In this document: one piece after another, positions 1 through 15,535 of the stretch
Numbering within the stretch: the first letter of the stretch is position 1
How the letters are laid out: every line of letters begins with the position of its first letter
Virus record (IMG/VR): IMGVR_UViG_2634166457_000017
Coordinates: 1 to 15,535 of that record
Source of the DNA: a virus
Taxonomy: Duplodnaviria; Heunggongvirae; Uroviricota; Caudoviricetes
Length of the DNA stretch: 15,535 nt
Strand: one strand, 5' to 3'
The notes under the pieces: generated by a model
Told to the model about the DNA's origin: nothing
The model's database searches: none
What the model saw: only the letters and a program-made list of their open reading frames with translations
Made by a program: the position numbers and the translations under genes

Positions 1-1227
1 GTGGCAGGCACAAACAAACTGAGTGATAAAAAATTAAGATCGCTTCTCGGCGTAAAGCGGGATTCAGTAATTACCATTGCGGATGGTGAAGGATTAAGCA
101 TCAAAGTATCCATGATGGGATGCATTAGTTGGGTTTTCTCTTATCGTCTTGGTGGGCGTGGGAGCAAGTTAGAGCGCATTGTTCTTGGGCGTTACCCTGA
201 CATGTCGTTGAAAATGGCTAGGGAGAAGAGGGAACTATGCCGAAAATGGTATGCGGACGGGCTGAATCCACGACTTGAATTAGAACTTAGCGCAGAAGAA
301 AACCTTAACCCCGTAACTGTCCATGATGCCCTTGAATATTGGCTAATTCATTACGCAAGAAAAAAACGTAGTGACGAGGAACTCGTGCGGGCGCAATTAC
401 GTAAGCATATTTATCCGCGTCTTGGCCACTATCCGTTATCCCGGTGTGAAACGCGTCACTGGGTGACATGTTTTGATGAAATTAACCAGTCCAGGCCAAT
501 CACTGCCGGGCGAATGTTCCAGATTTGTAAACAGGCCTTAAGATTCTGCAAGGTTCGCCGTTATGCCTCATGTGATGCCCTGGCTTTTATGACAATCCAG
601 GATGTAGGGCAACCATCGGGGCAGCGTGATAGGGTGCTGTCAGATAGTGAGTTAGCTGATGTATGGCGGTGTACTTATAGCGATGAACAGCAATTTTATT
701 ATCTTCGTCTGCTTAAGTTGCTTGTGCTGTTTGGGGCGCGAACAATGGAAGTAAGATTATCCCGGTGGAGTGAATGGGATTTTCAGTCATGGATTTGGAC
801 GGTTCCTAAAGAACACAGCAAAACTCGTGAAAAAATAGTTCGTCCAATTCCAGAGGGCATTCGCCCATGGATTGAGGATCTAAAAAAGGAAACGGGAAAA
901 ACAGGAATTGTACTGGGTGAAGAACGTTCCCGCCAGGCTGCTTCGCTTAAAGGGCGTAGGCTATACAAAGATTTTCATCATAATGAGCCATGGACGCTTC
1001 ACGATTTGCGCAGAACATTTTCTACAGGTTTAAATAATATGGGTATTGCGCCACATATTGTAGAGCTTTTACTTGGTCATGCATTGCCGGGGGTGATGGC
1101 TATTTATAACCGTAGTCTGTACTTACCTGAGAAAATGGATGCGTTGAATAAGTGGTATGGCCGATTAGAACTTCTGGCTGGTAATCATCAAAATGTGGTG
1201 CTGTTACCTGTATCGAATAGAGGTTAA
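1..1227 (+). CDS. int: Tyrosine recombinase / phage integrase (P4-like, arm-binding N-terminus)
   Basis: 408-aa ORF; C-terminal catalytic region shows the R..HxxR..Y pattern (WTLHDLRRTFST, LLGHA, AIYNRSLY). N-terminus resembles P4-family integrase arm domain. GTG start sits at the window edge, so the true start could lie upstream. Confidence 0.85.
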   Translation: MAGTNKLSDKKLRSLLGVKRDSVITIADGEGLSIKVSMMGCISWVFSYRLGGRGSKLERIVLGRYPDMSLKMAREKRELCRKWYADGLNPRLELELSAEENLNPVTVHDALEYWLIHYARKKRSDEELVRAQLRKHIYPRLGHYPLSRCETRHWVTCFDEINQSRPITAGRMFQICKQALRFCKVRRYASCDALAFMTIQDVGQPSGQRDRVLSDSELADVWRCTYSDEQQFYYLRLLKLLVLFGARTMEVRLSRWSEWDFQSWIWTVPKEHSKTREKIVRPIPEGIRPWIEDLKKETGKTGIVLGEERSRQAASLKGRRLYKDFHHNEPWTLHDLRRTFSTGLNNMGIAPHIVELLLGHALPGVMAIYNRSLYLPEKMDALNKWYGRLELLAGNHQNVVLLPVSNRG

Positions 1228-1318
1228 ACTGATATTACGGGCATAGGTCGGCCAACCGAAAAGCGGGAAACCCTACCCGCCTGGCTCGTAAAGTATTTAG
1301 GGCGTTGAGGGTAGCGCA

Positions 1319-2248
1319 ATGGCTAACGACATTAAAATTCCTTTTCAGTATTGCAACATTGAGCGTGCATCAAGATTGCTGGGTTGCGAGATTAGCGATC
1401 TCGTGAATTTAGGTGTTACTAAAAAAATAGCTTTATGCCTAAATTTATTTGATGCTCGCGCTGTTTTATATATGAATACTGATAGCAAGTCTGCAACTGC
1501 TTGGTTTGATACCAGAAATGCAAAATCGACCACATCACTGATGGGGAACAATATTACTGAATACTCCAGGTTTCATCTTTTCAGATACAATTATAACGAG
1601 GAGACAGATGAAACTATACACGCGCCTTTATTCGGTCAAGACTCAGAAAACGGATGCTTTAGCTCTATTGGTAGGGCTTATGGATTGTGGCGCCTTTGGA
1701 GTGGGCTGGAAGAACTACAAAATTTTGGAGAGTATTCCCTAAGTGGTTTTGAATTAACCCCGTGTCATCCAGAAACTGATAATCCTGCCGTACAACTTTT
1801 AATGGTTGGTGAAGATAGTGATTATGATGAAGAAGACGATCAAATATTAAAGAATAATATTTCTATAAATGACTTGTGGATTACCGCTCATGATATAAGG
1901 CGACTTCTTGACTGTGGTGGCGATTATTTTACGCTAACAGATAATTTTGAATCTGTAGAACCTCACAAGATGAATGGCAATGAAATTGTGCAACATTCTG
2001 CTGAAAGACATGCAAGAAATCGAGAGCAAATTTTAATGGTTGCTATGCGTTTTAAAGAAGAGCAACAAAATACTTTTAATGAGACCTGCAGAAAAAACGA
2101 TGGAACGATTAACTATTCTGCTTGGGCTCGTGAGTTGATCGCCAGACCTGATTGGTTCATTAATAGTGAATTGCCAATAAAAACAGAAACAAAAATAGCA
2201 GCAATTTTAAGTAATGCTCATAAGAGGCCGAGTGAAAGGTCGCAGTAA
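1319..2248 (+). CDS. Hypothetical protein, AT-rich accessory gene of unknown function
   Basis: 309-aa ORF with GAGGGT Shine-Dalgarno 6 nt upstream of ATG; visibly more AT-rich than flanking genes; no recognisable catalytic motif (no P-loop, no HNH, no DEAD); possible helix-turn-helix-like N-terminus (ERASRLLGCEISDLVNLGVTKK), acidic cluster DSDYDEEDD. Confidence 0.6.
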   Translation: MANDIKIPFQYCNIERASRLLGCEISDLVNLGVTKKIALCLNLFDARAVLYMNTDSKSATAWFDTRNAKSTTSLMGNNITEYSRFHLFRYNYNEETDETIHAPLFGQDSENGCFSSIGRAYGLWRLWSGLEELQNFGEYSLSGFELTPCHPETDNPAVQLLMVGEDSDYDEEDDQILKNNISINDLWITAHDIRRLLDCGGDYFTLTDNFESVEPHKMNGNEIVQHSAERHARNREQILMVAMRFKEEQQNTFNETCRKNDGTINYSAWARELIARPDWFINSELPIKTETKIAAILSNAHKRPSERSQ

Positions 2249-2267
2249 GCCTTACTCATATACTCCT

Positions 2268-2306
2268 AAGCATACTGATATATTTATAAGCATTATCAGT
2301 ATGTTT
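2268..2306 (+). terminator. Possible intrinsic terminator after accessory ORF
   Basis: Perfect 10-bp inverted repeat CATACTGATA (2271-2280) / TATCAGTATG (2294-2303) followed by TTT; loop is long (13 nt), so weak call. Confidence 0.3.
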
Positions 2307-2385
2307 CTATGATTACTACTGTGTTTTAATCCAGTATTAAAGATTGCAAAATAGCCTCCGCAATCATAGATACAGTGGAGGCAAT

Positions 2386-2670
2386 ATGACAAAAACCACA
2401 TTCATTCCCCCAACTCCAGAACAACGCCGGGCGCTTCTTGAAGAATACGGTTTTGAATTTGATCGCCGTATCCGTGAAAAGGAATGCCAGGAAATCACCA
2501 GTCTGTCGCGCTCAACTCGCTTCAAAATGGAAAATGAAGGGCGTTTCCCGCCTCGTTGTCATTTCGGGCGCAATAGCTGTGCGTGGCTTCTCTCTGATGT
2601 GCTTTGGTGGGTTCGTAACCCACCTGCTGTAGATAAAGTCAATAATCCGTACGGTAAGAAAGCTGCATAA
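2386..2670 (+). CDS. alpA: AlpA-family transcriptional regulator / excisionase-like DNA-binding protein
   Basis: Translation contains ITSLSRSTRFKMENEGRFP...WLLSDVLWWV, matching the AlpA winged-helix signature. Start placed at ATG 2386 (GGAGG 4 nt upstream) rather than the ORF-track start at 2344. Confidence 0.75.
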   Translation: MTKTTFIPPTPEQRRALLEEYGFEFDRRIREKECQEITSLSRSTRFKMENEGRFPPRCHFGRNSCAWLLSDVLWWVRNPPAVDKVNNPYGKKAA

Positions 2671-2850
2671 GGGGGGAGTTATGACACATAAAACAAAGGC
2701 GACCGGGGGCGGTCGCCAATGGGAAAACACTAAACATAAGCCCGAACATCATAGCGGTTTGCTGACTGGTGGGCAATCTGTCAGGTTTGCACCAATGACT
2801 CCAGGTTTAACCGAGGGTCATTATGGTGAATATGCTGACTTGCTGGTGGG

Positions 2851-3048
2851 CTATTCCTGCTCTTTAACATCGCCATTCTGCGATGTTTTCCAGGTATGCG
2901 ATCCCATTTTTGTGCGCCTGTACTCTTTAAGGAACTTCTCAAGGACAAACGCACATGGCGCAAATCTTTCCTGTTCTTGTTCGCTTACCGCATTTTTGCG
3001 TTGTTTTTTCCTGGATGAAGATAATTTCTTTAATGATTTGTCAGTCAT
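2851..3048 (-). CDS. Small basic hypothetical protein (uncertain)
   Basis: 65-aa minus-strand ORF in the same frame as the downstream RHH gene; weak SD; lysine/arginine-rich N-terminus. Could be a shadow ORF. Confidence 0.25.
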   Translation of the reverse strand: MTDKSLKKLSSSRKKQRKNAVSEQEQERFAPCAFVLEKFLKEYRRTKMGSHTWKTSQNGDVKEQE

Positions 3049-3300
3049 CGTAGATACCTGTAACCCTGTGCGCCACAGTTCACCGCACCACGGCGCTGGT
3101 GATGGTTACTCCTGCTCTTTGGCCTTGCGGCGCTTTAGTTCTGCTGGAGCTAATCAATCATTGTATATTAGACGTGGGATCTTTTTTTCATCGCTCCTGC
3201 ATATACGCTCATTACTGACGTGTTCATTGCTGATGCAATTTCCTAGGAGGAAAACATATAAAAACAGGGAGCCAAACCAGTATATTTTTTGCTGCATGAG

Positions 3301-3486
3301 TTATTCCTTATCAGCCTCTTTGTTTTTTTTACGCTGGCGGCGTTTGATTTCGCCGCGCATGGCAGTAACGATAAATTGCGCGTCTGTTTCGTTTTCTTCT
3401 TTTACCAAATTCATTTCGCTTAAAACTTCTAGAGGTACTCTAGCTGTTTTTTGTTGTGACTTGTTGTTGGTTGTACCTGTTGGCAT
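3301..3486 (-). CDS. Ribbon-helix-helix (Arc/MetJ-like) transcriptional repressor
   Basis: 61-aa ORF with strong SD (TAAGGAG, 7-nt spacer); segment RVPLEVLSEMNLVKEENETDAQFIVTAMRGEIKRR follows the beta-strand/helix/helix pattern of Arc repressor (EVL..EEN..); divergent from the early operon and adjacent to a palindromic operator. Confidence 0.6.
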   Translation of the reverse strand: MPTGTTNNKSQQKTARVPLEVLSEMNLVKEENETDAQFIVTAMRGEIKRRQRKKNKEADKE

Positions 3487-3551
3487 CTCTGTTCTCCTTA
3501 CTGTTAGGTGGTGTTCAGTATACGGAGAAAAAAAATAAAAAAAGACTTGAA

Positions 3552-3596
3552 GTGCAAGTCACCTAAAAGTAACCTAGATTTCAAGGTGACTTGCAC
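3552..3596. promoter_or_regulatory. Palindromic operator in divergent promoter region
   Basis: Perfect 13-bp inverted repeat GTGCAAGTCACCT (3552-3564) / AGGTGACTTGCAC (3584-3596) with 19-bp spacer, between the minus-strand RHH gene and the + strand early operon; candidate -35 TTGAAG at 3548-3553 overlaps the left half-site. Confidence 0.55.
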
Positions 3597-3674
3597 CAAA
3601 AAGCAACGCCCCGCACTGTTGGAGCAGTAACGGGGCATCTAACCACCAACGATAACGATAGTATCGAGGTAGCT

Positions 3675-3878
3675 ATGTTAAATCATACCACACACCCGCA
3701 AGGGCGGGATTCGCACAACCTGAATAAATATATCTGGCGTTTTATCGCTCTGAGCACGGCACAACCGCGCGTGATTACCATTGAGGCCACCAGCGAACAG
3801 GAAGCACGTCAGCAATCTCCTGATGGCTGCGTGATGGTATTCGCTGCCCGTATCCGTCAGGGGGGGAGCCATGCATGA
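3675..3878 (+). CDS. Small protein, possibly Icd-like host cell division inhibitor (P4 kil-region type)
   Basis: 67-aa ORF from ATG 3675 with GAGGT SD; pattern YIWRFIAL...EATSEQEARQ...FAARIRQG resembles small Icd-like proteins of P4-type elements as I recall them; position upstream of primase matches the P4 early operon layout. The ORF-track start at 3591 is TTG inside the operator and is unlikely. Confidence 0.4.
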   Translation: MLNHTTHPQGRDSHNLNKYIWRFIALSTAQPRVITIEATSEQEARQQSPDGCVMVFAARIRQGGSHA

Positions 3879-4098
3879 TGACCGTTATTTTAAATCAATG
3901 AGCCATGCAGAAAATGCACTGACTAACAGTGAATGCTTGCGGCAAATATTGCTTATCTGGCTTGATGGTTTAAGTGATGCGCCGGAAGATGAGCGTGAAT
4001 CTAATCTTGCTGGTGCGTTTATTTCATTACTCGATACGGTAATCGTCGAATTAAATAAAGCGATCGAAATTCACGATAAAAAAATAAACGCGGAATAA
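3871..4098 (+). CDS. Hypothetical small protein
   Basis: 75-aa ORF, GGGGGGAG SD immediately upstream, overlaps previous stop by 8 nt (translational coupling). Confidence 0.45.
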   Translation: MHDDRYFKSMSHAENALTNSECLRQILLIWLDGLSDAPEDERESNLAGAFISLLDTVIVELNKAIEIHDKKINAE

Positions 4099-4103
4099 AA
4101 ACC

Positions 4104-4391
4104 ATGAAACAGAAAATTTCTGGCTTTACTGCCAGCGGCCCCGCTCGTCCTGAATTTATGAACGGCGATATTTACCGCGATAAATATGGCGGTACGGTAA
4201 CGATTAAAGGCGTGGCAGAACGGCGCATCACCTACCGCCGTGAAGGTTATGAATATGACTGCGTGATGCCTGTTTATCAATTCCGGCGTGATTTTAAGCT
4301 GGTGGGCCATCGTAAAGCCGTAAATAAGAAACGTGCAGCAAGCTATATCCGCAAAATCCGTGAAATGCTGGTCGCAGGGGGTAAGAAATGA
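4104..4391 (+). CDS. Hypothetical small basic protein
   Basis: 95-aa ORF; stop overlaps primase start (ATGA), suggesting coupled translation. Confidence 0.5.
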   Translation: MKQKISGFTASGPARPEFMNGDIYRDKYGGTVTIKGVAERRITYRREGYEYDCVMPVYQFRRDFKLVGHRKAVNKKRAASYIRKIREMLVAGGKK

Positions 4392-6136
4392 AACTGGCAC
4401 CGAACGTAAAAAAACAACCACGCGGAATAAAACACAAAGACACAGAGGTAATTATTTTCGCGGGTAGTGATGCGTGGGCACATGCAAAACAGTGGCAGGA
4501 GCAGGACGGCCCCGCATCCGGCGATGATGTGCCGCCTGTGTGGCTTGGGCCAAATCAGCTTGCCGAACTGGATGCGCTGAAAATTGTTCCGGATGGGAAA
4601 AAACGCGTAAGGCTGTACCAGGCCGGAGAACTGGATTTAGTGGAGACCAAAAAGATTGGTCAGAAGCTGGCGGCGGCAGATATTCAGGATGCGAATTTTT
4701 ACCCCGAAGGGATGCACGGACAGAAATGTGAGAACTGGCGGCGCTATCTGAATGCTGAGCGTGAAAATATTGCCGCAGGGATTACCATGCCGGAACAGAA
4801 AAAATCACAACTTTCACAGATGGCAGACAGTGAACGGGCACAGCTTCTTGCTTCCCGCTTTGATGGTGTCTGCGTCCATGCAGAAAGTGAAATCGTTCAC
4901 GTATGGCGTGACGGGGTATGGTGTCCGGTCAGCACAATGGAGCTGAGCCGCGAAATGGTGGCGGTTTATTCAGAACACGGGGCCACGTTCAGCAAGCGTG
5001 CAATTAATAACGCCGTTGAAGCATTAAAAGTTATTGCCCAGCCAATGGGGGAGCCGTCCGGCGATTTGCTGCCGTTCGCCAATGGTGCGCTTGACCTGAG
5101 AACAGGAGAATTTTCCCCGCACCAGCCGGATAACTGGCTCACCACCCACAACGGCATTGAGTACACGCCGCCAGTACCAGGGGAGAATATCCGCGACAAC
5201 GCGCCAAACTTTTATAAATGGCTTGATCACGCTGCCGGAAAAGACCCACACAAGATGATGCGCATATGTGCCGCGCTCTACATGATTATGGCGAACCGGT
5301 ACGACTGGCAGATGTTCATTGAGGCCACCGGAGACGGCGGGAGCGGTAAGAGTACATTCACGCACATTGCCACACTACTTGCCGGAAAACCGAACACGGT
5401 GAGCGCCGAGATGACATCGCTTGATGATGCTGGTGGGCGTGCGCAGGTTGTCGGGAGCCGCCTTATCGTTCTGGCAGACCAGCCGAAATACACGGGCGAG
5501 GGCACGGGCATCAAGAAAATCACGGGCGGCGACCCCGTGGAGATTAACCCGAAATATGAAAAGCGATTCACGGCGGTAATCAGGGCGGTTGTGCTGGCAA
5601 CCAATAATAACCCGATGATATTCACCGAACGGGCCGGAGGCGTGTCACGTCGTCGGGTGATATTCCGGTTCGATAACATCGTAAGCGAGGCAGAAAAAGA
5701 CAGGGAGCTACCGGAAAAGATAGCGGCAGAAATCCCTGTCATTATCCGCCGCTTGCTGGCGAACTTTGCCGACCCTGAAAAGGCACGGGCTTTACTCATT
5801 GAACAGCGAGACGGTGATGAAGCACTGGCGATAAAGCAGCAGACGGATCCGGTTATTGAGTTTTGCCAGTTCCTTAACTTTCTGGAAGAAGCACGCGGCC
5901 TGATGATGGGCGGCGGCGGTGACTCTTCCAGGTACACGACCAGAAACAGCCTTTACCGCGTCTATCTGGCGTTTATGGCGTATGCCGGCAGGAACAAGCC
6001 GCTGAACGTGGCTGAGTTCAGCAAAGCTATGAAGCCAGCGGCGAAAGTTTACGGACATGAATATATAACGCGCAGGATTAAAGGGATTACGCAAACCAAC
6101 GTGACAACAACAGACGACTGCGACGCGTTTTTATAA
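4388..6136 (+). CDS. Phage/plasmid primase-helicase, P4 family (D5_N-like plus SF3 NTPase)
   Basis: 582-aa ORF; Walker A GDGGSGKST; GGGGG SD upstream; immediately followed by iteron array. No obvious TOPRIM EGYATA motif seen, so it may be helicase/initiator only. Confidence 0.85.
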   Translation: MKLAPNVKKQPRGIKHKDTEVIIFAGSDAWAHAKQWQEQDGPASGDDVPPVWLGPNQLAELDALKIVPDGKKRVRLYQAGELDLVETKKIGQKLAAADIQDANFYPEGMHGQKCENWRRYLNAERENIAAGITMPEQKKSQLSQMADSERAQLLASRFDGVCVHAESEIVHVWRDGVWCPVSTMELSREMVAVYSEHGATFSKRAINNAVEALKVIAQPMGEPSGDLLPFANGALDLRTGEFSPHQPDNWLTTHNGIEYTPPVPGENIRDNAPNFYKWLDHAAGKDPHKMMRICAALYMIMANRYDWQMFIEATGDGGSGKSTFTHIATLLAGKPNTVSAEMTSLDDAGGRAQVVGSRLIVLADQPKYTGEGTGIKKITGGDPVEINPKYEKRFTAVIRAVVLATNNNPMIFTERAGGVSRRRVIFRFDNIVSEAEKDRELPEKIAAEIPVIIRRLLANFADPEKARALLIEQRDGDEALAIKQQTDPVIEFCQFLNFLEEARGLMMGGGGDSSRYTTRNSLYRVYLAFMAYAGRNKPLNVAEFSKAMKPAAKVYGHEYITRRIKGITQTNVTTTDDCDAFL

Positions 6137-6144
6137 TTTTAGAC

Positions 6145-6380
6145 AAAAGCCCTCTACCCCTTCTACCTTAAGAAAATAATTGCATATATTTCATATGGAT
6201 AGGTTTGGTAGATGGCAGGTAGAAGGCACTTAAAAGCCCTCTACACCCTCTACCATAATTCAGGGCATTTGTGAGGGGGTGGTAGATGGCAGGTAGAGGG
6301 CCAAAAAAGCCATCTACCCCGCTGAAAGCCGCGCCATTACTGACCTGAAAGATGATTAGGTAGAGAGGTAGAGGAGGTGC
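6145..6380. repeat. Iteron array / putative origin of replication
   Basis: Eleven copies of hexamer TCTACC/GGTAGA in about 230 bp, organised as alternating-orientation 20-23 bp units (e.g. GGTAGATGGCAGGTAGAAGG at 6207-6226 and GGTAGATGGCAGGTAGAGGG at 6281-6300; AAAAGCCCTCTACCCCTTCTACC at 6145-6167 and AAAAGCCCTCTACACCCTCTACC at 6232-6254), with an AT-rich stretch 6170-6198; directly downstream of the initiator gene. Confidence 0.65.
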
Positions 6381-6422
6381 ACCACAACCCAAAACTTTTT
6401 AAACACGAGGGTAAAAATAAAA

Positions 6423-6680
6423 ATGCACACTACAGAAAAACTTAACAATCAGAAGAAACCACATAACCGCGCCATTGAGTTTACAGAGCACTTGCTGAGG
6501 GTGGCGATAAAAATCATCGACCGCAACGCGGGAGAAGGATACGCGAAAGCCCATCCCGAACTGGTAAGCGCATTCATGACAACGGCAGCGGCAAACTTTG
6601 CCACGCTGACAGAACGGGAGATTGCCGAAGCGGAACAGGTGACAACCATCAACGTTAAAACCGGAGAGCAGACAGCATGA
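6423..6680 (+). CDS. Hypothetical protein
   Basis: 85-aa ORF; stop overlaps the SSB start (ATGA). Confidence 0.5.
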   Translation: MHTTEKLNNQKKPHNRAIEFTEHLLRVAIKIIDRNAGEGYAKAHPELVSAFMTTAAANFATLTEREIAEAEQVTTINVKTGEQTA

Positions 6681-7102
6681 CGGCACAGATAGCGGCACAC
6701 GGGCGGCTGGTGGACGACCCACAGGTAAAACAGACCAGCAAGGGCACACCCATGACGCTGGCACGGATGGCGGTATCCGTACCGTGCCATAACGCAGACG
6801 ACGGACAGGCGACGCTATGGCTTGCCGTAACTGCCTTTGGTAAGCAGGCCGACGCGCTGGCAAAGCACCACAAAGGCGAACTGGTGAGCGTGGCGGGTAA
6901 CATGCAGGTAAGCCAGTGGACAGGCCAGAACGGCGAAACGCGGCAGGGCTGGCAGGTTATCGCAGACAGTATAATCAGTGCGCGAACCGTGCGACCAGGT
7001 GGCAGGAAAGGCCAACAAGGGCAGGCTACTGACGCACTGAACAGGGCAAAACAACAGACAGGCCAGCACGATGACCCATACGGGGATGAAATACCGTTTT
7101 AG
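6677..7102 (+). CDS. ssb: Single-stranded DNA-binding protein (SSB-like, short)
   Basis: 141-aa ORF; OB-fold-like core aligns by eye with E. coli SSB (LWLAVTAFGKQADALAKHHKGELVSVAGNMQVSQWTGQNGETRQGW); C-terminus DDPYGDEIPF resembles the SSB acidic tip DDDIPF. Confidence 0.7.
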   Translation: MTAQIAAHGRLVDDPQVKQTSKGTPMTLARMAVSVPCHNADDGQATLWLAVTAFGKQADALAKHHKGELVSVAGNMQVSQWTGQNGETRQGWQVIADSIISARTVRPGGRKGQQGQATDALNRAKQQTGQHDDPYGDEIPF

Positions 7103-7120
7103 CGATAACAGGGGAGATAC

Positions 7121-7369
7121 ATGCCAGTGACATTTGAAGAAGTTCAGCAACATAAAAAGTTTCATGGTTTTGATGATCTGGAAACCACGACAGCAAAAAA
7201 ATATCGCCGTCTGCTTTCTTCCGATGCGTTATTTGTTGTGGATCATCATGATTTTCTGCGCAGCTCACTGACCGGGGAAATTTTCGCAACCAACCGTGAG
7301 CAGGTGGAAGCGATGATCGAATATCTGTGGAAAATAAGACGCAGAATGCGGGATCCCGTGAAACAATAA
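7121..7369 (+). CDS. Hypothetical protein
   Basis: 82-aa ORF with GGGGAG SD; followed by an intrinsic terminator. Confidence 0.55.
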   Translation: MPVTFEEVQQHKKFHGFDDLETTTAKKYRRLLSSDALFVVDHHDFLRSSLTGEIFATNREQVEAMIEYLWKIRRRMRDPVKQ

Positions 7370-7378
7370 AGCGATAAA

Positions 7379-7407
7379 GGCCTGGATTTTTTCCAGGTCT
7401 TTTTTTC
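7379..7407 (+). terminator. Rho-independent terminator ending the replication module
   Basis: Stem CCTGGA (7381-7386) / TCCAGG (7392-7397) with 5-nt loop, followed by TCTTTTTTT. Confidence 0.6.
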
Positions 7408-7423
7408 AGGTTTTGTAAATTAT

Positions 7424-7453
7424 TTGTTCGTGGTTGTTCCAGGTTGTTCGGTG
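7424..7453. repeat. Three tandem 10-bp direct repeats upstream of the capsid operon (candidate activator binding sites)
   Basis: TTGTTCGTGG / TTGTTCCAGG / TTGTTCGGTG at 7424-7433, 7434-7443, 7444-7453, just upstream of a TTTACA (7467-7472) -35-like hexamer. Confidence 0.5.
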
Positions 7454-7643
7454 ATTCTGGCTGATGTTTACATACTGATTTTTATGTATATCTTGAAGAG
7501 TGGCACTCAGACGTGAGCCGCCACAATGCCGCCTGACCCCCTGCGCGATGCCGGGTTGATCTGCGAGATGTCGAGAGTGTCGGGCGGCGCTCCCTCCGTG
7601 TTGGTTTCACGTCCTGAATCTTAACCAATACGAGAAAACCTTC

Positions 7644-8789
7644 ATGAAGAAATTAATCGAACTCCGCCAGCAAAAAACCGCCCTGAAAAACCAGATGCGC
7701 TCCCTGCTGGAAAAAGCAGACAGTGAAAACCGCAGCCTGAACGATGACGAGGGCAAACAGTTTGATGAACTGCGTGCAAAAGCTGATTCCCTCGACACAG
7801 AAATCTCCCGTCTTGAAGCTGTTGCGGATGAAGAACGTAACCAGCCAGGTGTTTCCGTCGAAGAGAAAATCACCAAAGACGAATTGCGCTCTTATATTCT
7901 GACCGGGGAAACCCGCAACCTGTCCGGCAGTGTCCCGGCTGATGGTGGTTATACGGTTATCCCGGAACTGAACAGAGAAATTATGCGTCAGCTTTCTGAT
8001 GAATCGGTGATGCGTAAAATCTGTACCGTTAAAACCATTCACAGCAATGAATTTAAGCAACTGGTTTCTACCGGGGGGGCGGTCGTTGAACACGGCGAAG
8101 AAGGTGCGGCACGTAACCAGACGGCAACACCAAAACTGAATGAAGTCAGTATCCGCCTGTATCCGATTTACGCTTACCCGAAAACCACTCAGGAAATTAT
8201 CGATTTTTCCGAAGTCGATATTATGAGCTGGTTATCTTCTGAAATTGGCGACACTTTCGTTGATACCGAAGAAACGGATCTGGTTTCCGGTGACGGCGAG
8301 AAAAAAGCTAAAGGCTTCCTGGCTTTCCCGCGCACTGCGGACAATGACAAAACCCGTCCTTTCGGTACGCTCCAGACGAAAAAAGTTACTGGCAGTCTCA
8401 GCGCCGACATGCTGATTGACCTGAAATTTACGCTACGCAATAAGTACCGCAAAAAAGCTGTATGGGTGATGAACTCAAATACAGCCGCCTCCGCACAAAA
8501 ACTGAAAAATGCCACTGGTGATTACATCTGGCGCGATCGTTTACAGGCTGGTGATCCTGATTCTCTGCTGGGGCTTCCGGTTGAATATCTGGAATTTATG
8601 CCGGACGGTGTGATTGCAGTAGGTGACTTTAAGCGCGGTTATTTCATCGTTGACCATGAAACCGGTACGCGAACCCGTCCGGACTTCAGCGAACCCGGAT
8701 TCATTAACATCTATACCCAGAAATATCTGGGCGGTGGTGTGGTGGATTCGAACGCCATCAAGATTCTGGAAATTCAGGCTGGCAAGTAA
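7644..8789 (+). CDS. Major capsid protein, HK97 family (with N-terminal delta/scaffold-like coiled coil)
   Basis: 381-aa ORF; N-terminal charged coiled-coil segment typical of the HK97 gp5 delta domain; gene context capsid-protease-portal. Confidence 0.85.
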   Translation: MKKLIELRQQKTALKNQMRSLLEKADSENRSLNDDEGKQFDELRAKADSLDTEISRLEAVADEERNQPGVSVEEKITKDELRSYILTGETRNLSGSVPADGGYTVIPELNREIMRQLSDESVMRKICTVKTIHSNEFKQLVSTGGAVVEHGEEGAARNQTATPKLNEVSIRLYPIYAYPKTTQEIIDFSEVDIMSWLSSEIGDTFVDTEETDLVSGDGEKKAKGFLAFPRTADNDKTRPFGTLQTKKVTGSLSADMLIDLKFTLRNKYRKKAVWVMNSNTAASAQKLKNATGDYIWRDRLQAGDPDSLLGLPVEYLEFMPDGVIAVGDFKRGYFIVDHETGTRTRPDFSEPGFINIYTQKYLGGGVVDSNAIKILEIQAGK

Positions 8790-8795
8790 TGAGCA

Positions 8796-8820
8796 AAGGG
8801 GGCTTCGGCCTCCTTTTTCA
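8796..8820 (+). terminator. Intrinsic terminator/attenuator after major capsid gene
   Basis: AAGGGGGC (8796-8803), TTCG loop, GCCTCCTT (8808-8815) forming an 8-bp stem with one G-U pair, then T-run. Confidence 0.5.
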
Positions 8821-8838
8821 GCTTTATGGAGTACACCG

Positions 8839-9399
8839 ATGAAAAATACCGATTTTGAAATCCGTACATCTGAACTGACCGCCAGCGATAAAAAACTGGT
8901 GGGTTATGCCGTTCGCTGGAACAGTCTTTCAGAAATTATCTGGGATGAGTTCCGCGAACAATTCACGCCGGGGGCTTTTGCTGACTATCTGGCTGCGGGT
9001 AATGATGTGCGCTGCCTGTATGAGCATGACTGTACCCGACTGCTGGGGCGTACCAAATCCGGCACACTGGTACTGACTGAGGATAACACCGGGTTACGTT
9101 TTGAACTGACACCGCCGGATACCCAGCTTGGGAAAGATGTGCTTACGCTGGTGGAGCGAGGCGACATTACAGGAATGAGCTTTGGCTTTCGCGCATTATG
9201 TGAGGAGTGGAATATCGCGCAAAAACCGTATCTGCGTACTGTTACCGCCGCAGAACTCAGGGAAATCACGATAACGTCGATGCCTGCTTACCCCGAATCT
9301 GGTGTGGAGATTGCCCACCGTTCGTTGTTTGCACAGCACCCTGAATTACGCCCGACAGGAAATAATCGTCATCGCTGGGCTGAACTGGCGGGGTTGTGA
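8839..9399 (+). CDS. Prohead maturation protease, HK97 family (S78-like)
   Basis: 186-aa product from ATG 8839 (GGAG SD); N-terminal LVGYAVRWNSLSE...FTPGAF typical of HK97 prohead protease. The ORF-track extension to 8623 overlaps the capsid gene and is not used. Confidence 0.8.
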   Translation: MKNTDFEIRTSELTASDKKLVGYAVRWNSLSEIIWDEFREQFTPGAFADYLAAGNDVRCLYEHDCTRLLGRTKSGTLVLTEDNTGLRFELTPPDTQLGKDVLTLVERGDITGMSFGFRALCEEWNIAQKPYLRTVTAAELREITITSMPAYPESGVEIAHRSLFAQHPELRPTGNNRHRWAELAGL

Positions 9400-9400
9400 T

Positions 9401-10615
9401 ATGTGGTGGCCTTTTAGTCGTAAAAAAAGCGATCTGCGTAACCTGTCCATTGATGATTTTCTGGCGCTGTCCGGCGTACCGAATACCGGATCCGGAGAAT
9501 ATGTTTCTGCCGGGACGGCTGAATCATTGCCTGCAGTGATGAACGCGGTTTCTGTCATCGCTGAGGCGGTGGCCACGATGCCGTGTTATCTGTATCTGGT
9601 ACGTAATGACAAGGGCAGGGAGGCGCGGGAATGGCTGGACAGTCATCCGGTAGATATTCTGCTGAATGAGCAGCCTAATTCGTGCCAGACACCTTACCAG
9701 TTTAAACGCACAATGATGCGTCACTGCCTGCTGAACGGTAACGCCTATGCGGTTATTGAGTGGGGGCGGGACGGGCAGCCCAAATCACTTCATCCTTATG
9801 CACCGGGTTGTGTTGTACCGGAACGCACAGGCGCACACAAATACCGCTATACCATCACCGAACCCTATACAGGAACGGTGCGCACGTATTTACAGGAAGA
9901 AGTTTTGCATCTCCGCTATGCCTCGGATGATGGCTTTCTGGGGCGCTCCCCTGTCACGATTTGCCGTGAGGCGCTGGGGCTTGGCCTTGCTCAACAGCGC
10001 CACGGAGCCAGCATTATGAAAGATGGCATGATGGCGGCAGGGATTATCACGTCAGGCGAATGGCTGGACGGCGTGAAAGGTAAACAGGCATTAGATGCTC
10101 TGGAACGCTATAAGGGGGCGAAAAATGCCGGAAAAACGCCAATCCTTGAAGGGGGCATGGATTACAAGCAACTGGGGATGAGTAACCAGGATGCGGAATG
10201 GTTGGCCTCCCGTCGCTTCTCCATTGAAGACATTGCCCGTATGTTCAACGTGTCGCCGATTTTTCTTCAGGAATACAGCAACAGCACCTACAGCAATTTC
10301 AGTGAGGCAAGCCGCGCGTTTCTGACTATGACAATGCGTCCGTGGCTGGCGAACTTCGAACAGCAAATCAAGGCCGCTTTGCTGGTGGCTTCTCCCGTAC
10401 CTGGTACCCGTTATCTGGTTGAGTTTGATTCAGCCGATTTACTGCGCGCCACCCCTACCGAACGTTACGCCACGTATGAGAAAGGGATTAAGAACGGGAT
10501 CATGAATCCGAACGAAGCCCGTGAGCGTGAGGGAATGCCGCCGCGTGAAGGTGGCGACGAGTTCAGCCAGGCATGGAAGCAGACTGTGGAAATTAAAGGT
10601 GAAAAAGATGAGTGA
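9401..10615 (+). CDS. Portal protein, HK97 family
   Basis: 404-aa product from ATG 9401, 1 nt after protease stop; size and context fit an HK97-type portal. Confidence 0.8.
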   Translation: MWWPFSRKKSDLRNLSIDDFLALSGVPNTGSGEYVSAGTAESLPAVMNAVSVIAEAVATMPCYLYLVRNDKGREAREWLDSHPVDILLNEQPNSCQTPYQFKRTMMRHCLLNGNAYAVIEWGRDGQPKSLHPYAPGCVVPERTGAHKYRYTITEPYTGTVRTYLQEEVLHLRYASDDGFLGRSPVTICREALGLGLAQQRHGASIMKDGMMAAGIITSGEWLDGVKGKQALDALERYKGAKNAGKTPILEGGMDYKQLGMSNQDAEWLASRRFSIEDIARMFNVSPIFLQEYSNSTYSNFSEASRAFLTMTMRPWLANFEQQIKAALLVASPVPGTRYLVEFDSADLLRATPTERYATYEKGIKNGIMNPNEAREREGMPPREGGDEFSQAWKQTVEIKGEKDE

Positions 10616-10907
10616 AGACAAAATTACACCTGATGAAGTCAGGGCACATCTTCGCCTTGATGACTTTTCCGGAGAAGGCGAACTTCTGAAAATGTATACC
10701 GATGCGGCGCTGGAAGCCTGCCAGAAGCATATCGGGAAACGTTTTGAAGACGGGCTGGAATTTACCCCGGCAATACGTGTTGGTTGCCTGATGTACATCG
10801 CTTTCCTGTATGAGAACAGGGAAGCGGTTTCACCTGTGGAGCAGTCTGAACTGCCTATGGCTATTTCTGCGCTCTGGTCGGTTTATCGTGATGTGGGGGT
10901 GTACTGA
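10608..10907 (+). CDS. Head-tail connector protein (gp6-like)
   Basis: 99-aa product; N-terminal ITPDEVRAHLRLDDFSGEGELLKMYTDAA matches the conserved start of gp6-like head-tail connector proteins; AAAGGTGA SD; overlaps portal stop. Confidence 0.7.
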   Translation: MSEDKITPDEVRAHLRLDDFSGEGELLKMYTDAALEACQKHIGKRFEDGLEFTPAIRVGCLMYIAFLYENREAVSPVEQSELPMAISALWSVYRDVGVY

Positions 10908-11346
10908 TGCCGTGGCAACCATTAAGGCGATGCACTGAGCCGGGCTGTAATAAGCGCGTGAAGTCCGGCAAGTGTGAAGAGCACAGGCGGGCTGCATGGC
11001 GTGCAGAGGATGCCAGACGGGGACACCGCCGCGCGCGCGGGTATTCCCGACAGTGGGACAAATACCGCGCCCTGTACCTGAGCAAAAACCCGTTATGCGT
11101 GCGTTGTCTGGCTAAGGGGATTTATACGCCAGCTCTTGTGGTGGATCACATCATTCCCATCAATGGCGCGGTGATGTTCTCTTCTGGCCTGAGTGGAATC
11201 ACCAGGCATTGTGCCAGACGTGCCACAACCGTAAGACGACACGGGAAGATCCAGCCACGAAAGCGAACCGTAAGGCGGGCATGTATCGCGAGCAGGAAGA
11301 ACGGGCGGCACATCGTAACGACTGGATGTATGGCGATGATGACTGA
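10907..11346 (+). CDS. HNH endonuclease, disrupted by an apparent -1 frameshift near 11165-11172 (possible pseudogene or sequencing error)
   Basis: Frame of ORF 10907..11515 encodes CVRCLAKGIYTPALVVDHIIPING, then loses the motif; the frame shifted by one base encodes GDVLFWPEWNHQALCQTCHNRKTTRED and stops at 11344-11346. The D-H and N/H halves of the HNH motif are therefore in different frames. Confidence 0.7.
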
Positions 11347-11634
11347 ACAGGAGCAAAACAGGCTGATACGTGGACTGATAAGGCAGCGTGACTTATGGAA
11401 GACACAGGAGACAGGGCACAAAGCCAACAGGACAGGACGCACAGAACGCACCACAGCGAAGCGATTAACCGACCGTGACCGCGAGGTCATGGAATGTTTT
11501 CGCAATCGCTGGTGAAGCCGTCAGAGGGGGTGGGGGAGGTTTTCAGGACGAAACCGTCCCTGCCGGACACCGACCGCCTCCTCAAATTTTTGTGCACGGG
11601 AATTTTTTTGAAAATAATTGGGCGAAAAAAGAAC
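11347..11634. other. Candidate cos / terminase recognition region between HNH and terS
   Basis: Location between HNH and small terminase as in HK97-type phages; purine-rich direct repeats ACAGGAGACAGGGCACA (11404-11420) and ACAGGACAGGACGCACA (11427-11443); G-rich tract GAGGGGGTGGGGGAGG (11524-11539); small hairpin GGACG-AAAC-CGTCC (11546-11559). Confidence 0.3.
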
Positions 11635-11991
11635 ATGGCAAGACCACCAAAAGCCCCCGCTTACCTGGATGAAATCGCGGTCAGGCAGTGGAAGGAAAAA
11701 TCGCGCCAGCTTTCCGGGCGGGAAGACCTTACCCCCGCCGACTGGAGCAATCTGGAACTGTATTGCGTTAACTACTCCATATACCGCAAAGCCGTCGAAG
11801 ACCTTGCGACGCGCGGCTTCAGCATTGTTAACAGTCAGGGCAGCGAGAGCAGAAACCCCGCCCTGAGCGCAAAGGCTGACGCGGAAAGAATAATGATCAA
11901 AATGGCTTCTTTGCTGGGTTTTGACCCGGTAAGCCGCCGCAGAAATCCACCGGAAACAGAGGAAGAGGACGAGCTTGACCGCCTGGCATGA
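11635..11991 (+). CDS. terS: Terminase small subunit, P27 family
   Basis: Translation MARPPKAPAYLDE...LYCVNYSIYRKA...SRNPALSAKAD...LLGFDPVSRRR matches the P27-family TerS pattern. An alternative upstream start at ATG 11494 (with GAGG SD) cannot be excluded. Confidence 0.7.
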   Translation: MARPPKAPAYLDEIAVRQWKEKSRQLSGREDLTPADWSNLELYCVNYSIYRKAVEDLATRGFSIVNSQGSESRNPALSAKADAERIMIKMASLLGFDPVSRRRNPPETEEEDELDRLA

Positions 11992-13636
11992 GTACGCAGA
12001 AGGCGTAAAAAACGGCAAAATTACGGCCTGTAAACGACTGAAACAGGCCGTTAAACGGTATTTTTATGACCTTGAAAACCCCCTTTACACGTTCGATCCT
12101 GAGGTCGTGGAGCGGTTTATTGCCTTTTCCAGGGTGTGCCCGCACGTAAAAGGCGCAATGCGCGGTAGCCCCATTGAGCTGGAGCCGTGGCAGCAGTTCG
12201 CCTTTGCGTGCATCCTGGGCTTTAAGGTTAAGGCCACCGGACGGCGCAAATACACCAGCGCATTCATTGAAGTACCGCGAAAAAATGCCAAATCCACGGT
12301 CGCCGCTATCCTGGCTAACTGGTTTCTGGTTATGGAAAACGGGCAGCAGGATATTTACACCGCCGCCGTGAGTCGTGATCAGGCGCGGATCGTGTTTGAT
12401 GATGCGCGTCAGATGTGCCTTTTATCCCGACCGTTACGAAAGCGGGTAAATATTCAGGCACACAAGGTGATACACACGAAAACCAACAGCCTGTTAAAGC
12501 CACTGGCAGCAAAAGCGGCAACCATTGAAGGTACAAACCCGAGTCTTGCCATTGTGGATGAATATCACCTGCACCCTGACAACGGGGTTTATTCCGCGCT
12601 TGAACTGGGAATGGGGGCGCGTCCGGAGGGGTTATTATTTGCCATCACCACATCGGGGAGCAACGTTGTTTCAGCCTGTAAACAACACTACGACTATTGC
12701 TGCCAGATACTGGATGGTGAAGAGGTGAACGAATCCATGTTCGTGCTGATTTACGAGCTGGATGATGAAAGCGAGGTTGACGATCCGGCGATGTGGATAA
12801 AGGCGAATCCCAATATCGATGTTTCCGTCGATCGTGAAAAACTGGCCTCAACCATCCAGAAAGCGCGGGGTATTCCGTCGCAGTGGGTGGAAATGCTCAC
12901 CAAGCGATTCAATATCTGGTGTCAGGGGGCTACGCCGTGGATGGGTAACGGTGCATGGGCGGAGTGCGCCGGAATGTTCGCGGAGGCGGATTTATACGGG
13001 CAGGAGTGCTACGCGGGGCTGGACTTATCATCAACCAGCGATATTTCCAGCGTGTGCTATGCCTTTCCGGTCGGTAAAAAGATTATGCTGGTTTCCCGTC
13101 ACTATCTGCCGGAATTTCAGCTACAGAACCCTGCCAATAAAAACCGCGCCATCTATCGCCAGTGGGCAAAGGCGGGCTGGATACGCACAACACCGGGTGA
13201 CTGCATTGATTATGACCGTATCCGTGATGACATCATGGCGGATGCAGAGAATTTCAATATCAGGCTGGTGGGTTTCGATACATGGAACGCCACGCACCTG
13301 AGGACGCAGCTACAGGGCGCGGGATTTGAGGTGGAGCCGTTCCCGCAAACATACCTTCGTTTCAGTCCGGCGGCGAAATCGTTCGAAGTTTTTGTTAACC
13401 GGAAGGTGATTGTGCATCGTGGTGATCCGGTGCTGGCCTGGTCAATGAGTAATGTTGTGATGCAGAGTGACGCGAACGCCAATATCAAGCCGAACAAGAA
13501 AAAATCATCCAACAAGATAGACCCGAGCGTTGCGGCGCTGATGGCGTTTGGCACATTCCAGGCAGAGCATGAGGAATTTGCATTCGATATGAGCGACAGC
13601 CACAAAGAGCGGCTTGCGGCGTTTGATGGGGTATAA
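11975..13636 (+). CDS. terL: Terminase large subunit
   Basis: 553-aa ORF; Walker A-like VPRKNAKST and Walker B-like LAIVDEYH; TTG start with AGAGGA SD, overlapping the terS end. Confidence 0.9.
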   Translation: MTAWHEYAEGVKNGKITACKRLKQAVKRYFYDLENPLYTFDPEVVERFIAFSRVCPHVKGAMRGSPIELEPWQQFAFACILGFKVKATGRRKYTSAFIEVPRKNAKSTVAAILANWFLVMENGQQDIYTAAVSRDQARIVFDDARQMCLLSRPLRKRVNIQAHKVIHTKTNSLLKPLAAKAATIEGTNPSLAIVDEYHLHPDNGVYSALELGMGARPEGLLFAITTSGSNVVSACKQHYDYCCQILDGEEVNESMFVLIYELDDESEVDDPAMWIKANPNIDVSVDREKLASTIQKARGIPSQWVEMLTKRFNIWCQGATPWMGNGAWAECAGMFAEADLYGQECYAGLDLSSTSDISSVCYAFPVGKKIMLVSRHYLPEFQLQNPANKNRAIYRQWAKAGWIRTTPGDCIDYDRIRDDIMADAENFNIRLVGFDTWNATHLRTQLQGAGFEVEPFPQTYLRFSPAAKSFEVFVNRKVIVHRGDPVLAWSMSNVVMQSDANANIKPNKKKSSNKIDPSVAALMAFGTFQAEHEEFAFDMSDSHKERLAAFDGV

Positions 13637-13641
13637 CGAGA

Positions 13642-13926
13642 ATGAGCGAAACCGAACTACTAAAAATAATCCGCCGCATTACCGGAATCAGCCAGGAAGC
13701 AGGCAAACAGGAGGCCACGCAGCCGGACAGCGTGATAGCCGAAAATTACGCGCGTGTGGTGGCTGAGGTGATGCGCCGTGATGGTATTGAGCTTAACGGC
13801 GTGGATATGCGAGACATACGGATCCGAGTTCTTGAAATGCTGGCCTACAATCGCCGCGTGGAGATGTACCGGGAGAAAGAAAAAATTACTTACCACTGGA
13901 AGAAGCCGGAGCGGTTACGGCGGTAA
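13642..13926 (+). CDS. Hypothetical protein (possible head completion/adaptor function)
   Basis: 94-aa ORF immediately after terL; no recognisable motif. Confidence 0.45.
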   Translation: MSETELLKIIRRITGISQEAGKQEATQPDSVIAENYARVVAEVMRRDGIELNGVDMRDIRIRVLEMLAYNRRVEMYREKEKITYHWKKPERLRR

Positions 13927-13931
13927 CTTTG

Positions 13932-14204
13932 ATGACTGATAACGTAGATTTGCGTCATCATAAAAATCAATTGGTTACGATTACAGGCGGCGTTGTAGCC
14001 TGTTACGATTATCGTAATCCCTTTCTGTATGACAGGGTGGCAGGTATGGTGATTTCCGCCCCTCCTTTGCAAATTGACAACGTAGTGTGTGATGTCGAAT
14101 TAACTCCGTACGTTAAACGTACGGAGTTCCCGGCAGGCTTAGGTTCCGACGAAATTCGTCGACACCTCCCGGCAGGAACAGCGAGAATTACGTCGCTGAT
14201 GTAG
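13932..14204 (+). CDS. Hypothetical protein
   Basis: 90-aa product from ATG 13932 (ORF-track start 13929 is TTG); last ORF of the island; weak RBS. Confidence 0.4.
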   Translation: MTDNVDLRHHKNQLVTITGGVVACYDYRNPFLYDRVAGMVISAPPLQIDNVVCDVELTPYVKRTEFPAGLGSDEIRRHLPAGTARITSLM

Positions 14205-14998
14205 CCTACGAAATTTTCGCAGGTTAATTATCTATCTGCTTAATCGCTAACCCACTGATTTTTATGATGACTCAAATTTGAAGCATCTTTGTTTACGTTG
14301 ATATTGTGTCAAAGCCCTTTTTCGGGCTTTGGCCTAACCCGCTGATATTTTCGGAAACAGCCATCGACTGAGGCCGGAGTAACCGACTATCTTTGAGATA
14401 GTCAGATGTACGAAATTTGTGCGGGACTAAAAGTCCCGCGCAAATTCACTACATCACCGTAATGGTTATGCAGTCCACCAGCAACCATAACGATTTCCGT
14501 TACTGTTGATGTGCTTTTTTGCTGGTAAGGCGTAATCCGTTGATTGTTCCACAAACCTCAATTTGAGGAAGCCGGAAAACTCACCCGCCAGATTCTGAAT
14601 GGTGAAAATCACCGGGGATCTGAATAGGCATTTCCTCTATGGAGGTCGCACCGTTTTCGGGAGAAGGTGCGATCATGTTCGTCATACCGGTTCCGTTGAA
14701 ATGAAATAGCCCTGTATGGGCATCATCACCATGCAGGGGATCAAAATCTCTGTAGCTTCATGTTGCCGGGACCGCCAGCCTCGCCAAATTTTTGCGTTTG
14801 TGAAAAACGAAAATTATTACGTGCTTTGCCCTCTCCTGTTTCTGATGTTGTATACTCGCGGCCTTCTAATTGTGCTGGTGCTTTTTTGAGATTGTGGCGC
14901 TGTGTATCGATCCGTATATCATTCGGTGTATCACTTTTGATAAATTGCTACGTGTGAATTTGTTTTTAACTGACAAAAATCAGTGGGTTATGTGAATT

Positions 14999-15535
14999 AT
15001 GAAACATATTGTAGAAGTAATGATCCCCGAAGCGGAGATTAAAGCGCGTATCGCCGAACTGGGTCGTCAGATTACTGAGCGTTACAAAGACAGCGGCAGC
15101 GATATGGTGCTGGTGGGTCTGCTGCGTGGCTCATTTATGTTTATGGCGGACCTGTGTCGTGAAGTTCAGGTATCTCATGAAGTCGATTTTATGACCGCCT
15201 CCAGCTACGGTAGCGGCATGTCCACCACCCGTGATGTGAAAATCCTCAAAGATCTGGATGAAGATATCCGTGGCAAGGACGTGCTGATTGTTGAAGATAT
15301 CATCGACTCGGGGAATACACTGTCGAAAGTGCGTGAGATCTTAAGCCTGCGCGAACCGAAGTCGTTGGCGATTTGTACGCTGCTGGATAAACCGTCCCGT
15401 CGTGAAGTGAACGTCCCGGTAGAATTCATCGGTTTCTCGATCCCGGATGAGTTTGTGGTGGGTTACGGCATTGATTACGCACAGCGTTACCGTCATCTGC
15501 CGTATATCGGCAAAGTGATTCTGCTGGACGAGTAA
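14999..15535 (+). CDS. hpt: Hypoxanthine phosphoribosyltransferase
   Basis: 178-aa translation [30 protein letters not shown]...[17 protein letters not shown]...[10 protein letters not shown] is recognisably enterobacterial Hpt, including the PRPP-binding [13 protein letters not shown] motif; complete CDS ending at the window edge. Confidence 0.95.

Follow-up and report, generated by a model that had tools for sequence, protein, structure and literature searches.

The locus examined here raises a question of identity: is an integrated element that encodes capsid and packaging proteins, but no tail and no lysis functions, a satellite that builds its own heads, or what is left of an element of another kind? 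The window, that is the whole stretch of 15,535 nucleotides deposited as IMG/VR record IMGVR_UViG_2634166457_000017, has the same sequence as in the assembly of E. coli M114, and its features are collected in Table 1. We conclude with high confidence that it is a capsid-forming phage-inducible chromosomal island (cf-PICI) of about 15.2 kb, integrated by its Int protein in the first codons of hpt. It is an ordinary member of the described cf-PICI family at a known insertion site. The first-pass annotation, which had proposed a capsid-forming satellite, was right in its interpretation, but the reading is not novel, cf-PICIs having been described in 2022-23 and hpt PICIs in 2023.

Table 1. Features of the 15,535-nucleotide window, with the evidence for each
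Feature	Positions	Strand	Evidence or remark
Tyrosine integrase (Int), hpt-site-specific	1..1227	+	Arm-DNA-bind_3, Phage_int_M, Phage_integrase domains
int-alpA RNA motif, Rfam RF02996	1236..1302	+	55.2 bits; gathering score 35.8
309-aa accessory gene, int-alpA variable slot, 38% GC	1319..2248	+	phrog_7144 only
AlpA regulator/excisionase	2386..2670	+	Phage_AlpA, E = 6e-12
Leftward unit	2698..3486	-	YlcI/YnfO-like gene, 65-aa gene, strong terminator
Strong terminator	2698-2717	-	terminator scan
65-aa gene	2851-3048	-	phrog_21027, E = 6e-45
61-aa YlcI/YnfO-like gene	3301-3486	-	phrog_949, E = 2e-18
Icd-like gene, 75-aa gene and DUF4222 gene, head of replication operon	3675..4391	+	family matches: NF033153, phrog_6196; DUF4222 E = 1e-24
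Replication initiator, P4-family primase C-terminal region / SF3 helicase	4388..6136	+	D5_N, DUF5906, Pox_D5, TIGR01613
Origin of replication, 11 TCTACC iterons around AT-rich spacer	6145..6375	.	motif count
85-aa gene, SSB and 82-aa gene	6423..7369	+	phrog_1231, phrog_1957, SSB family
SSB	6677-7102	+	E = 3e-17
HK97-fold major capsid protein (MCP)	7644..8789	+	Phage_capsid, E = 2e-61
Prohead serine protease (S78)	8839..9399	+	63% identical to EcCIEDL933
Portal protein	9401..10615	+	Phage_portal, E = 7e-93; 81% identical to EcCIEDL933
gp6-like head-tail connector	10608..10907	+	TIGR01560, phrog_40; 57% identical to EcCIEDL933
Disrupted HNH endonuclease, out-of-frame fusion to 61-aa gene	10907..11515	+	1-bp deletion at 11167
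61-aa gene, homologue of EcCIEDL933 gene 1792	11330-11515	+	fused to frameshifted HNH
Candidate cos region, hnh/orf61-terS gap	11516..11634	.	conservation and position
TerS, P27 family	11635-11991	+	Terminase_4, TIGR01558; 88% identical to EcCIEDL933
TerL	11975-13636	+	TerL_ATPase, TerL_nuclease; 93% identical to EcCIEDL933
Conserved 94-aa gene after terL	13642..13926	+	phrog_1561; 81% identical to EcCIEDL933
91-aa orphan ORF, reality doubtful	13929..14204	+	only 2 matches in 5.8 billion proteins
attP right arm, with new upstream region for hpt	13965..14998	.	IHF-consensus sites, arm-type motifs
attR core ATGAAACATATTGTAGAAG, first 19 nt of hpt	14999..15017	+	repeat with attL in L001, L002, L004, L012
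hpt, host target gene	14999..15535	+	Pribosyltran; comparison with K-12

The gene content carries this conclusion. Searches of Pfam, PHROGs and NCBIfam bore out the integrase, the AlpA regulator, the initiator with its iteron origin and the series of genes from capsid to TerL listed by the first-pass annotation, all of them on the + strand and in that order. The element thus joins an integrase, an AlpA-type regulator and a primase/replicase module to a capsid, prohead protease and portal of its own (63-81% identical to those of EcCIEDL933), a head-tail connector and both terminase subunits. No ORF of the window matched a tail, holin or endolysin family, as had been claimed. Such genes, had they lain just outside the island, were named beforehand as the mark of an ordinary prophage; in L004, a copy with 99.98% identity to the window, and in three relatives (L001, L002, L012), gcd adjoins int on the left and hpt and can follow on the right, so that tail and lysis genes are lacking outside the window too. 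The L004 island has a core-to-core length of 15,193 bp, and those of L002 and L001 one of 15,303-15,349 bp, within the att-bounded range of about 10-18 kb given for cf-PICIs (He et al. 2025; SatelliteFinder). This architecture fits the published cf-PICI definition, and the proteins are homologous to those of a characterised element. The head and packaging set had been called complete: the genes named are indeed present, but the head-closure/adaptor gene is absent and the HNH gene is frameshifted.

The characterised element is EcCIEDL933, the prototype cf-PICI of E. coli O157:H7 EDL933 (bioRxiv 10.1101/2022.09.08.507074; 10.1101/2025.02.11.637232), which is close to the window island in size (15.4-15.5 kb against 15.2 kb) and shares with it the order int, alpA, icd-like, DUF4222, initiator, origin, SSB, capsid, protease, portal, connector, hnh, 61-aa gene, terS, terL and 94-aa gene. 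Over the packaging module the amino-acid identity is 57-93%. The MCP matches the EcCIEDL933 protein of PDB entry 9gyi with E = 1e-186 and 75% identity, and its alignment with that protein indicates that the protease should cleave off its first ~95 residues; the EcCIEDL933 capsid is a T=4 shell of 47.5 nm that holds 15.5 kb. The spacer between hnh and terS is near-identical in the two islands: the hnh-terS stretch that includes 11516-11634 has a mean column identity of 95% over five islands, EcCIEDL933 among them, and only some 15 positions of the non-coding part distinguish it from EcCIEDL933, a conservation above that of most coding regions. The order hnh-cos-terS is that of HK97-type systems, and the position of the candidate cos region agrees with it. 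The 94-aa protein encoded after terL has 970 homologues, all unnamed, and is predicted to form a three-helix bundle (pLDDT 74) with no significant fold match in the PDB; the 91-aa ORF that follows gave zero matches in family searches.

The two islands differ in their attachment site (roxA-phoQ for EcCIEDL933, hpt here), and their integrases are only 47% identical. They differ as well in the C-terminal half of the initiator and in the iterons, which are TCTACC in the window island and TAACCCGCA in EcCIEDL933; over five related islands the iteron sequence co-varies with the initiator type. The iterons of the window, five forward and six reverse, stand out from the background, since HTCTACM occurs 20 times in the whole window against 6.3 expected, and 11 of the 20 matches fall in 6152-6373, directly 3' of the initiator gene. 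The window island also lacks the head-closure/adaptor gene, has a frameshifted HNH gene, and carries between int and alpA a 309-aa gene and the int-alpA RNA as extra elements. L001 and L012, both hpt-type islands, have this RNA too, and EcCIEDL933 and the SaT040 island lack it; whole-word searches of the literature on the int-alpA RNA, and on PICI together with hpt, returned nothing. The 309-aa protein has 21 homologues in Enterobacterales, zero matches in PADLOC, Pfam and NCBIfam, and an AF2 model (pLDDT 82) with no significant PDB fold match. Defence families of PADLOC were absent among all the unassigned ORFs. A 285-aa + strand ORF at 2681-3538 was not retained as a gene, since it matched no family, has an odd, antisense-like composition and overlaps the two minus-strand ORFs with PHROG matches.

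The insertion had been placed beside hpt, and the att duplication proposed as a check on integration is present in every complete copy, as a direct repeat of 19 bp, ATGAAACATAYTGTAGAAG, identical to the opening 19 nt of hpt. The gene was correctly named, but the island lies inside it, in codons 1-7, and supplies a replacement 5' end. By sequence comparison its right arm gives hpt a new start codon, 5' UTR and upstream region, and hpt remains intact with an island-derived Ile4 in place of Thr4. The unoccupied K-12 site has C at position 11; in nearly all of 5425 matched genomes a test sequence carrying T aligns at best with one mismatch, which is consistent with the same C. The crossover would have occurred within TGTAGAAG of the attR core. 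All five window matches to the IHF consensus WATCARNNNNTTR lie in 13965-14998, against an expectation of 1.3 for the whole window, and the arm-type motifs TGTATCAC are found at 14906 and 14927; in the reconstructed attP the arm motifs stand at -111/-87 and +134/+146. The segment 14449-14998 also occurs, at 96% conservation, in a different island sharing the same Int. Among 5426 complete E. coli genomes, nine carry this Int at an identity of at least 99%; the flanks were checked for six of the copies, each of which lies between gcd and hpt. The left ~190 bp of the island, with attL and its doubled arm motif, fall outside the window. A 30-nt inverted repeat (13948-13977 and 14248-14277) at first suggested a mobile or invertible segment of small size; it is accounted for by IHF-consensus copies.

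An attL/attR block at the hpt 5' end, with the replacement sequence carried in attP, is what characterises the hpt PICIs detected with TIGER (NAR Genom Bioinform 2023, PMC10111431), whose integrases belong to the clade related to 11capE, the HE-PICI integrase. The window island shares with them the integration at the 5' end of hpt with the identity block TATGAAACATA, the same attR ATT codon, the AAAATCAGTGGG element just upstream of the core and the size class (14-16 kb in E. coli and Salmonella); it also has the doubled 12-bp attP arms of the HE-PICI motif, ~85 bp upstream and ~134 bp downstream of the crossover. Its island-side arm sequence outside the core is unlike that of the listed examples, and the arm half-site is TGTATCAC instead of TGTATTGC. 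The same article makes no mention of capsid-forming PICIs and so leaves the type of its hpt elements unstated; in the available part of the TIGER supplements no naming of the islands of ATCC 43886 and M114 was found. The value of the window island beyond a correct annotation is small: it offers a clean representative of the hpt-site lineage.

Could these genes have another origin? All the head and packaging genes have phage homologues, and the likeness to HK97 is extensive: an HK97-fold capsid protein that loses its N-terminal part to a protease (shown for EcCIEDL933 and HK97), an S78 protease, a portal, a gp6-like connector and HNH-assisted packaging by TerS and TerL. Together with the YlcI/YnfO-like gene, of a type found in lambdoid prophages, they could be the remnant of an HK97-like temperate prophage whose tail, lysis and immunity genes were deleted. 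We hold this to be highly improbable, because the same 15-kb architecture recurs with clean chromosomal flanks at three att sites (hpt, roxA-phoQ and cspD-clpS), its TerL lineage is present in 534 of 5426 genomes (about 10% of the complete E. coli genomes), and, according to published work, no phage has more than six homologues of EcCIEDL933. No tail, lysis or immunity module stands beside the head genes; their order, permuted with respect to HK97, with the capsid first and the terminase last, matches that reported for the cf-PICIs of proteobacteria, and the T=4 capsid of EcCIEDL933 contrasts with the T=7 of HK97. Moreover, the left half, with its PICI/P4-like replication and regulation, is an int-alpA-primase module and not a phage immunity/replication region. 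This module, common to classical PICIs, would in turn suit a satellite of the classical PICI or P4-like type, one that modifies the capsids of its helper; the window island shares with EcCICFT073-type PICIs and P4 an iteron origin after the initiator gene, and would share with them the AlpA-dependent induction and the dependence on a helper. At hpt in strain HNSQ2209, the same Int, 309-aa gene and AlpA even accompany another cargo of 10.8 kb, with lambda-type capsid and decoration genes and TerS but neither portal nor TerL; one Int/att module thus bears a cf-PICI or a classical-PICI cargo. The classical elements, however, use helper capsid proteins and have no portal, protease, connector or TerL, all of which are present here and serve SatelliteFinder to separate cf-PICIs from PICIs; no ORF matched the P4 psu, delta or sid families in Pfam, PHROGs or NCBIfam. 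We therefore give this reading scant credence.

A different doubt bears on the state of this copy, which might be a decaying, immobile cf-PICI, a chromosomal passenger that keeps hpt functional; we regard this as possible, though not as the probable case. The HNH gene is intact in L001, L002 and L004 (146 aa in L004, 84% identical to the EcCIEDL933 HNH), and present but frameshifted in the window, where one base pair at 11167 is missing by comparison with L004; the first histidine of the HNH motif alone survives this deletion, and its Asn, second His and Cys pair are lost. In EcCIEDL933 each mutation in a packaging-module gene abolished transfer, or severely reduced it in the case of gene 1792, and HNH is essential; by analogy, if the deletion is real, the window copy would be unable to package itself unless HNH is provided in trans, possibly by a second cf-PICI or an HK97-like prophage. 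The deletion may be real or a sequencing error. It recurs in the Logan assembly of run SRR024322, a run that may or may not derive from the window's strain, and the resulting 202-aa fusion is recorded solely for E. coli M114; but the Logan assembly also has an indel in the portal G-run, which suggests error-prone reads. The other genes are intact, and only three differences in 15.5 kb separate the window from the copy with an intact HNH, so that any damage would be very recent.

For the cf-PICI that we consider the island to be, a life cycle can be proposed from EcCIEDL933. A helper phage would turn on alpA, which is required for the induction of EcCIEDL933, and the island would excise and replicate from its own origin. 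The capsid protein, protease and portal would assemble small T=4 heads, into which TerS, TerL and HNH, cutting at cos upstream of terS, would pack unit-length island DNA. The connector would ready the head for the tails of the helper phage, which would likewise provide lysis. The formation of island-sized capsids from the island's own proteins, with helper tails sufficing, is established for EcCIEDL933 only. Reported in 13% of Enterobacteriaceae genomes, cf-PICIs carry DNA across species by joining their own heads to foreign tails.

The absence of the head-closure/adaptor gene touches directly on this step. In EcCIEDL933 the gene sits between portal and connector; here the connector start overlaps the portal stop and leaves no room for it, and tblastn with the EcCIEDL933 protein finds no homologue in the window, L001, L002 or L004. 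The gene is also absent from the SaT040 island, and many relatives lack it. The orphan 91-aa ORF was discarded as a relocated version, being dissimilar to the EcCIEDL933 protein. The SatelliteFinder model counts the head-closure/adaptor among its 11 core components, and accepts elements lacking one or two of them (Type B with 10 of 11, 459 of 969 elements; Type C with 9). In a lineage devoid of the prototype's gene, the adaptor protein is probably borrowed from the helper or unneeded. Two separate proposals may be added, both speculative and in our opinion rather unlikely. The insertion places hpt under island upstream sequence, through which a satellite could influence purine salvage. The adaptor-less lineage, for its part, would take a head-closure protein as well as tails from the helper. 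Adaptor and connector are reported to determine tail specificity, and a common sub-lineage does without the former; if the second proposal is true, the tail compatibility of this lineage (the window island, ATCC 43886 and the SaT040 type) would be tied to the helper and not to the island.

The island that precedes hpt in the window is an uncharacterised copy of a known kind of element in a known site. [quoted passage not shown] Its genes form an array in one direction followed by hpt (see the table), with a gene order identical to that of EcCIEDL933, the prototype cf-PICI, which we mapped between roxA and phoQ in the EDL933 chromosome. The packaging proteins are 57-93% identical between the two islands, which bears out the first-pass annotation in its reading of a capsid-forming satellite. 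Among solved structures, the capsid protein matches PDB 9gyi best (E = 1e-186), and the aligned residues 1-380 of this chain are identical to the EDL933 gene product.

Features of the window (assigned with Pfam, PHROGs and NCBIfam unless otherwise indicated) and protein identity to EcCIEDL933
Feature	Position	Strand	Identity
Tyrosine integrase	1-1227	+	47%
int-alpA RNA motif RF02996 (Rfam, 55 bits)	1236-1302	+	
309-aa gene	1319-2248	+	
AlpA	2386-2670	+	
Leftward unit	2698-3486	-	
Icd-like protein, 75-aa protein, DUF4222 protein	3675-4391	+	
Initiator, P4 primase-helicase type (D5_N/DUF5906/Pox_D5)	4388-6136	+	
TCTACC-type repeats	6152-6373	both	
SSB	6677-7102	+	
HK97-type capsid protein (MCP)	7644-8789	+	75%
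S78 prohead protease	8839-9399	+	63%
Portal	9401-10615	+	81%
gp6-like head-tail connector	10608-10907	+	57%
HNH (identity: intact L004 copy)	from 10907	+	84%
61-aa protein			82%
Non-coding part of hnh-terS stretch	11516-11634		
TerS, P27 family	11635-11991	+	88%
TerL	11975-13636	+	93%
Conserved 94-aa protein	13642-13926	+	81%
Right arm with IHF-consensus matches	13965-14990		
TGTATCAC arm half-sites (L004: 5567-5588)	14906-14934		
hpt	14999-15535	+	

By homology, the mechanism we propose for the island would be that of EcCIEDL933, whose induction by the helper needs alpA and whose transfer requires the helper tail genes and dispenses with the helper capsid and packaging genes. Mutation of each packaging-module gene abolished this transfer, and that of gene 1792 severely reduced it. 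The EcCIEDL933 capsid (T=4, 47.5 nm across) holds 15.5 kb, and the window island measures 15.2 kb. Between the end of hnh and terS, column identity averages 95% over five islands, and only about 15 positions in the non-coding part of this stretch differ from EcCIEDL933; the stretch is probably the cos region.

A deleted HK97-like prophage, a classical PICI and a P4-like element were weighed against the cf-PICI reading; none of them fits a recurrent 15-kb architecture at three att sites, and they are also at odds with the PICI-type left half or with the presence of portal and TerL. No ORF of the window matched a tail, holin or endolysin family, the small ORFs of the 800-bp spacer before hpt included. 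Tail or lysis genes could have stood just outside the island, and we looked for them around a copy and relatives of it: in L004, a copy differing from the window at three positions in 15,535, gcd, cueO and speE lie left of int and hpt and can lie on the right, and the same flanks were found in ATCC 43886, Br_190_kylling and HNSQ2209. As these flanks are chromosomal genes, there is no hidden tail or lysis module.

The first-pass annotation had placed the insertion beside hpt rather than a tRNA gene. No tRNA gene was found in the window, but the island lies inside hpt, not beside it. Comparison of the unoccupied K-12 site with attL and attR reveals the att duplication that was looked for, a 19-nt repeat at both island ends, ATGAAACATA(C/T)TGTAGAAG, with which the hpt reading frame begins. 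The variable base is the chromosomal C in attL and T in attR. When the unoccupied site with T at this position (71 nt) was searched against 5425 genomes, it was found at an identity of at least 99% in only 2, and the best match was 95-99% identical in 5417; each of the listed hits spanned the full 71 nt with a single mismatch (98.6%). The scarcity of the T-carrying site argues that the T of attR is most likely island-derived, and strand exchange would then occur to its right, in TGTAGAAG. The published hpt PICIs share this identity block, and their attR likewise has the ATT codon (PMC10111431). The island thus gives hpt a new start codon, a new 5' UTR and a new upstream sequence, and the Hpt of island-bearing strains has Ile4 in place of Thr4, codon 4 being island-derived (14999-15010). 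Because the native upstream region is moved 15 kb off, transcription of hpt must start in island-supplied sequence or reach the gene by read-through.

The reconstructed attP contains co-oriented TGTATCAC motifs at -111/-87 and a pair spaced by 12 bp at +134/+146. This parallels the doubled arm motif of the HE-PICI attP, reported as HE-PICI-specific and lying 81 bp before and 132 bp after the centre, whereas the half-site there is TGTATTGC (PMC10111431). All five exact window matches to the IHF consensus WATCARNNNNTTR fall inside the right arm of about 1 kb, and one of them, 9-21 bp ahead of the att core, is also conserved in the hpt PICIs already published. The hpt site matched at 5488 places in 5425 records, so that it is split in about 63 of the 5426 complete genomes, and the integrase occurs at an identity of at least 99% in 9 of 5426 complete E. 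coli genomes. In E. coli HNSQ2209, an island at hpt (L012, 17808-28611) has the same Int, orf309, AlpA and attP arms but a different 10.8-kb cargo, with a RepA-helicase initiator, lambda-type capsid and decoration proteins and TerS, and without portal and TerL; cf-PICI and classical-PICI cargo can thus travel with one and the same integration module.

The iteron origin noticed at first reading is real: 11 repeats in both orientations are clustered directly 3' of the initiator gene, and the window holds 20 motif matches against 6.3 expected. Across five related islands, the repeat at this position varies with the initiator type, being TCTACC with the primase of the window, GTGAACAG with another primase, AGTGGGGA with RepA helicases and TAACCCGCA with the DUF927 protein of EcCIEDL933, which is the pattern due from an initiator and its cognate origin.

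The island lacks the head-closure ("adaptor") gene that EcCIEDL933 has between portal and connector, and its portal stop overlaps the connector start. The gene is also absent from ATCC 43886, Br_190_kylling and the SaT040-type islands at cspD-clpS; of the complete E. coli genomes, 534 have TerL of the window-island lineage and 355 have the EDL933-type head-closure gene. SatelliteFinder already classes adaptor-less elements as Type B, which have 10 of the 11 core components. The two small proteins encoded after terL do not resemble a replacement, the 94-aa one being a predicted three-helix bundle and the 91-aa ORF an orphan. The adaptor-less lineage may borrow head closure, too, from its helper.

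The HNH gene of the window lacks one base pair at 11167 (GGCGGCGG to GGCGCGG), a deletion that shifts the frame after DHIIPING and joins it to the downstream 61-aa gene; the exact 202-aa fusion product is on record only for E. coli M114. The frameshift is possibly inactivating, and if the deletion is real, the window copy would be unable to package unless HNH were supplied in trans. It may also be a sequencing artefact. The Logan assembly of run SRR024322, which may or may not come from the window strain, has the same deletion, and a G-run of its portal gene carries an indel as well. Otherwise, the window and L004 differ by a single A in an A8/A9 run and by an A/C substitution (3527, 9338), the latter in the protease-portal region. 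In the protein cluster of the window HNH product (10907-11515), fragments of 57-84 aa named "HNH endonuclease, partial" come from very short contigs in many E. coli and E. albertii assemblies in public databases, which suggests that assemblies often break within the cf-PICI HNH gene, perhaps owing to several related islands per genome.

The 309-aa gene (38% GC, function not assigned) occupies the int-alpA slot, the place expected for immunity genes in PICIs. Homologues of its product occur in Enterobacter, Photorhabdus, Arsenophonus and Morganella; the AF2 model is confident, but neither a PDB fold match nor a PADLOC hit was found. RF02996, directly after the int stop, goes with the hpt-type int module; it recurs in L001, another island at hpt (7237-7303), and in L012 (19236-19302), whereas EcCIEDL933 and the SaT040 island gave no detectable match to it. 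The leftward unit between alpA and the icd-like gene contains a 61-aa YlcI/YnfO-like gene (phrog_949) and a 65-aa gene (phrog_21027, E = 6e-45), and its strong terminator abuts the alpA stop. The long + strand ORF that gene callers place across it (285, 316 and 247 aa in the window, L004 and EcCIEDL933, respectively) is probably spurious. Within the unit, the block 2917-3134 is kept at 70-74% even in EcCIEDL933.

What the first reader, a model, noticed from the sequence alone, without database searches (positions are those of the whole stretch)
1319..2248. AT-rich unknown 309-aa gene between integrase and alpA: candidate cargo (defence) or helper-sensing regulator
The ORF is markedly AT-rich compared with the rest of the island, has its own SD and a downstream hairpin, and I cannot recognise any family or catalytic motif in its translation. 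It sits directly beside int, a position where satellites and islands are known to carry variable cargo such as anti-phage genes. Alternatively, its possible HTH-like N-terminus could make it a master repressor of the island (Stl-like). It is the least explained large ORF in the window.
Basis: partly seen in the sequence, partly recalled or inferred. Interest (0 to 1): 0.7.

Follow-up and report, generated by a model that had tools for sequence, protein, structure and literature searches.

The report
Swappable integrase-coupled gene in phage satellite
The AT-rich 309-aa gene is real and belongs to a large, unnamed protein family that always sits just after the integrase of phage-satellite islands; it is exchanged between islands as a cassette together with short DNA repeats in front of the master activator gene alpA, so it more likely belongs to the island's helper-phage induction/excision switch than to ordinary cargo.

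Summary
ORF 1319-2248(+) is a real gene under purifying selection (dN/dS 0.08). It is AT-rich (37.6% GC against 50.6% for the island) and matches nothing in Pfam, NCBIfam, PADLOC or the PDB.

The window is a capsid-forming PICI between gcd and hpt. A profile search finds 336 cluster representatives of about 260-350 aa. In the 25 distinct relatives' loci with upstream sequence, the gene lies directly after a P4-type integrase on the same strand, with a gap of -4 to +97 nt. AlpA was detected downstream in all but two.

It is the hypervariable gene between conserved neighbours, for example Int 92%, AlpA 91%, X 20%. DNA similarity breaks at its start codon and resumes just before alpA. The exchanged unit is therefore the gene plus a control region with its own phased repeats (here TACTSATAT, three copies).

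The int-X spacer is the Rfam 'int-alpA' RNA motif.

The closest described thing is the int-overlapping or int-contiguous gene (iolg/icg) of Vibrio PICMI satellites. Its function is unknown, but it was reported as needed for excision.

Best reading (about 0.35): a variable component of the switch that gates alpA and excision. Defence cargo, an excision-complex partner and an Stl-like repressor all remain possible.

The parts
1..1227 (+). P4-type tyrosine integrase (int), the left end of the island. The upstream partner to which X-family genes are always coupled.
   Evidence: ORF. Annotated as tyrosine recombinase in L001. Orthologues carry Arm-DNA-bind_3 and Phage_integrase.
1236..1302 (+). Rfam RF02996 'int-alpA RNA' motif, filling the int-X spacer. 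It stays with int when the X cassette is swapped.
   Evidence: 55.2 bits against a gathering score of 35.8, E=1.3e-9. The same motif sits in the 91-97 nt int-X spacer of L002, L006, L007, L018, L035, L036, L038 and L042. It is absent from the X-less L016 and L017.
1319..2248 (+). Gene X, 309 aa (the finding): an int-contiguous gene of an uncharacterised superfamily.
1319..1474 (+). X residues 1-52: the constant N-terminal domain with a winged-HTH-like fold. It is the signature shared by all family members, including those that differ elsewhere.
   Evidence: AlphaFold2 secondary structure. Alignments A1, A2 and A3. The N-terminus alone matches L007 and L028. Weak MerR/Xis-type structural matches.
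1475..1813 (+). X residues 53-165: beta-rich, acidic middle domain with the conserved G-L-W motif. It is the most variable part across the family.
1814..1852 (+). X residues 166-178: disordered acidic linker (DSDYDEEDDQ).
   Evidence: pLDDT below 50; net charge -6.
1853..1990 (+). X residues 179-224: the conserved 'DLWIT..D..RL' strand-helix, followed by a disordered stretch.
1991..2245 (+). X residues 225-309: basic four-helix C-terminal domain (HSAERHAxNRE...), the best-conserved part among close relatives. Some variants (L007/L036, L028, L030, L041, L042) have a different sequence here.
   Evidence: Invariant R230 H231 N234 R235 E236 and others. pI 9.4..
2253..2301 (.). Cassette-specific repeat array TACTSATAT: copies at 2253-2261(+), 2273-2281(+) and 2293-2301(-), about 20 bp apart.
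   Evidence: five 8-mer copies; 2 of 300 shuffles reach this; the two exact copies in the window lie here; with the one-mismatch copy, 3 of the 8 one-mismatch matches fall within 50 bp.
2249..2369 (+). The non-coding part of the swapped cassette: the X-alpA control region. It co-varies with X and not with alpA.
   Evidence: blastn similarity between islands stops at the X start codon and resumes at 2350-2370, 16-36 nt before the alpA ATG.
2354..2382 (+). Stem-loop in the alpA leader whose 3' arm contains the alpA Shine-Dalgarno sequence (GGAGG, 2377-2381).
   Evidence: -15.0 kcal/mol, z -4.05, 0 of 200 shuffles. Different sequences form equivalent hairpins in L002 and L006, and more weakly in L007.
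2386..2670 (+). alpA, the long 94-aa variant: the master activator/excisionase-type gene and the downstream partner of the slot.
   Evidence: Annotated in L001. Phage_AlpA in orthologues. Sequences.

Best explanation
X is the variable protein component of the island's induction/excision switch. It is an 'int-contiguous gene' of the same positional class as the iolg/icg genes of PICMI satellites.

Shown here:
- X is a conserved, selected gene that lies immediately after int, behind the int-alpA RNA motif.
- Across islands it is replaced as a unit together with the region in front of alpA.
- Each cassette type carries its own 3-5 repeats of 8-10 bp.

Inferred:
- X is made in the integrated state along with Int.
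- It acts on the repeats that travel with it, either directly or with a partner.
- It licenses helper-phage-dependent expression of alpA, whose product then drives excision and the island cycle.
- The constant N-terminal domain faces the island, and the variable body sets which cue or helper is recognised.

I lean to a positive (required) role rather than a repressor role. The only support for that sign is the PICMI115 iolg mutant, which lost excision.
For: 1. Fixed synteny despite deep divergence. Counting distinct loci with upstream sequence (one search list plus L033, L035-L038, L041, L042), 25 of 25 X-family genes lie directly downstream of a tyrosine integrase on the same strand. Gaps run from -4 nt (ATGA overlap in L015, L028, L030) to 97 nt. 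AlpA was detected downstream in all but L014 and L015. The islands differ in type: cf-PICI, a P4-like island with Ogr/Delta (L033), and a BREX-carrying island (L014).

2. Hypervariable between conserved neighbours. Over 55 locus pairs, mean identity is Int 57%, X 31%, AlpA 61%. X is lower than both neighbours in 48 of 55 pairs. Int and AlpA identities correlate (rho 0.53, p=4e-5). X correlates with neither.

3. Sharp cassette boundaries. Similarity ends at the X start codon and resumes 1-36 nt before the alpA ATG, in 8 island pairs.

4. Cassette-specific phased repeats just after X. They exceed shuffles in 7 of 9 cassette types. Examples: L002 and L033 0/300, the window 2/300, L018 2/300, L035 3/300.

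5. Conservation where expected. Islands with the same X type but different Int keep the same repeats: window against L008, Int 58% and X 91%.

6. Literature. In PICMI115, a gene of unknown function that overlaps int by ATGA and precedes alpA is needed, with int and alpA, for helper-induced excision. Thirteen such iolg/icg families exist (PMC10803314). How helpers switch on alpA in Gram-negative PICIs is stated to be unknown (PMC6092414).

7. Purifying selection within a type: dN/dS 0.083.
Against: - No DNA binding is shown. The putative recognition helix has a mean net charge of -1.7 across the family and is never positive. The whole protein has pI 4.95.
- Neither N-terminal nor C-terminal domain similarity predicts the repeat type.
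- The repeats could be terminators or binding sites for another factor, for example a helper protein. In L002 and L006 they fold as strong hairpins.
- Two closely related cf-PICIs (L016, L017) have no slot gene at all. X is therefore not a general requirement.
- Only 12 of 5426 complete E. coli genomes carry this X type.
- Unrelated proteins also occupy the slot: DUF6387 in L040 and L029, and a 216-aa protein in L039.
- Homology to the one tested gene, PICMI115 IOLGd, could not be checked.
- That mutant was complemented with int and iolg together, so an effect through int is not excluded.
Confidence: 0.35

Rival explanations
1. Anti-phage defence or superinfection-exclusion cargo. X is a single-gene immune or exclusion determinant carried in the 5' accessory region of the satellite, expressed in the integrated state, and diversified by an arms race with phages.
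For: - PICIs are reported to carry immune systems at their 5' or 3' ends (PMC11364771).
- The slot is variable and holds unrelated families.
- X is AT-rich, like recently acquired cargo, and rare in E. coli.
- Near-identical backbones lack it.
- X is acidic and matches no known regulator family.
Against: - No PADLOC hit for X, and no consistent or convincing hit among 40 relatives.
- No enzymatic or membrane effector motif. The C-terminus is an 85-aa basic helical domain.
- The occupant is always one gene, always co-oriented with int and abutting or overlapping it. X-family members were never seen away from int in 25 distinct loci.
- The family also sits in a small int-X-alpA-primase element of about 9.8 kb (L028).
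- The swapped unit includes the alpA control region with its own repeats, which a cargo cassette would not need.
Confidence: 0.2
2. Structural partner in the excision complex, as the PICMI authors propose for IOLG. X is co-produced with Int and joins Int and AlpA at the att sites as an accessory or directionality co-factor. It has no role in transcription.
For: - Translational coupling or overlap with int in relatives.
- The PICMI115 iolg mutant does not excise, and the authors propose a three-protein excision complex (PMC10803314).
- The N-terminal fold resembles excisionase/MerR-type domains.
- The long AlpA variant, with N- and C-terminal extensions, was found only in islands that also have a slot gene. 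The two X-less cf-PICIs examined carry a short AlpA, although some islands with a slot gene also have shorter AlpA forms (75 aa in L033, at most 79 aa in L030).
Against: - X does not co-evolve with Int or AlpA. It is exchanged between Int proteins 92-98% identical and AlpA proteins 81-91% identical while dropping to 20-21% identity itself.
- The X-linked repeats sit about 1 kb past the end of int, next to alpA. They are not near the island ends where attP arms lie, and the motif does not recur there.
- An architectural protein would be expected to be basic. X has a net charge of -16.
Confidence: 0.15
3. Stl-like master repressor. X binds the repeats and keeps alpA off, or blocks read-through from int, until a helper-phage protein binds its variable body and releases it.
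For: - The anatomy resembles a phage or SaPI immunity module: a hypervariable protein next to int, swapped together with its own repeat array in front of the master activator.
- A constant N-terminal HTH-like domain is joined to a variable body.
Against: - X is co-directional with alpA rather than divergent.
- The recognition helix is acidic.
- Loss of the positionally equivalent gene in PICMI115 abolished excision rather than causing constitutive excision.
- X-less PICIs stay silent without such a protein.
- P4-type C4/isrK immunity RNAs are present in related islands (L041, L042, L006).
Confidence: 0.15

Closest known systems
iolg / icg (integrase-overlapping / integrase-contiguous genes) of Vibrio PICMI satellites (Barcia-Cruz et al. 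2024, PMC10803314)
   Same: - One gene of unknown function lies between int and alpA on the same strand.
- It overlaps int by ATGA or is contiguous with it. X is contiguous, and its relatives in L015, L028 and L030 overlap by 4 nt.
- There are many divergent families.
- Relatives sit in fis-integrating elements with the same direct repeat, AATACGGCATGAACTAA (L028, L030).
   Different: - X sits in a capsid-forming PICI of Enterobacterales, not a 5-6 kb minimal satellite.
- X is separated from int by the int-alpA RNA motif.
- Sequence homology to the tested IOLGd of PICMI115 was not established.
- The cassette and repeat structure described here is not in that paper.
Stl / Rpr master repressors of Gram-positive PICIs (SaPIs)
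   Same: - Both lie adjacent to int.
- Both are highly divergent between otherwise similar islands.
- Both have a modular layout: a constant N-terminal HTH-type domain and a variable body.
- Both lie next to the control region of the island's early genes.
   Different: - Stl is transcribed divergently from the genes it represses, has a Cro/C1-type HTH, and its loss induces the island.
- X is co-directional and has an acidic winged-HTH-like domain.
- The only mutant in its positional class lost induction.
Rfam RF02996 int-alpA RNA motif
   Same: It matches window 1236-1302 above the gathering score. It lies where Rfam's name implies, between int and alpA.
   Different: In every locus examined here the motif lies directly upstream of an X-family gene, not of alpA. 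It was absent from the two X-less int-alpA islands checked. Its function is unknown.
PHROG 7144
   Same: Full-length profile match (residues 3-301 to profile positions 4-311 of 313), E=3.5e-36.
   Different: The family has no annotated function, so the match only shows that relatives were already seen in (pro)phage records.
DUF6387 (PF19924)
   Same: It occupies the same slot, overlapping int by 4 nt and preceding a long alpA (L040, and L029 in part).
   Different: No detectable sequence similarity to X (X-family HMM E=0.13-0.2). It is likewise uncharacterised.

Membership tests
iolg/icg class of satellite genes (PMC10803314) | Lies between int and alpA, on the same strand as both | tested here: met
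   int 1-1227, X 1319-2248, alpA 2386-2670, all on the + strand.
iolg/icg class of satellite genes (PMC10803314) | Overlaps int by 1-13 nt (iolg) or is contiguous with it (icg) | tested here: met
   X is contiguous: the 91-nt gap is filled by the int-alpA RNA motif. Family members in L015, L028 and L030 overlap int by 4 nt.
iolg/icg class of satellite genes (PMC10803314) | Sequence homology to one of the 13 described Vibrio iolg/icg families, in particular IOLGd of PICMI115 | not tested
   The sequences are given only as locus tags and could not be fetched. The fis-att elements that I could reach (L028, L030) are enterobacterial.
iolg/icg class of satellite genes (PMC10803314) | Required for helper-induced excision | not testable with these tools
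   Needs a deletion mutant and excision PCR or qPCR.
Stl/Rpr-type PICI master repressor | Divergently transcribed from the early operon, with operators in the shared intergenic region | tested here: not met
   X is co-directional with alpA. Repeats do lie between X and alpA.
Stl/Rpr-type PICI master repressor | N-terminal sequence-specific DNA-binding HTH | tested here: inconclusive
   The fold is winged-HTH-like. No HTH profile matches, and helix 2 is acidic.
Stl/Rpr-type PICI master repressor | Released by binding a helper-phage protein | not testable with these tools
   Needs genetics or biochemistry.
Known anti-phage defence systems (PADLOC-DB 2.0) | Profile match to a protein of a known or candidate defence system | tested here: not met
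   0 hits for X at E<=10. Among 40 relatives only two isolated weak hits, E 0.009 and 0.03.
MerR / excisionase / AlpA (HTH_17-type) winged-HTH proteins | Sequence-profile similarity | tested here: not met
   No Pfam hit. hhalign of the X N-terminus against AlpA gives probability 0.2%. A PDB profile search gives no relevant hit.
MerR / excisionase / AlpA (HTH_17-type) winged-HTH proteins | Strand-helix-helix-wing fold | tested here: inconclusive
PHROG 7144 | Full-length profile match | tested here: met
   E=3.5e-36, residues 3-301 to profile positions 4-311 of 313.
Rfam RF02996 int-alpA RNA (int-X spacer) | Covariance-model score above the gathering threshold | tested here: met
   55.2 bits against 35.8, full model 1-71.

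The most novel reading that the evidence does not exclude
X and its repeat array are the missing helper-sensing module of Gram-negative satellites. Under this reading X belongs to a family of modular proteins with a constant island-facing N-terminal domain and a hypervariable phage-facing body. These proteins would read a helper-phage cue and switch on alpA through cassette-specific sites, and whole cassettes would be exchanged between islands to change helper specificity. That would explain both how helpers induce alpA and what iolg-type genes do.
Probability: 0.25. Interest if true: 0.8.

Novelty: new variant of a known kind. Interest (0 to 1): 0.55.

Why it matters
How helper phages switch on alpA, and so excision and spread, in Gram-negative phage satellites is an acknowledged open question (PMC6092414, PMC10803314). 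So is the role of the gene found after int in PICMIs.

This locus offers a concrete candidate that can be tested genetically:
- a widespread but unnamed protein family tied to the integrase;
- exchange of that gene as a cassette together with its own DNA repeats in front of alpA;
- a known but unexplained RNA motif (RF02996) that precedes it.

If the family sets helper specificity, it would help predict which phages mobilise which islands. Those islands include ones that carry virulence, resistance or defence genes. It would also give a handle for engineering satellite-based delivery vehicles.

Tried and rejected
- A Pfam scan of 40 family members found no shared family.
- hhalign of the X N-terminal domain against AlpA showed no relation. 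I dropped the idea that X is a duplicated or extended AlpA.
- The search for related loci with the broad alignment failed because no block was conserved enough. With A1 it returned only 5 Xenorhabdus loci.
- I tried to predict an X-AlpA complex from a linker-fused, paired alignment.
- I tried to reach Vibrio PICMI iolg sequences through the fis att repeat in viral contigs. This gave enterobacterial elements instead: L028, L030 and the DUF6387-type L029. Direct homology to PICMI115 IOLGd therefore remains untested.
- RNAalifold on the alpA leader predicted no consensus structure because the alignment register shifts. Only single-sequence folds support that hairpin.
- A search of the X-alpA control region against phage genomes found no meaningful match. 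This gives no support for the idea that the region copies a helper promoter.
- 'Simple intrinsic terminator after X' is rejected for this window: no T-run and z -1.84.
- No simple rule links N-terminal or C-terminal domain similarity to the repeat sequence.

Full report
**What the window is.** The 15.5-kb window is a capsid-forming phage-inducible chromosomal island (cf-PICI). Its gene order is int (1-1227), the ORF in question (here 'X', 1319-2248), alpA (2386-2670), a D5-type primase, SSB, HK97-type capsid, protease, portal, connector, HNH, TerS and TerL. The host gene hpt follows. A nearly identical island lies between gcd and hpt in E. coli NZ_CP182387, where X is annotated 'hypothetical protein'. 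This layout matches the cf-PICI family described for EcCIEDL933 (10.1101/2022.09.08.507074).

**Checking the observation.**
- It is the most AT-rich gene of the island. GC is 37.6%, against 45.2% for int and 50.6% for the rest. GC3 is 30% against 50-61%.
- Pfam, NCBIfam and PADLOC give nothing at E<=10. PHROG 7144 ('unknown function') matches over the full length.
- It is a real gene. Against the 89%-identical copy in L008, dN/dS is 0.083, and it is low in all four segments.
- The 'downstream hairpin' exists as an inverted repeat but is not a convincing terminator.
- The AlphaFold2 model has mean pLDDT 81.7. It shows, in order:
  - an N-terminal strand-helix-helix-strand unit (residues 11-52);
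  - a beta-rich middle domain;
  - a disordered acidic linker (166-177);
  - a conserved strand-helix (179-198);
  - a four-helix C-terminal domain (227-299).
- The only recurring theme is weak matches to MerR, Xis, BldC and AlpA-type winged HTH domains.
- Sequence profiles do not confirm that assignment.
- The putative recognition helix is acidic across the family. The protein has pI 4.95, and only the C-terminal domain is basic, at pI 9.4.

**The family and where it lives.**
- A word-indexed search found 21 close clusters, in Enterobacter, Photorhabdus, Arsenophonus and Morganella.
- A full profile search found 336 cluster representatives of similar length, about 260-350 aa.
- The constant feature is the N-terminal ~45 residues (P-x-x-E-Y-C-x-L-x-R-A-A-x-L-L-x-C-x-V-x-D-L-L-H-W). 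A G-L-W motif, a 'DLWIT' motif and, in many members, the C-terminal 'ERHAxNRE...' domain are also conserved.
- Some members share only the N-terminus (L007/L036, L028) or the N-terminus plus the middle domain (L030, L041, L042).
- In all 25 distinct loci with upstream sequence, the gene lies directly downstream of a P4-type integrase on the same strand. The gap runs from a 4-nt ATGA overlap to 97 nt. AlpA was detected after it in all but L014 and L015.
- The islands differ otherwise: cf-PICIs, a P4-like element with Ogr/Delta (L033) and a BREX-carrying island (L014).

**It is not universal.**
- Two close cf-PICI relatives, with backbones 89-96% identical (L016, L017), go from int to a short 62-69-aa AlpA with no gene between.
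- Only 12 of 5426 complete E. coli genomes carry this X type. 84 genomes carry the long 94-aa AlpA.
- The six islands with a long AlpA that I opened (L007, L008, L039-L042) all have a slot gene. Four hold X-superfamily variants, L040 holds DUF6387, and L039 holds an unrelated 216-aa protein.

**The key comparative result.** X is the hypervariable gene between conserved neighbours.
- Over 55 pairs of 11 loci, mean identity is Int 57%, X 31% and AlpA 61%.
- X is lower than both neighbours in 48 pairs.
- Int and AlpA identities correlate (rho 0.53, p=4e-5). X correlates with neither.
- Examples (Int/X/AlpA): L008 against L036, 92/20/91. L018 against L036, 98/21/81. L002 against L038, 85/26/89.
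- Conversely, the window against L008 gives Int 58 and X 91.

At the DNA level, similarity runs through int and the int-X spacer to the X start codon. It disappears over X and over most of the X-alpA spacer. It returns 1-36 nt before the alpA start. In one pair (L008 against L042) it runs about 96 nt into the N-terminal domain.

The exchanged unit is therefore X plus the control region in front of alpA. Each cassette type carries its own set of 3-5 copies of an 8-10-bp motif, direct and inverted, often about 20-21 bp apart. The window has TACTSATAT at 2253, 2273 and 2293(-). L002 has GGTGTTTAA four times, L033 has CAATGTCAGG three times, and L035 has AGAAAGGGTT three times. These arrays exceed shuffled controls in 7 of 9 types. 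In the window the motif clusters only here. Islands that share an X type keep the same repeats even when their integrases differ.

**The int-X spacer.** Window 1236-1302 matches Rfam RF02996, 'int-alpA RNA', at 55.2 bits against a gathering score of 35.8. The same motif fills the 91-97-nt spacer in eight other X-bearing loci. It is absent from the X-less L016 and L017 and from loci where the slot gene abuts or overlaps int. In the loci examined, then, this RNA motif precedes the X-family gene rather than alpA. It stays with int when cassettes are swapped.

**What is known.**
- Barcia-Cruz et al. (PMC10803314) described 'iolg' and 'icg' genes in Vibrio PICMI satellites. An iolg overlaps int, usually by ATGA. 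An icg is contiguous with int. Both lie before alpA.
- The authors grouped these genes into 13 families, all of unknown function.
- In PICMI115, iolg was needed together with int and alpA for helper-induced excision. The authors suggest that int and iolg are constitutive, that alpA is phage-induced, and that the three proteins form an excision complex.
- The iolg mutant was complemented with int and iolg together.
- X fits this positional class, and its relatives include int-overlapping genes in fis-integrating elements that carry the PICMI att repeat (L028, L030). Those elements are enterobacterial.
- I could not obtain Vibrio iolg sequences, so homology to the tested gene is open.
[quoted passage not shown] Whether a global repressor exists is 'unclear' (PMC6092414).
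- EcCIMP1 also has an uncharacterised gene (_002) between int (_001) and alpA (_003) (PMC11773190).
- PICIs are reported to carry immune systems at their 5' or 3' ends (PMC11364771).

**Interpretation.** Four features argue against free cargo and for a component of the int-alpA switch:
- strict coupling to int;
- a constant N-terminal domain joined to a hypervariable body;
- exchange as a unit with a repeat-bearing alpA control region;
- purifying selection within each type.

I commit to the reading that X acts through the repeats that travel with it and licenses helper-dependent alpA expression, with excision following from that (confidence about 0.35). The positive sign rests only on the PICMI mutant.

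Steps shown: synteny, variability, cassette boundaries, repeats and the RNA motif. Steps inferred: DNA binding, regulation of alpA, helper sensing and constitutive expression.

Rivals:
- a partner in the excision complex (0.15), weakened by the lack of co-evolution with Int and AlpA and by the position of the repeats;
- defence or exclusion cargo (0.2), supported by the known 5' accessory region and by the unrelated slot occupants;
- an Stl-like repressor (0.15), which fits the immunity-module anatomy but not the orientation, the charge or the PICMI phenotype.

About 0.15 is left for something else.

**Novelty and score.** The positional class was described in 2024 with unknown function. New here, to my knowledge:
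- the superfamily is defined, with a shared N-terminal domain and more than 300 clusters;
- it occurs in cf-PICIs and P4-like islands of Enterobacterales and Aeromonas;
- it behaves as a cassette with cognate repeats;
- it is linked to the RF02996 RNA motif.

I rate it a new variant of a known kind, interest 0.55.

Noticed in passing
window 1236-1302 (+): The int-X spacer is the Rfam 'int-alpA RNA' motif (RF02996, 55.2 bits). In 9 loci it lies directly upstream of an X-family gene rather than of alpA. It is missing from the two X-less int-alpA islands checked. It may be a leader or terminator that controls expression of the slot gene.
   Followed up: partly
window 2354-2382 (+): A stem-loop in the alpA leader has the alpA Shine-Dalgarno sequence (GGAGG) in its 3' arm: -15.0 kcal/mol, z -4.05. 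L002, L006 and L007 form equivalent hairpins from different sequences. This suggests translational control of alpA. RNAalifold failed on my alignment, so covariation has not been properly counted.
   Followed up: partly
window 2386-2670 versus L016 4794-5003 and L017 4887-5075: AlpA comes in a long form (93-104 aa, with the N-terminal 'PTPEQRRxLLEEYG' and C-terminal 'VRNPPxVxNVNNPY' extensions). I saw that form only in islands with a slot gene. A short form (62-69 aa) occurs in the X-less cf-PICIs. The link is not strict: L033 has a slot gene and a 75-aa AlpA. The extensions could be a contact surface for the slot protein.
   Followed up: partly
L039 2410-2979: In an E. coli fis-site island with an unrelated 216-aa int-overlapping gene, the 570-nt spacer before alpA is packed with tandem repeats: CAGCATTCAA three times, GACACGTAA twice, and (T)GTTCATC about six times. 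It looks like an iteron field, either regulatory or origin-like.
   Followed up: no
L040 2082-2884; L029 4219-4550: DUF6387 (PF19924) proteins are an alternative occupant of the same slot and overlap int by ATGA. In L040 the gene is split in two. DUF6387 appears to be another uncharacterised 'iolg' family.
   Followed up: partly
window 2681-3590: The region after alpA has no convincing gene. It holds a 285-aa low-complexity ORF on the + strand, and RefSeq relatives annotate a pseudogene here and a small YlcI/YnfO gene on the opposite strand. Related islands carry AntA or Bro-N genes here, and C4/isrK immunity RNAs occur downstream in L041, L042 and L006. No C4 or isrK match was found in window 1-7700.
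   Followed up: partly
L018 (PQ569648.1, 'Klebsiella phage P12620-1', record positions 93181-105292): A 106-kb record deposited as a phage genome carries an int-X-alpA...capsid-protease-portal segment near one end, typical of a cf-PICI. This may be a co-assembled or co-packaged satellite rather than part of the phage.
   Followed up: no
window 984-2670 versus L008 13952-15639: The block shared with the fis-site island L008 starts inside the last ~240 nt of int and ends at the alpA stop (85.7% identity), while the rest of int is only 58% identical at the protein level. The int 3' end, X and alpA can therefore move together between integrases with different site specificity.
   Followed up: partly

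Follow-up and report, generated by a model that had tools for sequence, protein, structure and literature searches.

What does a phage satellite keep in the DNA between alpA and its repressor gene? The question arises from positions 2671-3300 of the stretch of DNA analysed here (the window, 15,535 nucleotides). Its genes (int, alpA, primase, SSB, capsid, protease, portal, TerS and TerL) make the window a capsid-forming PICI (cf-PICI) satellite of E. coli. Little is understood about how the PICIs of Gram-negative bacteria pass from the silent state to induction; expression of alpA is known to be needed (bioRxiv 10.1101/2022.09.08.507074).

Annotation pipelines treat this DNA inconsistently, some calling two small genes and others a single "Icd-like" protein of 300-480 amino acids. 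A preliminary description, made from the letters, listed a Shine-Dalgarno sequence with an ATG at 2681, a 285-aa open reading frame on the plus strand (the + frame), a hairpin and two short minus-strand reading frames, all of which lie where it placed them. It offered three readings: a small peptide, an antisense or processed RNA, or a degenerate gene. An antisense RNA with a conserved promoter and terminator is now likely, and one of the minus-strand frames is a real gene; the idea that the + frame is non-coding noise has to be given up.

Our joint reading combines the tail of a leftward operon, an antisense small RNA, and a translated + frame that would bridge the antisense repressor cassette for read-through from alpA. 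Taken as a whole, it strikes us as evenly balanced between right and wrong.

The leftward operon and its terminator

The first part of the answer is firm. Positions 2671-3300 are the downstream part of a leftward operon that is convergent to alpA (Table 1). Its first gene, ylcI, matches the family NF041551 (E 2.3e-17, 62.7 bits against a cut-off of 30), which orf65 and orf47 do not. It also matches phrog_949 and, weakly, the RHH profile CB_ParB_C; a comparison with PDB sequences gave no match.

Table 1. Positions, strands and supporting evidence of the features discussed in the text.
Feature	Position	Strand	Evidence or remark
Shine-Dalgarno GGGGGGAG (2671-2678) and ATG (2681) of the + frame	2671-2683	plus	Read from sequence; directly after the alpA stop
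Stop-free "bridge" frame (+ frame), 285 aa	2681-3538	plus	Antisense through small RNA, orf65, orf47 and ylcI
Intrinsic terminator	stem 2717-2710/2705-2698, loop 2709-2706, U tract 2697-2690 (TTTGTTTT)	minus	Sequence and conservation
Predicted small RNA, about 52 nt	2690-2741	minus	Body GCUUAUGUUUAGUGUUUUCCCAUUGG, then terminator; bounded by promoter and terminator
Predicted sigma-70-type promoter	2748-2776	minus	-35 TTGCCC (2776-2771), 17-bp spacer, -10 TATGAT (2753-2748); inside the 3' UTR
Insertion of 45 nt in the 3' UTR, absent from most relatives	2777-2821 (approximate)		In frame and stop-free for the + frame; alignment, peptide comparison
orf65, conserved small basic protein	2851-3048	minus	phrog_21027; core motif ERFAPCAF.LE.FLKEY
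Orphan 3' end of the original ylcI (...KRRKAKEQE, stop)	3106-3134	minus	Left behind by cassette insertion; repeat D2
Cassette inserted into the ylcI 3' end, 201 nt including a 5-nt overlap	3135-3330	minus	Comparison with relatives
orf47, membrane-type ORF, 47 aa	3154-3297	minus	Hydrophobic N-terminal helix IYWFGSLFLYVFLLGNCI, charged tail; start 4 nt past the ylcI stop
ylcI/ynfO-family gene, probable RHH repressor, first of the leftward unit	3301-3486	minus	NF041551, phrog_949, CB_ParB_C
A8 run, sets the end of the + frame	3528-3535	plus	A9 in a public contig with 3951 nt of identity
Leftward unit	3486-3301, 3297-3154, 3134-3106, 3048-2851, 2717-2690	minus	Order: ylcI, orf47, old ylcI tail, orf65, 160-nt 3' UTR, terminator

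Absent from the preliminary description were the U tract confined to the minus strand, the reading frame at 3154-3297, the orphan tail at 3106-3134, and the openness of the + frame in nearly all relatives.

The small gene orf65 aligns with phrog_21027 over its full length (E 5.9e-45, residues 1-65 to profile positions 1-65). It is annotated as a CDS by PGAP in E. coli, occurs as 46 protein variants among 137 tblastn matches (fetched loci), and falls into 43 database clusters, all from Escherichia. Pfam and PADLOC gave no match for it, and its AF2 model, two helices with a pLDDT of 64 (low confidence), is too weak for a fold search. The preliminary description had listed this frame beside a second one at 2781-2963 on the same strand; the latter matches no family in Pfam, NCBIfam or PHROGs, and is rejected as a gene.

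A cassette that entered ylcI at its 3' end has given that gene a new C-terminus (KKNKEADKE, stop) together with orf47, leaving the original end behind as an orphan. Four distinct homologues of orf47 were found, all intact and all directly after ylcI, with dN/dS values of 0.16-0.55. It is rare, being present in 2 of 5426 E. coli genomes. No match to it appeared in Pfam, NCBIfam, PHROGs or PADLOC; a scan of genome contigs did not find it, and a DNA pattern search of genome contigs returned mostly chance matches among the matches listed. Set beside a type I toxin-like small membrane peptide, orf47 has a hydrophobic helix that is evident from its sequence.

The unit ends at the hairpin. The preliminary description placed this hairpin after the alpA stop, and it exists as described: a perfect 8-bp stem with a 4-nt loop, 7 of the 8 pairs being G-C. 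What has changed is its assignment. On the minus strand, GGCGACCGCCCCCGGTCGCC is followed by TTTGTTTTAT; on the plus strand, the stem is followed by AATGGGAA, without a U run. The U tract being confined to the minus strand, the hairpin belongs not to the plus strand after alpA but to the convergent minus-strand unit, as its terminator. It lies downstream of ylcI and orf65, at the end of the transcription unit. In a search of positions 2300-3900, 8 terminator-like sites were found where shuffled sequences gave an expectation of 1.7, and the hairpin at 2698-2717 stood first in the list.

Relatives add to this. More than 100 related islands carry the hairpin together with its flank, and the conserved block in their alignment starts exactly at the U tract. 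The position holds three unrelated stems across relatives, with GGCCACC/GGTGGCC and GGCGGCTCC/GGGGCCGC as the other stems at this site. The folding energy of the small RNA terminator has no clear strand bias, the minus strand being favoured in 22 variants and the plus strand in 20. Here, then, is a GC stem with a U run, at the end of a unit, whose pairing is kept while its sequence changes; judged by its sequence, the assignment as an intrinsic terminator is solid.

One might, of course, stop at this point and see nothing here but an ordinary operon tail. The hairpin would be its terminator, the 3' UTR a stability or termination element without a promoter of its own, and the open + frame an inherited by-product without function. 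The solid terminator assignment suits this view. The evidence by which it must be judged comes from the + frame and from the 3' UTR itself.

A frame kept open across the leftward operon

The alpA gene ends at 2670 (stop codon 2668-2670), and the + frame begins directly behind it. Its Shine-Dalgarno sequence GGGGGGAG and its ATG are kept in alpA-linked relatives. In about half of the related islands, however, Bro or ORF6N genes replace alpA beside the element, and in these islands the Shine-Dalgarno sequence and ATG are absent; if they have a start codon, it is a weaker one at a greater distance upstream. The last third of the frame is antisense to the RHH gene, as the preliminary description had it, the overlap being with 3301-3486 on the minus strand.

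The far end of the frame depends on the A run. With eight A residues the frame stops 136 nt short of icd and in a different frame from it; with nine, it reaches 316 aa and stops 45 nt short of the icd ATG. Programmed slippage at the run, as a way into the icd frame, was considered and rejected: that frame is closed by a stop codon located between the run and 3573.

It is natural to ask whether this long frame is simply a gene. It would then encode an Icd-like protein lengthened at its N-terminus to 300-480 aa, antisense to ylcI and orf65, and the 285-aa version in the window would be a frameshifted pseudogene. Databases seem to say as much. At E <= 0.001, 1282 protein clusters match the + frame, and of the 120 listed the majority have lengths of 300-480 aa and bear the name "Icd-like"; in one locus (L004) the PGAP annotation over the first 41 codons reads "Icd-like, incomplete." In most loci the frame ends at the icd stop codon, and stop codons have been purged from it. 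The database homologues carry their name, of course, because their frame continues into icd. The Icd domain (NF033153) is absent from the 285-aa frame and sits in a separate ORF at 3675-3878, and icd has its own Shine-Dalgarno sequence, ATG and upstream promoter region. Neither the 285-aa frame nor the extension matches anything in Pfam, NCBIfam or PHROGs.

The behavior of the frame also speaks against a protein. Among relatives its length and start vary widely, from 83 to 598 aa. Its amino acid composition is the mirror image of the Lys/Glu/Arg-rich genes opposite, and its 5' part, where no gene overlaps it, is without codon periodicity. Replacements in the overlap look random when read in the + frame (mean BLOSUM -1.09), and conservative when read in the ylcI frame (-0.16). 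A genuine extended Icd-like protein is thus distinctly unlikely.

What relatives keep is the openness of the frame. In 63 of 82 distinct loci the + frame contains no stop codon whatever between the terminator and the icd ATG, a stretch in which the other two frames have medians of 15 and 12. The frame is open over a median of 274 codons, compared with 23 and 5. In the ylcI-icd intergenic DNA, one frame only, that of icd, is open in 16 of 19 clusters (P = 0.023 against shuffled sequence, a value that, like the other P values here, overstates independence, the compared loci sharing descent).

The minus-strand genes carry the same signal in their choice of codons. In the contexts in ylcI and orf65 that bear on stops in the + strand, a codon ending in T precedes CAN in 3 of 112 cases, as against 433 of 1341 elsewhere; before Tyr, codons ending in C or T number 0 of 20. 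Control genes in the same islands show no such avoidance (30% versus 35%), and the other genes of the window have 119 antisense stops where 114 are expected.

These observations can now be set against an ordinary operon tail. Several of them would be tolerable to it. Openness within the window alone is not significant (P about 0.08); the wobble-sharing antisense frame is the one most easily left open, with a P(open) of 0.4-0.5 per gene given the protein sequence; and the compared loci share ancestry. However, the sites at risk do vary synonymously (CCA/CCG/CCC, CGC/CGA/CGG, GGG/GGA), and still the codons ending in T are missing, an avoidance that control genes lack. Truly intergenic DNA is likewise open in one frame only. 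Both insertions, of 45 nt and of 201 nt, are in frame and stop-free for the + frame. Together with the promoter conservation described below, which follows the functional hierarchy of the -10 positions, this makes an ordinary operon tail, with no promoter in its 3' UTR and a functionless + frame, unlikely.

The comparative evidence thus indicates that selection has kept the + frame free of stops, without conserving its amino acid sequence. The preliminary description had judged the frame to look non-coding, and it was right insofar as the frame matches no family and its replacements look random; it did not anticipate a frame held open by selection. It had also named a conserved + frame protein in homologous islands as evidence against its reading. 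What those islands hold is unusual: the openness is kept, usually into icd, and the protein is not.

A predicted antisense RNA in the 3' UTR

The 3' UTR of the leftward unit appears to hold a promoter of its own. It could be parsed in 114 of 117 copies (66 distinct sequences), and in all 114 the spacing is 17 bp. Across these copies the -35 hexamer and the TAxxxT of the -10 hexamer are kept, with A2 and T6 invariant, while the spacer and the RNA body vary; the entropy profile of conservation matches the functional hierarchy of the -10 positions. In type B copies the -10 hexamer, CATTGT, is weak. In hexamers, spacing and key positions, this is what a sigma-70 promoter would look like.

Promoter and terminator would together delimit a short RNA, antisense to codons 4-21 of the + frame and perfectly paired with them. 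Among relatives the RNA bodies fall into four classes, each with its own terminator. The region therefore probably holds an antisense small RNA with a conserved promoter and a conserved terminator. The element itself has no codon periodicity. A minus-strand ORF at 2639-2776 was considered as a gene and rejected; it passes through the terminator and is not conserved.

In strain Sakai the island is absent at the cspD site. The known EHEC small RNA Esr41 sits on SpLE1 and is unrelated. Searching the literature by sequence string found nothing. In Rfam, no match reaches the gathering threshold in the window, and none appears at E <= 10 in 2600-3700. The small RNA families of the element are thus missing from Rfam.

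Such an RNA need not, of course, act on the strand opposite. It might be a trans-acting immunity RNA (of the P4 CI or P1 C4 type) or an Hfq-type small RNA, directed at the icd leader, the late operon, a helper phage or host mRNAs rather than in cis. Its predicted form would suit this: a single-stranded, U-rich 5' body, then a terminator with a U tail. The motif GUUUAGUG is conserved within one small RNA class, and immunity RNAs are known from this zone of Gram-negative PICIs (PMC10111431). PGAP-level similarity also ties the element to sequence upstream of icd. However, nhmmer finds no second copy of the element, the icd leader included, and that similarity therefore stays weak. The Rfam covariance models for C4 (RF01695) and isrK (RF01394) do not match the element; in two relatives (L117 and L129) they match other positions. 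The best trans duplex in the window, at -23.2 kcal/mol (7497-7520), is equalled by 13 of 40 shuffles, and cognate pairs of small RNA and icd leader bind no better than non-cognate pairs (P = 0.98). Action in trans rather than in cis is therefore very improbable.

How the parts may work together

A predicted cis-antisense RNA and a frame selected for openness suggest a mechanism. No terminator after alpA stops rightward transcripts, which would therefore run into the repressor cassette. If the + frame were translated continuously, ribosomes would stay behind the polymerase, and a transcript so covered would escape Rho-dependent termination. The rightward transcript would also disturb expression of the leftward repressor operon and extend as far as icd and the replication genes. 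By pairing with codons 4-21, the small RNA would block or cleave the + frame and so uncouple translation; together with YlcI, it would hold the island silent.

In this proposal, a frame of about 1 kb, whose sole selected property would be that it can be translated, carries alpA-promoted transcription, in antisense, through the satellite's repressor operon and across the divergent promoter region, then on to icd and the replication genes, gated by a cis-antisense small RNA just past the start codon and possibly by the A8/A9 length. We regard this as possible, and on the doubtful side. The mechanism as a whole is inferred; the stop-free state of the frame up to icd bears on coupling of the P1 immI type only indirectly.

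The locus points to a set of parts, in 695 of 5426 complete E. coli genomes (about 12%): an RHH repressor operon convergent to alpA, one unannotated antisense RNA at least and probably a second, and a frame free of stops across the repressor. If the proposal were true, the locus would hold a switch for satellite induction not described before. It would link alpA to replication by translation-coupled read-through, and would provide a clean natural case of selection for translatability, rather than for protein.

Comparison with known systems

One close parallel is the immI region of P1 and P7 (c4, icd, ant). There, C4 reportedly blocks icd translation, leading to Rho-dependent termination before ant (a finding said to go back to Biere and colleagues in 1992). 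In both systems an Icd-like ORF heads the operon, and its 5' part is matched by an antisense RNA (a predicted one here). The icd gene of P1 takes part in the negative regulation of ant, a repression that C4 RNA completes (PMC8198154). Unlike the RNA of P1/P7, the RNA predicted here lies on the opposite strand, as a cis-antisense RNA, and is not processed from the same transcript; nor does it match C4 in Rfam. Further, the frame here spans about 1 kb, antisense to the genes of a repressor operon, and is known from sequence alone.

The immI region of P22 provides a second parallel. It has the RHH repressors Arc and Mnt, and the sar antisense RNA with its own promoter and terminator. Both loci combine a small RHH repressor (a probable one here), promoters in divergent and in convergent arrangement, and a short cis-antisense RNA (predicted here) that has a promoter and terminator of its own. 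The P22 sar RNA overlaps the ribosome-binding site of ant, whereas the alpA-proximal RNA predicted here begins 9 nt after the ATG. The two have no sequence relationship, and YlcI is only a predicted repressor.

Small RNAs of the MicL and DapZ type arise from a promoter inside the end of an operon, share its intrinsic terminator, and are short. The arrangement of internal promoter and operon terminator predicted here would likewise give a short RNA. Unlike those RNAs, this one has no trans target that we found, and its only certain complementarity is to the opposite strand.

Within the Gram-negative PICIs, P4 CI RNA, C4 and isrK are found in the "dynamic zone" that separates alpA from the replication genes, from which immunity RNAs have been reported (PMC10111431). 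The element here shares that zone; it differs in that the C4 and isrK models recognize other positions in relatives.

Last, long ORFs antisense to annotated genes, in the wobble-sharing frame, are represented in EHEC by nog1, laoB and asa, and the + frame is likewise a long antisense ORF in that frame. Unlike in those cases, the comparative signal here is for openness only and not for a protein, and the frame links two modules, alpA and icd.

The island and its gene order

The window is a capsid-forming phage-inducible chromosomal island (cf-PICI) of Escherichia. Rightward after alpA come the Icd-like gene (icd), phrog_2196, DUF4222, the D5-type primase, SSB, major capsid, prohead protease, portal, TerS and TerL. 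The prototype of the cf-PICIs, EcCIEDL933, has the same plan and needs alpA for its induction (bioRxiv 10.1101/2022.09.08.507074). Related E. coli islands all share an order in which alpA (or a Bro-N / ORF6N gene) is followed by a convergent block, made up of a YlcI/YnfO gene alone or together with a small "hypothetical protein", and then by Icd-like and primase genes running rightward. The int-alpA RNA motif recurs in one related locus, L003.

Several repeats accompany these genes. Direct repeats just 3' of the primase gene (27 nt at 6145-6171 and 6232-6258; 22 nt at 6206-6227 and 6280-6301) are probably replication-origin iterons. The capsid operon is preceded by a 275-nt intergenic region (7369-7643) that holds a strong + strand terminator-like hairpin at ~7371-7405. 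Near the right end lie inverted repeats at 13948-13977 / 14248-14277 (30 nt, 90% complementary) and 14248-14263 / 14975-14990 (16 nt, 100% complementary).

Features of the left part of the island
Feature	Position	Strand	Evidence or remark
Integrase	1-1227		
int-alpA RNA motif	1236-1302	+	between integrase and next gene; Rfam RF02996, 55.2 bits (gathering score 35.8)
phrog_7144 gene	1319-2248		
alpA	2386-2670		Pfam Phage_AlpA
Predicted small RNA	~2741 to ~2690	-	GCUUAUGUUUAGUGUUUUCCCAUUGG, then hairpin and U tail
orf65, "hypothetical protein" of relatives	2851-3048	-	phrog_21027 end to end, E 5.9e-45
orf47, 47 aa	3154-3297	-	on inserted piece; hydrophobic helix and charged tail
ylcI (YlcI/YnfO gene)	3301-3486	-	NF041551, 62.7 bits
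Icd-like gene (icd)	3675-3878	rightward	NF033153
D5-type primase	4388-6136	rightward	

A frame kept open between alpA and icd

The preliminary description was accurate as to what lies after alpA: a Shine-Dalgarno sequence, GGGGGGAG (2671-2678), an ATG at 2681, a 285-aa + strand ORF (2681-3538), an 8-bp hairpin (2698-2705 / 2710-2717) and two minus-strand ORFs. It judged the composition of the + ORF to look non-coding. Indeed, this composition mirrors the Lys/Glu/Arg-rich genes on the opposite strand, and profile searches gave the + ORF no family match; the frame is nevertheless kept free of stops. Of 144 distinct relatives, 139 have it open; its median open length is 274 codons, against 23 and 5 codons for the other two + frames.

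Wobble positions of the + frame coincide with those of the minus-strand genes ylcI, orf47 and orf65. This means that stops in it arise only where a T-ending codon precedes CAN or a C- or T-ending codon precedes TAY. That the window has no such pairs is in itself unremarkable (P about 0.08 when synonymous codons are permuted within genes). Across the relatives, only 3 of 112 distinct contexts before CAN have a T-ending codon, compared with 433 of 1341 other contexts (Fisher 2e-14, with related sequences treated as independent), and C- or T-ending codons precede Tyr in none of 20 contexts across alleles. The same risk sites do vary among non-T synonymous codons. No avoidance was seen in the long genes of the same islands (30% vs 35%) or in their small rightward genes (28.5% vs 32.6%), and the window's other genes carry 119 antisense stops where 114 are expected. 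An alternative here is an ordinary operon tail whose open frame is inherited; kinship overstates the significance of the exclusion of stop codons, but its direction and the controls are clear, and the exclusion is selective.

The open frame extends beyond the repressor genes. From the terminator to the icd ATG, over 500-1000 nt, the icd frame is stop-free in 63 of 82 distinct loci, against median counts of 15 and 12 stops in the other frames, and the long frame ends at the icd stop codon. In the ~197 nt of strictly intergenic DNA between ylcI and icd, the icd frame is open in 16 of 19 sequence clusters and the other two never (P = 0.023 per region from shuffled sequence). Insertions of 45 nt and 201 nt in the window keep the frame and bring no stop into it.

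A true long Icd-like protein is another alternative. The + ORF is matched by 1282 database clusters; among the matches listed, most are 300-480 aa and are named "Icd-like". PGAP places the label "Icd-like, incomplete" on the first 41 codons in one related locus, L004, a label explained by the continuation of the long frame into icd and by the database naming. Amino-acid replacements, however, are conservative in the ylcI frame (mean BLOSUM62 -0.16) but random-looking in the + frame (-1.09), and codon periodicity was looked for but not found in the part of the + frame that overlaps no gene. Together with the purged stops, this means that homologous islands conserve the openness of the + frame and not, as the preliminary description had considered, a protein in it. 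The coding question for 2671-3300 is largely resolved, and a stop-free frame that bridges alpA and icd across repressor genes is new.

In the window itself, the frame stops at a TAA (3536-3538) in an A8 run (3528-3535), 136 nt short of the icd ATG and out of frame with icd. In GCA_051592065.1, a public E. coli contig that differs from the window at one base in 3951 nt, the run is A9, and the ORF has 316 aa and stops 45 nt upstream of that ATG. The difference may be a homopolymer assembly error or genuine slippage or phase variation. Likewise, 18 of the 82 loci are frame-shifted, 11 of them ending 19-32 nt before the icd ATG.

Genes of the convergent block

Of the two minus-strand ORFs, the one at 2851-3048 (orf65) is a real gene. 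Its 137 tblastn matches in the fetched loci comprise 46 protein variants, every one intact and with the core ERFAPCAF.LE.FLKEY; its 43 database clusters are Escherichia throughout. The AlphaFold model has two helices only (pLDDT 64). The other, at 2781-2963, found no support in family searches and is spurious.

The spacer between orf65 and ylcI is 252 nt in the window and 57 nt in most relatives. Alignment to a related locus (L001) places 201 additional nt at 3135-3330, counting a 5-nt overlap. Canonical ylcI alleles end in ...EIKRRQRRKAKEQE, the window's in ...EIKRRQRKKNKEADKE, and the former tail, ...KRRKAKEQE*, is left as an orphan scar at 3106-3134. The inserted orf47 starts 4 nt past the new ylcI stop codon. 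It is rare (2 of 5426 E. coli genomes; 2 clusters among 5.8 billion proteins; absent from all GTDB representatives), and its four distinct variants are intact, of equal length and in the same position, with dN/dS of 0.16-0.55. It is probably a cargo gene for a small membrane protein.

The divergent promoter region between ylcI and icd holds a perfect inverted repeat of 11 bp, GTGCAAGTCAC / GTGACTTGCAC (3552-3562 / 3585-3595), inside longer repeats (3544-3563 and 3580-3597); it is probably the operator for the YlcI-type repressor.

A predicted small RNA

The 8-bp hairpin is explained as a minus-strand terminator. On that strand only, it is followed by TTTGTTTT, and a consensus scan lists it first (8 pairs, 7 G-C) of the terminator-like sites in 2300-3900, of which there are 8 against 1.7 expected from shuffles. 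Across islands, the A tract, which is the U tail of the minus strand, marks the precise start of a conserved block, and a boundary of this kind is the signature of the end of a minus-strand transcript; on its other side the block stops with the stop codon of the final minus-strand gene, whichever gene is on the alpA side.

Within this block, a promoter is predicted. In 117 terminator-bearing copies (66 distinct sequences) the -35 is TTGCCC, or TTGACC in two, and a spacer of variable sequence but exactly 17 bp leads to a -10 of TATGAT, TATCAT, TATTCT, TATGCT or CATTGT. By the entropy profile, A2, T3 and T6 of the -10 are invariant and the intervening positions vary, as expected of a working promoter. 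A second set, 179 copies fetched by the -35 region, has transcribed bodies in four classes (52-55, about 56, 67 and 82-83 nt), each ended by its own canonical terminator, with stems GGCGACC/GGTCGCC, GGCCACC/GGTGGCC or GGCGGCTCC/GGGGCCGC. The predicted RNA would be a new, unannotated small-RNA family.

Alternatively, this could be a trans-acting immunity RNA; in Gram-negative PICIs, the immunity RNAs C4 and isrK have been reported from this zone (PMC10111431). Their matches fall at other positions, in some relatives, and no Rfam family matched the small RNA in the window. No trans target was found within the window, where the best duplex site (7497-7520) is non-significant, nor any matched complementarity to the icd leader. 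The predicted small RNA has perfect complementarity to codons 4-21 of the + frame.

The C4 and isrK matches lie inside CDSs annotated "Icd-like protein" (L117, 4263-4730; L129, 2958-3621), so part of this annotation in related islands may be translated RNA genes. Separately, 3590-3700 looks like a second unannotated antisense RNA candidate, opposite the icd leader and without an Rfam match. A nearly invariant minus-strand extended -10, TGTGGTATGAT (-10 region 3680-3690), lies within icd codons 3-5, and the sequence after it is complementary to the icd start codon and Shine-Dalgarno sequence. Next come a hairpin of 13-14 bp (about 3600-3632), in which compensatory changes are numerous, and a U-rich tail; in 42 of 43 variants the hairpin has its better fold as minus-strand RNA (G-U pairs 86 vs 12).

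A proposed mechanism

Gene order, terminator, conserved promoter architecture and selective stop-codon exclusion are the observations from which a mechanism may be proposed. The + strand has no terminator after alpA, so rightward transcripts would enter the repressor cassette in antisense. With a strong Shine-Dalgarno sequence and ATG directly after alpA, and a frame open to icd, ribosomes could stay coupled to polymerase, which would shield the transcript from Rho. In this way, transcription from the alpA side could counter the leftward operon and extend into icd and the replication genes. The predicted small RNA would act on the + frame by blocking or cleaving it. Two weak points are that the Shine-Dalgarno sequence and ATG are missing where Bro or ORF6N genes adjoin the conserved block, and that the bridge is interrupted in the window.

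The logic of this bridging frame resembles that of P1 immI, whose control reportedly includes a Rho step (attributed to Biere et al. 1992). In P1, icd takes part in down-regulating ant expression, and repression is completed by C4 RNA (PMC8198154).

Follow-up and report, generated by a model that had tools for sequence, protein, structure and literature searches.

A YlcI/YnfO-family protein and its promoter boxes as a candidate repressor-operator cassette of a capsid-forming phage-inducible chromosomal island

The divergent control region of a capsid-forming phage-inducible chromosomal island (cf-PICI) of Escherichia coli holds a gene for a 61-aa protein of the YlcI/YnfO family (3301-3486, minus strand, ATG start), predicted to be a ribbon-helix-helix (RHH) repressor, together with three short boxes that are alike inside one locus, differ between related loci and track residues 11-17 of the small protein. 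The best explanation, and one that we regard as likely, is that the protein keeps the early operon off in the manner of an immunity repressor; it would also limit its own synthesis and would be exchangeable together with its boxes. Since the mechanism is that of a conventional RHH repressor, the interest of the system lies in satellite biology and in the function of the family rather than in a new principle.

Island layout, promoters and boxes

The window (the whole stretch of 15,535 nt analysed here) is a cf-PICI of E. coli, located between gcd and hpt. It carries int, alpA and a primase gene and itself encodes a capsid, a protease, a portal and a terminase, and genes for a tail or for lysis are absent from the ORF list and family hits; it thus fits the published definition of these islands (bioRxiv 10.1101/2022.09.08.507074). 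The nearest E. coli genomes hold kindred islands at gcd-hpt (80-83% coverage, about 95% identity), where PGAP names an integrase, a primase, a major capsid protein, a prohead protease, a portal protein and a terminase large subunit. According to the ORF list and family scans, a tyrosine integrase (1-1227) is followed by a 309-aa protein with no assigned function and by AlpA (2386-2670). Just past int lies the int-alpA RNA motif RF02996 (1236-1302, plus strand; 55 bits, E 3e-9), the sole Rfam match in the whole window at gathering thresholds, with nothing on the repeat or the leader described below; in the window this RNA is parted from alpA by the gene of the 309-aa protein. The rightward operon, on the plus strand, begins with an Icd-like gene (3675-3878) and continues with orf75, DUF4222, a D5-type primase (4388-6136) and SSB, after which come the genes for the major capsid protein, prohead protease, portal, HNH and the small and large terminase subunits, with hpt at the right edge of the window. 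A second perfect 13-bp inverted repeat, forming a 27-nt palindrome (ACTCCGTACGTTT A AACGTACGGAGT, 14102-14128), is found in an ORF near the right end of the island (13929-14204).

The 61-aa gene is transcribed away from the rightward operon (Icd-like, orf75, DUF4222, primase), and int and alpA are co-oriented with that operon and converge on the 61-aa gene. For comparison, the intergenic regions of about 40 loci encoding relatives of the protein were lined up. Their layout is common: the integrase, accessory genes and an AlpA or HTH_17 protein are all aimed at the 3' end of the small gene, and Icd-like, DUF4222 and a primase or helicase gene are divergent from it. Moreover, Bro-N or AntA proteins are encoded in the alpA-side stretch (alpA and the genes downstream of it) of many relatives.

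A previous sequence-only reading had described a minus-strand ORF, its divergent orientation and a perfect 13-bp inverted repeat, all of which were found exactly at the positions given, and had taken the repeat for a single palindromic operator on -35-like elements. The left arm does abut a putative -35, TTGAAG (3547-3552, plus strand), of the rightward early promoter, P_R. The related loci, however, have instead three independent boxes of about 11-13 bp, mostly arranged as direct repeats. What stands of the operator claim is that the arms behave as operators on the divergent promoter region, the boxes co-varying with the predicted DNA-reading strand of the protein; the anatomy of one palindrome does not.

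The boxes are pseudo-palindromes of the form (G)GTG-N5-CAC(C), of about 11-13 bp each. Box O1 (GTGCAAGTCACCT, 3552-3564) is the left arm of the repeat and lies in the P_R spacer, between the -35 and a putative -10 TAACCT (TAnnnT; 3570-3575, plus strand) placed 17 bp past it. Box O2 (AGGTGACTTGCAC, 3584-3596), the right arm, covers about +2 to +14 of P_R, and its centre is about 34 bp, or three helical turns, from that of O1. The third box, O3 (GGTGGTGTTCAG, 3507-3518), is degenerate and adjoins the -10 of the small gene; overlooked in the earlier reading, it overlaps the -10/start region of the gene's own leftward promoter, P_L (putative -10 TATACT, 3517-3522, minus strand, in the block CAGTATAC, conserved in most related loci), and is proposed as an autoregulatory site. 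Elsewhere in the 15.5-kb window no further copies of the boxes with 0-1 mismatch were found, and nothing beyond chance.

Across the roughly 40 loci, which come from Escherichia, Salmonella, Citrobacter, Cronobacter, Pectobacterium, Dickeya, Proteus, Morganella, Xenorhabdus and Yersinia, the box layout is fixed: O3 and O1 are 44-45 bp apart, and O1 and O2 either 22-23 or 34-35 bp, two distances that differ by one helical turn. O1 directly follows a conserved -35 of the type TTGA(A/G/C)G, and O2 coincides with either the -10 or the start site of P_R. Nearly all related loci also have a box at the O3 offset (21 nt from the ATG), with 0-2 mismatches to their own O1/O2; the O3 of the window differs from O1 at 5 of 11 positions. 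The TAnnnT element 17 bp past the -35 is conserved in the loci with the 34-35-bp box spacing, the copy in the window being weak (3/6). A consensus promoter scan of the window called neither promoter, because they match only about 7 of 12 consensus positions; both were placed by homology to relatives whose promoters are near consensus at the same positions.

The same module of YlcI/YnfO gene, boxes and Icd-like gene is carried by EcCICFT073, the prototype and experimental model of Gram-negative PICIs, at NC_004431 1380473-1381052 (within the compared segment L044 25242-26052, which equals NC_004431 1380242-1381052). Two perfect GTGGGCCACACC boxes, 23 bp apart, are located there in the P_R spacer and at the -10 end, and the rightward promoter, TTGACG-18-TATAGT, is called by the consensus scan (10/12); being near consensus, a promoter of this type would fire constitutively without a repressor. 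The YlcI/YnfO gene of this island (NC_004431 1380473-1380652) encodes WP_000190587.1. PGAP annotates the module only as 'YlcI/YnfO family protein' and 'Icd-like', and the high-numbered tags of its small genes (C_RS30120, C_RS30125 and C_RS30800) suggest, from their numbering, that they are late additions to the annotation.

The published master regulator of these islands is an activator, AlpA: helper phages switch alpA on, AlpA activates its own expression and its overexpression induces the island (PMC6092414). The same description, from 2018, calls the global repressor of Gram-negative PICIs 'unclear' (PMC6092414). A later paper assigning a repressor to EcCICFT073 or to Gram-negative PICIs was not found in a search that left most subscription journals outside, so that an earlier description is possible. 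The 'repressor' of EcCIMP1 was considered and set aside, as it is a PerC/ANR-like protein unrelated to the 61-aa protein.

Given this role of AlpA, the boxes might be bound by an RHH regulator that only modulates, as a Cro/Arc-like early damper or as an activator of its own promoter from O1, with AlpA alone deciding between on and off. We consider this rather unlikely, although it is the strongest of the rival explanations. AlpA is required, and sufficient when overexpressed, for the induction of EcCICFT073, where the module is present (PMC6092414). Furthermore, P_R of the window is weak by consensus and might need activation. For P_L, activation from O1 is conceivable, the box being centred about 47 bp 5' of the start inferred for that promoter. 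The gene, however, is divergent from the operon that it would control, as are those of Mnt, CI and Stl; P_R is near consensus in many relatives and would fire without a repressor; and the spacer and +1 boxes occupy classic repression positions.

The 61-aa protein and the boxes that follow it

The 61-aa ORF is a gene, as indicated by its strong family conservation, by a good Shine-Dalgarno sequence (AAGGAG, 3494-3499, minus strand, 7 nt 5' of the ATG, as read from the sequence) and by purifying selection (dN/dS 0.04-0.17 against same-class relatives of 73-81% nucleotide identity), on which values the alternative that it is no gene was dropped. Its product matches NCBIfam NF041551 (YlcI/YnfO) with 62.7 bits against a cut-off of 30 (E 2.3e-17), residues 9-50 covering profile positions 1-42 of 42, and belongs to phrog_949, which has no assigned function; PGAP uses the YlcI/YnfO name for its homologues, the EcCICFT073 copy included. 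The family is small: clustering at 50% identity yields 88 clusters from 1.84 billion representatives. Its genes are nonetheless abundant in Enterobacterales, with several individual variants turning up on at least 1000 contigs each. A tblastn search of the 61-aa protein against 50,697 phage records gave zero matches. No functional study was found in the literature on YlcI, YnfO or DUF3950, in a search that was thin on subscription journals and leaves an earlier description possible. The K-12 proteins that name the family are presumably residents of lambdoid prophages, and the function of the PICI members may not hold for these namesakes.

The RHH fold of the protein is very probable, judging from sequence and profile comparison, and it is rated so rather than as proven because no curated RHH model reaches its threshold. 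The predicted elements are a beta-strand at about residues 11-17 (QQKTARV), helix 1 at 19-28 and helix 2 at 35-60; the Arc-like beta-alpha-alpha pattern seen in the sequence-only reading agrees with this predicted strand-helix-turn-helix order within about 45 residues. The family alignment has invariant N7 N8 K9 S10, A15 R16 and P18, a G-E-S/T turn, AQFIV in helix 2 and an invariant basic stretch, EIKRRQR. The G-x-S/T/N turn of RHH proteins is present family-wide, as G-E-S/T in more than 90% of members; in the window protein it reads N-E-T, with N replacing the usual G. When the family was compared with the Arc profile (hhalign), the two aligned in register (P 5e-4 to 8e-4, probability 24-32%), and the match to the CopG profile was weaker. 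In the Arc alignment, Q12, T/N14 and R16 are paired with positions 9, 11 and 13 of that repressor, its base-contacting residues, so that the DNA-facing side of the strand is expected to comprise the variable residues 12 and 14 as well as the invariant R16.

Searches with curated models were negative: the best Pfam match of the 61-aa protein was CB_ParB_C (16.1 bits against a cut-off of 27), no RHH model was above threshold for 35 remote relatives either (PSK_trans_fac reached only E 3e-4), and a profile search of PDB sequences returned insignificant matches only (3no7 at E 0.13). A distant member, P0148, naturally contains the whole RHH unit twice in tandem, with two ARFP...E-x-E-I-x-RR repeats in 122 aa, as would be expected of a fused RHH dimer. 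When this tandem protein was folded with AF2 as a stand-in for the dimer, without an alignment, the resulting model was poor (pLDDT 57).

Eleven different strand heptads (residues 11-17) are each paired with their own boxes, repeated in the promoter region. QQLNARF goes with GTGCGATTCAC in at least 13 loci of 6 genera and was seen in Escherichia, Citrobacter, Enterobacter, Pectobacterium, Dickeya, Morganella and Proteus. QK(L/I)QARA is found with TGGAnTCCA, QKMSARV with TGGGTGCCAG, QFMTARV with GGTGTGTATCA, and (Q/K)ALKARV with GTGTGGCCCAC, the latter in E. coli CFT073 and Yersinia in opposite orientations; (Q/R)QKTAR(V/I), the class of the window, is accompanied by boxes containing AGTCAC. 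Residues 12-14 are QKT in the window protein and QLN in class A, and the boxes contrast accordingly, GTGCAAGTCAC versus the class-A GTGCGATTCAC. In a Mantel-type permutation test, box and heptad differences were correlated over 19 loci (r 0.61, p 5e-5) and over the 11 distinct heptads (r 0.42, p 0.0025), a correlation to which linkage contributes, because gene and boxes are adjacent.

Stronger evidence than this correlation comes from natural recombinants, which point to the small protein as the reader of the boxes. Between the window and the related locus L001, AlpA is 100% identical and the Icd-like protein 90% identical, yet both the boxes and the strand residues differ. Conversely, the small protein and the boxes of L036 and L037 are identical, and their AlpA-type proteins are unrelated and their integrases different. 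On these two natural swaps, AlpA and the Icd-like protein were dropped as candidate binders of the boxes, and a host factor could not account for box sequences that are specific to each locus. It is therefore very improbable that one of these factors binds the boxes and that the 61-aa protein is an antitoxin or a ParG/omega-like centromere binder. The co-oriented downstream gene that an antitoxin would call for is missing in most loci, the ORF list of the window shows nothing ParA-like, and the gene's own promoter has just one of the three boxes, the other two being situated on the divergent promoter. A type II RHH antitoxin in particular was rejected on the distribution of its would-be co-transcribed partner, phrog_21027, present in the window, L001 and CFT073 and absent from most other loci.

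The recombination has left a trace in the window. Alignment with L001 reveals, at 3107-3136 (minus strand, flank 3085-3106), a 3' remnant (KRRKAKEQE*) of a ylcI gene of a different class, class A, like that of L001. Because this remnant remains, a cassette of gene plus operators (about 3137-3600) must have been swapped in by recombination, with its left edge next to the remnant.

Some further features of this leftward-transcribed region can be mentioned. Co-oriented with the repressor gene and downstream of it, a 65-aa basic protein of phrog_21027, with no assigned function, is encoded at 2851-3048 (minus strand); L001 and EcCICFT073 also have a homologue behind the repressor gene, an arrangement that most other loci lack. 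This gene is probably part of the leftward transcript, for which a strong minus-strand terminator (2717-2698) would be the end point. A 47-aa ORF with a hydrophobic N-terminal half (MQQKIYWFGSLFLYVFLLGNC...) and no family match begins 4 nt past the repressor stop (3154-3297, minus strand), and it may be spurious, since it is absent from a close Salmonella relative (L039). Finally, the strand opposite the repressor gene has a terminator-like hairpin with a T-run, which falls at corresponding codons (about 6-19) in the window (3429-3453, plus strand) and in EcCICFT073 (L044 25604-25634, plus strand). It could stop read-through from alpA ahead of the early promoter, or it could be due to chance, because the T-run stems from conserved Lys and Asn codons.

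Orientation of the boxes and the leader

The two arms of the inverted repeat in the window are 13 nt long, 100% complementary and separated by 19 nt. When the 188-bp intergenic region was shuffled 2000 times with its dinucleotides preserved, perfect inverted repeats grew no longer than 12 bp, and 13 bp was reached in 0 of 2000 shuffles. Most loci, by contrast, have their boxes as direct repeats, as in those with GTGCGATTCAC three times; the repeat of the window is a consequence of the opposite orientation of O1 and O2, which is particular to its lineage. The O2 position itself is found with both orientations of one box, as it reads GGTGCAAGTCACC in the Citrobacter loci L023-L027 and the exact reverse complement in the window, L002, L033-L035 and L039, and box orientation is therefore free. 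Such freedom fits a two-fold symmetric protein and speaks against a hairpin function.

That the repeat acts as a nucleic-acid hairpin, either in RNA, as an attenuator or terminator, or in DNA, as a cruciform at an origin, is the least probable of all the explanations, and it was dropped since box orientation is not conserved: the repeat is perfect and highly non-random, and a short minus-strand hairpin (3560-3544) with a T-run scores as terminator-like, but pairing is not conserved, the boxes of relatives being mostly direct repeats unable to pair, the O1-O2 distance shifts by whole helical turns, and a third copy lies 44 bp off, on the other promoter. O1, moreover, falls outside the P_R transcript, because the inferred start is at about 3582.

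Downstream of the boxes, both the leader and the start of the Icd-like gene are conserved. The first gene of the operon encodes an Icd-like small protein of 67 aa from an ATG preceded by a Shine-Dalgarno sequence (3675-3878, plus strand; NF033153, E 1e-19; phrog_6196). Its structured 5' leader (3608-3666, plus strand) comprises hairpin 1 (3608-3636) and hairpin 2 (3650-3666), the latter just 5' of the Shine-Dalgarno GAGG, with an almost invariant single-stranded CUAACCAC between them (3640-3647). RNAalifold on 20 loci gave 14 pairs, 12 of them with at least one compensatory double change. The leader hairpins matched no Rfam family at E up to 10, C4 and isrK included, and in the same search of positions 2600-4200 neither of these two RNAs was found and both the repeat and the leader were without a match. 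The leader could be an unannotated regulatory RNA governing the translation or stability of Icd-like. In related genomes, PGAP places the start of the Icd-like gene at a TTG equivalent to 3591, inside O2, which gives 95 aa (3591-3878); the ATG at 3675, with 67 aa, is favoured here, since the structure of the leader is conserved and a Shine-Dalgarno GAGG precedes this codon.

Proposed mechanism and comparison with known systems

According to the repressor explanation, a dimer or higher oligomer of the 61-aa protein would read the three 11-13 bp boxes with its N-terminal beta-strand, residues 12 and 14 setting the box specificity next to the invariant R16. Occupation of O1, in the P_R spacer, and of O2, at the start site, would block RNA polymerase and would so silence Icd-like, DUF4222, primase, SSB, capsid and terminase. 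Occupation of O3, on the gene's own -10, would limit synthesis of the small protein; in this island it would do so only at high concentration, because O3 is the weaker site. The 61-aa gene and the boxes together would make up an exchangeable immunity cassette. The analysis shows the anatomy, the coding selection, a sequence compatible with the fold, boxes that co-vary with the protein and their independence of AlpA and Icd-like; DNA binding, repression, the oligomeric state, the start sites of the promoters and the lifting of repression are what we infer in this scheme. Counting against it are the poor O3 of the window, its promoters, which are weak by consensus, the N at the turn of its protein, the linkage of gene and boxes and the published role of the activator AlpA in induction.

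As regards de-repression, helper-induced AlpA may drive transcription that converges on the repressor gene, silencing or bypassing the repressor; alternatively, an anti-repressor protein driven by AlpA may be supplied from the variable zone. Both routes are proposed because alpA always converges on the repressor gene and because many relatives carry Bro-N/AntA. The 'lysogeny switch' of the sequence-only reading is a label for an inference, and any switch model must accommodate the activator AlpA.

A wider reading is a serious possibility, although we hold it short of probable: a YlcI/YnfO-type RHH protein may be the missing master repressor of Gram-negative PICIs, both classical (EcCICFT073) and cf-PICIs, with immunity types arising through co-evolving strand residues and boxes and with indirect induction by the helper. 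If true, it would reconcile the 'activator-only' picture with a repressor switch of the SaPI kind. The analysis provides a concrete candidate for the missing repressor of these islands, a 59-61-aa gene with defined boxes, and a candidate function for the uncharacterised YlcI/YnfO family; engineered PICI delivery vehicles would gain orthogonal repressor-operator pairs.

Among known systems, Mnt and Arc, the RHH repressors of the immI region of phage P22, are the closest in fold and logic. The differences concern the operators, which are three separate boxes 2-4 helical turns apart here and one 21-bp operator in P22, and the protein, which has 61 aa with a long invariant basic C-terminal helix (EIKRRQRRK) and reaches no Pfam Arc/RHH model. 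The setting also differs, since the present system belongs to a satellite island and would control replication and packaging genes, whereas that of P22 controls an antirepressor. Plasmid RHH regulators, such as omega (pSM19035), CopG (pMV158) and ParG, also bind repeated short boxes, in the form of contiguous heptads; the boxes described here are 11-13 bp pseudo-palindromes 22-45 bp apart, and the window is without partition or copy-control partner genes.

In role, the closest relatives are Stl and Rpr, the master repressors of SaPIs and Gram-positive PICIs, which are larger helix-turn-helix proteins. They are encoded divergently from the early replication operon, which they silence until the helper acts (PMC6092414). 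The 61-aa gene has the same position, divergent from the early operon; its product has no sequence relation to Stl or Rpr and is predicted to have an RHH fold. De-repression by a helper-phage protein is established for Stl, and SaPIs that lose stl excise and replicate independently of a helper, with a growth defect. Furthermore, int is co-oriented with the repressor gene in Gram-positive PICIs (PMC6092414), whereas in the window int and alpA run in the direction of the early operon, towards the repressor gene.

Finally, an Icd-like first gene behind a structured leader recalls the RNA-based immunity of P1 (C4 RNA) and P4 (CI RNA), and relatives of C4 and isrK have been reported in some Gram-negative PICIs (PMC10111431). 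In contrast to immunity of the C4/isrK kind, the repeated boxes of the islands described here are part of the promoter DNA, and a protein changes in step with them.

Follow-up and report, generated by a model that had tools for sequence, protein, structure and literature searches.

The 15,535-nt stretch of viral DNA analysed here (IMG/VR record IMGVR_UViG_2634166457_000017, positions 1 to 15,535; Caudoviricetes), hereafter called the window, contains a 286-bp intergenic gap at 6137-6422, which separates the ORF at 4388-6136 from the ORF at 6423-6680 and in which one short hexamer recurs in both orientations. A sequence-only reading of this DNA had taken the gap for a putative island origin next to an initiator gene. 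The question raised by the locus is what this array does for the element that carries it. The analysis indicates that 6137-6422 is very probably the vegetative replication origin of a capsid-forming PICI (cf-PICI) lying between gcd and hpt, acting by the mechanism proposed below.

By its gene content, the window is a cf-PICI whose integration site in E. coli lies between gcd and hpt. Genes were assigned using Pfam, NCBIfam and PHROG. The AlpA-like regulator is followed by an Icd-like gene, a DUF4222 gene, the gene of a 582-aa D5_N/DUF5906/Pox_D5 protein, an 85-aa ORF and the SSB gene, and then by genes for an HK97-type major capsid protein, prohead protease, portal, connector, HNH, TerS and TerL, with the host hpt at the end; no tail or lysis genes were found in the window by these assignments. 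The features of a PICI backbone, including an integrase, an AlpA-type activator, pri-rep and unidirectional rightward genes, are all present, and close relatives are placed between gcd and hpt of E. coli. The gene set is the same as that described for cf-PICIs in 10.1101/2022.09.08.507074, a preprint in which neither ori nor iterons are mentioned, and no paper was found whose text ties 'TCTACC' to iterons in PICIs.

Homologues of the intergenic region were present in 565 of 5,426 complete E. coli genomes and were chromosomal in every case. The exact mosaic of the window was present in none of the 5,426 genomes (best coverage 83%). The best counterpart of its replication module (97%) is in strain Ch1, within a classical PICI beside tRNA-Ile/mug, and the backbone of the window matches gcd/hpt islands bearing other replicons. 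Some E. coli genomes have up to four places homologous to this origin, which indicates that satellites with related origins can coexist and raises the question of incompatibility between them.

The hexamer TCTACC/GGTAGA occurs 13 times in the 15,535-bp window, compared with 3.5 expected, and ten of the 13 copies fall within 6153-6372; the remaining three are isolated, leaving a single iteron cluster in the window. The background rate gives a lambda of 0.056 per 286 bp, from which the Poisson probability of at least ten copies in 6137-6422 is 8e-20. In 5000 dinucleotide-preserving shuffles of the region, TCTACC reached at most two copies and any 6-mer at most eight. Eleven hexamers had been counted earlier; ten are exact, and the eleventh is the one-mismatch copy TCTACA at 6240-6245. 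The alternating orientation that had been described is borne out, the groups (with hexamer starts) being ++ (6153, 6162), -- (6207, 6218), ++ (6240, 6249), -- (6281, 6292), + (6313) and -- (6359, 6367), with start-to-start spacings inside the doublets of 9, 11, 9, 11 and 8 bp. Likewise, the 22-nt repeat TGGTAGATGGCAGGTAGA(A/G)GGC present in the array corresponds to the 20-23 bp units reported before. A higher order, absent from that description, was also found: the array consists of three tandem units, each opening with AAAAGCC(C/A)TCTAC (starts 6145, 6232 and 6305; lengths 87, 73 and 74 bp) and each built of forward copies (paired in units 1 and 2, single in unit 3) followed by a spacer and then a doublet in reverse orientation. 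The coordinates of these and the other features are listed in Table 1.

The AT-rich patch of the earlier description is the first spacer, 6168-6206, which is 39 bp long with 21% GC, is flanked by the ++ doublet 6153/6162 and the -- doublet 6207/6218, and includes the 36-bp segment that ranks third in the window for low stability (99.86th percentile of instability). The first spacer was 35-40 bp long with 11-23% GC in all six arrays measured, i.e., the window and five homologues, with iterons of the types TCTACC, TGTTCAC(C) and TGTTCAT. This spacer is a candidate DNA-unwinding element. No DnaA box within one mismatch was found in 6137-6422 and no GATC in the array, which fits a self-loading initiator like the SaPI Reps. 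The single-strand fold of the region has a z score of -3.9 because of the inverted iteron doublets, and an Rfam search of 5800-6900 at E <= 1 returned no match. A minus-strand ORF at 6168-6392 (74 aa) was rejected as coding on account of single-base indels among the aligned homologues. The only other hexamer pile-up in the window is an A-rich stretch at 3261-3560, with ten AAAAAA in 286 bp, comprising the 3' end of the ORF at 2681-3538 and the short gap after it.

Table 1. Features of the island, its replication module and the intergenic array (window coordinates; a dot in the strand column is given for features without strand).
Feature	Position	Strand	Evidence or content
Integrase	1-1227		
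AlpA/excisionase-like protein (regulator)	2344-2670		
Predicted initiator 'pri-rep', 582 aa	4388..6136	+	Pfam D5_N, DUF5906, Pox_D5; TIGR01613
Predicted winged-helix origin-binding domain, Pri residues 486-577	5843..6118	+	phmmer, PDB 1KA8 (P4 alpha), E = 1.4e-6
Whole intergenic region	6137..6422	.	Very probable origin; counterpart of the fragment that the pri-delta-ori plasmid of EcCICFT073 lacks; alignment, primer mapping
Tandem unit 1	6145..6231	.	AAAAGCC, ++ 6153-6167, AT-rich spacer, -- 6207-6223
Tandem unit 2	6232..6304	.	++ 6240-6254 (first copy TCTACA), 26-bp spacer, -- 6281-6297
Tandem unit 3	6305..6378	.	Single + 6313-6318, 40-bp spacer, -- 6359-6372
AT-rich spacer	6168..6206	.	21% GC; same place in five homologues whatever the iteron sequence
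Conserved GC-rich non-iteron block CTGAAAGCCGCGCCATTACTG in unit 3 spacer	6322..6343	.	Invariant runs 6323-6327, 6329-6333, 6335-6342
Conserved AAAACTTTTTAAAC + GAGGG ribosome-binding site, leader of downstream ORF	6391..6422	+	Invariant run 6391-6404; ATG 6423
85-aa ORF	6423..6680	+	phrog_1231 (unknown function), E = 1.3e-45
SSB, last gene of replication module	6677..7102	+	Pfam SSB, E = 2.8e-17

The gene directly upstream had been read as a primase/helicase gene with the array immediately 3' of it. Its position was as described, the first iteron lying 17 bp past the stop codon of ORF 4388-6136, and a helicase-initiator was recovered; a recognisable primase domain was not. The product, Pri, is composed of a ~120-aa N-terminal domain, D5_N, an SF3 helicase (DUF5906) and a C-terminal winged helix. 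By homology, Pri is a P4-alpha-like helicase-initiator: it is 87% identical to the EcCICFT073 Pri-Rep, its residues 139-578 show 40.8% identity to P4 alpha, and its helicase part matches PDB 7OLA, which was deposited as 'DNA primase'. The homology of its C-terminus to the origin-binding domain of P4 alpha supports an island origin at this place. No recognisable primase catalytic domain was found in Pri, and residues 1 to ~120 gave no Pfam match and no alignment with the P4 alpha primase. The 'DNA primase family protein' labels in these islands derive from the helicase part of the protein. The N-terminal domain (1 to ~120) was also found at the head of an unrelated RepA-type helicase in another gcd/hpt island (L011; 41% identity, E = 6e-23).

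An experimentally tested homologue of this module exists in EcCICFT073. Window 4093-6984 shows 82.6% DNA identity to EcCICFT073, whereas elsewhere the two islands resemble each other just in short patches, a few hundred bases long and 75-84% identical. The gene order is the same in both (DUF4222, pri, intergenic region, 85-aa ORF, ssb), and the intergenic region is ~287-288 bp in EcCICFT073 and 286 bp in the window. Eleven TCTACC/GGTAGA copies are present in EcCICFT073, and their offsets from the stop codon agree with those of the window at 9 of 11 sites; the AT-rich first spacer is common to both. The two arrays differ in mid-array turnover, where -- then ++ in the window stands against - then +++ in EcCICFT073, and in the 5' flank of the iteron, which is GCC(C/A)TCTACC in the window and CT(G/A)TCTACC in EcCICFT073. 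The islands that carry them are also different, a cf-PICI at gcd/hpt in the one case and a classical PICI next to phoQ in the other.

According to the plasmid experiments of Fillol-Salom 2018 (ISME J, PMC6092414), a thermosensitive plasmid with the EcCICFT073 pri-ori gave colonies at 44 C and the corresponding rep mutant plasmid gave none, while deletion of the origin from a clone that also bore pri reduced the colony numbers significantly and did not abolish them. The primers of PMC6092414 were mapped on CFT073. The delta-ori clone stops 4 nt past the pri stop, and the full clone ends ~24 nt into the next ORF (this primer is inexact on locus L008, and the end was placed by eye). From these ends, the 'ori' deleted in pJP2028 is the homologue of window 6141 to ~6446, i.e., of this intergenic region. 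The sequence-only reading had proposed cloning 6137-6422 and assaying its replication with the initiator supplied; in effect this experiment has already been done, on an 82.6% identical module, and the homology to that tested pri-ori module supports the putative origin next to the initiator gene. Judged by this homology, the array belongs to a class of PICI origin that is already known and is orthologous to the origin of EcCICFT073.

The hexamers are selectively conserved. Nine E. coli copies were aligned (mean column identity 70%); all nine sequences agreed in 51 of the 66 columns that fall in hexamers, compared with 42 of the 176 remaining columns of the array (Fisher P = 6e-14). The exceptions are the hexamers at 6207 and 6218; the CFT073 group has an extra forward copy in place of one reverse copy, which indicates that the overall layout persists through iteron turnover. 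Conservation was also found outside the iterons. The CTGAAAGCCGCGCCATTACTG block in unit 3 is nearly invariant in TCTACC-type origins and absent from TGTTCACC-type origins, whose matching spacer is AT-rich; no promoter, Rfam or DnaA-box match was found for 6322-6343, and the origin model leaves this block unexplained. In all annotated TCTACC-type loci (L001-L006, L008-L010), the next gene after the array is the 85-aa ORF, and with the exception of the O157 island L001 the 85-aa ORF is in turn followed by an SSB gene.

The iterons vary together with the initiator. In E. coli ATCC 43886 (L012), the island of the window occurs at the same site, with 99% identity over the left 2.8 kb, packaging genes 96.5% identical to those of the window and a backbone that is 95-99% identical overall. 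Divergence spans window 4741-6452, starting at Pri residue ~119, taking in the entire array and ending ~30 nt inside the next ORF, and the L012 Pri is 49% identical overall to that of the window. The L012 array is made of TGTTCACC/GGTGAACA, the annotated type-1 iteron of P4, at offsets (+17 +27 | -69 -83 | ...) that parallel those of the window (+17 +26 | -72 -83 | ...). Compared with PDB 1KA8, the P4 alpha origin-binding domain, the C-terminal domain scored 88.6 bits for L012 and 30.5 bits for the window. A different initiator allele thus goes with different iterons in the same architecture, so that iteron and initiator travel and co-vary together. In E. coli Br_190_kylling (L011), which has the backbone of the window at 97-99% identity, the stretch 4304-6653 of the window is replaced by a cassette with a RepA/AAA_25 helicase and a 201-bp array of nine exact GTGGGGA/TCCCCAC heptamers, in which no TCTACC was found. 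On one side the recombination break-points fall within the initiator gene or beside it, on the other shortly beyond the array, and they enclose helicase, winged helix and array as a single cassette.

The same pattern extends to other hosts. The iteron is TGTTCAC in Serratia aquatilis and TGTTCAT in Morganella, a Shigella relative with a 93% identical Pri has TCTACC, and Serratia phage Scapp (L019) has AAAAGTG-type repeats such as GAAAAGTGCAA. A window-type C-terminal domain was accompanied by TCTACC in 11 of 11 such loci, and the iteron type tracked the type of C-terminal domain across 17 loci. This set was built from E. coli and phage records, and a scan of genome contigs with Pri returned three loci. 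Co-variation with the initiator allele and the selective conservation of the hexamers both support the island origin. Indirectly, the pattern suggests that the iteron sequence is specified by the C-terminal DNA-binding domain of the initiator; from homology and co-variation, Pri is expected to bind TCTACC, and its winged helix would be the part that reads the iterons. In Scapp (2932-3330) and in Pasteurella Pmp7 (L018, 3256-3430), a distant alpha-like 'primase' is followed by a terminator-like hairpin and then by repeats, those after the hairpin in Pmp7 being a few GTGAA/TTCAC copies.

Comparison with satellite P4 bears both on the function of the array and on the strongest competing explanation. 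P4 alpha and the window Pri both combine an SF3 helicase with a C-terminal winged-helix origin-binding domain, and both elements have short iterons in both orientations. Like the array of the window, the P4 crr directly follows the initiator gene on its 3' side and is made up of tandem direct-repeat units: there are two of them, each 120 bp long and holding type-1 repeats in both orientations. Several differences were found. The P4 iteron is TGTTCACC (also in L012 and L014) and that of the window TCTACC; P4 splits its cis elements into ori (9086-9809) and crr (4291-4590), 4.5 kb apart, whereas the window has one cluster; a terminator is present between alpha and crr, whereas a promoter/terminator scan of 5900-6700 found none between pri and the array. 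P4 alpha has 777 aa and Pri 582 aa, and since alpha aligns just to Pri 139-578, its N-terminal region is without a counterpart in the window protein; no N-terminal DnaG-type primase domain of the P4 kind was recognised in the window initiator. The array thus appears to work like the P4 ori/crr while differing from it in three features, namely the iteron sequence, the split of ori and crr, and the primase domain. A perfect DnaA box TGTGGATAA was also seen at the far end of the P4 crr (L013, 4280-4300, alpha orientation), and PICI arrays are without it.

In P4 the element 3' of alpha is crr, an enhancer needed in cis, and initiation takes place at the separate ori, so the position of the array is by itself no proof that synthesis starts there. 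The array could be a crr-like enhancer, which binds the initiator and is needed in cis while DNA synthesis begins elsewhere, an explanation that draws on the P4 crr being annotated apart from ori immediately 3' of alpha and on the array sharing its position and tandem-unit build. We consider this improbable. A single iteron cluster was found per island in the window, EcCICFT073, L012 and L011, and no second one; an EcCICFT073 fragment with only pri and the intergenic region supported plasmid maintenance in the experiments of PMC6092414; and the array itself contains a conserved AT-rich spacer suited to melting.

Other known origins place the array more closely. As summarised in PMC9371898 (citing Ubeda 2007, 2012), SaPI origins lie immediately downstream of rep with 6-12 penta- or hexanucleotide iterons, an AT-rich region near the centre and at least two opposing iterons on each side, and the SaPI Rep is a self-loading helicase whose C-terminal winged helix reads the iterons. 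The window is like the SaPIs in that the array lies 3' of the initiator gene, opposite iterons flank an AT-rich region and the helicase part of Pri resembles PDB 7OLA; it differs from them in that SaPIs have Gram-positive hosts, unrelated iteron sequences and one AT-rich centre, compared with the three tandem units of the window. Iteron plasmids such as pSC101, R6K, RK2 and F have 17-22-bp direct repeats in one orientation and DnaA boxes, and they use a Rep_3/RepA-type initiator, with host DnaB loaded via DnaC. Repeated initiator sites (putative in the window) beside an AT-rich unwinding element are common to both, whereas the window has 6-bp cores in both orientations, no DnaA box and a D5/SF3 initiator that is itself a helicase; on these three grounds an iteron-plasmid oriV was ruled out. 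The paired inverted layout had also been judged more elaborate than simple direct iterons, but it is standard for PICI origins and for the P4 ori/crr. The further suggestion that the initiator might bind on both faces of the DNA does not agree with the doublet spacing of 8-11 bp, which puts the two sites on the same helical face.

A second explanation, less probable still, is that the hexamers are operators through which Pri or another island protein controls the 85-aa ORF, ssb and the packaging genes. The array does lie directly upstream of ORF 6423 with no terminator in between, and the leader 6391-6422 is conserved; yet a promoter scan of 5900-6700 gave one weak sigma-70 match, no more than shuffles give, and when the array is exchanged it goes with the initiator, the packaging genes remaining 96-98% identical in L011 and L012 although the iterons are different. 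The homologous EcCICFT073 fragment was moreover needed for replication, as reported in PMC6092414. That the array is a packaging site (cos or pac) for the TerS/TerL/HNH of the island is hardly credible, for although the island does its own packaging and a cos site was not located, the array also occurs in classical PICIs whose packaging modules are different (EcCICFT073, Nissle and the O157 cspD/clpS island) and is absent from L011 and L012 despite 96-98% identical packaging-module DNA (window 7112-13933, including the terminase genes).

Taking 6137-6422 as the replication origin, we propose the following mechanism. Upon induction by a helper phage, the island would express the 4388-6136 product, a self-loading SF3 helicase-initiator, whose C-terminal winged-helix domains would recognise the TCTACC hexamers. 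Head-to-tail doublets about one helical turn apart would hold two domains on one face of the DNA, and doublets of opposite orientation would face each other across the spacers in the three tandem units. Many initiator subunits would in this way be gathered around the 39-bp, 21%-GC spacer 6168-6206, where the DNA would then melt, and helicase hexamers might load in both directions, independently of DnaA, giving bidirectional replication.

On its own, the finding carries little weight. It places an origin annotation on the cf-PICI, a type of element whose own papers leave the origin undiscussed, and the three initiator-iteron pairs on one backbone are ready material for studies of origin specificity, satellite incompatibility and anti-satellite targeting. 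A wider reading, which we offer tentatively and regard as rather doubtful, joins two proposals. The first is that the cassettes are replicon specificity types, the backbone circulating with at least three interchangeable ones: TCTACC with an SF3 Pri, TGTTCACC with a P4-like SF3 Pri, and GTGGGGA with a RepA helicase. The second is that Pri-Rep is without a working primase and that its N-terminal domain is an adaptor. The ~120-aa domain is possibly TOPRIM-like and degenerate, and, being common to Pri and the RepA-type initiator, it could serve the two initiators as a shared adaptor to a host or phage factor. If the wider reading is true, cassette types could be selected by incompatibility between co-resident satellites or, alternatively, by helper or rival elements that target origins, in the way that the ICP1 nuclease targets PLE origins. 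The replicon cassettes on the common gcd/hpt backbone, which is 96-99% identical beyond the cassette, were located at 4304-6653 in the window, 4304-6720 in L011 and 5952-7718 in L012, and in the RepA-type cassette of L011 an unrelated 257-aa ORF stands in place of the 85-aa ORF.

Follow-up and report, generated by a model that had tools for sequence, protein, structure and literature searches.

Phased TTGTTC repeats, a candidate promoter and a conserved leader precede the capsid operon of an EcCIEDL933-like satellite

The window, i.e. the whole stretch of DNA that was analysed, comprises 15,535 nt and is a complete capsid-forming PICI (cf-PICI) of the EcCIEDL933 kind. In about 15 kb it unites int, alpA and a primase/replication module with genes for an HK97-type capsid, protease, portal, connector, HNH, TerS and TerL (Pfam). 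The gene order is that of annotated E. coli elements, O157:H7 included. Tail and lysis genes are absent as judged by the ORF list and matching annotations, with the part from TerL to the host gene only partly annotated. The packaging operon was delineated with the annotation of the flanks in E. coli 2014C-3075, the leader region of which is 97.9% identical to the window. The major capsid gene is followed by those for prohead protease, portal, connector, HNH, TerS and TerL (11975-13636). The alpA product matches the PHROG 'excisionase and transcriptional regulator'. A replication origin with GGTAGAnGGC repeats lies at 6140-6380, directly after the primase gene. For comparison we used relatives from IMG/VR (loci carrying L-numbers), which gave 92 distinct upstream sequences for box and array and 94 for the promoter. 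A scan of genome contigs with the capsid protein contributed one useful locus, L003.

The 236 bp at 7408-7643 are the cis-regulatory region of the capsid-to-TerL packaging operon (Table 1). Between-locus conservation jumps at about 7400, and the conserved block of the packaging module starts exactly at the box TTTGTAAATTAT. No coding sequence was found between the stop codon of an upstream 82-aa ORF (7369) and the capsid ATG (7644). The original prediction had described a clean terminator followed by a 236-bp untranslated leader. The terminator was confirmed: the hairpin folds with -16.8 kcal/mol (z = -4.57) and none of 200 shuffles was as stable. A simple motif scan did not list it; folding recovers hairpin and U7. 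Weak Rfam matches at this place are solely the terminator parts of sRNA models. The leader claim stood in part. The 236 bp are non-coding, but the predicted transcript covers just about 143 nt of them (roughly 7500-7643); the remainder is upstream promoter DNA.

Table 1. Features of the capsid-operon control region and of related sites in the window.
Feature	Position	Strand	Description and basis
alpA	2386-2670	+	94 aa, excisionase-type helix-turn-helix; Pfam Phage_AlpA PF05930, E = 6.4e-12
Intrinsic terminator of upstream replication/accessory operon	7376-7406	+	11-bp stem 7376-7386/7392-7402, then U7; G+C core 7379-7386/7392-7399 (GGCCUGGA/UCCAGGUC)
Conserved box TTTGTAAATTAT	7412-7423	+	near-invariant in 92 distinct upstream sequences; single copy per element
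Three head-to-tail decamers TTGTTCGTGG / TTGTTCCAGG / TTGTTCGGTG	7424-7453	+	TTGTTC at 7424-7429, 7434-7439 and 7444-7449; repeat search, shuffles, conservation in relatives
Predicted sigma-70-type promoter	7467-7494	+	-35 TTTACA 7467-7472, 16-bp spacer, -10 TATCTT 7489-7494
Predicted hairpin P1	7500-7524	+	GUGGC-A-CUCA-GACG-UGAG-CC-GCCAC, predicted mRNA 5' end; MFE fold
Predicted hairpin P2	7528-7588	+	long variable stem, basal helix GCCGCCUGAC / GUCGGGCGGC; inverted repeat, fold
Leader 3' domain	7595-7643	+	invariant box GGUUUCACGUC 7603-7613; predicted RBS-covering local hairpin
Capsid/packaging operon	7644-13636	+	Pfam; annotation of E. coli 2014C-3075
Major capsid gene	7644-8789	+	ATG 7644; Pfam Phage_capsid, E = 1.8e-61
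Right end (attR side)	14870-14933	+	TTGTGC 14870-14875 ... TTGTGG 14892-14897; three tandem 12-bp repeats 14902-14933

The three tandem TTGTTC decamers of the original prediction are present in exact 10-bp phase. TTGTTC as such occurs only 13 times in the window on both strands. A period-10 triple of any hexamer arose in 2 of 2000 dinucleotide shuffles. The TTGTAA within the box TTTGTAAATTAT is the first unit of the array. The resulting four units are located at about -87 (TTGTAA), -76, -66 and -56 from the predicted start, i.e. with spacings of 11, 10 and 10 bp. About 90 distinct relatives share a fixed-length layout of the box TTTGTAAATTAT, phased TkTwC units and promoter, and a conserved T.C recurs with a 10-bp period in the 92 distinct sequences. 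The repeats of the window are the cleanest version of this array, which is kept at a fixed distance from the promoter; in the variants the middle unit is the most degenerate. An nhmmer profile of box plus array found a second copy in no element.

Immediate contact of the repeats with the -35, as predicted originally, was not found. The array extends from about -87 to -47 and 13 bp (7454-7466) separate the third decamer from TTTACA, or 17 bp if counted from the third hexamer. Because the layout is of fixed length in the relatives, we place the repeats 13-17 bp upstream of the -35 and not against it. The -35-like TTTACA of the original prediction is 16 bp away from TATCTT and its position is conserved. 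The promoters of the relatives follow the consensus gTTTaCt, 16 bp, TAT(c)TT at a fixed distance in 94 distinct sequences, and among these, information content is highest at -35 and -10. EcCIEDL933-type elements have TTTACC, 16 bp and TATTCT at the same place. Taken alone, a promoter scan of the region was at chance level (1 found, 1.0 expected). Judged by the position of the -10, transcription probably starts at about 7500-7502. A weak sigma-70 promoter with a start near 7500 would sit below a fixed-geometry array of four units. The imperfect -35/-10 below a phased array fits an activator-dependent promoter, and this part of the original prediction, an activator-dependent layout before the capsid operon, is supported. 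A sigma-54 reading of TGGCAC-N5 was rejected by eye as the GC at -12 is absent. Inspection by eye for IHF, ops and boxA look-alikes yielded nothing convincing. The TTGTTC repeats as origin iterons were rejected as well; the origin lies elsewhere and the primase type varies among elements with the same array. TTGTTC-like tandem repeats were also encountered in other IMG/VR families with unrelated flanks and no proteins in common with the window; one such array just 3' of a 783-aa ORF may represent iterons of a P4-alpha-like primase.

Which protein could occupy the array? AlpA-family proteins are excisionases (PMC5148205), and AlpA is the PICI activator which activates its own expression (PMC6092414). 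Induction of the Gram-negative PICIs EcCICFT073 and EcCIEDL933 requires AlpA, which activates its own expression and that of PICI genes further downstream (PMC6092414; 10.1101/2022.09.08.507074); the window belongs to this AlpA-induced element family. At least three AlpA lineages have TTGTTC-type decamer arrays in front of alpA. The int-alpA spacer of EcCIEDL933-type elements reads CCTCTTGTTCGTAGTTGTTCCACATTGTTG... and is nearly identical to their own capsid array. In locus L129, the AlpA of which is 81% identical to that of the window, six TTGTTCATCA decamers precede alpA by about 250-310 bp. These alpA-side arrays came to light in a direct scan for chains of hexamers; the nhmmer profile had missed them because the box was part of it. 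At the right end of four relatives (L035, L059, L196 and L248) three TTGTT(T/C) decamers lie beside two tandem 12-mers, and L129 has a similar arrangement. The window has it in weak form, with degenerate units as a counterpart of the clear TTGTTC arrays of the relatives. The tandem 12-bp repeats look like arm-type sites of the integrase. Decamer arrays of such kind are expected 0.077 times per shuffled window. Because TTGTTC-type arrays turn up again before alpA and at the right end, AlpA is probably the best candidate as binder and activator at the capsid promoter, in line with one option of the original prediction. In the window, no TTGTTC array precedes alpA.

AlpA allele and array do not go together. 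The AlpA cluster of the window (29 loci) is accompanied by 21 different arrays, and the perfect triple TTGTTC array occurs with four AlpA clusters. Locus L133 combines a GTTTAC/GATTAC-type capsid array with a TTGTTCAT-type array upstream of alpA. AlpA as the binder would require that one degenerate core is recognised by every allele. Invariant residues are common to the alleles throughout the Pfam-assigned AlpA domain. With respect to the gene under control, the array at alpA and that at the capsid promoter have different orientations. Other candidates encoded by the elements were rejected: orf85 is missing from several TTGTTC-bearing elements, and 26 of 119 elements have no gene resembling the upstream 82-aa ORF (orf82) or coding for a PerC-like protein. 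Naming the binder by an unbiased association of proteins with arrays (Blast clusters, Mantel-type correlation) was too noisy and was confounded by linkage and spurious ORFs.

The arrangement is reminiscent of P2 Cox, 186 Apl, P4 Vis and lambda Xis (X1-X1.5-X2). These are small winged-helix proteins that use head-to-tail repeats at about 10-11-bp spacing in att arms and promoters. In the present family of elements, arrays lie at the right end, in front of alpA and in front of the capsid promoter, and the window encodes a protein of the AlpA/Vis family. As in RDF-type arrays, its capsid promoter has at least three head-to-tail repeats at about 10-11-bp spacing, which with the TTGTAA of the box amount to four units, and an RDF-family protein (AlpA, PF05930) is encoded. 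In lambda attR the Xis sites adjoin the Int arm sites, a layout shared by the right-end arrays of the relatives. X1.5 of lambda is the most degenerate unit, like the middle unit of the array variants. P2 Cox binds cox boxes and activates the PLL promoter of satellite P4. There are differences, however. The TTGTTC repeat differs from the cox box; repression is the main activity of Cox, Apl and Vis, whereas for AlpA we propose activation; and an array at -87 to -47 of the structural-gene operon of a capsid-making satellite has not been described previously. Our literature searches on PICIs and cf-PICIs returned no description of AlpA binding sites or of a promoter or leader of the capsid operon; the word 'promoter' is absent from both cf-PICI papers examined.

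A host factor instead of AlpA may bind the phased repeats, either a response regulator of the OmpR/PhoB family or Fis on the GTAAATTATTTGTTC box. This would tie capsids to host physiology. OmpR/PhoB regulators bind head-to-tail on 10-11-bp direct repeats at about -100 to -40, and geometry and direct-repeat nature of the array agree with this. The weak promoters of ompF/ompC and of torCAD with its tor boxes have several 10-bp repeats in this range with a TGTTC(A) core. The tor boxes (CTGTTCATAT) share the TGTTCA core with the TTGTTC repeats, and the box GTAAATTATTTGTTC resembles the Fis consensus. The degeneracy of the array, its independence of the AlpA allele, the universal presence of the box TTTGTAAATTAT across elements with very different left arms and reports that cf-PICI capsids arise spontaneously without helper are in favour of a host factor. 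Yet a host factor leaves unexplained the decamers upstream of alpA and those beside the arm-type-like repeats at the right end, and EcCIEDL933 particles for purification are produced in an alpA-overexpressing strain (10.1101/2025.02.11.637232). Altogether, we consider a host factor unlikely. The original prediction had offered a late regulator of a helper phage as an alternative to AlpA. Phage late activators such as P2 Ogr transactivate the late promoters of satellite P4, which sets a precedent. However, cf-PICIs make tail-less capsids in strains without any helper, and EcCIEDL933 particles are obtained from a strain that overexpresses alpA (10.1101/2025.02.11.637232). The same promoter region exists in elements from many hosts with unrelated helpers, and the only phage genomes with a counterpart are mis-labelled cf-PICIs. 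Because published capsids form without helper, we give this possibility hardly any credence, and for the relatives it is largely refuted. It also appeared very improbable that box, repeats and the conserved sequence downstream are a packaging site, i.e. cos or a TerS-binding cosB, instead of a promoter. In favour of this, phased repeats are frequent targets of small terminases, the fixed-length layout is at the left boundary of the packaging module and the cf-PICI papers examined give no location for cos. In HK97-type systems with HNH, TerS and TerL, cos lies just upstream of terS; here the region is 4 kb away from terS. Conservation in the gap between HNH and terS (about 11516-11634) equals that of the coding sequences on either side, and the G-rich and C-rich runs in this gap could belong to cos. 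Further, TerS identity does not follow the array, many relatives have a terminator hairpin inside the region, and conservation peaks at -35 and -10.

Downstream of the predicted start, the original view of a passive untranslated region did not hold. As judged by conservation and covariation, the leader (about 7500-7643) is a conserved structured RNA without an Rfam match. It consists of a 5' hairpin P1, a variable P2 and a 3' domain. P1 is spanned by the 24-mer TGGCACTCAGACGTGAGCCGCCAC (7503-7526), and more than 119 IMG/VR loci with differing flanks carry it unchanged. P1 displays compensatory changes at two pairs in the L279/L288 lineage, and its EcCIEDL933-type version is CCAG-GACG-CUGG. In the basal helix of P2 both partners have changed in 10 of 11 pairs, with 97% of cells paired. 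The box GGUUUCACGUC of the 3' domain is complementary to the loop and 3' arm of P1 (GACGUGA / UCACGUC); for this pairing 97.6% are paired with one compensatory pair in the alignment. In the window, the ribosome-binding region just before the ATG, a purine-rich GAGAAAA (about 7631-7637), is masked by a predicted local hairpin. A covariance model (R1) built without window-type sequences matched 7497-7646 with 64.7 bits (E about 1e-14). Among 68 distinct leader sequences 97.9% of cells pair and 16 pairs change on both sides, in an alignment fitted to the covariance model, which favours the structure. The covariation score of the leader was 0.182 compared with at most 0.053 for slid controls. With gathering thresholds, the only Rfam match in the whole window was the int-alpA RNA at 1236-1302, with none on the leader; a permissive Rfam scan of 7370-7700 returned terminator-like noise only.

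Might the leader act as a switch? The complementarity of P1 and box is kept in three lineages of differing sequence with two independent compensatory events and one break (L297). In L279/L288, a U-A pair of P1/box became G-C, and the inner-helix partner within P1 also changed to C. In EcCIEDL933, CCAGGACGC pairs with GCGUCCUGG as the counterpart of P1/box. There, the box is the 5' arm of a terminator, GUCCUGG..CCAGGAC plus U7, ending at the AUG. A terminator before the start codon is restricted to the EcCIEDL933 type; the 3' hairpin of the window has no U-run. That the box is a terminator arm in the EcCIEDL933 type suggests attenuation or a translation switch. Pairing of the box GGUUUCACGUC with the apical part of P1 would compete with the inner helix of P1 and with the hairpin covering the RBS; in the EcCIEDL933 lineage, the intrinsic terminator would take the place of this hairpin. 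In this manner the leader would gate expression after initiation. Since the alternative fold is less stable than P1 plus terminator (or plus hairpin) by about 7-11 kcal/mol, switching would need a trigger. The signal sensed by P1 might be a satellite or host protein, e.g. a chaperone of the ProQ/FinO type, or a physical cue. Our tentative proposal, which may well be wrong, is that the leader represents a novel class of cis-regulatory RNA switches confined to capsid-forming satellites, in which the 5' hairpin senses a signal and box pairing opens the terminator (EcCIEDL933 lineage) or the RBS (window). If true, capsid production would be gated independently of the AlpA-dependent promoter, which could explain helper-free capsids.

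Possibly, though doubtfully, the leader is structured and does not switch. P1 may be a 5' stabiliser, P2 an RNase III or stability element, and P1 and box may form a static tertiary contact or be inverted copies of a DNA operator. P1 and box are almost invariant, and because of this covariation for their pairing is thin. The pairing is broken in L297, the fold with P1 and local hairpin is much the more stable one, and no trigger was found. Copies of P1 or box that could act in trans did not exceed chance in the window. A scan of viral contigs for box variants with further P1/box covariation yielded one relevant lineage and many unrelated matches. On the other hand, the change in L279/L288 is three-way: a base in the 3' arm of P1 changes and its partners in P1 and in the box both become C. 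In addition, the EcCIEDL933-type box is a terminator arm in a terminator that also covers the AGGA before the AUG, and the arrangement of box and terminator is the classic layout of mutually exclusive helices.

The proposed switching leader shares with attenuators and riboswitch-type leaders, whose expression platforms are interchangeable, a conserved 5' domain and a downstream segment that pairs either with this domain or within a terminator or RBS hairpin. It differs in that the conserved part is small, one hairpin and an 11-nt box, and has no Rfam match. The general layout is also reminiscent of lambdoid Q antiterminators and of the AlpA of Pseudomonas aeruginosa, which has the name in common with the protein of the window: a promoter is followed by about 150-190 nt of leader and, in EcCIEDL933-type elements, by a terminator ahead of late genes. 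The Pseudomonas protein, with 142 residues or more, folds similarly to 21Q and binds a 6-bp GGGACG between -35 and -10 (PMC9371919); the two AlpA proteins belong to different families. Antitermination of this kind was rejected, as the AlpA of the window is a 94-aa PF05930 protein and the repeats (-76 to -47) are far upstream of the -35.

Taken together, we propose that the terminator at 7376-7406 insulates the packaging operon from the upstream replication and accessory genes. AlpA, as a winged-helix protein of the Xis/Cox/Apl type, would sit head-to-tail on the 10-bp direct repeats. One type of array would serve it in excision (right end), in the control of alpA itself and, at the weak promoter, in switching on capsid production. 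Transcripts would start directly with the leader. For the model as a whole, comprising insulating terminator, AlpA-bound array with weak promoter and switching structured leader, we regard the chances as evenly balanced.

cf-PICIs are recently recognised, widespread satellites which produce their own capsids, and their tail-less particles can use the tails of phages from other species. In the cf-PICI literature we found no account of how capsid production is decided. The phased TTGTTC decamers are proposed as the binding motif of PICI AlpA, so that a single small protein would connect excision, self-activation and capsid production. The conserved leader RNA without an Rfam match may add a second gate. 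Motif and leader would help in the annotation of satellites and in the engineering of PICI-based delivery particles.

The window holds an entire capsid-forming phage-inducible chromosomal island (cf-PICI), which is of the EcCIEDL933 type. The 291 bp surrounding the control region of its capsid operon are 97.9% identical to E. coli 2014C-3075, where the flanking genes are annotated in identical order, and positions 7392-7449, which include the repeats, also match O157:H7 genomes 5' of the capsid gene in an EcCIEDL933-type element. Sequence comparison with L001 and L129 shows a mosaic element: the packaging module shares 97-99% identity with L001-type elements, AlpA 81% with its counterpart in L129 (E. 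coli OW1E2), and the integrase 46-48% with the integrases of the other elements in the comparison. In the loci L114 and L125 a recombination junction falls within the repeat array.

Features of the element and of the upstream layout shared among related loci
Feature	Position	Strand	Remarks
Integrase	1-1227		
int-alpA RNA, Rfam RF02996	1236-1302	+	55.2 bits, E = 2.6e-9; directly after integrase stop
309-aa ORF	1319-2248		between int-alpA RNA and alpA
alpA	2386-2670		PF05930
Icd-like gene, DUF4222 gene, then D5-type primase	primase 4388-6136		
Probable replication origin	6140-6380		GGTAGA(T/A/G)GGC iterons, both orientations; immediately 3' of primase gene
Small ORFs, SSB gene, 82-aa ORF	82-aa ORF stop at 7369		
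Major capsid	7644-8789		
Prohead protease, portal, connector, HNH, TerS, TerL	TerL to 13636		after capsid
Three tandem 12-mers	within 14870-14933		GTGTATCGATCC / GTATATCATTCG / GTGTATCAC...; near right end
Host phosphoribosyltransferase gene	from 14999		
Near-invariant box TTTGTAAATTAT	first element of shared layout		
TkTwC units	+14, +24, +34 from box		central T ~1.8 bits
Variable stretch	after TkTwC units		~17 bp
Promoter consensus			-35 gTTTaCt, 16-bp spacer, -10 TAT(c)TT
First base of hairpin P1	~7 nt past -10		

A 285-aa ORF at 2681-3538 (+), with a low-complexity Cys/Ser/Leu-rich translation and no family match, is unlikely to be a true gene; the region also contains several short minus-strand ORFs, which are YlcI/YnfO-like in relatives. 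Directly 5' of the Icd-like gene, repeats in direct and inverted orientation at 3548-3600 (GACTTGAAGTGCAAGTCACC ... AAGGTGACTTGCAC) recall the c4-icd-ant region of P1; Rfam C4 gave nothing there at gathering threshold. The HNH-terS intergenic gap (11516-11634) shows the same degree of conservation as the coding sequence on either side, holds G-rich and C-rich runs (GGGGGTGGGGGAGG ... CCGCCTCCTC) and is a candidate cos site.

In the window TTGTTC starts at 7424, 7434 and 7444, and a period-10 triple of any hexamer occurred in 2 of 2000 dinucleotide shuffles. This confirmed the tandem decamers of the original prediction. The terminator which it placed upstream of the region was also found and is strong (-16.8 kcal/mol, z = -4.6, then U7). 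The repeats were, however, wrongly said to abut the -35 element: 13 bp separate the last decamer from the TTTACA of a promoter-like pair at 7467-7494 (TTTACA, 16 bp, TATCTT).

A 24-mer of the leader, unbiased as to the repeats, was used as an anchor and returned more than 119 IMG/VR loci; with those added by a capsid-protein scan of metagenomes the total was about 90 distinct upstream sequences. A single fixed-length layout is common to all of them. When the TTGTAA of the box is included, four phased units stand at about -87, -76, -66 and -56. The array is cleanest (3 x TTGTTC) in the window and the EcCIEDL933 lineage. Other lineages carry TTGTTC/GTTTTC/TGTTTG or GTAC/GTTTAC/GATTAC, and in many of these the terminator of the upstream operon lies between array and -10. 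The block conserved between elements has its left edge exactly at the box and its right edge at the end of terL; because it spans this whole stretch, the array is part of the packaging module. The accessory gene directly upstream of the promoter varies: L001 (8219-8761) has a ProQ/FinO-family RNA chaperone gene beside the 82-aa ORF, the EcCIEDL933 type a PerC-family gene (L002 5711-5983). A ProQ/FinO protein might play a part in loop-loop pairing within the leader.

A scan for box variants also surfaced, in many contigs, an unrelated recurrent motif, TTGGTTTCCCGTCTGGCCC...GGCCAG..GTGAAACC, just past a reverse-strand start codon (CAT; L301, L302, L305, L309 and others). In L010, L012 and others (e.g. 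L012 5380-5470) four GTTGTTCC(C/G) units in direct repeat, together with one copy in inverted orientation and a terminator, lie directly 3' of a 783-aa ORF and are possible iterons of a P4-alpha-like primase. This family has no proteins in common with the window and is unrelated.

In the predicted transcript, hairpin P1 (7500-7524) is followed by the long hairpin P2 (7528-7588) and a 3' domain up to the ATG (7595-7643). A covariance model trained on 35 sequences of a sub-type other than the window's scored 64.7 bits against the window, at positions 7497-7646. Among 68 distinct leader sequences 97.9% of cells were paired and 16 pairs were changed on both sides; in the basal helix of P2 such changes affected 10 of 11 pairs. 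The covariation score was 0.182, compared with at most 0.053 with partners slid, in an alignment fitted to the model, a procedure that favours the structure. P1 and an 11-nt leader box, GGUUUCACGUC (7603-7613), are essentially invariant, and the intervening sequence varies throughout. The leader matched no Rfam family. It is very probably a conserved functional RNA structure.

The loop and 3' arm of P1 have their complement in the leader box (GACGUGA with UCACGUC). The L279/L288 lineage has G in place of U at one P1 base, and both bases with which it could pair, one in the 5' arm of P1 and one in the leader box, are C instead of A. In the EcCIEDL933 lineage P1 is CCAG-GACG-CUGG, and the leader box GCGUCCUGG gives 9 bp with CCAGGACGC; there it doubles as the 5' arm of an intrinsic terminator (GUCCUGG..CCAGGAC + U7) which covers AGGA and ends at AUG. 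In the window type it lies within a hairpin whose 3' side extends to the purine-rich ribosome-binding region. The pairing is broken in one sequence, L297. The alternative fold is less stable by 7-11 kcal/mol than the default one (P1 plus terminator or hairpin), so a trigger would be needed. A switch through this pairing is a tentative proposal, to which we give slightly less than an even chance.

The capsid-operon promoter is probably activator-dependent, as predicted. The predicted readers were AlpA or a late regulator of a helper phage, and the latter is unlikely because cf-PICIs make tail-less capsids without a helper, and an alpA-overexpressing strain serves for EcCIEDL933 particle production (10.1101/2025.02.11.637232). 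The genes adjoining the promoter (the 82-aa ORF in the window, PerC-like in EcCIEDL933) and orf85 were set aside as they are not universal among elements. That a host factor binds the repeats is improbable, and a TerS/cos role for them is most improbable. AlpA is plausible, and sequence comparisons give it about an even chance of reading the repeats. It had at first seemed unlikely because allele and array do not match, i.e. L129 with its 81% identical AlpA has a different array, yet the EcCIEDL933-type AlpA, 48% identical to that of the window, goes with the same one, and because a second copy of the box-plus-array profile was found in no element.

This view was revised when a direct search of the elements for chained TTGTTC-like hexamers revealed arrays at alpA and at right ends. 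The int-alpA spacer of the EcCIEDL933 type carries, on the opposite strand, five to six decamers CCTCTTGTTCGTAGTTGTTCCACATTGTTGCTCATTGTTG..., nearly identical to the capsid array of the same element, and more GAACAA/ACACAA decamers stand directly before alpA. A similar array lies in the int-alpA spacer of the L068/L117 lineage. L129, L133 and L144, which belong to the AlpA lineage of the window, have a TTGTTCAT-type decamer array about 250-310 bp 5' of alpA, in L129 six decamers of TTGTTCATCA type. In the same pre-alpA spacer of L129, 5' of this array, a perfect 10-bp repeat is seen at 2087-2144 (CATTCAACAG x 5.8, then GACACGTAAT x 1.9). Such arrays are expected 0.077 times per shuffled window, so their presence near alpA in four lineages is far beyond chance. 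L035, L059, L196 and L248 have, at the right end, three TTGTT(T/C) decamers at a distance of 3-15 bp from a tandem pair of 12-mers; in L129 TTGTTC-N14-TTGTTC precedes two CTGTATAAACA repeats, and in the window a degenerate TTGTGC...TTGTGG precedes three GTGTATCA-type 12-mers (14870-14933), probably integrase arm-type sites. The decamers and 12-mers at these right ends are arranged like the P arm of lambda attR, in which tandem Xis sites adjoin the arm sites of Int.

AlpA-family proteins serve as excisionases (PMC5148205), and they activate Gram-negative PICIs and their own expression (PMC6092414). By analogy, the most economical reading would be that TTGT(T/G)C decamers are head-to-tail binding sites of AlpA, in the manner of the repeats bound by Xis, Cox, Apl and Vis, with the capsid promoter among its targets. 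Against AlpA, no array is present at the window's own alpA promoter, array orientation differs between sites, and elements with a GTTTAC-type capsid array have TTGTTCAT arrays at alpA. That the allele does not track the array could be because AlpA alleles share invariant residues throughout the AlpA domain. The window has a second phased array at 3451-3476 (+), TTGTTGTGAC TTGTTGTTGG TTGTAC; at least two arrays per window had a probability of 0.003 in shuffles. It falls in the stretch of a minus-strand ORF (3301-3486) that codes for the N-terminus, where it encodes TGTTNNKSQQ; it may be a coding coincidence, and is also about 100 bp 5' of the Icd-like operon.

In the cf-PICI literature examined, capsid promoter, AlpA sites and leader are not mentioned. 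Pseudomonas AlpA/Q antitermination is excluded as a model, since protein family and site position both differ (PMC9371919). For the DNA part the nearest systems are recombination directionality factors which also regulate transcription, i.e. P2 Cox, which also activates the P4 PLL promoter, 186 Apl, P4 Vis and the lambda Xis filament; for the RNA part they are leaders of the attenuator or riboswitch type. Besides the predicted repeats, the region contains a conserved, structured leader RNA outside the Rfam families.

Follow-up and report, generated by a model that had tools for sequence, protein, structure and literature searches.

A single missing G splits the hnh reading frame of a capsid-forming PICI

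In the window, by which we mean the whole stretch of 15,535 nucleotides of viral DNA analysed here, the HNH endonuclease gene (hnh) of a capsid-forming PICI (cf-PICI) is split between two reading frames. The split motif is real, it is caused by the loss of one G, and it is not a chance resemblance. We favour, with a probability of roughly 0.55, the reading that this is a genuine one-base deletion, private to one strain, which inactivates hnh in an otherwise intact island. Both the gene, as a terminase-associated HNH, and the lesion, as a private one-base deletion, are ordinary, and nothing here is new in kind.

The two halves of hnh and the missing base

Frame 1, read from 10907, gives MPWQ...LVVDHIIPINGAVMFSS... 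and stays open to 11515 as a 202-aa ORF. The first 87 residues of this ORF are MPWQPLRRCTEPGCNKRVKSGKCEEHRR...CVRCLAKGIYTPALVVDHIIPING, followed by AVMFSSGLSGITRH..., and they include the VVDHIIPING half of the motif, which the initial annotation had correctly read in the upstream frame. The frame two bases ahead, equivalent to a -1 shift, translates as ...GDVLFWPEWNHQALCQTCHNRKTTREDPATKANRKAGMYREQEERAAHRNDWMYGDDD and ends at 11346. From 11170 it reads GDVLFWPEWNHQALCQTCHNRKTTRED...WMYGDDD with its stop at 11344-11346, and it is here that the remainder of the HNH motif, GDVLFWPEWNHQALCQTCHNRKT...DDD*, can be read. The 58 residues of this -1 frame occur without change in the C-terminal part of the relatives' intact 146-aa protein.

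Aligned with E. coli tcmA_3 and six further homologues, at 67-99% nucleotide identity, the window shows a single gap. It reads AATGGC-GCGGTGAT, against AATGGCGGCGGTGAT in all close relatives, with one G absent at 11168; in codons, the relatives carry GGC GGC GGT and the window GGC -GC GGT. The intact tract is GGCGGCGG and the string that marks the intact allele is GGCGGCGGT. It follows that one of two adjacent Gs was lost at 11168, and the -1 shift proposed in the initial annotation for 11165-11172 is thereby placed to the base by these seven homologues. The tcmA_3 gene encodes the uninterrupted 146-aa protein ...VVDHIIPINGGGDVLFWPEWNHQALCQTCHNRKT.... A compensating second indel, which would have left only a short out-of-frame patch, was considered and rejected: there is one gap only over the 621 nt that cover hnh and the downstream small ORF, and the deletion is therefore not compensated.

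Membership of the Pfam HNH family (PF01844) is defined by a complete His...Asn...His beta-beta-alpha-metal motif and a [CxxC]2 zinc site in one polypeptide, with a gathering cut-off of 21.4 bits. As encoded, the 202-aa ORF reached 17.6 bits over profile positions 1-23 of 47, and by this score the product falls outside the family; no Pfam match is on record for the deposited 202-aa ORF. When the G was restored, the score rose to 39 bits over positions 1-47 of 47. Because the score is below the threshold as encoded and reaches 39 bits once repaired, we regard hnh as a disrupted member of the family, a homologue by descent whose domain, judged from its sequence, is predicted to be non-functional as written. 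The repaired protein matches the HNH protein of phage GVE2 (PDB 5H0M) over residues 1-114 (E = 9e-16). The break is located between the Asp-His pair and the Asn, second CxxC and last His, all of them defining elements of the [CxxC]2 His-Asn-His catalytic domain in phage HNH enzymes associated with cos (PMC3592412). By location the gene belongs with the terminase-associated (HK97 GP74-type) HNH genes, as its neighbours include terS and terL in an HK97-like head and packaging module of the cos type.

A programmed -1 ribosomal frameshift, or another form of recoding, would also yield a full-length HNH protein from the two frames, and the -1 frame, open from 11116, does continue the HNH protein perfectly. 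However, no X XXY YYZ heptamer occurs from the Asp-His codons to 11170, nor anywhere in 11146-11172, and the sole heptamer in hnh, AAACCCG at 11086-11092, runs into a -1-frame stop at about 11113. There is likewise no homopolymer of six or more bases in hnh that could support transcriptional slippage. The initial annotation had named a two-frame arrangement shared by homologues as the sign of a programmed event; none of the homologues examined has such an arrangement, and the deletion allele was absent from three public collections. With no slippery site and no conservation, programmed frameshifting was rejected for hnh and is excluded for practical purposes.

Island architecture and surroundings

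The window is a cf-PICI and an ordinary member of this described satellite family. Gene calls with Pfam, and near-identical islands in RefSeq, gave the order int, alpA, primase, ssb, capsid, protease, portal, connector, hnh, terS and terL, and this order matches that given for proteobacterial cf-PICIs in section 9 of the family's description (10.1101/2022.09.08.507074). The island is also about 15 kb long, has no tail genes and is flanked by host sequence, with only two small ORFs after terL and then hpt-can-yadGH. The features are collected in Table 1. By its position, the non-coding stretch at 11516-11635 is a candidate cos region.

Table 1. Features of the cf-PICI and of its hnh region (positions in the window)
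Feature	Position	Strand	Remarks
Integration, regulation and replication part	1-7369	+	int, int-alpA RNA, alpA-type HTH, DUF4222, primase, ssb
int	1-1227	+	1227 nt
int-alpA RNA (Rfam RF02996)	1236-1302	+	55.2 bits (gathering score 35.8); located after the integrase stop and before the next ORF
D5_N/DUF5906 primase	4388-6136	+	
ssb	6677-7102	+	
Major capsid protein	7644-8789	+	Same length as in relatives
S78 prohead protease	8839-9399	+	Same length as in relatives
Portal	9401-10615	+	Same length as in relatives
gp6-like head-tail connector	10608-10907	+	99 aa, intact; stop overlaps the hnh start
hnh 5' part, original frame	10907-11169	+	Zinc ribbon CTEPGC...CEEH, first CxxC (CVRC), catalytic Asp-His in VVDHIIPING
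Chimeric ORF of 202 aa, as annotated in the deposited assembly	10907-11515	+	N-terminal half of hnh, then about 54 residues out of frame and the 61-aa downstream ORF fused in frame
Missing-G site	11168	+	One of two adjacent Gs lost relative to homologues
hnh 3' part, -1 frame only	11170-11346	+	Asn, second CxxC and last His of the motif; stop 11344-11346
Conserved 61-aa hypothetical ORF	11330-11515	+	Length and position as WP_001251184.1 of relatives; normally overlaps the hnh 3' end
Non-coding stretch, 61-aa ORF to start of 118-aa terS	11516-11635		G5TG5 GGGGGTGGGGG at 11526-11536; T/A-rich tract
terS (P27 / Terminase_4 family)	11636-11991	+	118 aa; called from the ATG at 11494 by some programs
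terL	11975-13636	+	553 aa, full length

The island is inserted between gcd and hpt, and the host genes downstream are hpt-can-yadGH-yadI-yadE-panD. The relative in ATCC 43886 occupies the same site, with gcd upstream of int. Between the last ORF of the island and hpt, about 800 nt (14205-14998) showed no long ORF, no tRNA by ARAGORN and no Rfam match; this stretch presumably contains attR, and the left junction of the island falls outside the window.

Comparison with the close relatives over window positions 1-2784 and 7112-13933 found no other frame-breaking indels; the stretch between these two parts aligns only partly and at lower identity. Compared with ATCC 43886 alone, the window seemed to have another private deletion, at the int 3' end. 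This was rejected, since three other close relatives share the 1227-nt int of the window and ATCC 43886 is therefore the variant at this point. The window lacks, at 7102-7121, a ProQ/FinO-family gene of about 530 nt that is found between ssb and an 82-aa ORF in ATCC 43886 (8368-8917) and in tcmA_3 (7155-7704). The replication modules vary as well: the window has the D5_N/DUF5906 primase, and relatives have DUF927, a 'DNA primase family' gene or a RepA helicase. In their left half, these islands are therefore mosaic.

In tcmA_3, the closest relative in a complete genome, the protease, portal and connector genes (9985-12058) are annotated as partial or frameshifted. The 1-2-nt differences from the window in that interval all fall in homopolymer runs, a pattern suggestive of long-read assembly error and not of decay. 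The tcmA_3 island lies directly beside an HK97-like prophage.

Distribution and origin of the deletion allele

A megablast search with 10850-11520 gave matches in 534 of 5,426 complete E. coli genomes; the best matches spanned 672 bases against the 671-base query, and all 534 genomes covered at least 80% of hnh. The deletion site itself, in a 71-nt query centred on it, was recovered from 189 complete E. coli genomes, 154 of them at 98.6% identity, which equals a single gap. None of the 189 was at least 99% identical to this query, so the deletion allele was absent from the complete E. coli genomes that carry the site. In 30 matches sampled evenly from 99.3% down to 66.9% identity, the full-length ones (28 of 28) spanned 441 bases against the 440-base query. 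Six homologues, including the one in Sakai prophage Sp7, were aligned as both DNA and protein and all were single-frame. Indeed, every homologue examined, at 67-99% nucleotide identity, is a single-frame gene of 441 or 444 nt.

Exact-pattern scans of species-representative genomes, metagenome contigs and viral contigs returned 0 matches to the deletion allele; the intact allele, in the viral and metagenome collections, was present 57 times (in 37 viral contigs and 20 from metagenomes). Phage records gave only distant matches, at 75-76% identity, which carry no information on the deletion site. Within an index of 153 billion gene positions, the 202-aa product had exact matches on two contigs only, namely scaffold KQ241470.1 of GCA_001186315.2 and a contig of the Logan assembly of run SRR024322. 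The window was taken from GCA_001186315.2, and KQ241470.1 is identical to it over 14,629 bases. The two sources are probably the same strain. A literature search turned up no paper with the accessions GCA_001186315, SRR024322 or KQ241470.

Two further genomes drew attention during these comparisons. An apparently split hnh in CP024978.1, with calls of 39 and 82 aa, was discarded as a quirk of gene calling, as the DNA encodes an intact 146-aa protein. In E. coli UMNF18 (AGTD01000001.1, near 3173) there is an independent one-base insertion, a T after hnh nucleotide 374, which alters the C-terminal tail and leaves a product of 137 aa. The RefSeq name of this product is still HNH protein, and no terS is called in the UMNF18 copy.

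The deletion allele is thus a singleton, and this counts against a real mutation. The competing explanation is a sequencing or assembly artefact, in which the strain would have GGCGGCGGT and an intact 146-aa HNH protein and one G of the two-base run would have been under-called. We hold this to be possible, at somewhat below even odds. The artefact reading is consistent with the occurrence of the allele nowhere else among the scanned genomes, metagenome contigs and viral contigs, and with the position of the missing base within a homopolymer, though a short one. There is also no other sign of decay: the island is 98.9-99.4% identical to relatives with an intact hnh, and the aligned parts are free of further frame-breaking indels. 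UMNF18, with its different one-base insertion in the same gene, is another old assembly, and SRR024322, the only run with the deletion allele, has an early accession. In drafts of that era an indel error typically occurs about once per 10-100 kb, and a single one within the 15.5 kb of the window would be unremarkable.

The two carrier assemblies can be compared directly. They were made by different software and both carry the deletion, and in 8,007 aligned bases they differ only once, at window position 9770, where the deposited scaffold has GGG and the Logan contig (at 6233) has GG. The shorter run splits the portal gene of the Logan contig into calls of 205 and 199 aa, whereas the portal of the deposited scaffold is full-length. 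This difference points to homopolymer-length noise in the SRR024322 reads. The Logan contig also ends at 11544, just past the G5TG5 tract, and both the portal error and this break in a G-rich tract speak for an artefact.

On the other side, two assemblers agree on the hnh deletion, and the deposited version, GCA_001186315.2, has the correct portal homopolymer and yet retains the deletion. As both assemblies probably represent the same strain and possibly the same reads, they are not independent. Consensus errors of the pyrosequencing type concentrate in long homopolymers, and the affected run consists of only two Gs; an under-call from two to one that reaches the consensus would be an uncommon error for the presumed pyrosequencing-type technology. 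The lack of any other frame-breaking indel in 1-2784 and 7112-13933 indicates that the assembly is not locally error-ridden there, and the lengths of the seven downstream host genes agree with those of K-12. On balance we lean toward the private deletion.

Expected effect on packaging and comparison with known systems

If the deletion is real, ribosomes starting at 10907 would translate the zinc ribbon, first CxxC and Asp-His pair and would then run out of frame after the point where the G is lost from GGCGGCGG. The Asn, the second CxxC and the last His, which complete the beta-beta-alpha-metal nuclease fold, would be lost, and the product would be a 202-aa chimera fused to the 61-aa ORF. After induction the island would be expected to excise, replicate and build its own small capsids. 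Its TerS-TerL would be without an HNH partner for cos cleavage, so no transducing particles would form and the island would be stranded in its lineage. Comparison with the close relatives, where they align, revealed no further frame-breaking indel, and for this reason the lesion looks very recent.

The initial annotation linked the HNH protein to cos cleavage in HK97-type systems, and the literature supports this role: HK97 GP74, an HNH protein, promotes cos cleavage together with TerL (PMC9410871, citing Kala 2014), and hnh, terS and terL are described as the packaging genes of cf-PICIs (10.1101/2022.09.08.507074). In section 7 of the latter report, each gene of the packaging module of the prototype cf-PICI was mutated, and transfer was abolished in all cases except the hypothetical gene 1792; the hnh mutant is not individually named in that section. 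Replication was unaffected in these mutants, and the presence of HK106, a wild-type HK97-like helper, did not rescue them. The suggestion in the initial annotation that a frameshift could make packaging defective or helper-dependent is therefore retained in its first part, as the expected phenotype of a real lesion. Its second part finds no support in that section, because the mutants were tested with HK106 present and were not rescued. By analogy, a real hnh-null allele should strand the island rather than make it helper-dependent.

A real lesion might still be bypassed, either by HNH supplied in trans from a co-resident cf-PICI or an HK97-like helper prophage, or by reassembly of the two fragments. 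Up to five copies of this hnh family occur in one E. coli genome, and a second copy in the same cell is conceivable. However, the failure of HK106 to rescue the prototype mutants, as given in the same section 7, argues against supply by a helper. The longest ORF in the -1 frame starts at TTG 11209, beyond the Asn of the motif, so a complete C-terminal fragment could not be made. We consider such a bypass very improbable. For the more specific case, in which a truly hnh-null island nevertheless moves with a compatible HNH provided in trans by another cf-PICI or by an HK97-like prophage of the same cell, we allow only a slim chance. Were it so, one satellite would depend on another for cos cleavage, and the pairing of HNH with terminase would be looser among cf-PICIs than between a cf-PICI and its helper.

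The significance of the preferred reading, a private deletion, is very small beyond this single assembly. If it holds, the island provides a natural hnh-null cf-PICI allele, a convenient natural control for the HNH requirement in satellite packaging, and an example of how cf-PICIs become stranded. If the missing base is a read error, HNH is intact and the sole consequence is a correction of the deposited sequence. Since gene callers report the 202-aa ORF as a 'hypothetical protein' with no domain match, pipelines that require HNH or a complete packaging module may mis-score the island.

Among known systems, the prototype cf-PICI EcCIEDL933, with its O157 counterpart Sakai Sp7, resembles the window in the succession of int-alpA-replication, capsid-protease-portal-connector and hnh-terS-terL (Alqurainy et al., 10.1101/2022.09.08.507074). 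Both have no tail genes and a length of about 14-15 kb. They differ in that the island of the window is located at gcd/hpt and has another replication module. In Sakai Sp7, the neighbour of hnh is immediately preceded by a gene annotated 'phage head-tail adaptor'; in the window, by contrast, the portal runs straight into the connector. The hnh of Sakai Sp7 is 82.5% identical to that of the window at the nucleotide level, and it is intact at 441 nt while that of the window is frameshifted.

HK97 GP74, the GVE2 HNH protein (5H0M) and the hnh product of the window are all small HNH proteins with a zinc ribbon, and their genes adjoin the terS/terL genes of cos phages. The sequence relatedness of GP74 and the GVE2 protein to the window protein is distant, and the product of the window is without the second half of the catalytic domain. 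The nearest intact relatives are the cf-PICIs of E. coli 2014C-3075, tcmA_3, ATCC 43886 and Br_190_kylling (HNH WP_001145897.1 / WP_001145900.1), with an hnh 98.4-99.3% identical to that of the window and an identical connector protein, and that of ATCC 43886 shares the gcd-hpt site. Unlike the window, they carry GGCGGCGGT and encode the 146-aa HNH protein.

Follow-up and report, generated by a model that had tools for sequence, protein, structure and literature searches.

The question raised by this locus is where a satellite island that carries its own terminase genes has its DNA cut for packaging, and whether that site differs from the cos of a helper phage. A preliminary description had proposed a cos site between the HNH endonuclease gene and the small terminase gene, terS, made up of two purine-rich repeats, a G-rich tract, a short hairpin and an AT-rich stretch. 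The stretch just 5' of terS is very probably the DNA-packaging cut site of the island, and it is of the HK97/P27 type. The earlier proposal placed cos correctly but named the wrong sub-elements in the repeats and the hairpin, while the G tract and, in part, the AT-rich stretch hold up as conserved elements.

The island and its packaging genes

The window, by which we mean the whole stretch of 15,535 nt that was analysed, is a capsid-forming PICI (cf-PICI) of E. coli inserted between gcd and hpt. It has the features by which cf-PICIs are recognized, namely a length of about 15 kb, an integrase, a primase/replication module, a capsid-protease-portal-adaptor cluster and an HNH-terS-terL cluster. 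No tail or lysis genes were found in the window among the Pfam and PHROG assignments. According to the same assignments, the genes run 5' to 3' as capsid, protease, portal, adaptor, HNH, a small ORF, a gap, terS and terL, in agreement with the published description of cf-PICIs. The main genes are as follows.

1-1227: integrase (Pfam/PHROG)
4388-6136: D5-type primase (Pfam/PHROG)
7644-10615: HK97-fold capsid, protease and portal (Pfam/PHROG), with the head-tail adaptor next
10907..11346, plus strand: HNH endonuclease gene (gp74-like) with a 1-bp deletion at about 11168; the Pfam HNH model matches the first half only
11330..11515, plus strand: small gene of 61 aa overlapping the 3' end of the HNH gene (phrog_3173, E=2.7e-29, full length)
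11635..11991, plus strand: terS, P27-family small terminase of 118 aa (Pfam Terminase_4, E=4e-23)
11975..13636, plus strand: terL, HK97 gp2-like large terminase (Pfam TerL_ATPase and TerL_nuclease)

The same island is present at the gcd/hpt junction of E. coli ATCC 43886 (RefSeq annotation), and a relative of the HNH-terS region occurs in 534 of 5426 complete E. coli genomes (about 10%). A non-coding right arm of about 800 bp (14205-14998) extends to the start codon of hpt. At least 80% of this arm is covered in just 8 of the 5426 E. coli genomes. Since it is missing from most of them, the island appears to have taken the place of the DNA directly 5' of hpt.

The packaging proteins are homologous to those of phages with cohesive ends. 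TerL aligns with HK97 gp2 (28% identity, E=9e-50) and TerS with L35 of phiP27 (32% identity, E=5e-18), and the intact version of the HNH protein aligns with HK97 gp74 (36% identity, E=6e-17). In this copy, the HNH gene is frameshifted. One G is missing at about 11168, where GGCGGCGG in TUM9757 reads GGCGCGG in the window according to the alignment. The deletion falls between the catalytic motifs, and the shifted frame continues to 11515, producing an ORF (10907-11515) fused to the small ORF. None of 55 related loci carries the deletion allele, the ATCC 43886 copy of the island included. The frameshift is either a sequencing error or it leaves the window copy unable to cut its own cos. If it is real, the cos of the window may not be cleavable without help, and this copy of the island may be inactive.

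The start of terS at 11635, which the preliminary description had assumed, is upheld, and homologues from other lineages are also 118 aa long. Many gene callers report a 165-aa ORF from 11494 (11494-11991) as terS, and this frame is open in this lineage only. Other lineages carry an in-frame TAA two codons 5' of the terS ATG, as read off the alignment. For annotators, the consequence is that the 165-aa call swallows the cos site in this lineage and makes the cos region look coding.

The predicted cos site and its relatives

The interval described earlier as lying between HNH and terS exists, but it is not a single intergenic stretch. Positions 11330-11515 are coding, with the 61-aa gene interposed between HNH and the terS-terL pair, and only 11516-11634 are non-coding. 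Conservation was measured in a set of IMG/VR loci picked by TerS similarity alone and reduced to 16 lineages at below 95% identity. Two near-invariant non-coding blocks were detected, with variable DNA around them. We divide the region as follows, with the assignments to cos functions being predictions from alignment and analogy.

11524..11553, plus strand: putative upstream cos element, a G tract followed by TTTTCAGGAC; near-invariant across lineages
11554..11566, plus strand: variable spacer holding the 3' arm of the hairpin; 1 of 13 columns invariant, mean identity 0.56
11571..11580, plus strand: predicted cosN with a 10-nt 3' cohesive end, CGACCGCCTC, in ungapped register with defined phage ends
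11581..11591, plus strand: conserved left-end sequence CTCAAATTTTT, predicted to be the first packaged bases
11592..11617, plus strand: putative small-terminase site (cosB-like), GTGCACGGGAATTTTTTTGAAAATAA, at +12 to +37; 19 of 27 columns invariant

The G-rich tract of the preliminary description (GAGGGGGTGGGGGAGG, 11524-11539) is real and almost invariant among relatives. The block that contains it, measured over 11526-11553, has a mean identity of 0.91 and 20 invariant columns out of 28. The second block (11567-11617), which comprises the predicted cut and the putative binding site, has a mean identity of 0.88 (34 of 52 columns invariant), and this value drops to 0.58 in the stretch before terS (11618-11634; 2 of 25). 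The AT-rich stretch is likewise confirmed, and an invariant run of seven T residues lies in it, within TTTTTTTGAAAATAA (11603-11617). The hairpin GGACG-AAAC-CGTCC (11546-11559) can be found in the window but is not conserved, being formable in one of the 16 lineages, and the fold of the whole interval was no better than that of shuffled sequences (z = -0.99). Both blocks can also be recognized in Pmp8, a Pasteurella element with 61% identity in TerS.

The position of the cut can be predicted from three phages with defined ends. HK97 has 10-nt 3' overhangs, and its small terminase requires an A/T tract in its binding site at +15 to +29 (PMC11331095); the HK97 genome record begins and ends at cos. 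The 10-nt 3' extension of phi644-2 is 5'-CGCCCGCTTC-3' (PMC2920897), exactly the last bases of its record. The phiP27 record carries an annotated 10-nt cos-site, CGCCCGCCCC. Anchored on their cuts, all three align to the island without gaps. The sequences on either side of the known or predicted cuts, including those of an EDL933-type island, are listed below.

HK97: 10-mer before the cut, CGCCGCCAAA; after the cut, GTTTGAATTTAACGC
phi644-2: 10-mer before the cut, CGCCCGCTTC; after the cut, GTCAAATTTTCACGC
phiP27: 10-mer before the cut, CGCCCGCCCC; after the cut, GTCAAATTTTTACAC
Window (predicted): 10-mer before the cut, CGACCGCCTC; after the cut, CTCAAATTTTTGTGC
EDL933-type island: 10-mer before the cut, CGCCCGCCCC, as in phiP27; after the cut, CTCAAATTTTTACGC

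All five sites have a G run ending about 40-43 nt before the cut and an A/T tract at about +21 to +30. The 3' end of the G tract lies 41 nt before the predicted cut in the window, and a G run about 40-43 nt before the cut is present in HK97, phi644-2, phiP27, ST64B, AbIPP1 and Pasteurella Pmp8. In this register, the top strand would be nicked at 11580/11581 and the bottom strand at 11570/11571, with a possible error of a few bases, as the positions derive from alignment to three phages. The packaged DNA is accordingly predicted to have a right end in ...CGACCGCCTC-3' as a 10-nt extension and a left end beginning with CTCAAATTTTTG. The sequence TCAAATTTT is common to the window, phi644-2 and phiP27 in the same register, and 12 of 20 columns are invariant in the segment 11572-11591. 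At the positions common to HK97 and phi644-2, the window site matches 14 of 22, and sister lineages match 15-17 of 22. Considering the gene order, the homology of TerL and HNH, the ungapped alignment and the assembly break in a relative described below, the earlier placement of cos between HNH and terS, as in HK97-type phages, is supported. Positions 11524-11617 are probably the island's own cos, of the HK97 / phiP27 / phiE125 class, which is HNH-dependent and has 10-nt 3' cohesive ends.

The closest relatives of this cos are P27-family sites, and HK97 supplies a biochemical analogy only. In phiP27, phiE125/phi1026b/phi644-2 and ST64B/SfV, cos lies at the same HNH-terS position and is accompanied by the same small-terminase family as in the island. 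These sites and the island share a G run about 41 nt 5' of the cut, followed in one register by GGAC/GCAC, a C-rich 10-mer, the cut and (G/C)TCAAATTTTT. They differ at +12 to +37, where the island has GTGCACGGGAATTTTTTTGAAAATAA and the P27-family phages have ACACCCGCGAAA(A/T)T.... Unlike these phages, the island carries the 61-aa gene between HNH and cos, and its cos would serve a satellite of 15 kb with small capsids of its own making. The SfIV paper does not give mapped ends, stating that the cos is identical to those of SfI, SfII and SfV.

The likeness to HK97 cos comprises a G9 run, ACCGCC at -12 to -7, ACGC at +12 to +15 and a T7 run at about +24, in the same layout and spacing. The HK97 TerL and HNH proteins are homologous to those of the island, and gp74 HNH stimulates HK97 cos cleavage. 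However, this resemblance is at the level of motif and register, not of profile-level homology. No sequence similarity was detected between HK97 gp1 and the TerS of the window, and gp1 falls outside Pfam Terminase_4. When the circularized HK97 genome was searched with an nhmmer profile of the island cos, its junction was not matched, the best hits (E-values of 3-4) being located elsewhere. Because gp1 is dissimilar and the profile search links nothing, the transfer of the TerS footprint from HK97 is an analogy and not a homology. By this analogy, the small-terminase site is likely to lie in 11592-11617. The block spans the position equivalent to the HK97 site at +15 to +29 (CTAACCCGATTTTTT), its T7 run is invariant at +23 to +29, and it is island-specific in sequence compared with the phage sites.

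Evidence on physical ends comes from relatives. The virion DNA of K. pneumoniae DSM 30104, sequenced with Nextera XT, yielded the 16.5-kb vB_KppS-Ant, which matches part of that genome at more than 99% identity (PMC8006926). It is very likely that vB_KppS-Ant is the cf-PICI KpCIDSM30104. The linear vB_KppS-Ant contig stops at GGTTTTCAGGAC (...GGGGTGGGGGAGGTTTTCAGGAC) and resumes 22 bp before terS. A twin contig in IMG/VR, identical on both flanks, has 69 more bp in between, corresponding to 11550-11618 of the window. The predicted cut falls inside this gap, 31 nt past its start and 38 nt before its end, and the break places the ends within about 69 bp and no finer. Because the ends of linear DNA are under-represented in libraries made with a transposase, a loss of tens of bases at each end of vB_KppS-Ant is plausible. 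In the chimeric record of Klebsiella phage P12620-1, the cf-PICI segment also breaks on both sides of the interval. Contigs ending at cos were absent from the TerS-based IMG/VR loci, all of which run through the site. The same holds for the 38 loci in metagenome contigs with the exact G-tract pattern and for the IMG/VR contigs with the left-end pattern, which carry no end information.

Two of these records have further features. vB_KppS-Ant (LR881103.1) was published as a filamentous ssDNA prophage, yet capsid, portal and terminase genes are present in it, and the 2.3-kb gene that follows terL bears the annotation of a tape measure protein. The P12620-1 record (PQ569648.1, 106.5 kb) carries a cf-PICI in its last ~16 kb (~90.6-106.5 kb), joined to unrelated sequence exactly at the start codon of terS, in what looks like an assembly chimera.

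Headful (pac) packaging, which would give permuted, terminally redundant DNA without unique ends, is argued against by the terminase type and by the match to cos sites. It is also at odds with the report of cohesive-end concatemers for KpCIDSM30104: according to a cf-PICI preprint, the packaged DNA of this element re-anneals via its cohesive ends.

These elements suggest a scheme for packaging, modelled on the phage systems. The P27-family TerS of the island would bind the +12 to +37 block (11592-11617), a GC-rich patch followed by the T7 run. Once bound, it would position the HK97 gp2-like TerL together with the gp74-like HNH nuclease. TerL and HNH would then introduce staggered nicks, at 11580/11581 on the top strand and 11570/11571 on the bottom strand, leaving the 3' extension CGACCGCCTC. 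Packaging would proceed rightwards from terS through the circularized or concatemeric island and end at the next cos. The G-tract element (11524-11553), the last to enter, may aid termination; our guess is that it works like lambda cosQ, either in termination or by helping to place the nuclease.

What would make the site specific for the machinery of the island is chiefly the +12 to +37 block; the cut site is nearly identical to those of phages. This bears on the earlier suggestion that the cos of the island differs from that of the helper, which would explain selective packaging into island-made capsids. The predicted cut region is almost phage-identical, whereas the +12 to +37 block is island-specific, and a second phage-type cos complicates the picture. 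A distinct cos contributing to selective packaging would thus fit, though through another sub-element than the one proposed. Both cf-PICI preprints that were searched assume cos-based self-packaging, and neither gives the location of cos. A prediction at the nucleotide level makes it testable which block gives the island terminase its specificity and whether the G tract is needed in termination. It also points to designs of plasmids that could be packaged into island capsids.

A second cos-like site in the right arm

The HNH-terS site (hereafter cos1) is a member of a well-known kind, and the parts worth following are its nucleotide-level prediction and a lineage-specific second site.

14734..14819, plus strand: cos2, a phage-type cos-like site in the non-coding right arm, with a predicted cut at 14782/14783 and the 10-mer CGCCAGCCTC

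A position weight matrix (PWM) built from four phage sites only was scanned over both strands (31 kb). Its best two matches in the window were at 14782 (29.5 bits) and at 11580 (16.9 bits), both above the 99.99th percentile of 9.9, and cos1 thus scores below cos2. Scored on the 22 positions that HK97 and phi644-2 have in common, cos2 (17 matches) is again the best site in the window. Of 26 non-identical islands with this TerS type, 23 carry extra cos-like sites, as against none of 24 islands with other TerS types. In this TerS lineage, they lie 1.5-5 kb downstream of the terS start, on the same strand. The sequences of cos2 vary between islands. In TUM9757, cos2 has 95-96% identity to the cos sites of ST64B, SfII and related phages, and a different variant has 84.5% identity to that of phiP27. 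The variant of the window was not found beside a terS in the phage collection, and in complete E. coli genomes it occurs in the same island only (10 genomes).

The better fit of cos2 to the phage consensus and its retention in 23 of the 26 islands raise the alternative that cos2 is the site used in this lineage, with cos1 being a relic or one of two alternatives. We consider this unlikely. Within the lineage the cos1 blocks do not vary, and lineages lacking cos2 have them too. In the only relative with sequenced virion DNA, the ends fall at cos1. In addition, cos2 in the window has a short G run only. The variants of cos2 resemble the cos of full-size phages with other P27-family terminases, suggesting that a different terminase reads them.

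That cos1 is the island's own cos is compatible with a further, more tentative reading, in which the lineage carries two working cos sites of different specificity: its own between HNH and terS, and a right-arm copy of an ST64B/SfV- or phiP27-type phage cos. We regard this as possible, although the odds are somewhat against it. If true, the terminase of a helper could also package the island, or be diverted by it. This would amount to a second transfer route or to interference, beyond the picture of cf-PICIs as exclusively self-packaging. No mention of extra cos sites was found in the cf-PICI preprints that were searched.

Classical PICIs with two cos sites are known (PMC6739421), and the lineage-restricted, phage-type cos2 bears on the question raised there of why some satellites carry two different cos. 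One such case is the classical E. coli PICI EcCICFT073, a satellite with two cos, with a helper-like cut region and a different terminase-binding part (PMC6739421). Its cos1 and cos2 are lambda-type and are read by the helper small terminase together with the island protein Rpp. Unlike EcCICFT073, the island of the window encodes a complete terminase and an HNH protein, and its sites are of the HK97/P27 type. The S. aureus HNH phages phi12 and phiSLT and the island SaPIbov5 are also alike in having HNH-dependent cos packaging and cos-bearing satellites. SaPIbov5 copies the helper cos and uses the helper terminase, unlike the island of the window.

In some related islands, two extra cos-like sites stand in tandem about 293 bp apart, downstream of terL (at ~13017 and ~13310 of one locus, and at ~8228 and ~8521 of another).

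Expression signals, the small gene and its repeats

The conserved blocks lie directly 5' of terS, and the T run is followed by GAAAATAA, giving an AT-rich sequence that resembles a promoter region. They could accordingly be read as signals for terS-terL expression (promoter, leader RNA or terminator) and not for packaging. Several results make this very unlikely. No plus-strand promoter-like or terminator-like site was found in 11516-11634, an Rfam search returned no match, and the fold, as stated above, does not exceed that of shuffles. The same blocks flank the experimentally defined genome ends of three phages, and the 17-25 nt directly before the start codon are the variable part.

We therefore keep to the reading of the blocks as parts of cos, and turn to the elements for which the preliminary description had proposed terminase binding.

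11404..11443, plus strand: the two purine-rich 17-mers, which code for the variable basic linker of the small protein

The gene that contains them is conserved as a coding sequence. It is annotated in RefSeq relatives, and 75 of 82 related sequences keep the ORF intact. Its product has a conserved C-terminus (RDRE-x-x-ECFRNR) and a variable basic linker, and a 21-nt indel in the gene is in frame. Over the 16 lineages, the ORF (11330-11515) has a mean pairwise identity of 0.63, with 42 of 189 columns invariant.

Both 17-mers are present as described, repeat 1 (ACAGGAGACAGGGCACA) at 11404-11420 and repeat 2 (ACAGGACAGGACGCACA) at 11427-11443, and they match at 12 of 17 positions without gaps. 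The spacing of 23 bp given earlier is the start-to-start distance, whereas the intervening gap is 6 nt. When 11347-11634 was shuffled 1000 times with dinucleotides preserved, 547 of the shuffles (55%) held a 17-mer pair at similar spacing with at least 12 of 17 matches, so that the observed match is not above chance. Across the 16 lineages, none of the 40 columns of 11404-11443 is invariant, and their mean pairwise identity is 0.43. Repeat 1 lies mostly inside a 21-nt in-frame insertion limited to this and one neighbouring lineage. Because the repeats encode the linker, fall in and around an insertion and contain no invariant column, we regard them as a coding by-product and not as binding sites.

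That the 17-mers, which do lie near cos, are repeated terminase-binding elements like the R sites of lambda cosB, with cos starting at about 11400, is thus most improbable and largely refuted: they are at chance level, coding and unconserved, and they sit upstream of the predicted cut, on its packaged-last side, whereas the HK97 small terminase binds the opposite side.

The phrog_3173 protein is encoded between HNH and cos in enterobacterial cf-PICIs and is missing from the Pasteurella element Pmp8. In the Acinetobacter phage AbIPP1, an unrelated small ORF occupies the position of this gene, and an unannotated ORF can be read at that position in HK97.

Follow-up and report, generated by a model that had tools for sequence, protein, structure and literature searches.

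What is the DNA that separates the last genes of an E. coli island from the gene hpt? In the window analysed here (the whole stretch of 15,535 nucleotides, from a viral record), about 800 bp ahead of hpt (14205-14998) are crowded with repeated and palindromic elements. A reading of the sequence alone had proposed that these could be integrase arm or core sites of attR, a small RNA, or regulatory sites of hpt displaced by the insertion. The explanation that we favour, with a probability of about 65%, combines an arm derived from attP, a decayed accessory-gene slot and a module made of an IHF-consensus box and a palindrome, which derives from roi/rha genes and is repeated in the right arm of a PICI. 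Both the attachment-site arm and the target, hpt, belong to known biology, and the evidence for them here is good. The repeated module appears to be undescribed, and its function is something that we infer. The features of the region, which falls into three zones, are collected in Table 1.

Table 1. Zones and sequence features of the region between the last genes of the island and hpt (positions in the window).
Feature	Position	Strand	Basis or remark
Palindrome-rich zone	14205..14460
Zone common to other satellites	14444..14712
hpt-island-specific segment (putative P arm and substitute hpt leader)	14713..14998	+	comparison among islands; not palindrome-rich
Fifth box TAACCAATTGATTTTT (13962-13977), within the inverted partner of 14248-14277	13948..13977	-	30 nt, 90% complementary
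Palindrome CCTACGAAA/TTTTCGCAGG	14205..14223	+	repeat search; with copy 1, 14205..14263
Module copy 1, box TAACCCACTGATTTTT	14248..14263	+	perfect 16-nt inverted copy at 14975-14990
Palindrome CAAAGCCC-TTTTTC-GGGCTTTG	14310..14331		directly upstream of box 2; no T-run after it on either strand
Module copy 2, box TAACCCGCTGATATTT (14335-14350) and degenerate palindrome CAGCC-ATC-GACTG (14358-14370)	14331..14397	+
Perfect palindrome GACTATCT-TTG-AGATAGTC	14385..14403		recurs after CAGCC-type modules of other islands
Long palindrome around GCGGGACT-AAA-AGTCCCGC, including GCGGGAC-TAAAA-GTCCCGC (14421-14439)	14405..14455		24-nt arms, 83% complementary
Decayed roi/rha-like gene	14452..14685	-	six-frame translation; ATG at 14685-14683, in-frame stops
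Module copy 3, box TAATCCGTTGATTGTT (14533-14548) and palindrome CCTCA-ATT-TGAGG (14556-14568)	14529..14580	+
Truncated small ORF MFVIPVPLK*	14675..14704	+	good Shine-Dalgarno GGGAGAAGG ahead
Weak sigma-70 candidate TTGCCC-N19-TATACT	14826..14856	+	relaxed promoter scan
Three tandem 12-nt repeats CTGTGTATCGAT, CCGTATATCATT, CGGTGTATCACT	14900..14935	+	candidate arm-type integrase sites
Core-proximal box AAAAATCAGTGGGTTA	14975..14990	-	exact IHF consensus (AATCAGTGGGTTA, A tract before); stops 9 nt short of the identity block
att identity block, attR core ATGAAACATATTGTAGAAG	14999..15017	+	attB/attL/attR alignment

The island and its junction with hpt

The window holds int (1-1227) and an int-alpA RNA motif (1236-1302). 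Genes for a primase, an SSB, a capsid protein, a protease, a portal, a connector, an HNH protein, a P27-family TerS and TerL follow. Capsid and packaging genes are present and tail genes absent, which is the gene content of a capsid-forming PICI. This PICI lies between gcd and hpt, as does the annotated island of strain ATCC 43886 (hereafter L001), 96-99% identical to it. The int gene of the window shares 99.2% identity with L001 3547-4767, by annotation a tyrosine-type recombinase, which is located at the opposite junction, 175 bp from attL. The window itself has no attL, and the P' arm was taken from this 99%-identical island.

The right boundary of the island is sharp. In a search of 14205-15535 against complete E. 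coli genomes, 5,425 of 5,426 match from base 14998 onward only, and coverage of at least 80% is reached in only nine. Together with the att alignment, this means that 14205-14998 is all island DNA and that none of it is chromosomal; the region is not the sequence found upstream of hpt in island-free strains. The first 19 nt of hpt, ATGAAACATAYTGTAGAAG, are common to attB of K-12, attL of ATCC 43886 and four attR sequences, and the flanks change from chromosome to island exactly at this block. On this alignment, the island is inserted into the first 19 bases of hpt, and the promoter, leader and first codons of the gene have been replaced (Thr4 to Ile). The native promoter and leader are still found at attL, some 15 kb away, where they point into int (left junction of ATCC 43886). 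The proposal of hpt regulatory sites displaced by the insertion is thus wrong: the native signals are at attL, and their place is taken by 14205-14998, which is entirely island DNA. The proposal of attR sites is half right: the region is the putative P arm and holds arm-type repeats at 14900-14935, but the core lies outside it, inside hpt. As for the 16-nt repeat present at 14248 and 14975, no copy occurs at the other end of the near-identical ATCC 43886 island.

Position 11 of the block helps to place the crossover. Both attB and attL have C there; every attR, including that of the window, has T. The hpt protein is WP_000680691.1 in island carriers, and WP_000683335.1 in island-free K-12 and in the closest island-free allele. 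Because the T (Ile4 for Thr4) comes with the island, the crossover most likely lies 3' of it, and strand exchange inside ATGAAACATAYTGTAGAAG would most likely take place in its TGTAGAAG half. The recombining sites would then be attP ATGAAACATA(T)TGTAGAAG-CAAAAATT and attB ATGAAACATA(C)TGTAGAAG-TAATG. This placement differs from that given for published hpt PICIs, where TATGAAACATA is marked as the core in the supplementary attL and attR alignments (files 5 and 6) and the crossover is put in TATGAAACATA (PMC10111431).

The segment next to hpt

The segment 14713-14998 is 99% identical in ATCC 43886 and 96% identical in the remaining hpt islands. It was not found in islands at other sites or in the island-free genomes compared. 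With the identity block, it would form the attP-derived P arm (14713-15017), the tyrosine integrase exchanging strands in ATGAAACATAYTGTAGAAG. Three tandem repeats within it (14900-14935) resemble the left arm of ATCC 43886 (L001 3490-3524), which reads TAGTATCGAG followed by two tandem copies of GGTGTATCACTT (3501-3524), co-oriented and upstream of int. GGTGTATCACTT also occurs within 14900-14935, and the two arms, which share tandem GTRTATCR motifs, are 83% identical over 36 nt. The repeats are located ~80-110 bp upstream and about 144-154 bp downstream of the crossover. [quoted passage not shown] The repeats that had been singled out in the sequence-only reading are not the arm sites; only the one at 14975-14990 is plausibly a part of the recombination site, as an IHF site.

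This core-proximal box is partly homologous to the native leader TTAAATCATATGGTTA. According to data of PMC10111431, a second hpt-PICI lineage has a related AAAATCAGTGGGATA in the corresponding position, with AAAATCAGTGGG kept there. The P' arm of L001 carries a site with one mismatch to the IHF consensus. The box at 14975-14990 is a candidate IHF bend site of the P arm: IHF bound there would bend the DNA so that arm and core are bridged. Pairing between the distal and the core-proximal 16-mer was considered because the window combines C with C, and L001 T with T; it was rejected, as two other islands (L006 and L008) combine a distal TAACTC with a proximal TAACCC.

Integration severs hpt from its own promoter and leader, and the arm must therefore also supply a leader, a start codon and the first codons. 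The last ~50 nt of the island are a diverged homologue of the native hpt leader (ATTTGTTTTTAA … AAATCA … GGTTA). An exact-pattern scan of 185,579 species genomes gave no match that would designate another species as its native source. A possible substitute promoter, and the only candidate, is the weak sigma-70 site at 14826-14856, whose -10 hexamer TATACT is the sole one identical to that of the native hpt TGgTATACT and whose spacer has 19 nt; a stricter scan returned nothing at this place. Since leader and start codon, and probably the promoter, come from the island, hpt in carriers would be under island-borne signals and yield a protein that differs by one residue. The statement that the region holds no ORF of 60 aa or more is slightly wrong: a 65-aa ORF with an ATG start is present at 14760-14957, although three RefSeq genomes have no annotated CDS in the stretch homologous to it.

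A repeated module and its relation to roi/rha genes

Upstream of this arm, most of the elements first noticed are confirmed, with adjustments. The 15-bp sequence with an inverted copy is real and extends to 16 nt, perfectly repeated; its related direct copy lies at 14335-14350 rather than 14337-14353. Both palindromes named are present, and the GCGGGAC palindrome extends to 24-nt arms. That description left out two more copies, which lie at 14533-14548 (+) and 13962-13977 (-). In the whole window, the pattern TAACCCRCTGATWTTT with at most three mismatches has eight matches for 0.52 expected, a number reached in none of 200 shuffles, and five of the eight cluster in 13962-14990. The exact IHF consensus WATCARNNNNTTR is found five times in the 15.5-kb window for 1.3 expected, all within 13965-14990.

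Two other origins of the repeats were rejected. The box pattern could have been a dispersed genomic repeat, but it has 35 hits, in unrelated taxa, in 596 Gb of species representatives; our own rough estimate of chance is ~17, hence the count is within about a factor of two of chance. A MITE that has the 30-nt inverted repeats 13948-13977 and 14248-14277 as its ends would be expected to recur in many places of the chromosome, outside mobile elements, but 13940-14263 is covered to at least 80% in only 3 of 5,426 genomes. The same inverted pair is arranged likewise in an island at the phoQ site (L007). The short piece 14205-14263 (58 nt) is present in 634 of the 5,426 genomes, and relatives of the 14405-14455 palindrome occur in another island (L003, inverted) and in Fels-1.

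Comparison with other satellites gives the 16-mer its context: as aligned, it is the core of a module of ~54 nt, in which an IHF-consensus box is separated by a spacer of ~5 nt from a 13-bp palindrome. On the plus strand, this palindrome begins 5 nt after boxes 2 and 3 of the window, as it does after nearly all boxes of other satellites, and RAGNYNGG comes next. An ungapped alignment could be made of 57 distinct copies, taken from nine right ends in E. coli and from 78 viral contigs. In the 5-bp helix of the palindrome, 95.4% of cells are paired, and each of the five pairs varies on both sides; the stems include CCTCA/TGAGG, CCCCC/GGGGG, CCTGC/GCAGG, CAGCC/GGCTG, CCACC/GGTGG and TCGCC/GGCGA. 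The covariation score is 0.508, compared with 0.119 in shuffled alignments (none of 500 reaches it) and at most 0.147 in slid controls. Six G-T or T-G pairs are balanced by five C-A or A-C pairs, so that neither strand is favoured, as for a DNA palindrome. Each of the 78 viral contigs has one to four copies, all of them on a single strand, and 54 nt is the most frequent spacing. A conserved 94-aa gene (13642-13926 in the window) always precedes the modules, and the first copy overlaps its stop codon. This gene belongs to phrog_1561, has no Pfam family and has 970 homologues, all unnamed among the 120 matches listed.

The module is homologous to phage genes. Its reverse complement corresponds to codons 35-65 of roi/rha-type genes, the unit being found as KNGVIRLPQIEVSERINNLG codons or …IRLPQIEVSERINNLG… in 80 lambdoid viral loci, with RHPQIEDCGRINGLG in the phi330 antirepressor and RNPPMVVFEKINNLG in HK629 Roi. 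Searches with tblastn against roi/rha proteins give E values of 2e-5 to 0.02, always at residues 35-65, and Pfam PF09669 (Phage_pRha) is found on the matching phage proteins. At the DNA level, identities to the phi330 antirepressor gene and to roi of HK629 and HK620 range from 86 to 96% across the comparisons. Units of one array match roi of HK629 and of Stx phages at 90.6%, the phi330 antirepressor gene at 96% and roi/ant of HK620 and P27 at 86.8%; copy 3 of the window is 86% identical to the antisense strand of the phi330 gene, and the minus strand of copy 2 reads LKDSRLLRPQSMAVSENISGLG. By these homologies, the module is a conserved derivative of lambdoid roi/rha antirepressor genes, taken from their N-terminal coding part, in which the palindrome has been preserved. 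The Roi protein of HK022 reportedly binds a site in its own gene that is closely linked to an IHF site, IHF being said to stabilise the binding. IHF and Roi sites are also said to have been mapped in roi/rha, and rha of phi80 and P22 to be regulated by IHF. The box and the palindrome of the module may be the counterparts of these two sites. The roi gene of HK629 holds a textbook IHF consensus, AAAAAATCAATAACTTA. Rha has been described as an IHF-regulated phage function (PMC4936722).

The middle zone points to the same gene family. It is found at the right end of satellites inserted next to thiM and mdtJ (85-92% identity) and clpS (78%). On its minus strand, a decayed gene reads an N-terminal TSIEE (…ATSIEEM…GG), a stop, VFRLPQIEVCGTINGLRLTSKKAHQQ, another stop and RKSLWLLV; it matches phage Rha-domain proteins (tblastn E 0.002) and resembles the Phage_pRha domain of antirepressors. 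On the plus strand, the start of MFVIPVPLK* is shared with ORFs that two other islands have annotated, one of 58 and one of 106 aa, intact versions for which no Pfam family was found. Many islands have a PerC-family regulator and another small gene (97 aa) between the conserved 94-aa gene and this zone. As other islands have genes in it, this space is the accessory-gene slot, empty and decayed here, and 14444-14712 would be a remnant of it with a dead minus-strand roi/rha-type gene and a truncated plus-strand ORF. The three roi-like fragments lie in the same frame, and tandem units stay open. A genuine minus-strand gene made of 18-aa repeats was nevertheless rejected: the window has seven stops in this frame, three genomes carry no CDS annotation there, and the longest ORF of 18-aa repeats, in another island (L020), has 74 aa, and no similarity to Rha outside the unit.

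Such remains raise the question of whether the copies do anything now. They could be neutral scars of repeated recombination of satellites with roi/rha genes in lambdoid prophages residing in the host, and of the replacement of accessory cassettes, so that 14205-14712 would be functionless, the palindromes persisting through template-switch repair. This is a serious alternative, to which we nevertheless give less than an even chance. The fragments read as roi/rha codons with stops, the slot holds real genes in other islands, and the neighbouring ORF is truncated in the window. The boxes lie at module junctions: copy 1 is cut after its box, without a palindrome, by a recombination junction, and the match to the phoQ-site islands ends exactly at 14263. 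The order of blocks is shuffled between the window and L001. Compensation in palindromes can come from template-switch mutation in quasi-palindromes, without selection. However, only the same ~54-65 nt of the gene are ever retained and never the better-conserved C-terminal part within the Rha domain; the copies are always co-oriented, often exactly 54 nt apart. Moreover, the CCTGC and CAGCC stem variants have no counterpart in 50,697 phage records, and the copies have therefore diversified within satellites, with their palindromes kept. We thus prefer the reading in which satellites keep several co-oriented copies that most likely bind IHF, and possibly the Roi/Rha protein of the helper phage.

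Could the region act as RNA rather than DNA? The region had been called structured, which holds for its left third, 14205-14460 (folding z against shuffles of -6.97 and -6.61 for the two strands), and fails for the rest (-2.1 at 14461-14760, +1.7 at 14761-15020). The left and middle parts could encode structured RNAs, either small RNAs or a processed 3'-UTR of the late operon, with an RNA stem in the covarying hairpin and the box as a single-stranded recognition element, one such RNA possibly being antisense to roi/rha mRNA of the helper. The very low folding energy and the 5-bp stem, which covaries and keeps a constant distance from the box, would suit such RNAs. The plus strand of each copy is indeed antisense to roi/rha mRNA and, as the first box shares bases with the stop codon of the last late gene, the copies would be in its 3'-UTR. 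In contrast, the balance of G-T and C-A pairs described above favours no strand, and loops of 3 nt are too small for kissing contacts. The window scan found no promoter or terminator above shuffle expectation around any hairpin. In the Rfam 15 covariance search of the window, only the int-alpA motif passes; no family is matched in 13900-15100 even with E values up to 1 considered (best 0.11-0.93, far below gathering). We therefore regard a structured-RNA function as unlikely, a small RNA as such being neither supported nor excluded.

What binding could bring to the satellite is more speculative. The distal boxes, 450-1000 bp from the core, are too far away for a role in recombination, and the palindrome differs in sequence among copies, which argues against a single sequence-specific binder. 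Arrays phased at 54 bp (~5 helical turns), each unit with an IHF site and an operator-like palindrome from roi/rha, might act as a decoy that titrates a regulator of the helper or as a sensor that signals lambdoid lytic growth; in a variant, they would produce a multi-allele antisense RNA against roi/rha mRNAs. We hold this idea to be doubtful. Finally, packaging signals (a cos or pac site with TerS-binding repeats plus an IHF site, on the model of lambda cosB) are very improbable: copies of the 16-mer with an IHF consensus do lie just downstream of terS/terL, and PICIs are known to have their own cos sites, but the region contains no lambda-type cosN (GGGCGGCGACCT), which in Rpp-type satellites with the same modules lies 500-1200 nt upstream, beyond the rpp and 94-aa genes, and the modules are shared by satellites with unrelated packaging (own TerS/TerL vs. 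Rpp).

Comparison with known systems

The module is like the internal IHF/Roi site of HK022 roi in its homology to the N-terminal coding part of roi/rha and in its IHF consensus. Unlike the phage genes, the segment is here non-coding, detached and present in up to four copies in satellites. Through it, the right ends of satellites are connected with roi/rha regulators of lambdoid helpers, which depend on IHF. Bound copies would mean that satellite and helper have a new point of cross-talk; unbound ones still serve as a useful marker for recombination between both.

The insertion itself joins a published group, the 49 hpt-integrating PICIs reported by the Williams laboratory (NAR Genom Bioinform 2023, PMC10111431). 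As far as that report describes them, these PICIs have the same target gene, identity block and orientation (int at the gcd side), and the sequence supplied by attP likewise keeps the gene intact. Their attR leader reads …ttaactgattaaaatcagtgggatataaagttTATGAAACATA, whereas that of the window reads …ttaactgacaaaaatcagtgggttatgtgaattATGAAACATA, which marks a different lineage. The passages of the report that deal with hpt PICIs describe neither arm repeats nor module copies at the right end. What changes is the annotation of the att site, whose core is inside hpt and not in 'intergenic' DNA.

For helper-embedded PICIs (HE-PICIs), the same report describes a doubled TGTATTGC motif at -81 and +132, proposed as an integrase arm site or an AlpA site and stated not to be found in other PICIs (PMC10111431). 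Like the repeats of the window, it occurs as two co-oriented tandem copies of 8-10 nt per arm, ~80 bp upstream and 130-150 bp downstream. It differs in sequence (TGTATTGC vs. GTGTATCAC) and in the downstream distance (132 bp vs. about 144-154 bp).

The layout also recalls lambda attP, with its arm sites P1, P2 and P'1-3 and its IHF sites H1, H2 and H'. Both have an IHF consensus ~30 bp from the crossover and tandem arm repeats farther out on both sides, and the box of the island, 9 nt from the identity block, is placed where lambda has H2 and H'. Unlike in lambda, the core is within the 5' end of a protein-coding gene, and the P arm also replaces a promoter and a leader.

Finally, islands that carry a replacement copy of part of their target, such as those in icd or at the 3' ends of tRNA genes, likewise duplicate this part in their att block, and the gene stays functional. 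The satellite studied here can occupy the 5' end of a housekeeping gene of purine salvage without killing the gene. However, the icd and tRNA islands replace a 3' end, whereas the hpt island replaces the 5' end, and the signals for the initiation of transcription and translation must therefore come from the island.

The last gene and the DNA downstream of it

In the satellites, copies of the module (a unit of about 54 nt made up of the IHF-consensus box and a 13-bp palindrome) are always directly preceded by a 94-aa gene, phrog_1561, as the last gene, and this gene keeps its place before the modules in satellites with very unlike packaging modules. The first box contains its stop codon. With a query that ran from this gene into its downstream DNA (13640-15017), 1332 of 5426 E. 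coli genomes matched, mostly via the 94-aa gene. Although uncharacterised, the gene is a candidate for a partner that acts with the module copies.

The 91-aa TTG ORF that follows belongs to no Pfam and no PHROG family. The segment that it occupies (13948-14277 with the flanking repeats) is common only to islands at phoQ (3/5426 E. coli genomes), and a match to the Rfam family 'uup' within it is below threshold (E 0.11).

Features of the satellite and of related islands
Feature	Position	Strand	Remark
94-aa gene, phrog_1561	window 13642-13926	+	unknown function
TTG ORF, 91 aa	window 13929-14204		occupies 270-bp segment
Inverted repeats, 30 nt, flanking the 270-bp segment	window 13948-14277 (span)		one box in each repeat
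Near-perfect palindrome	window 14102-14128		inside 13948-14277
Near-perfect palindrome	window 14141-14167		inside 13948-14277; 85% complementarity
attL of ATCC 43886 island	L001 3354-3546		outside window
int-alpA RNA motif (RF02996)	window 1236-1302	+	Rfam, 55.2 bits, E 2.6e-9
Small inverted repeat, ACTGA-caaaaa-TCAGT	window 14960-14985		overlaps core-proximal box
GGGCGGCGACCC	window 5524-5535	+	1 mismatch to lambda cosN; within primase gene
Regions of note in a helper-embedded PICI	L020 600-720 and 1000-1215

The integrase end and the hpt promoter

At attL of the near-identical ATCC 43886 island (L001), integration has joined the island left end to the native hpt promoter, its leader and the first 19 nt of hpt, which together open an ORF of about 30 codons (MKHTVEAKIILY…). 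The promoter and leader lie on the same strand as int and are directed at it; therefore, the integrase gene could be read from the host hpt promoter after integration. Between int and the next gene lies the int-alpA RNA motif, which alone among Rfam families exceeded its gathering score over the whole window.

cosN-like sequences and likeness to other satellites

Many related satellites have GGGCGGCGACCC in their primase genes as well, so it probably reflects coding conservation rather than a cos site. Satellites of the Rpp type, packaged other than by their own TerS/TerL (viral contigs L011, L013, L016, L022 and others), have a pair of lambda-like cosN sites upstream of the 94-aa gene; the two are inverted relative to each other and separated by about 500-900 bp, in agreement with the published cos1 and cos2 of EcCICFT073.

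For the small inverted repeat at the core-proximal box, two possible roles are a core-type site for the integrase and a hairpin in the hpt leader; at the equivalent position, the second lineage of hpt PICIs (PMC10111431) shows ACTGAT-taaa-ATCAGT. L020 is a helper-embedded PICI that interrupts a portal gene of lambda type. It has three 54-nt modules in tandem, each with a different self-complementary stem (CCTGC, CCCCC, CCTCA), and near its junction is seen the doubled TGTATTGC motif that PMC10111431 describes for helper-embedded PICIs.
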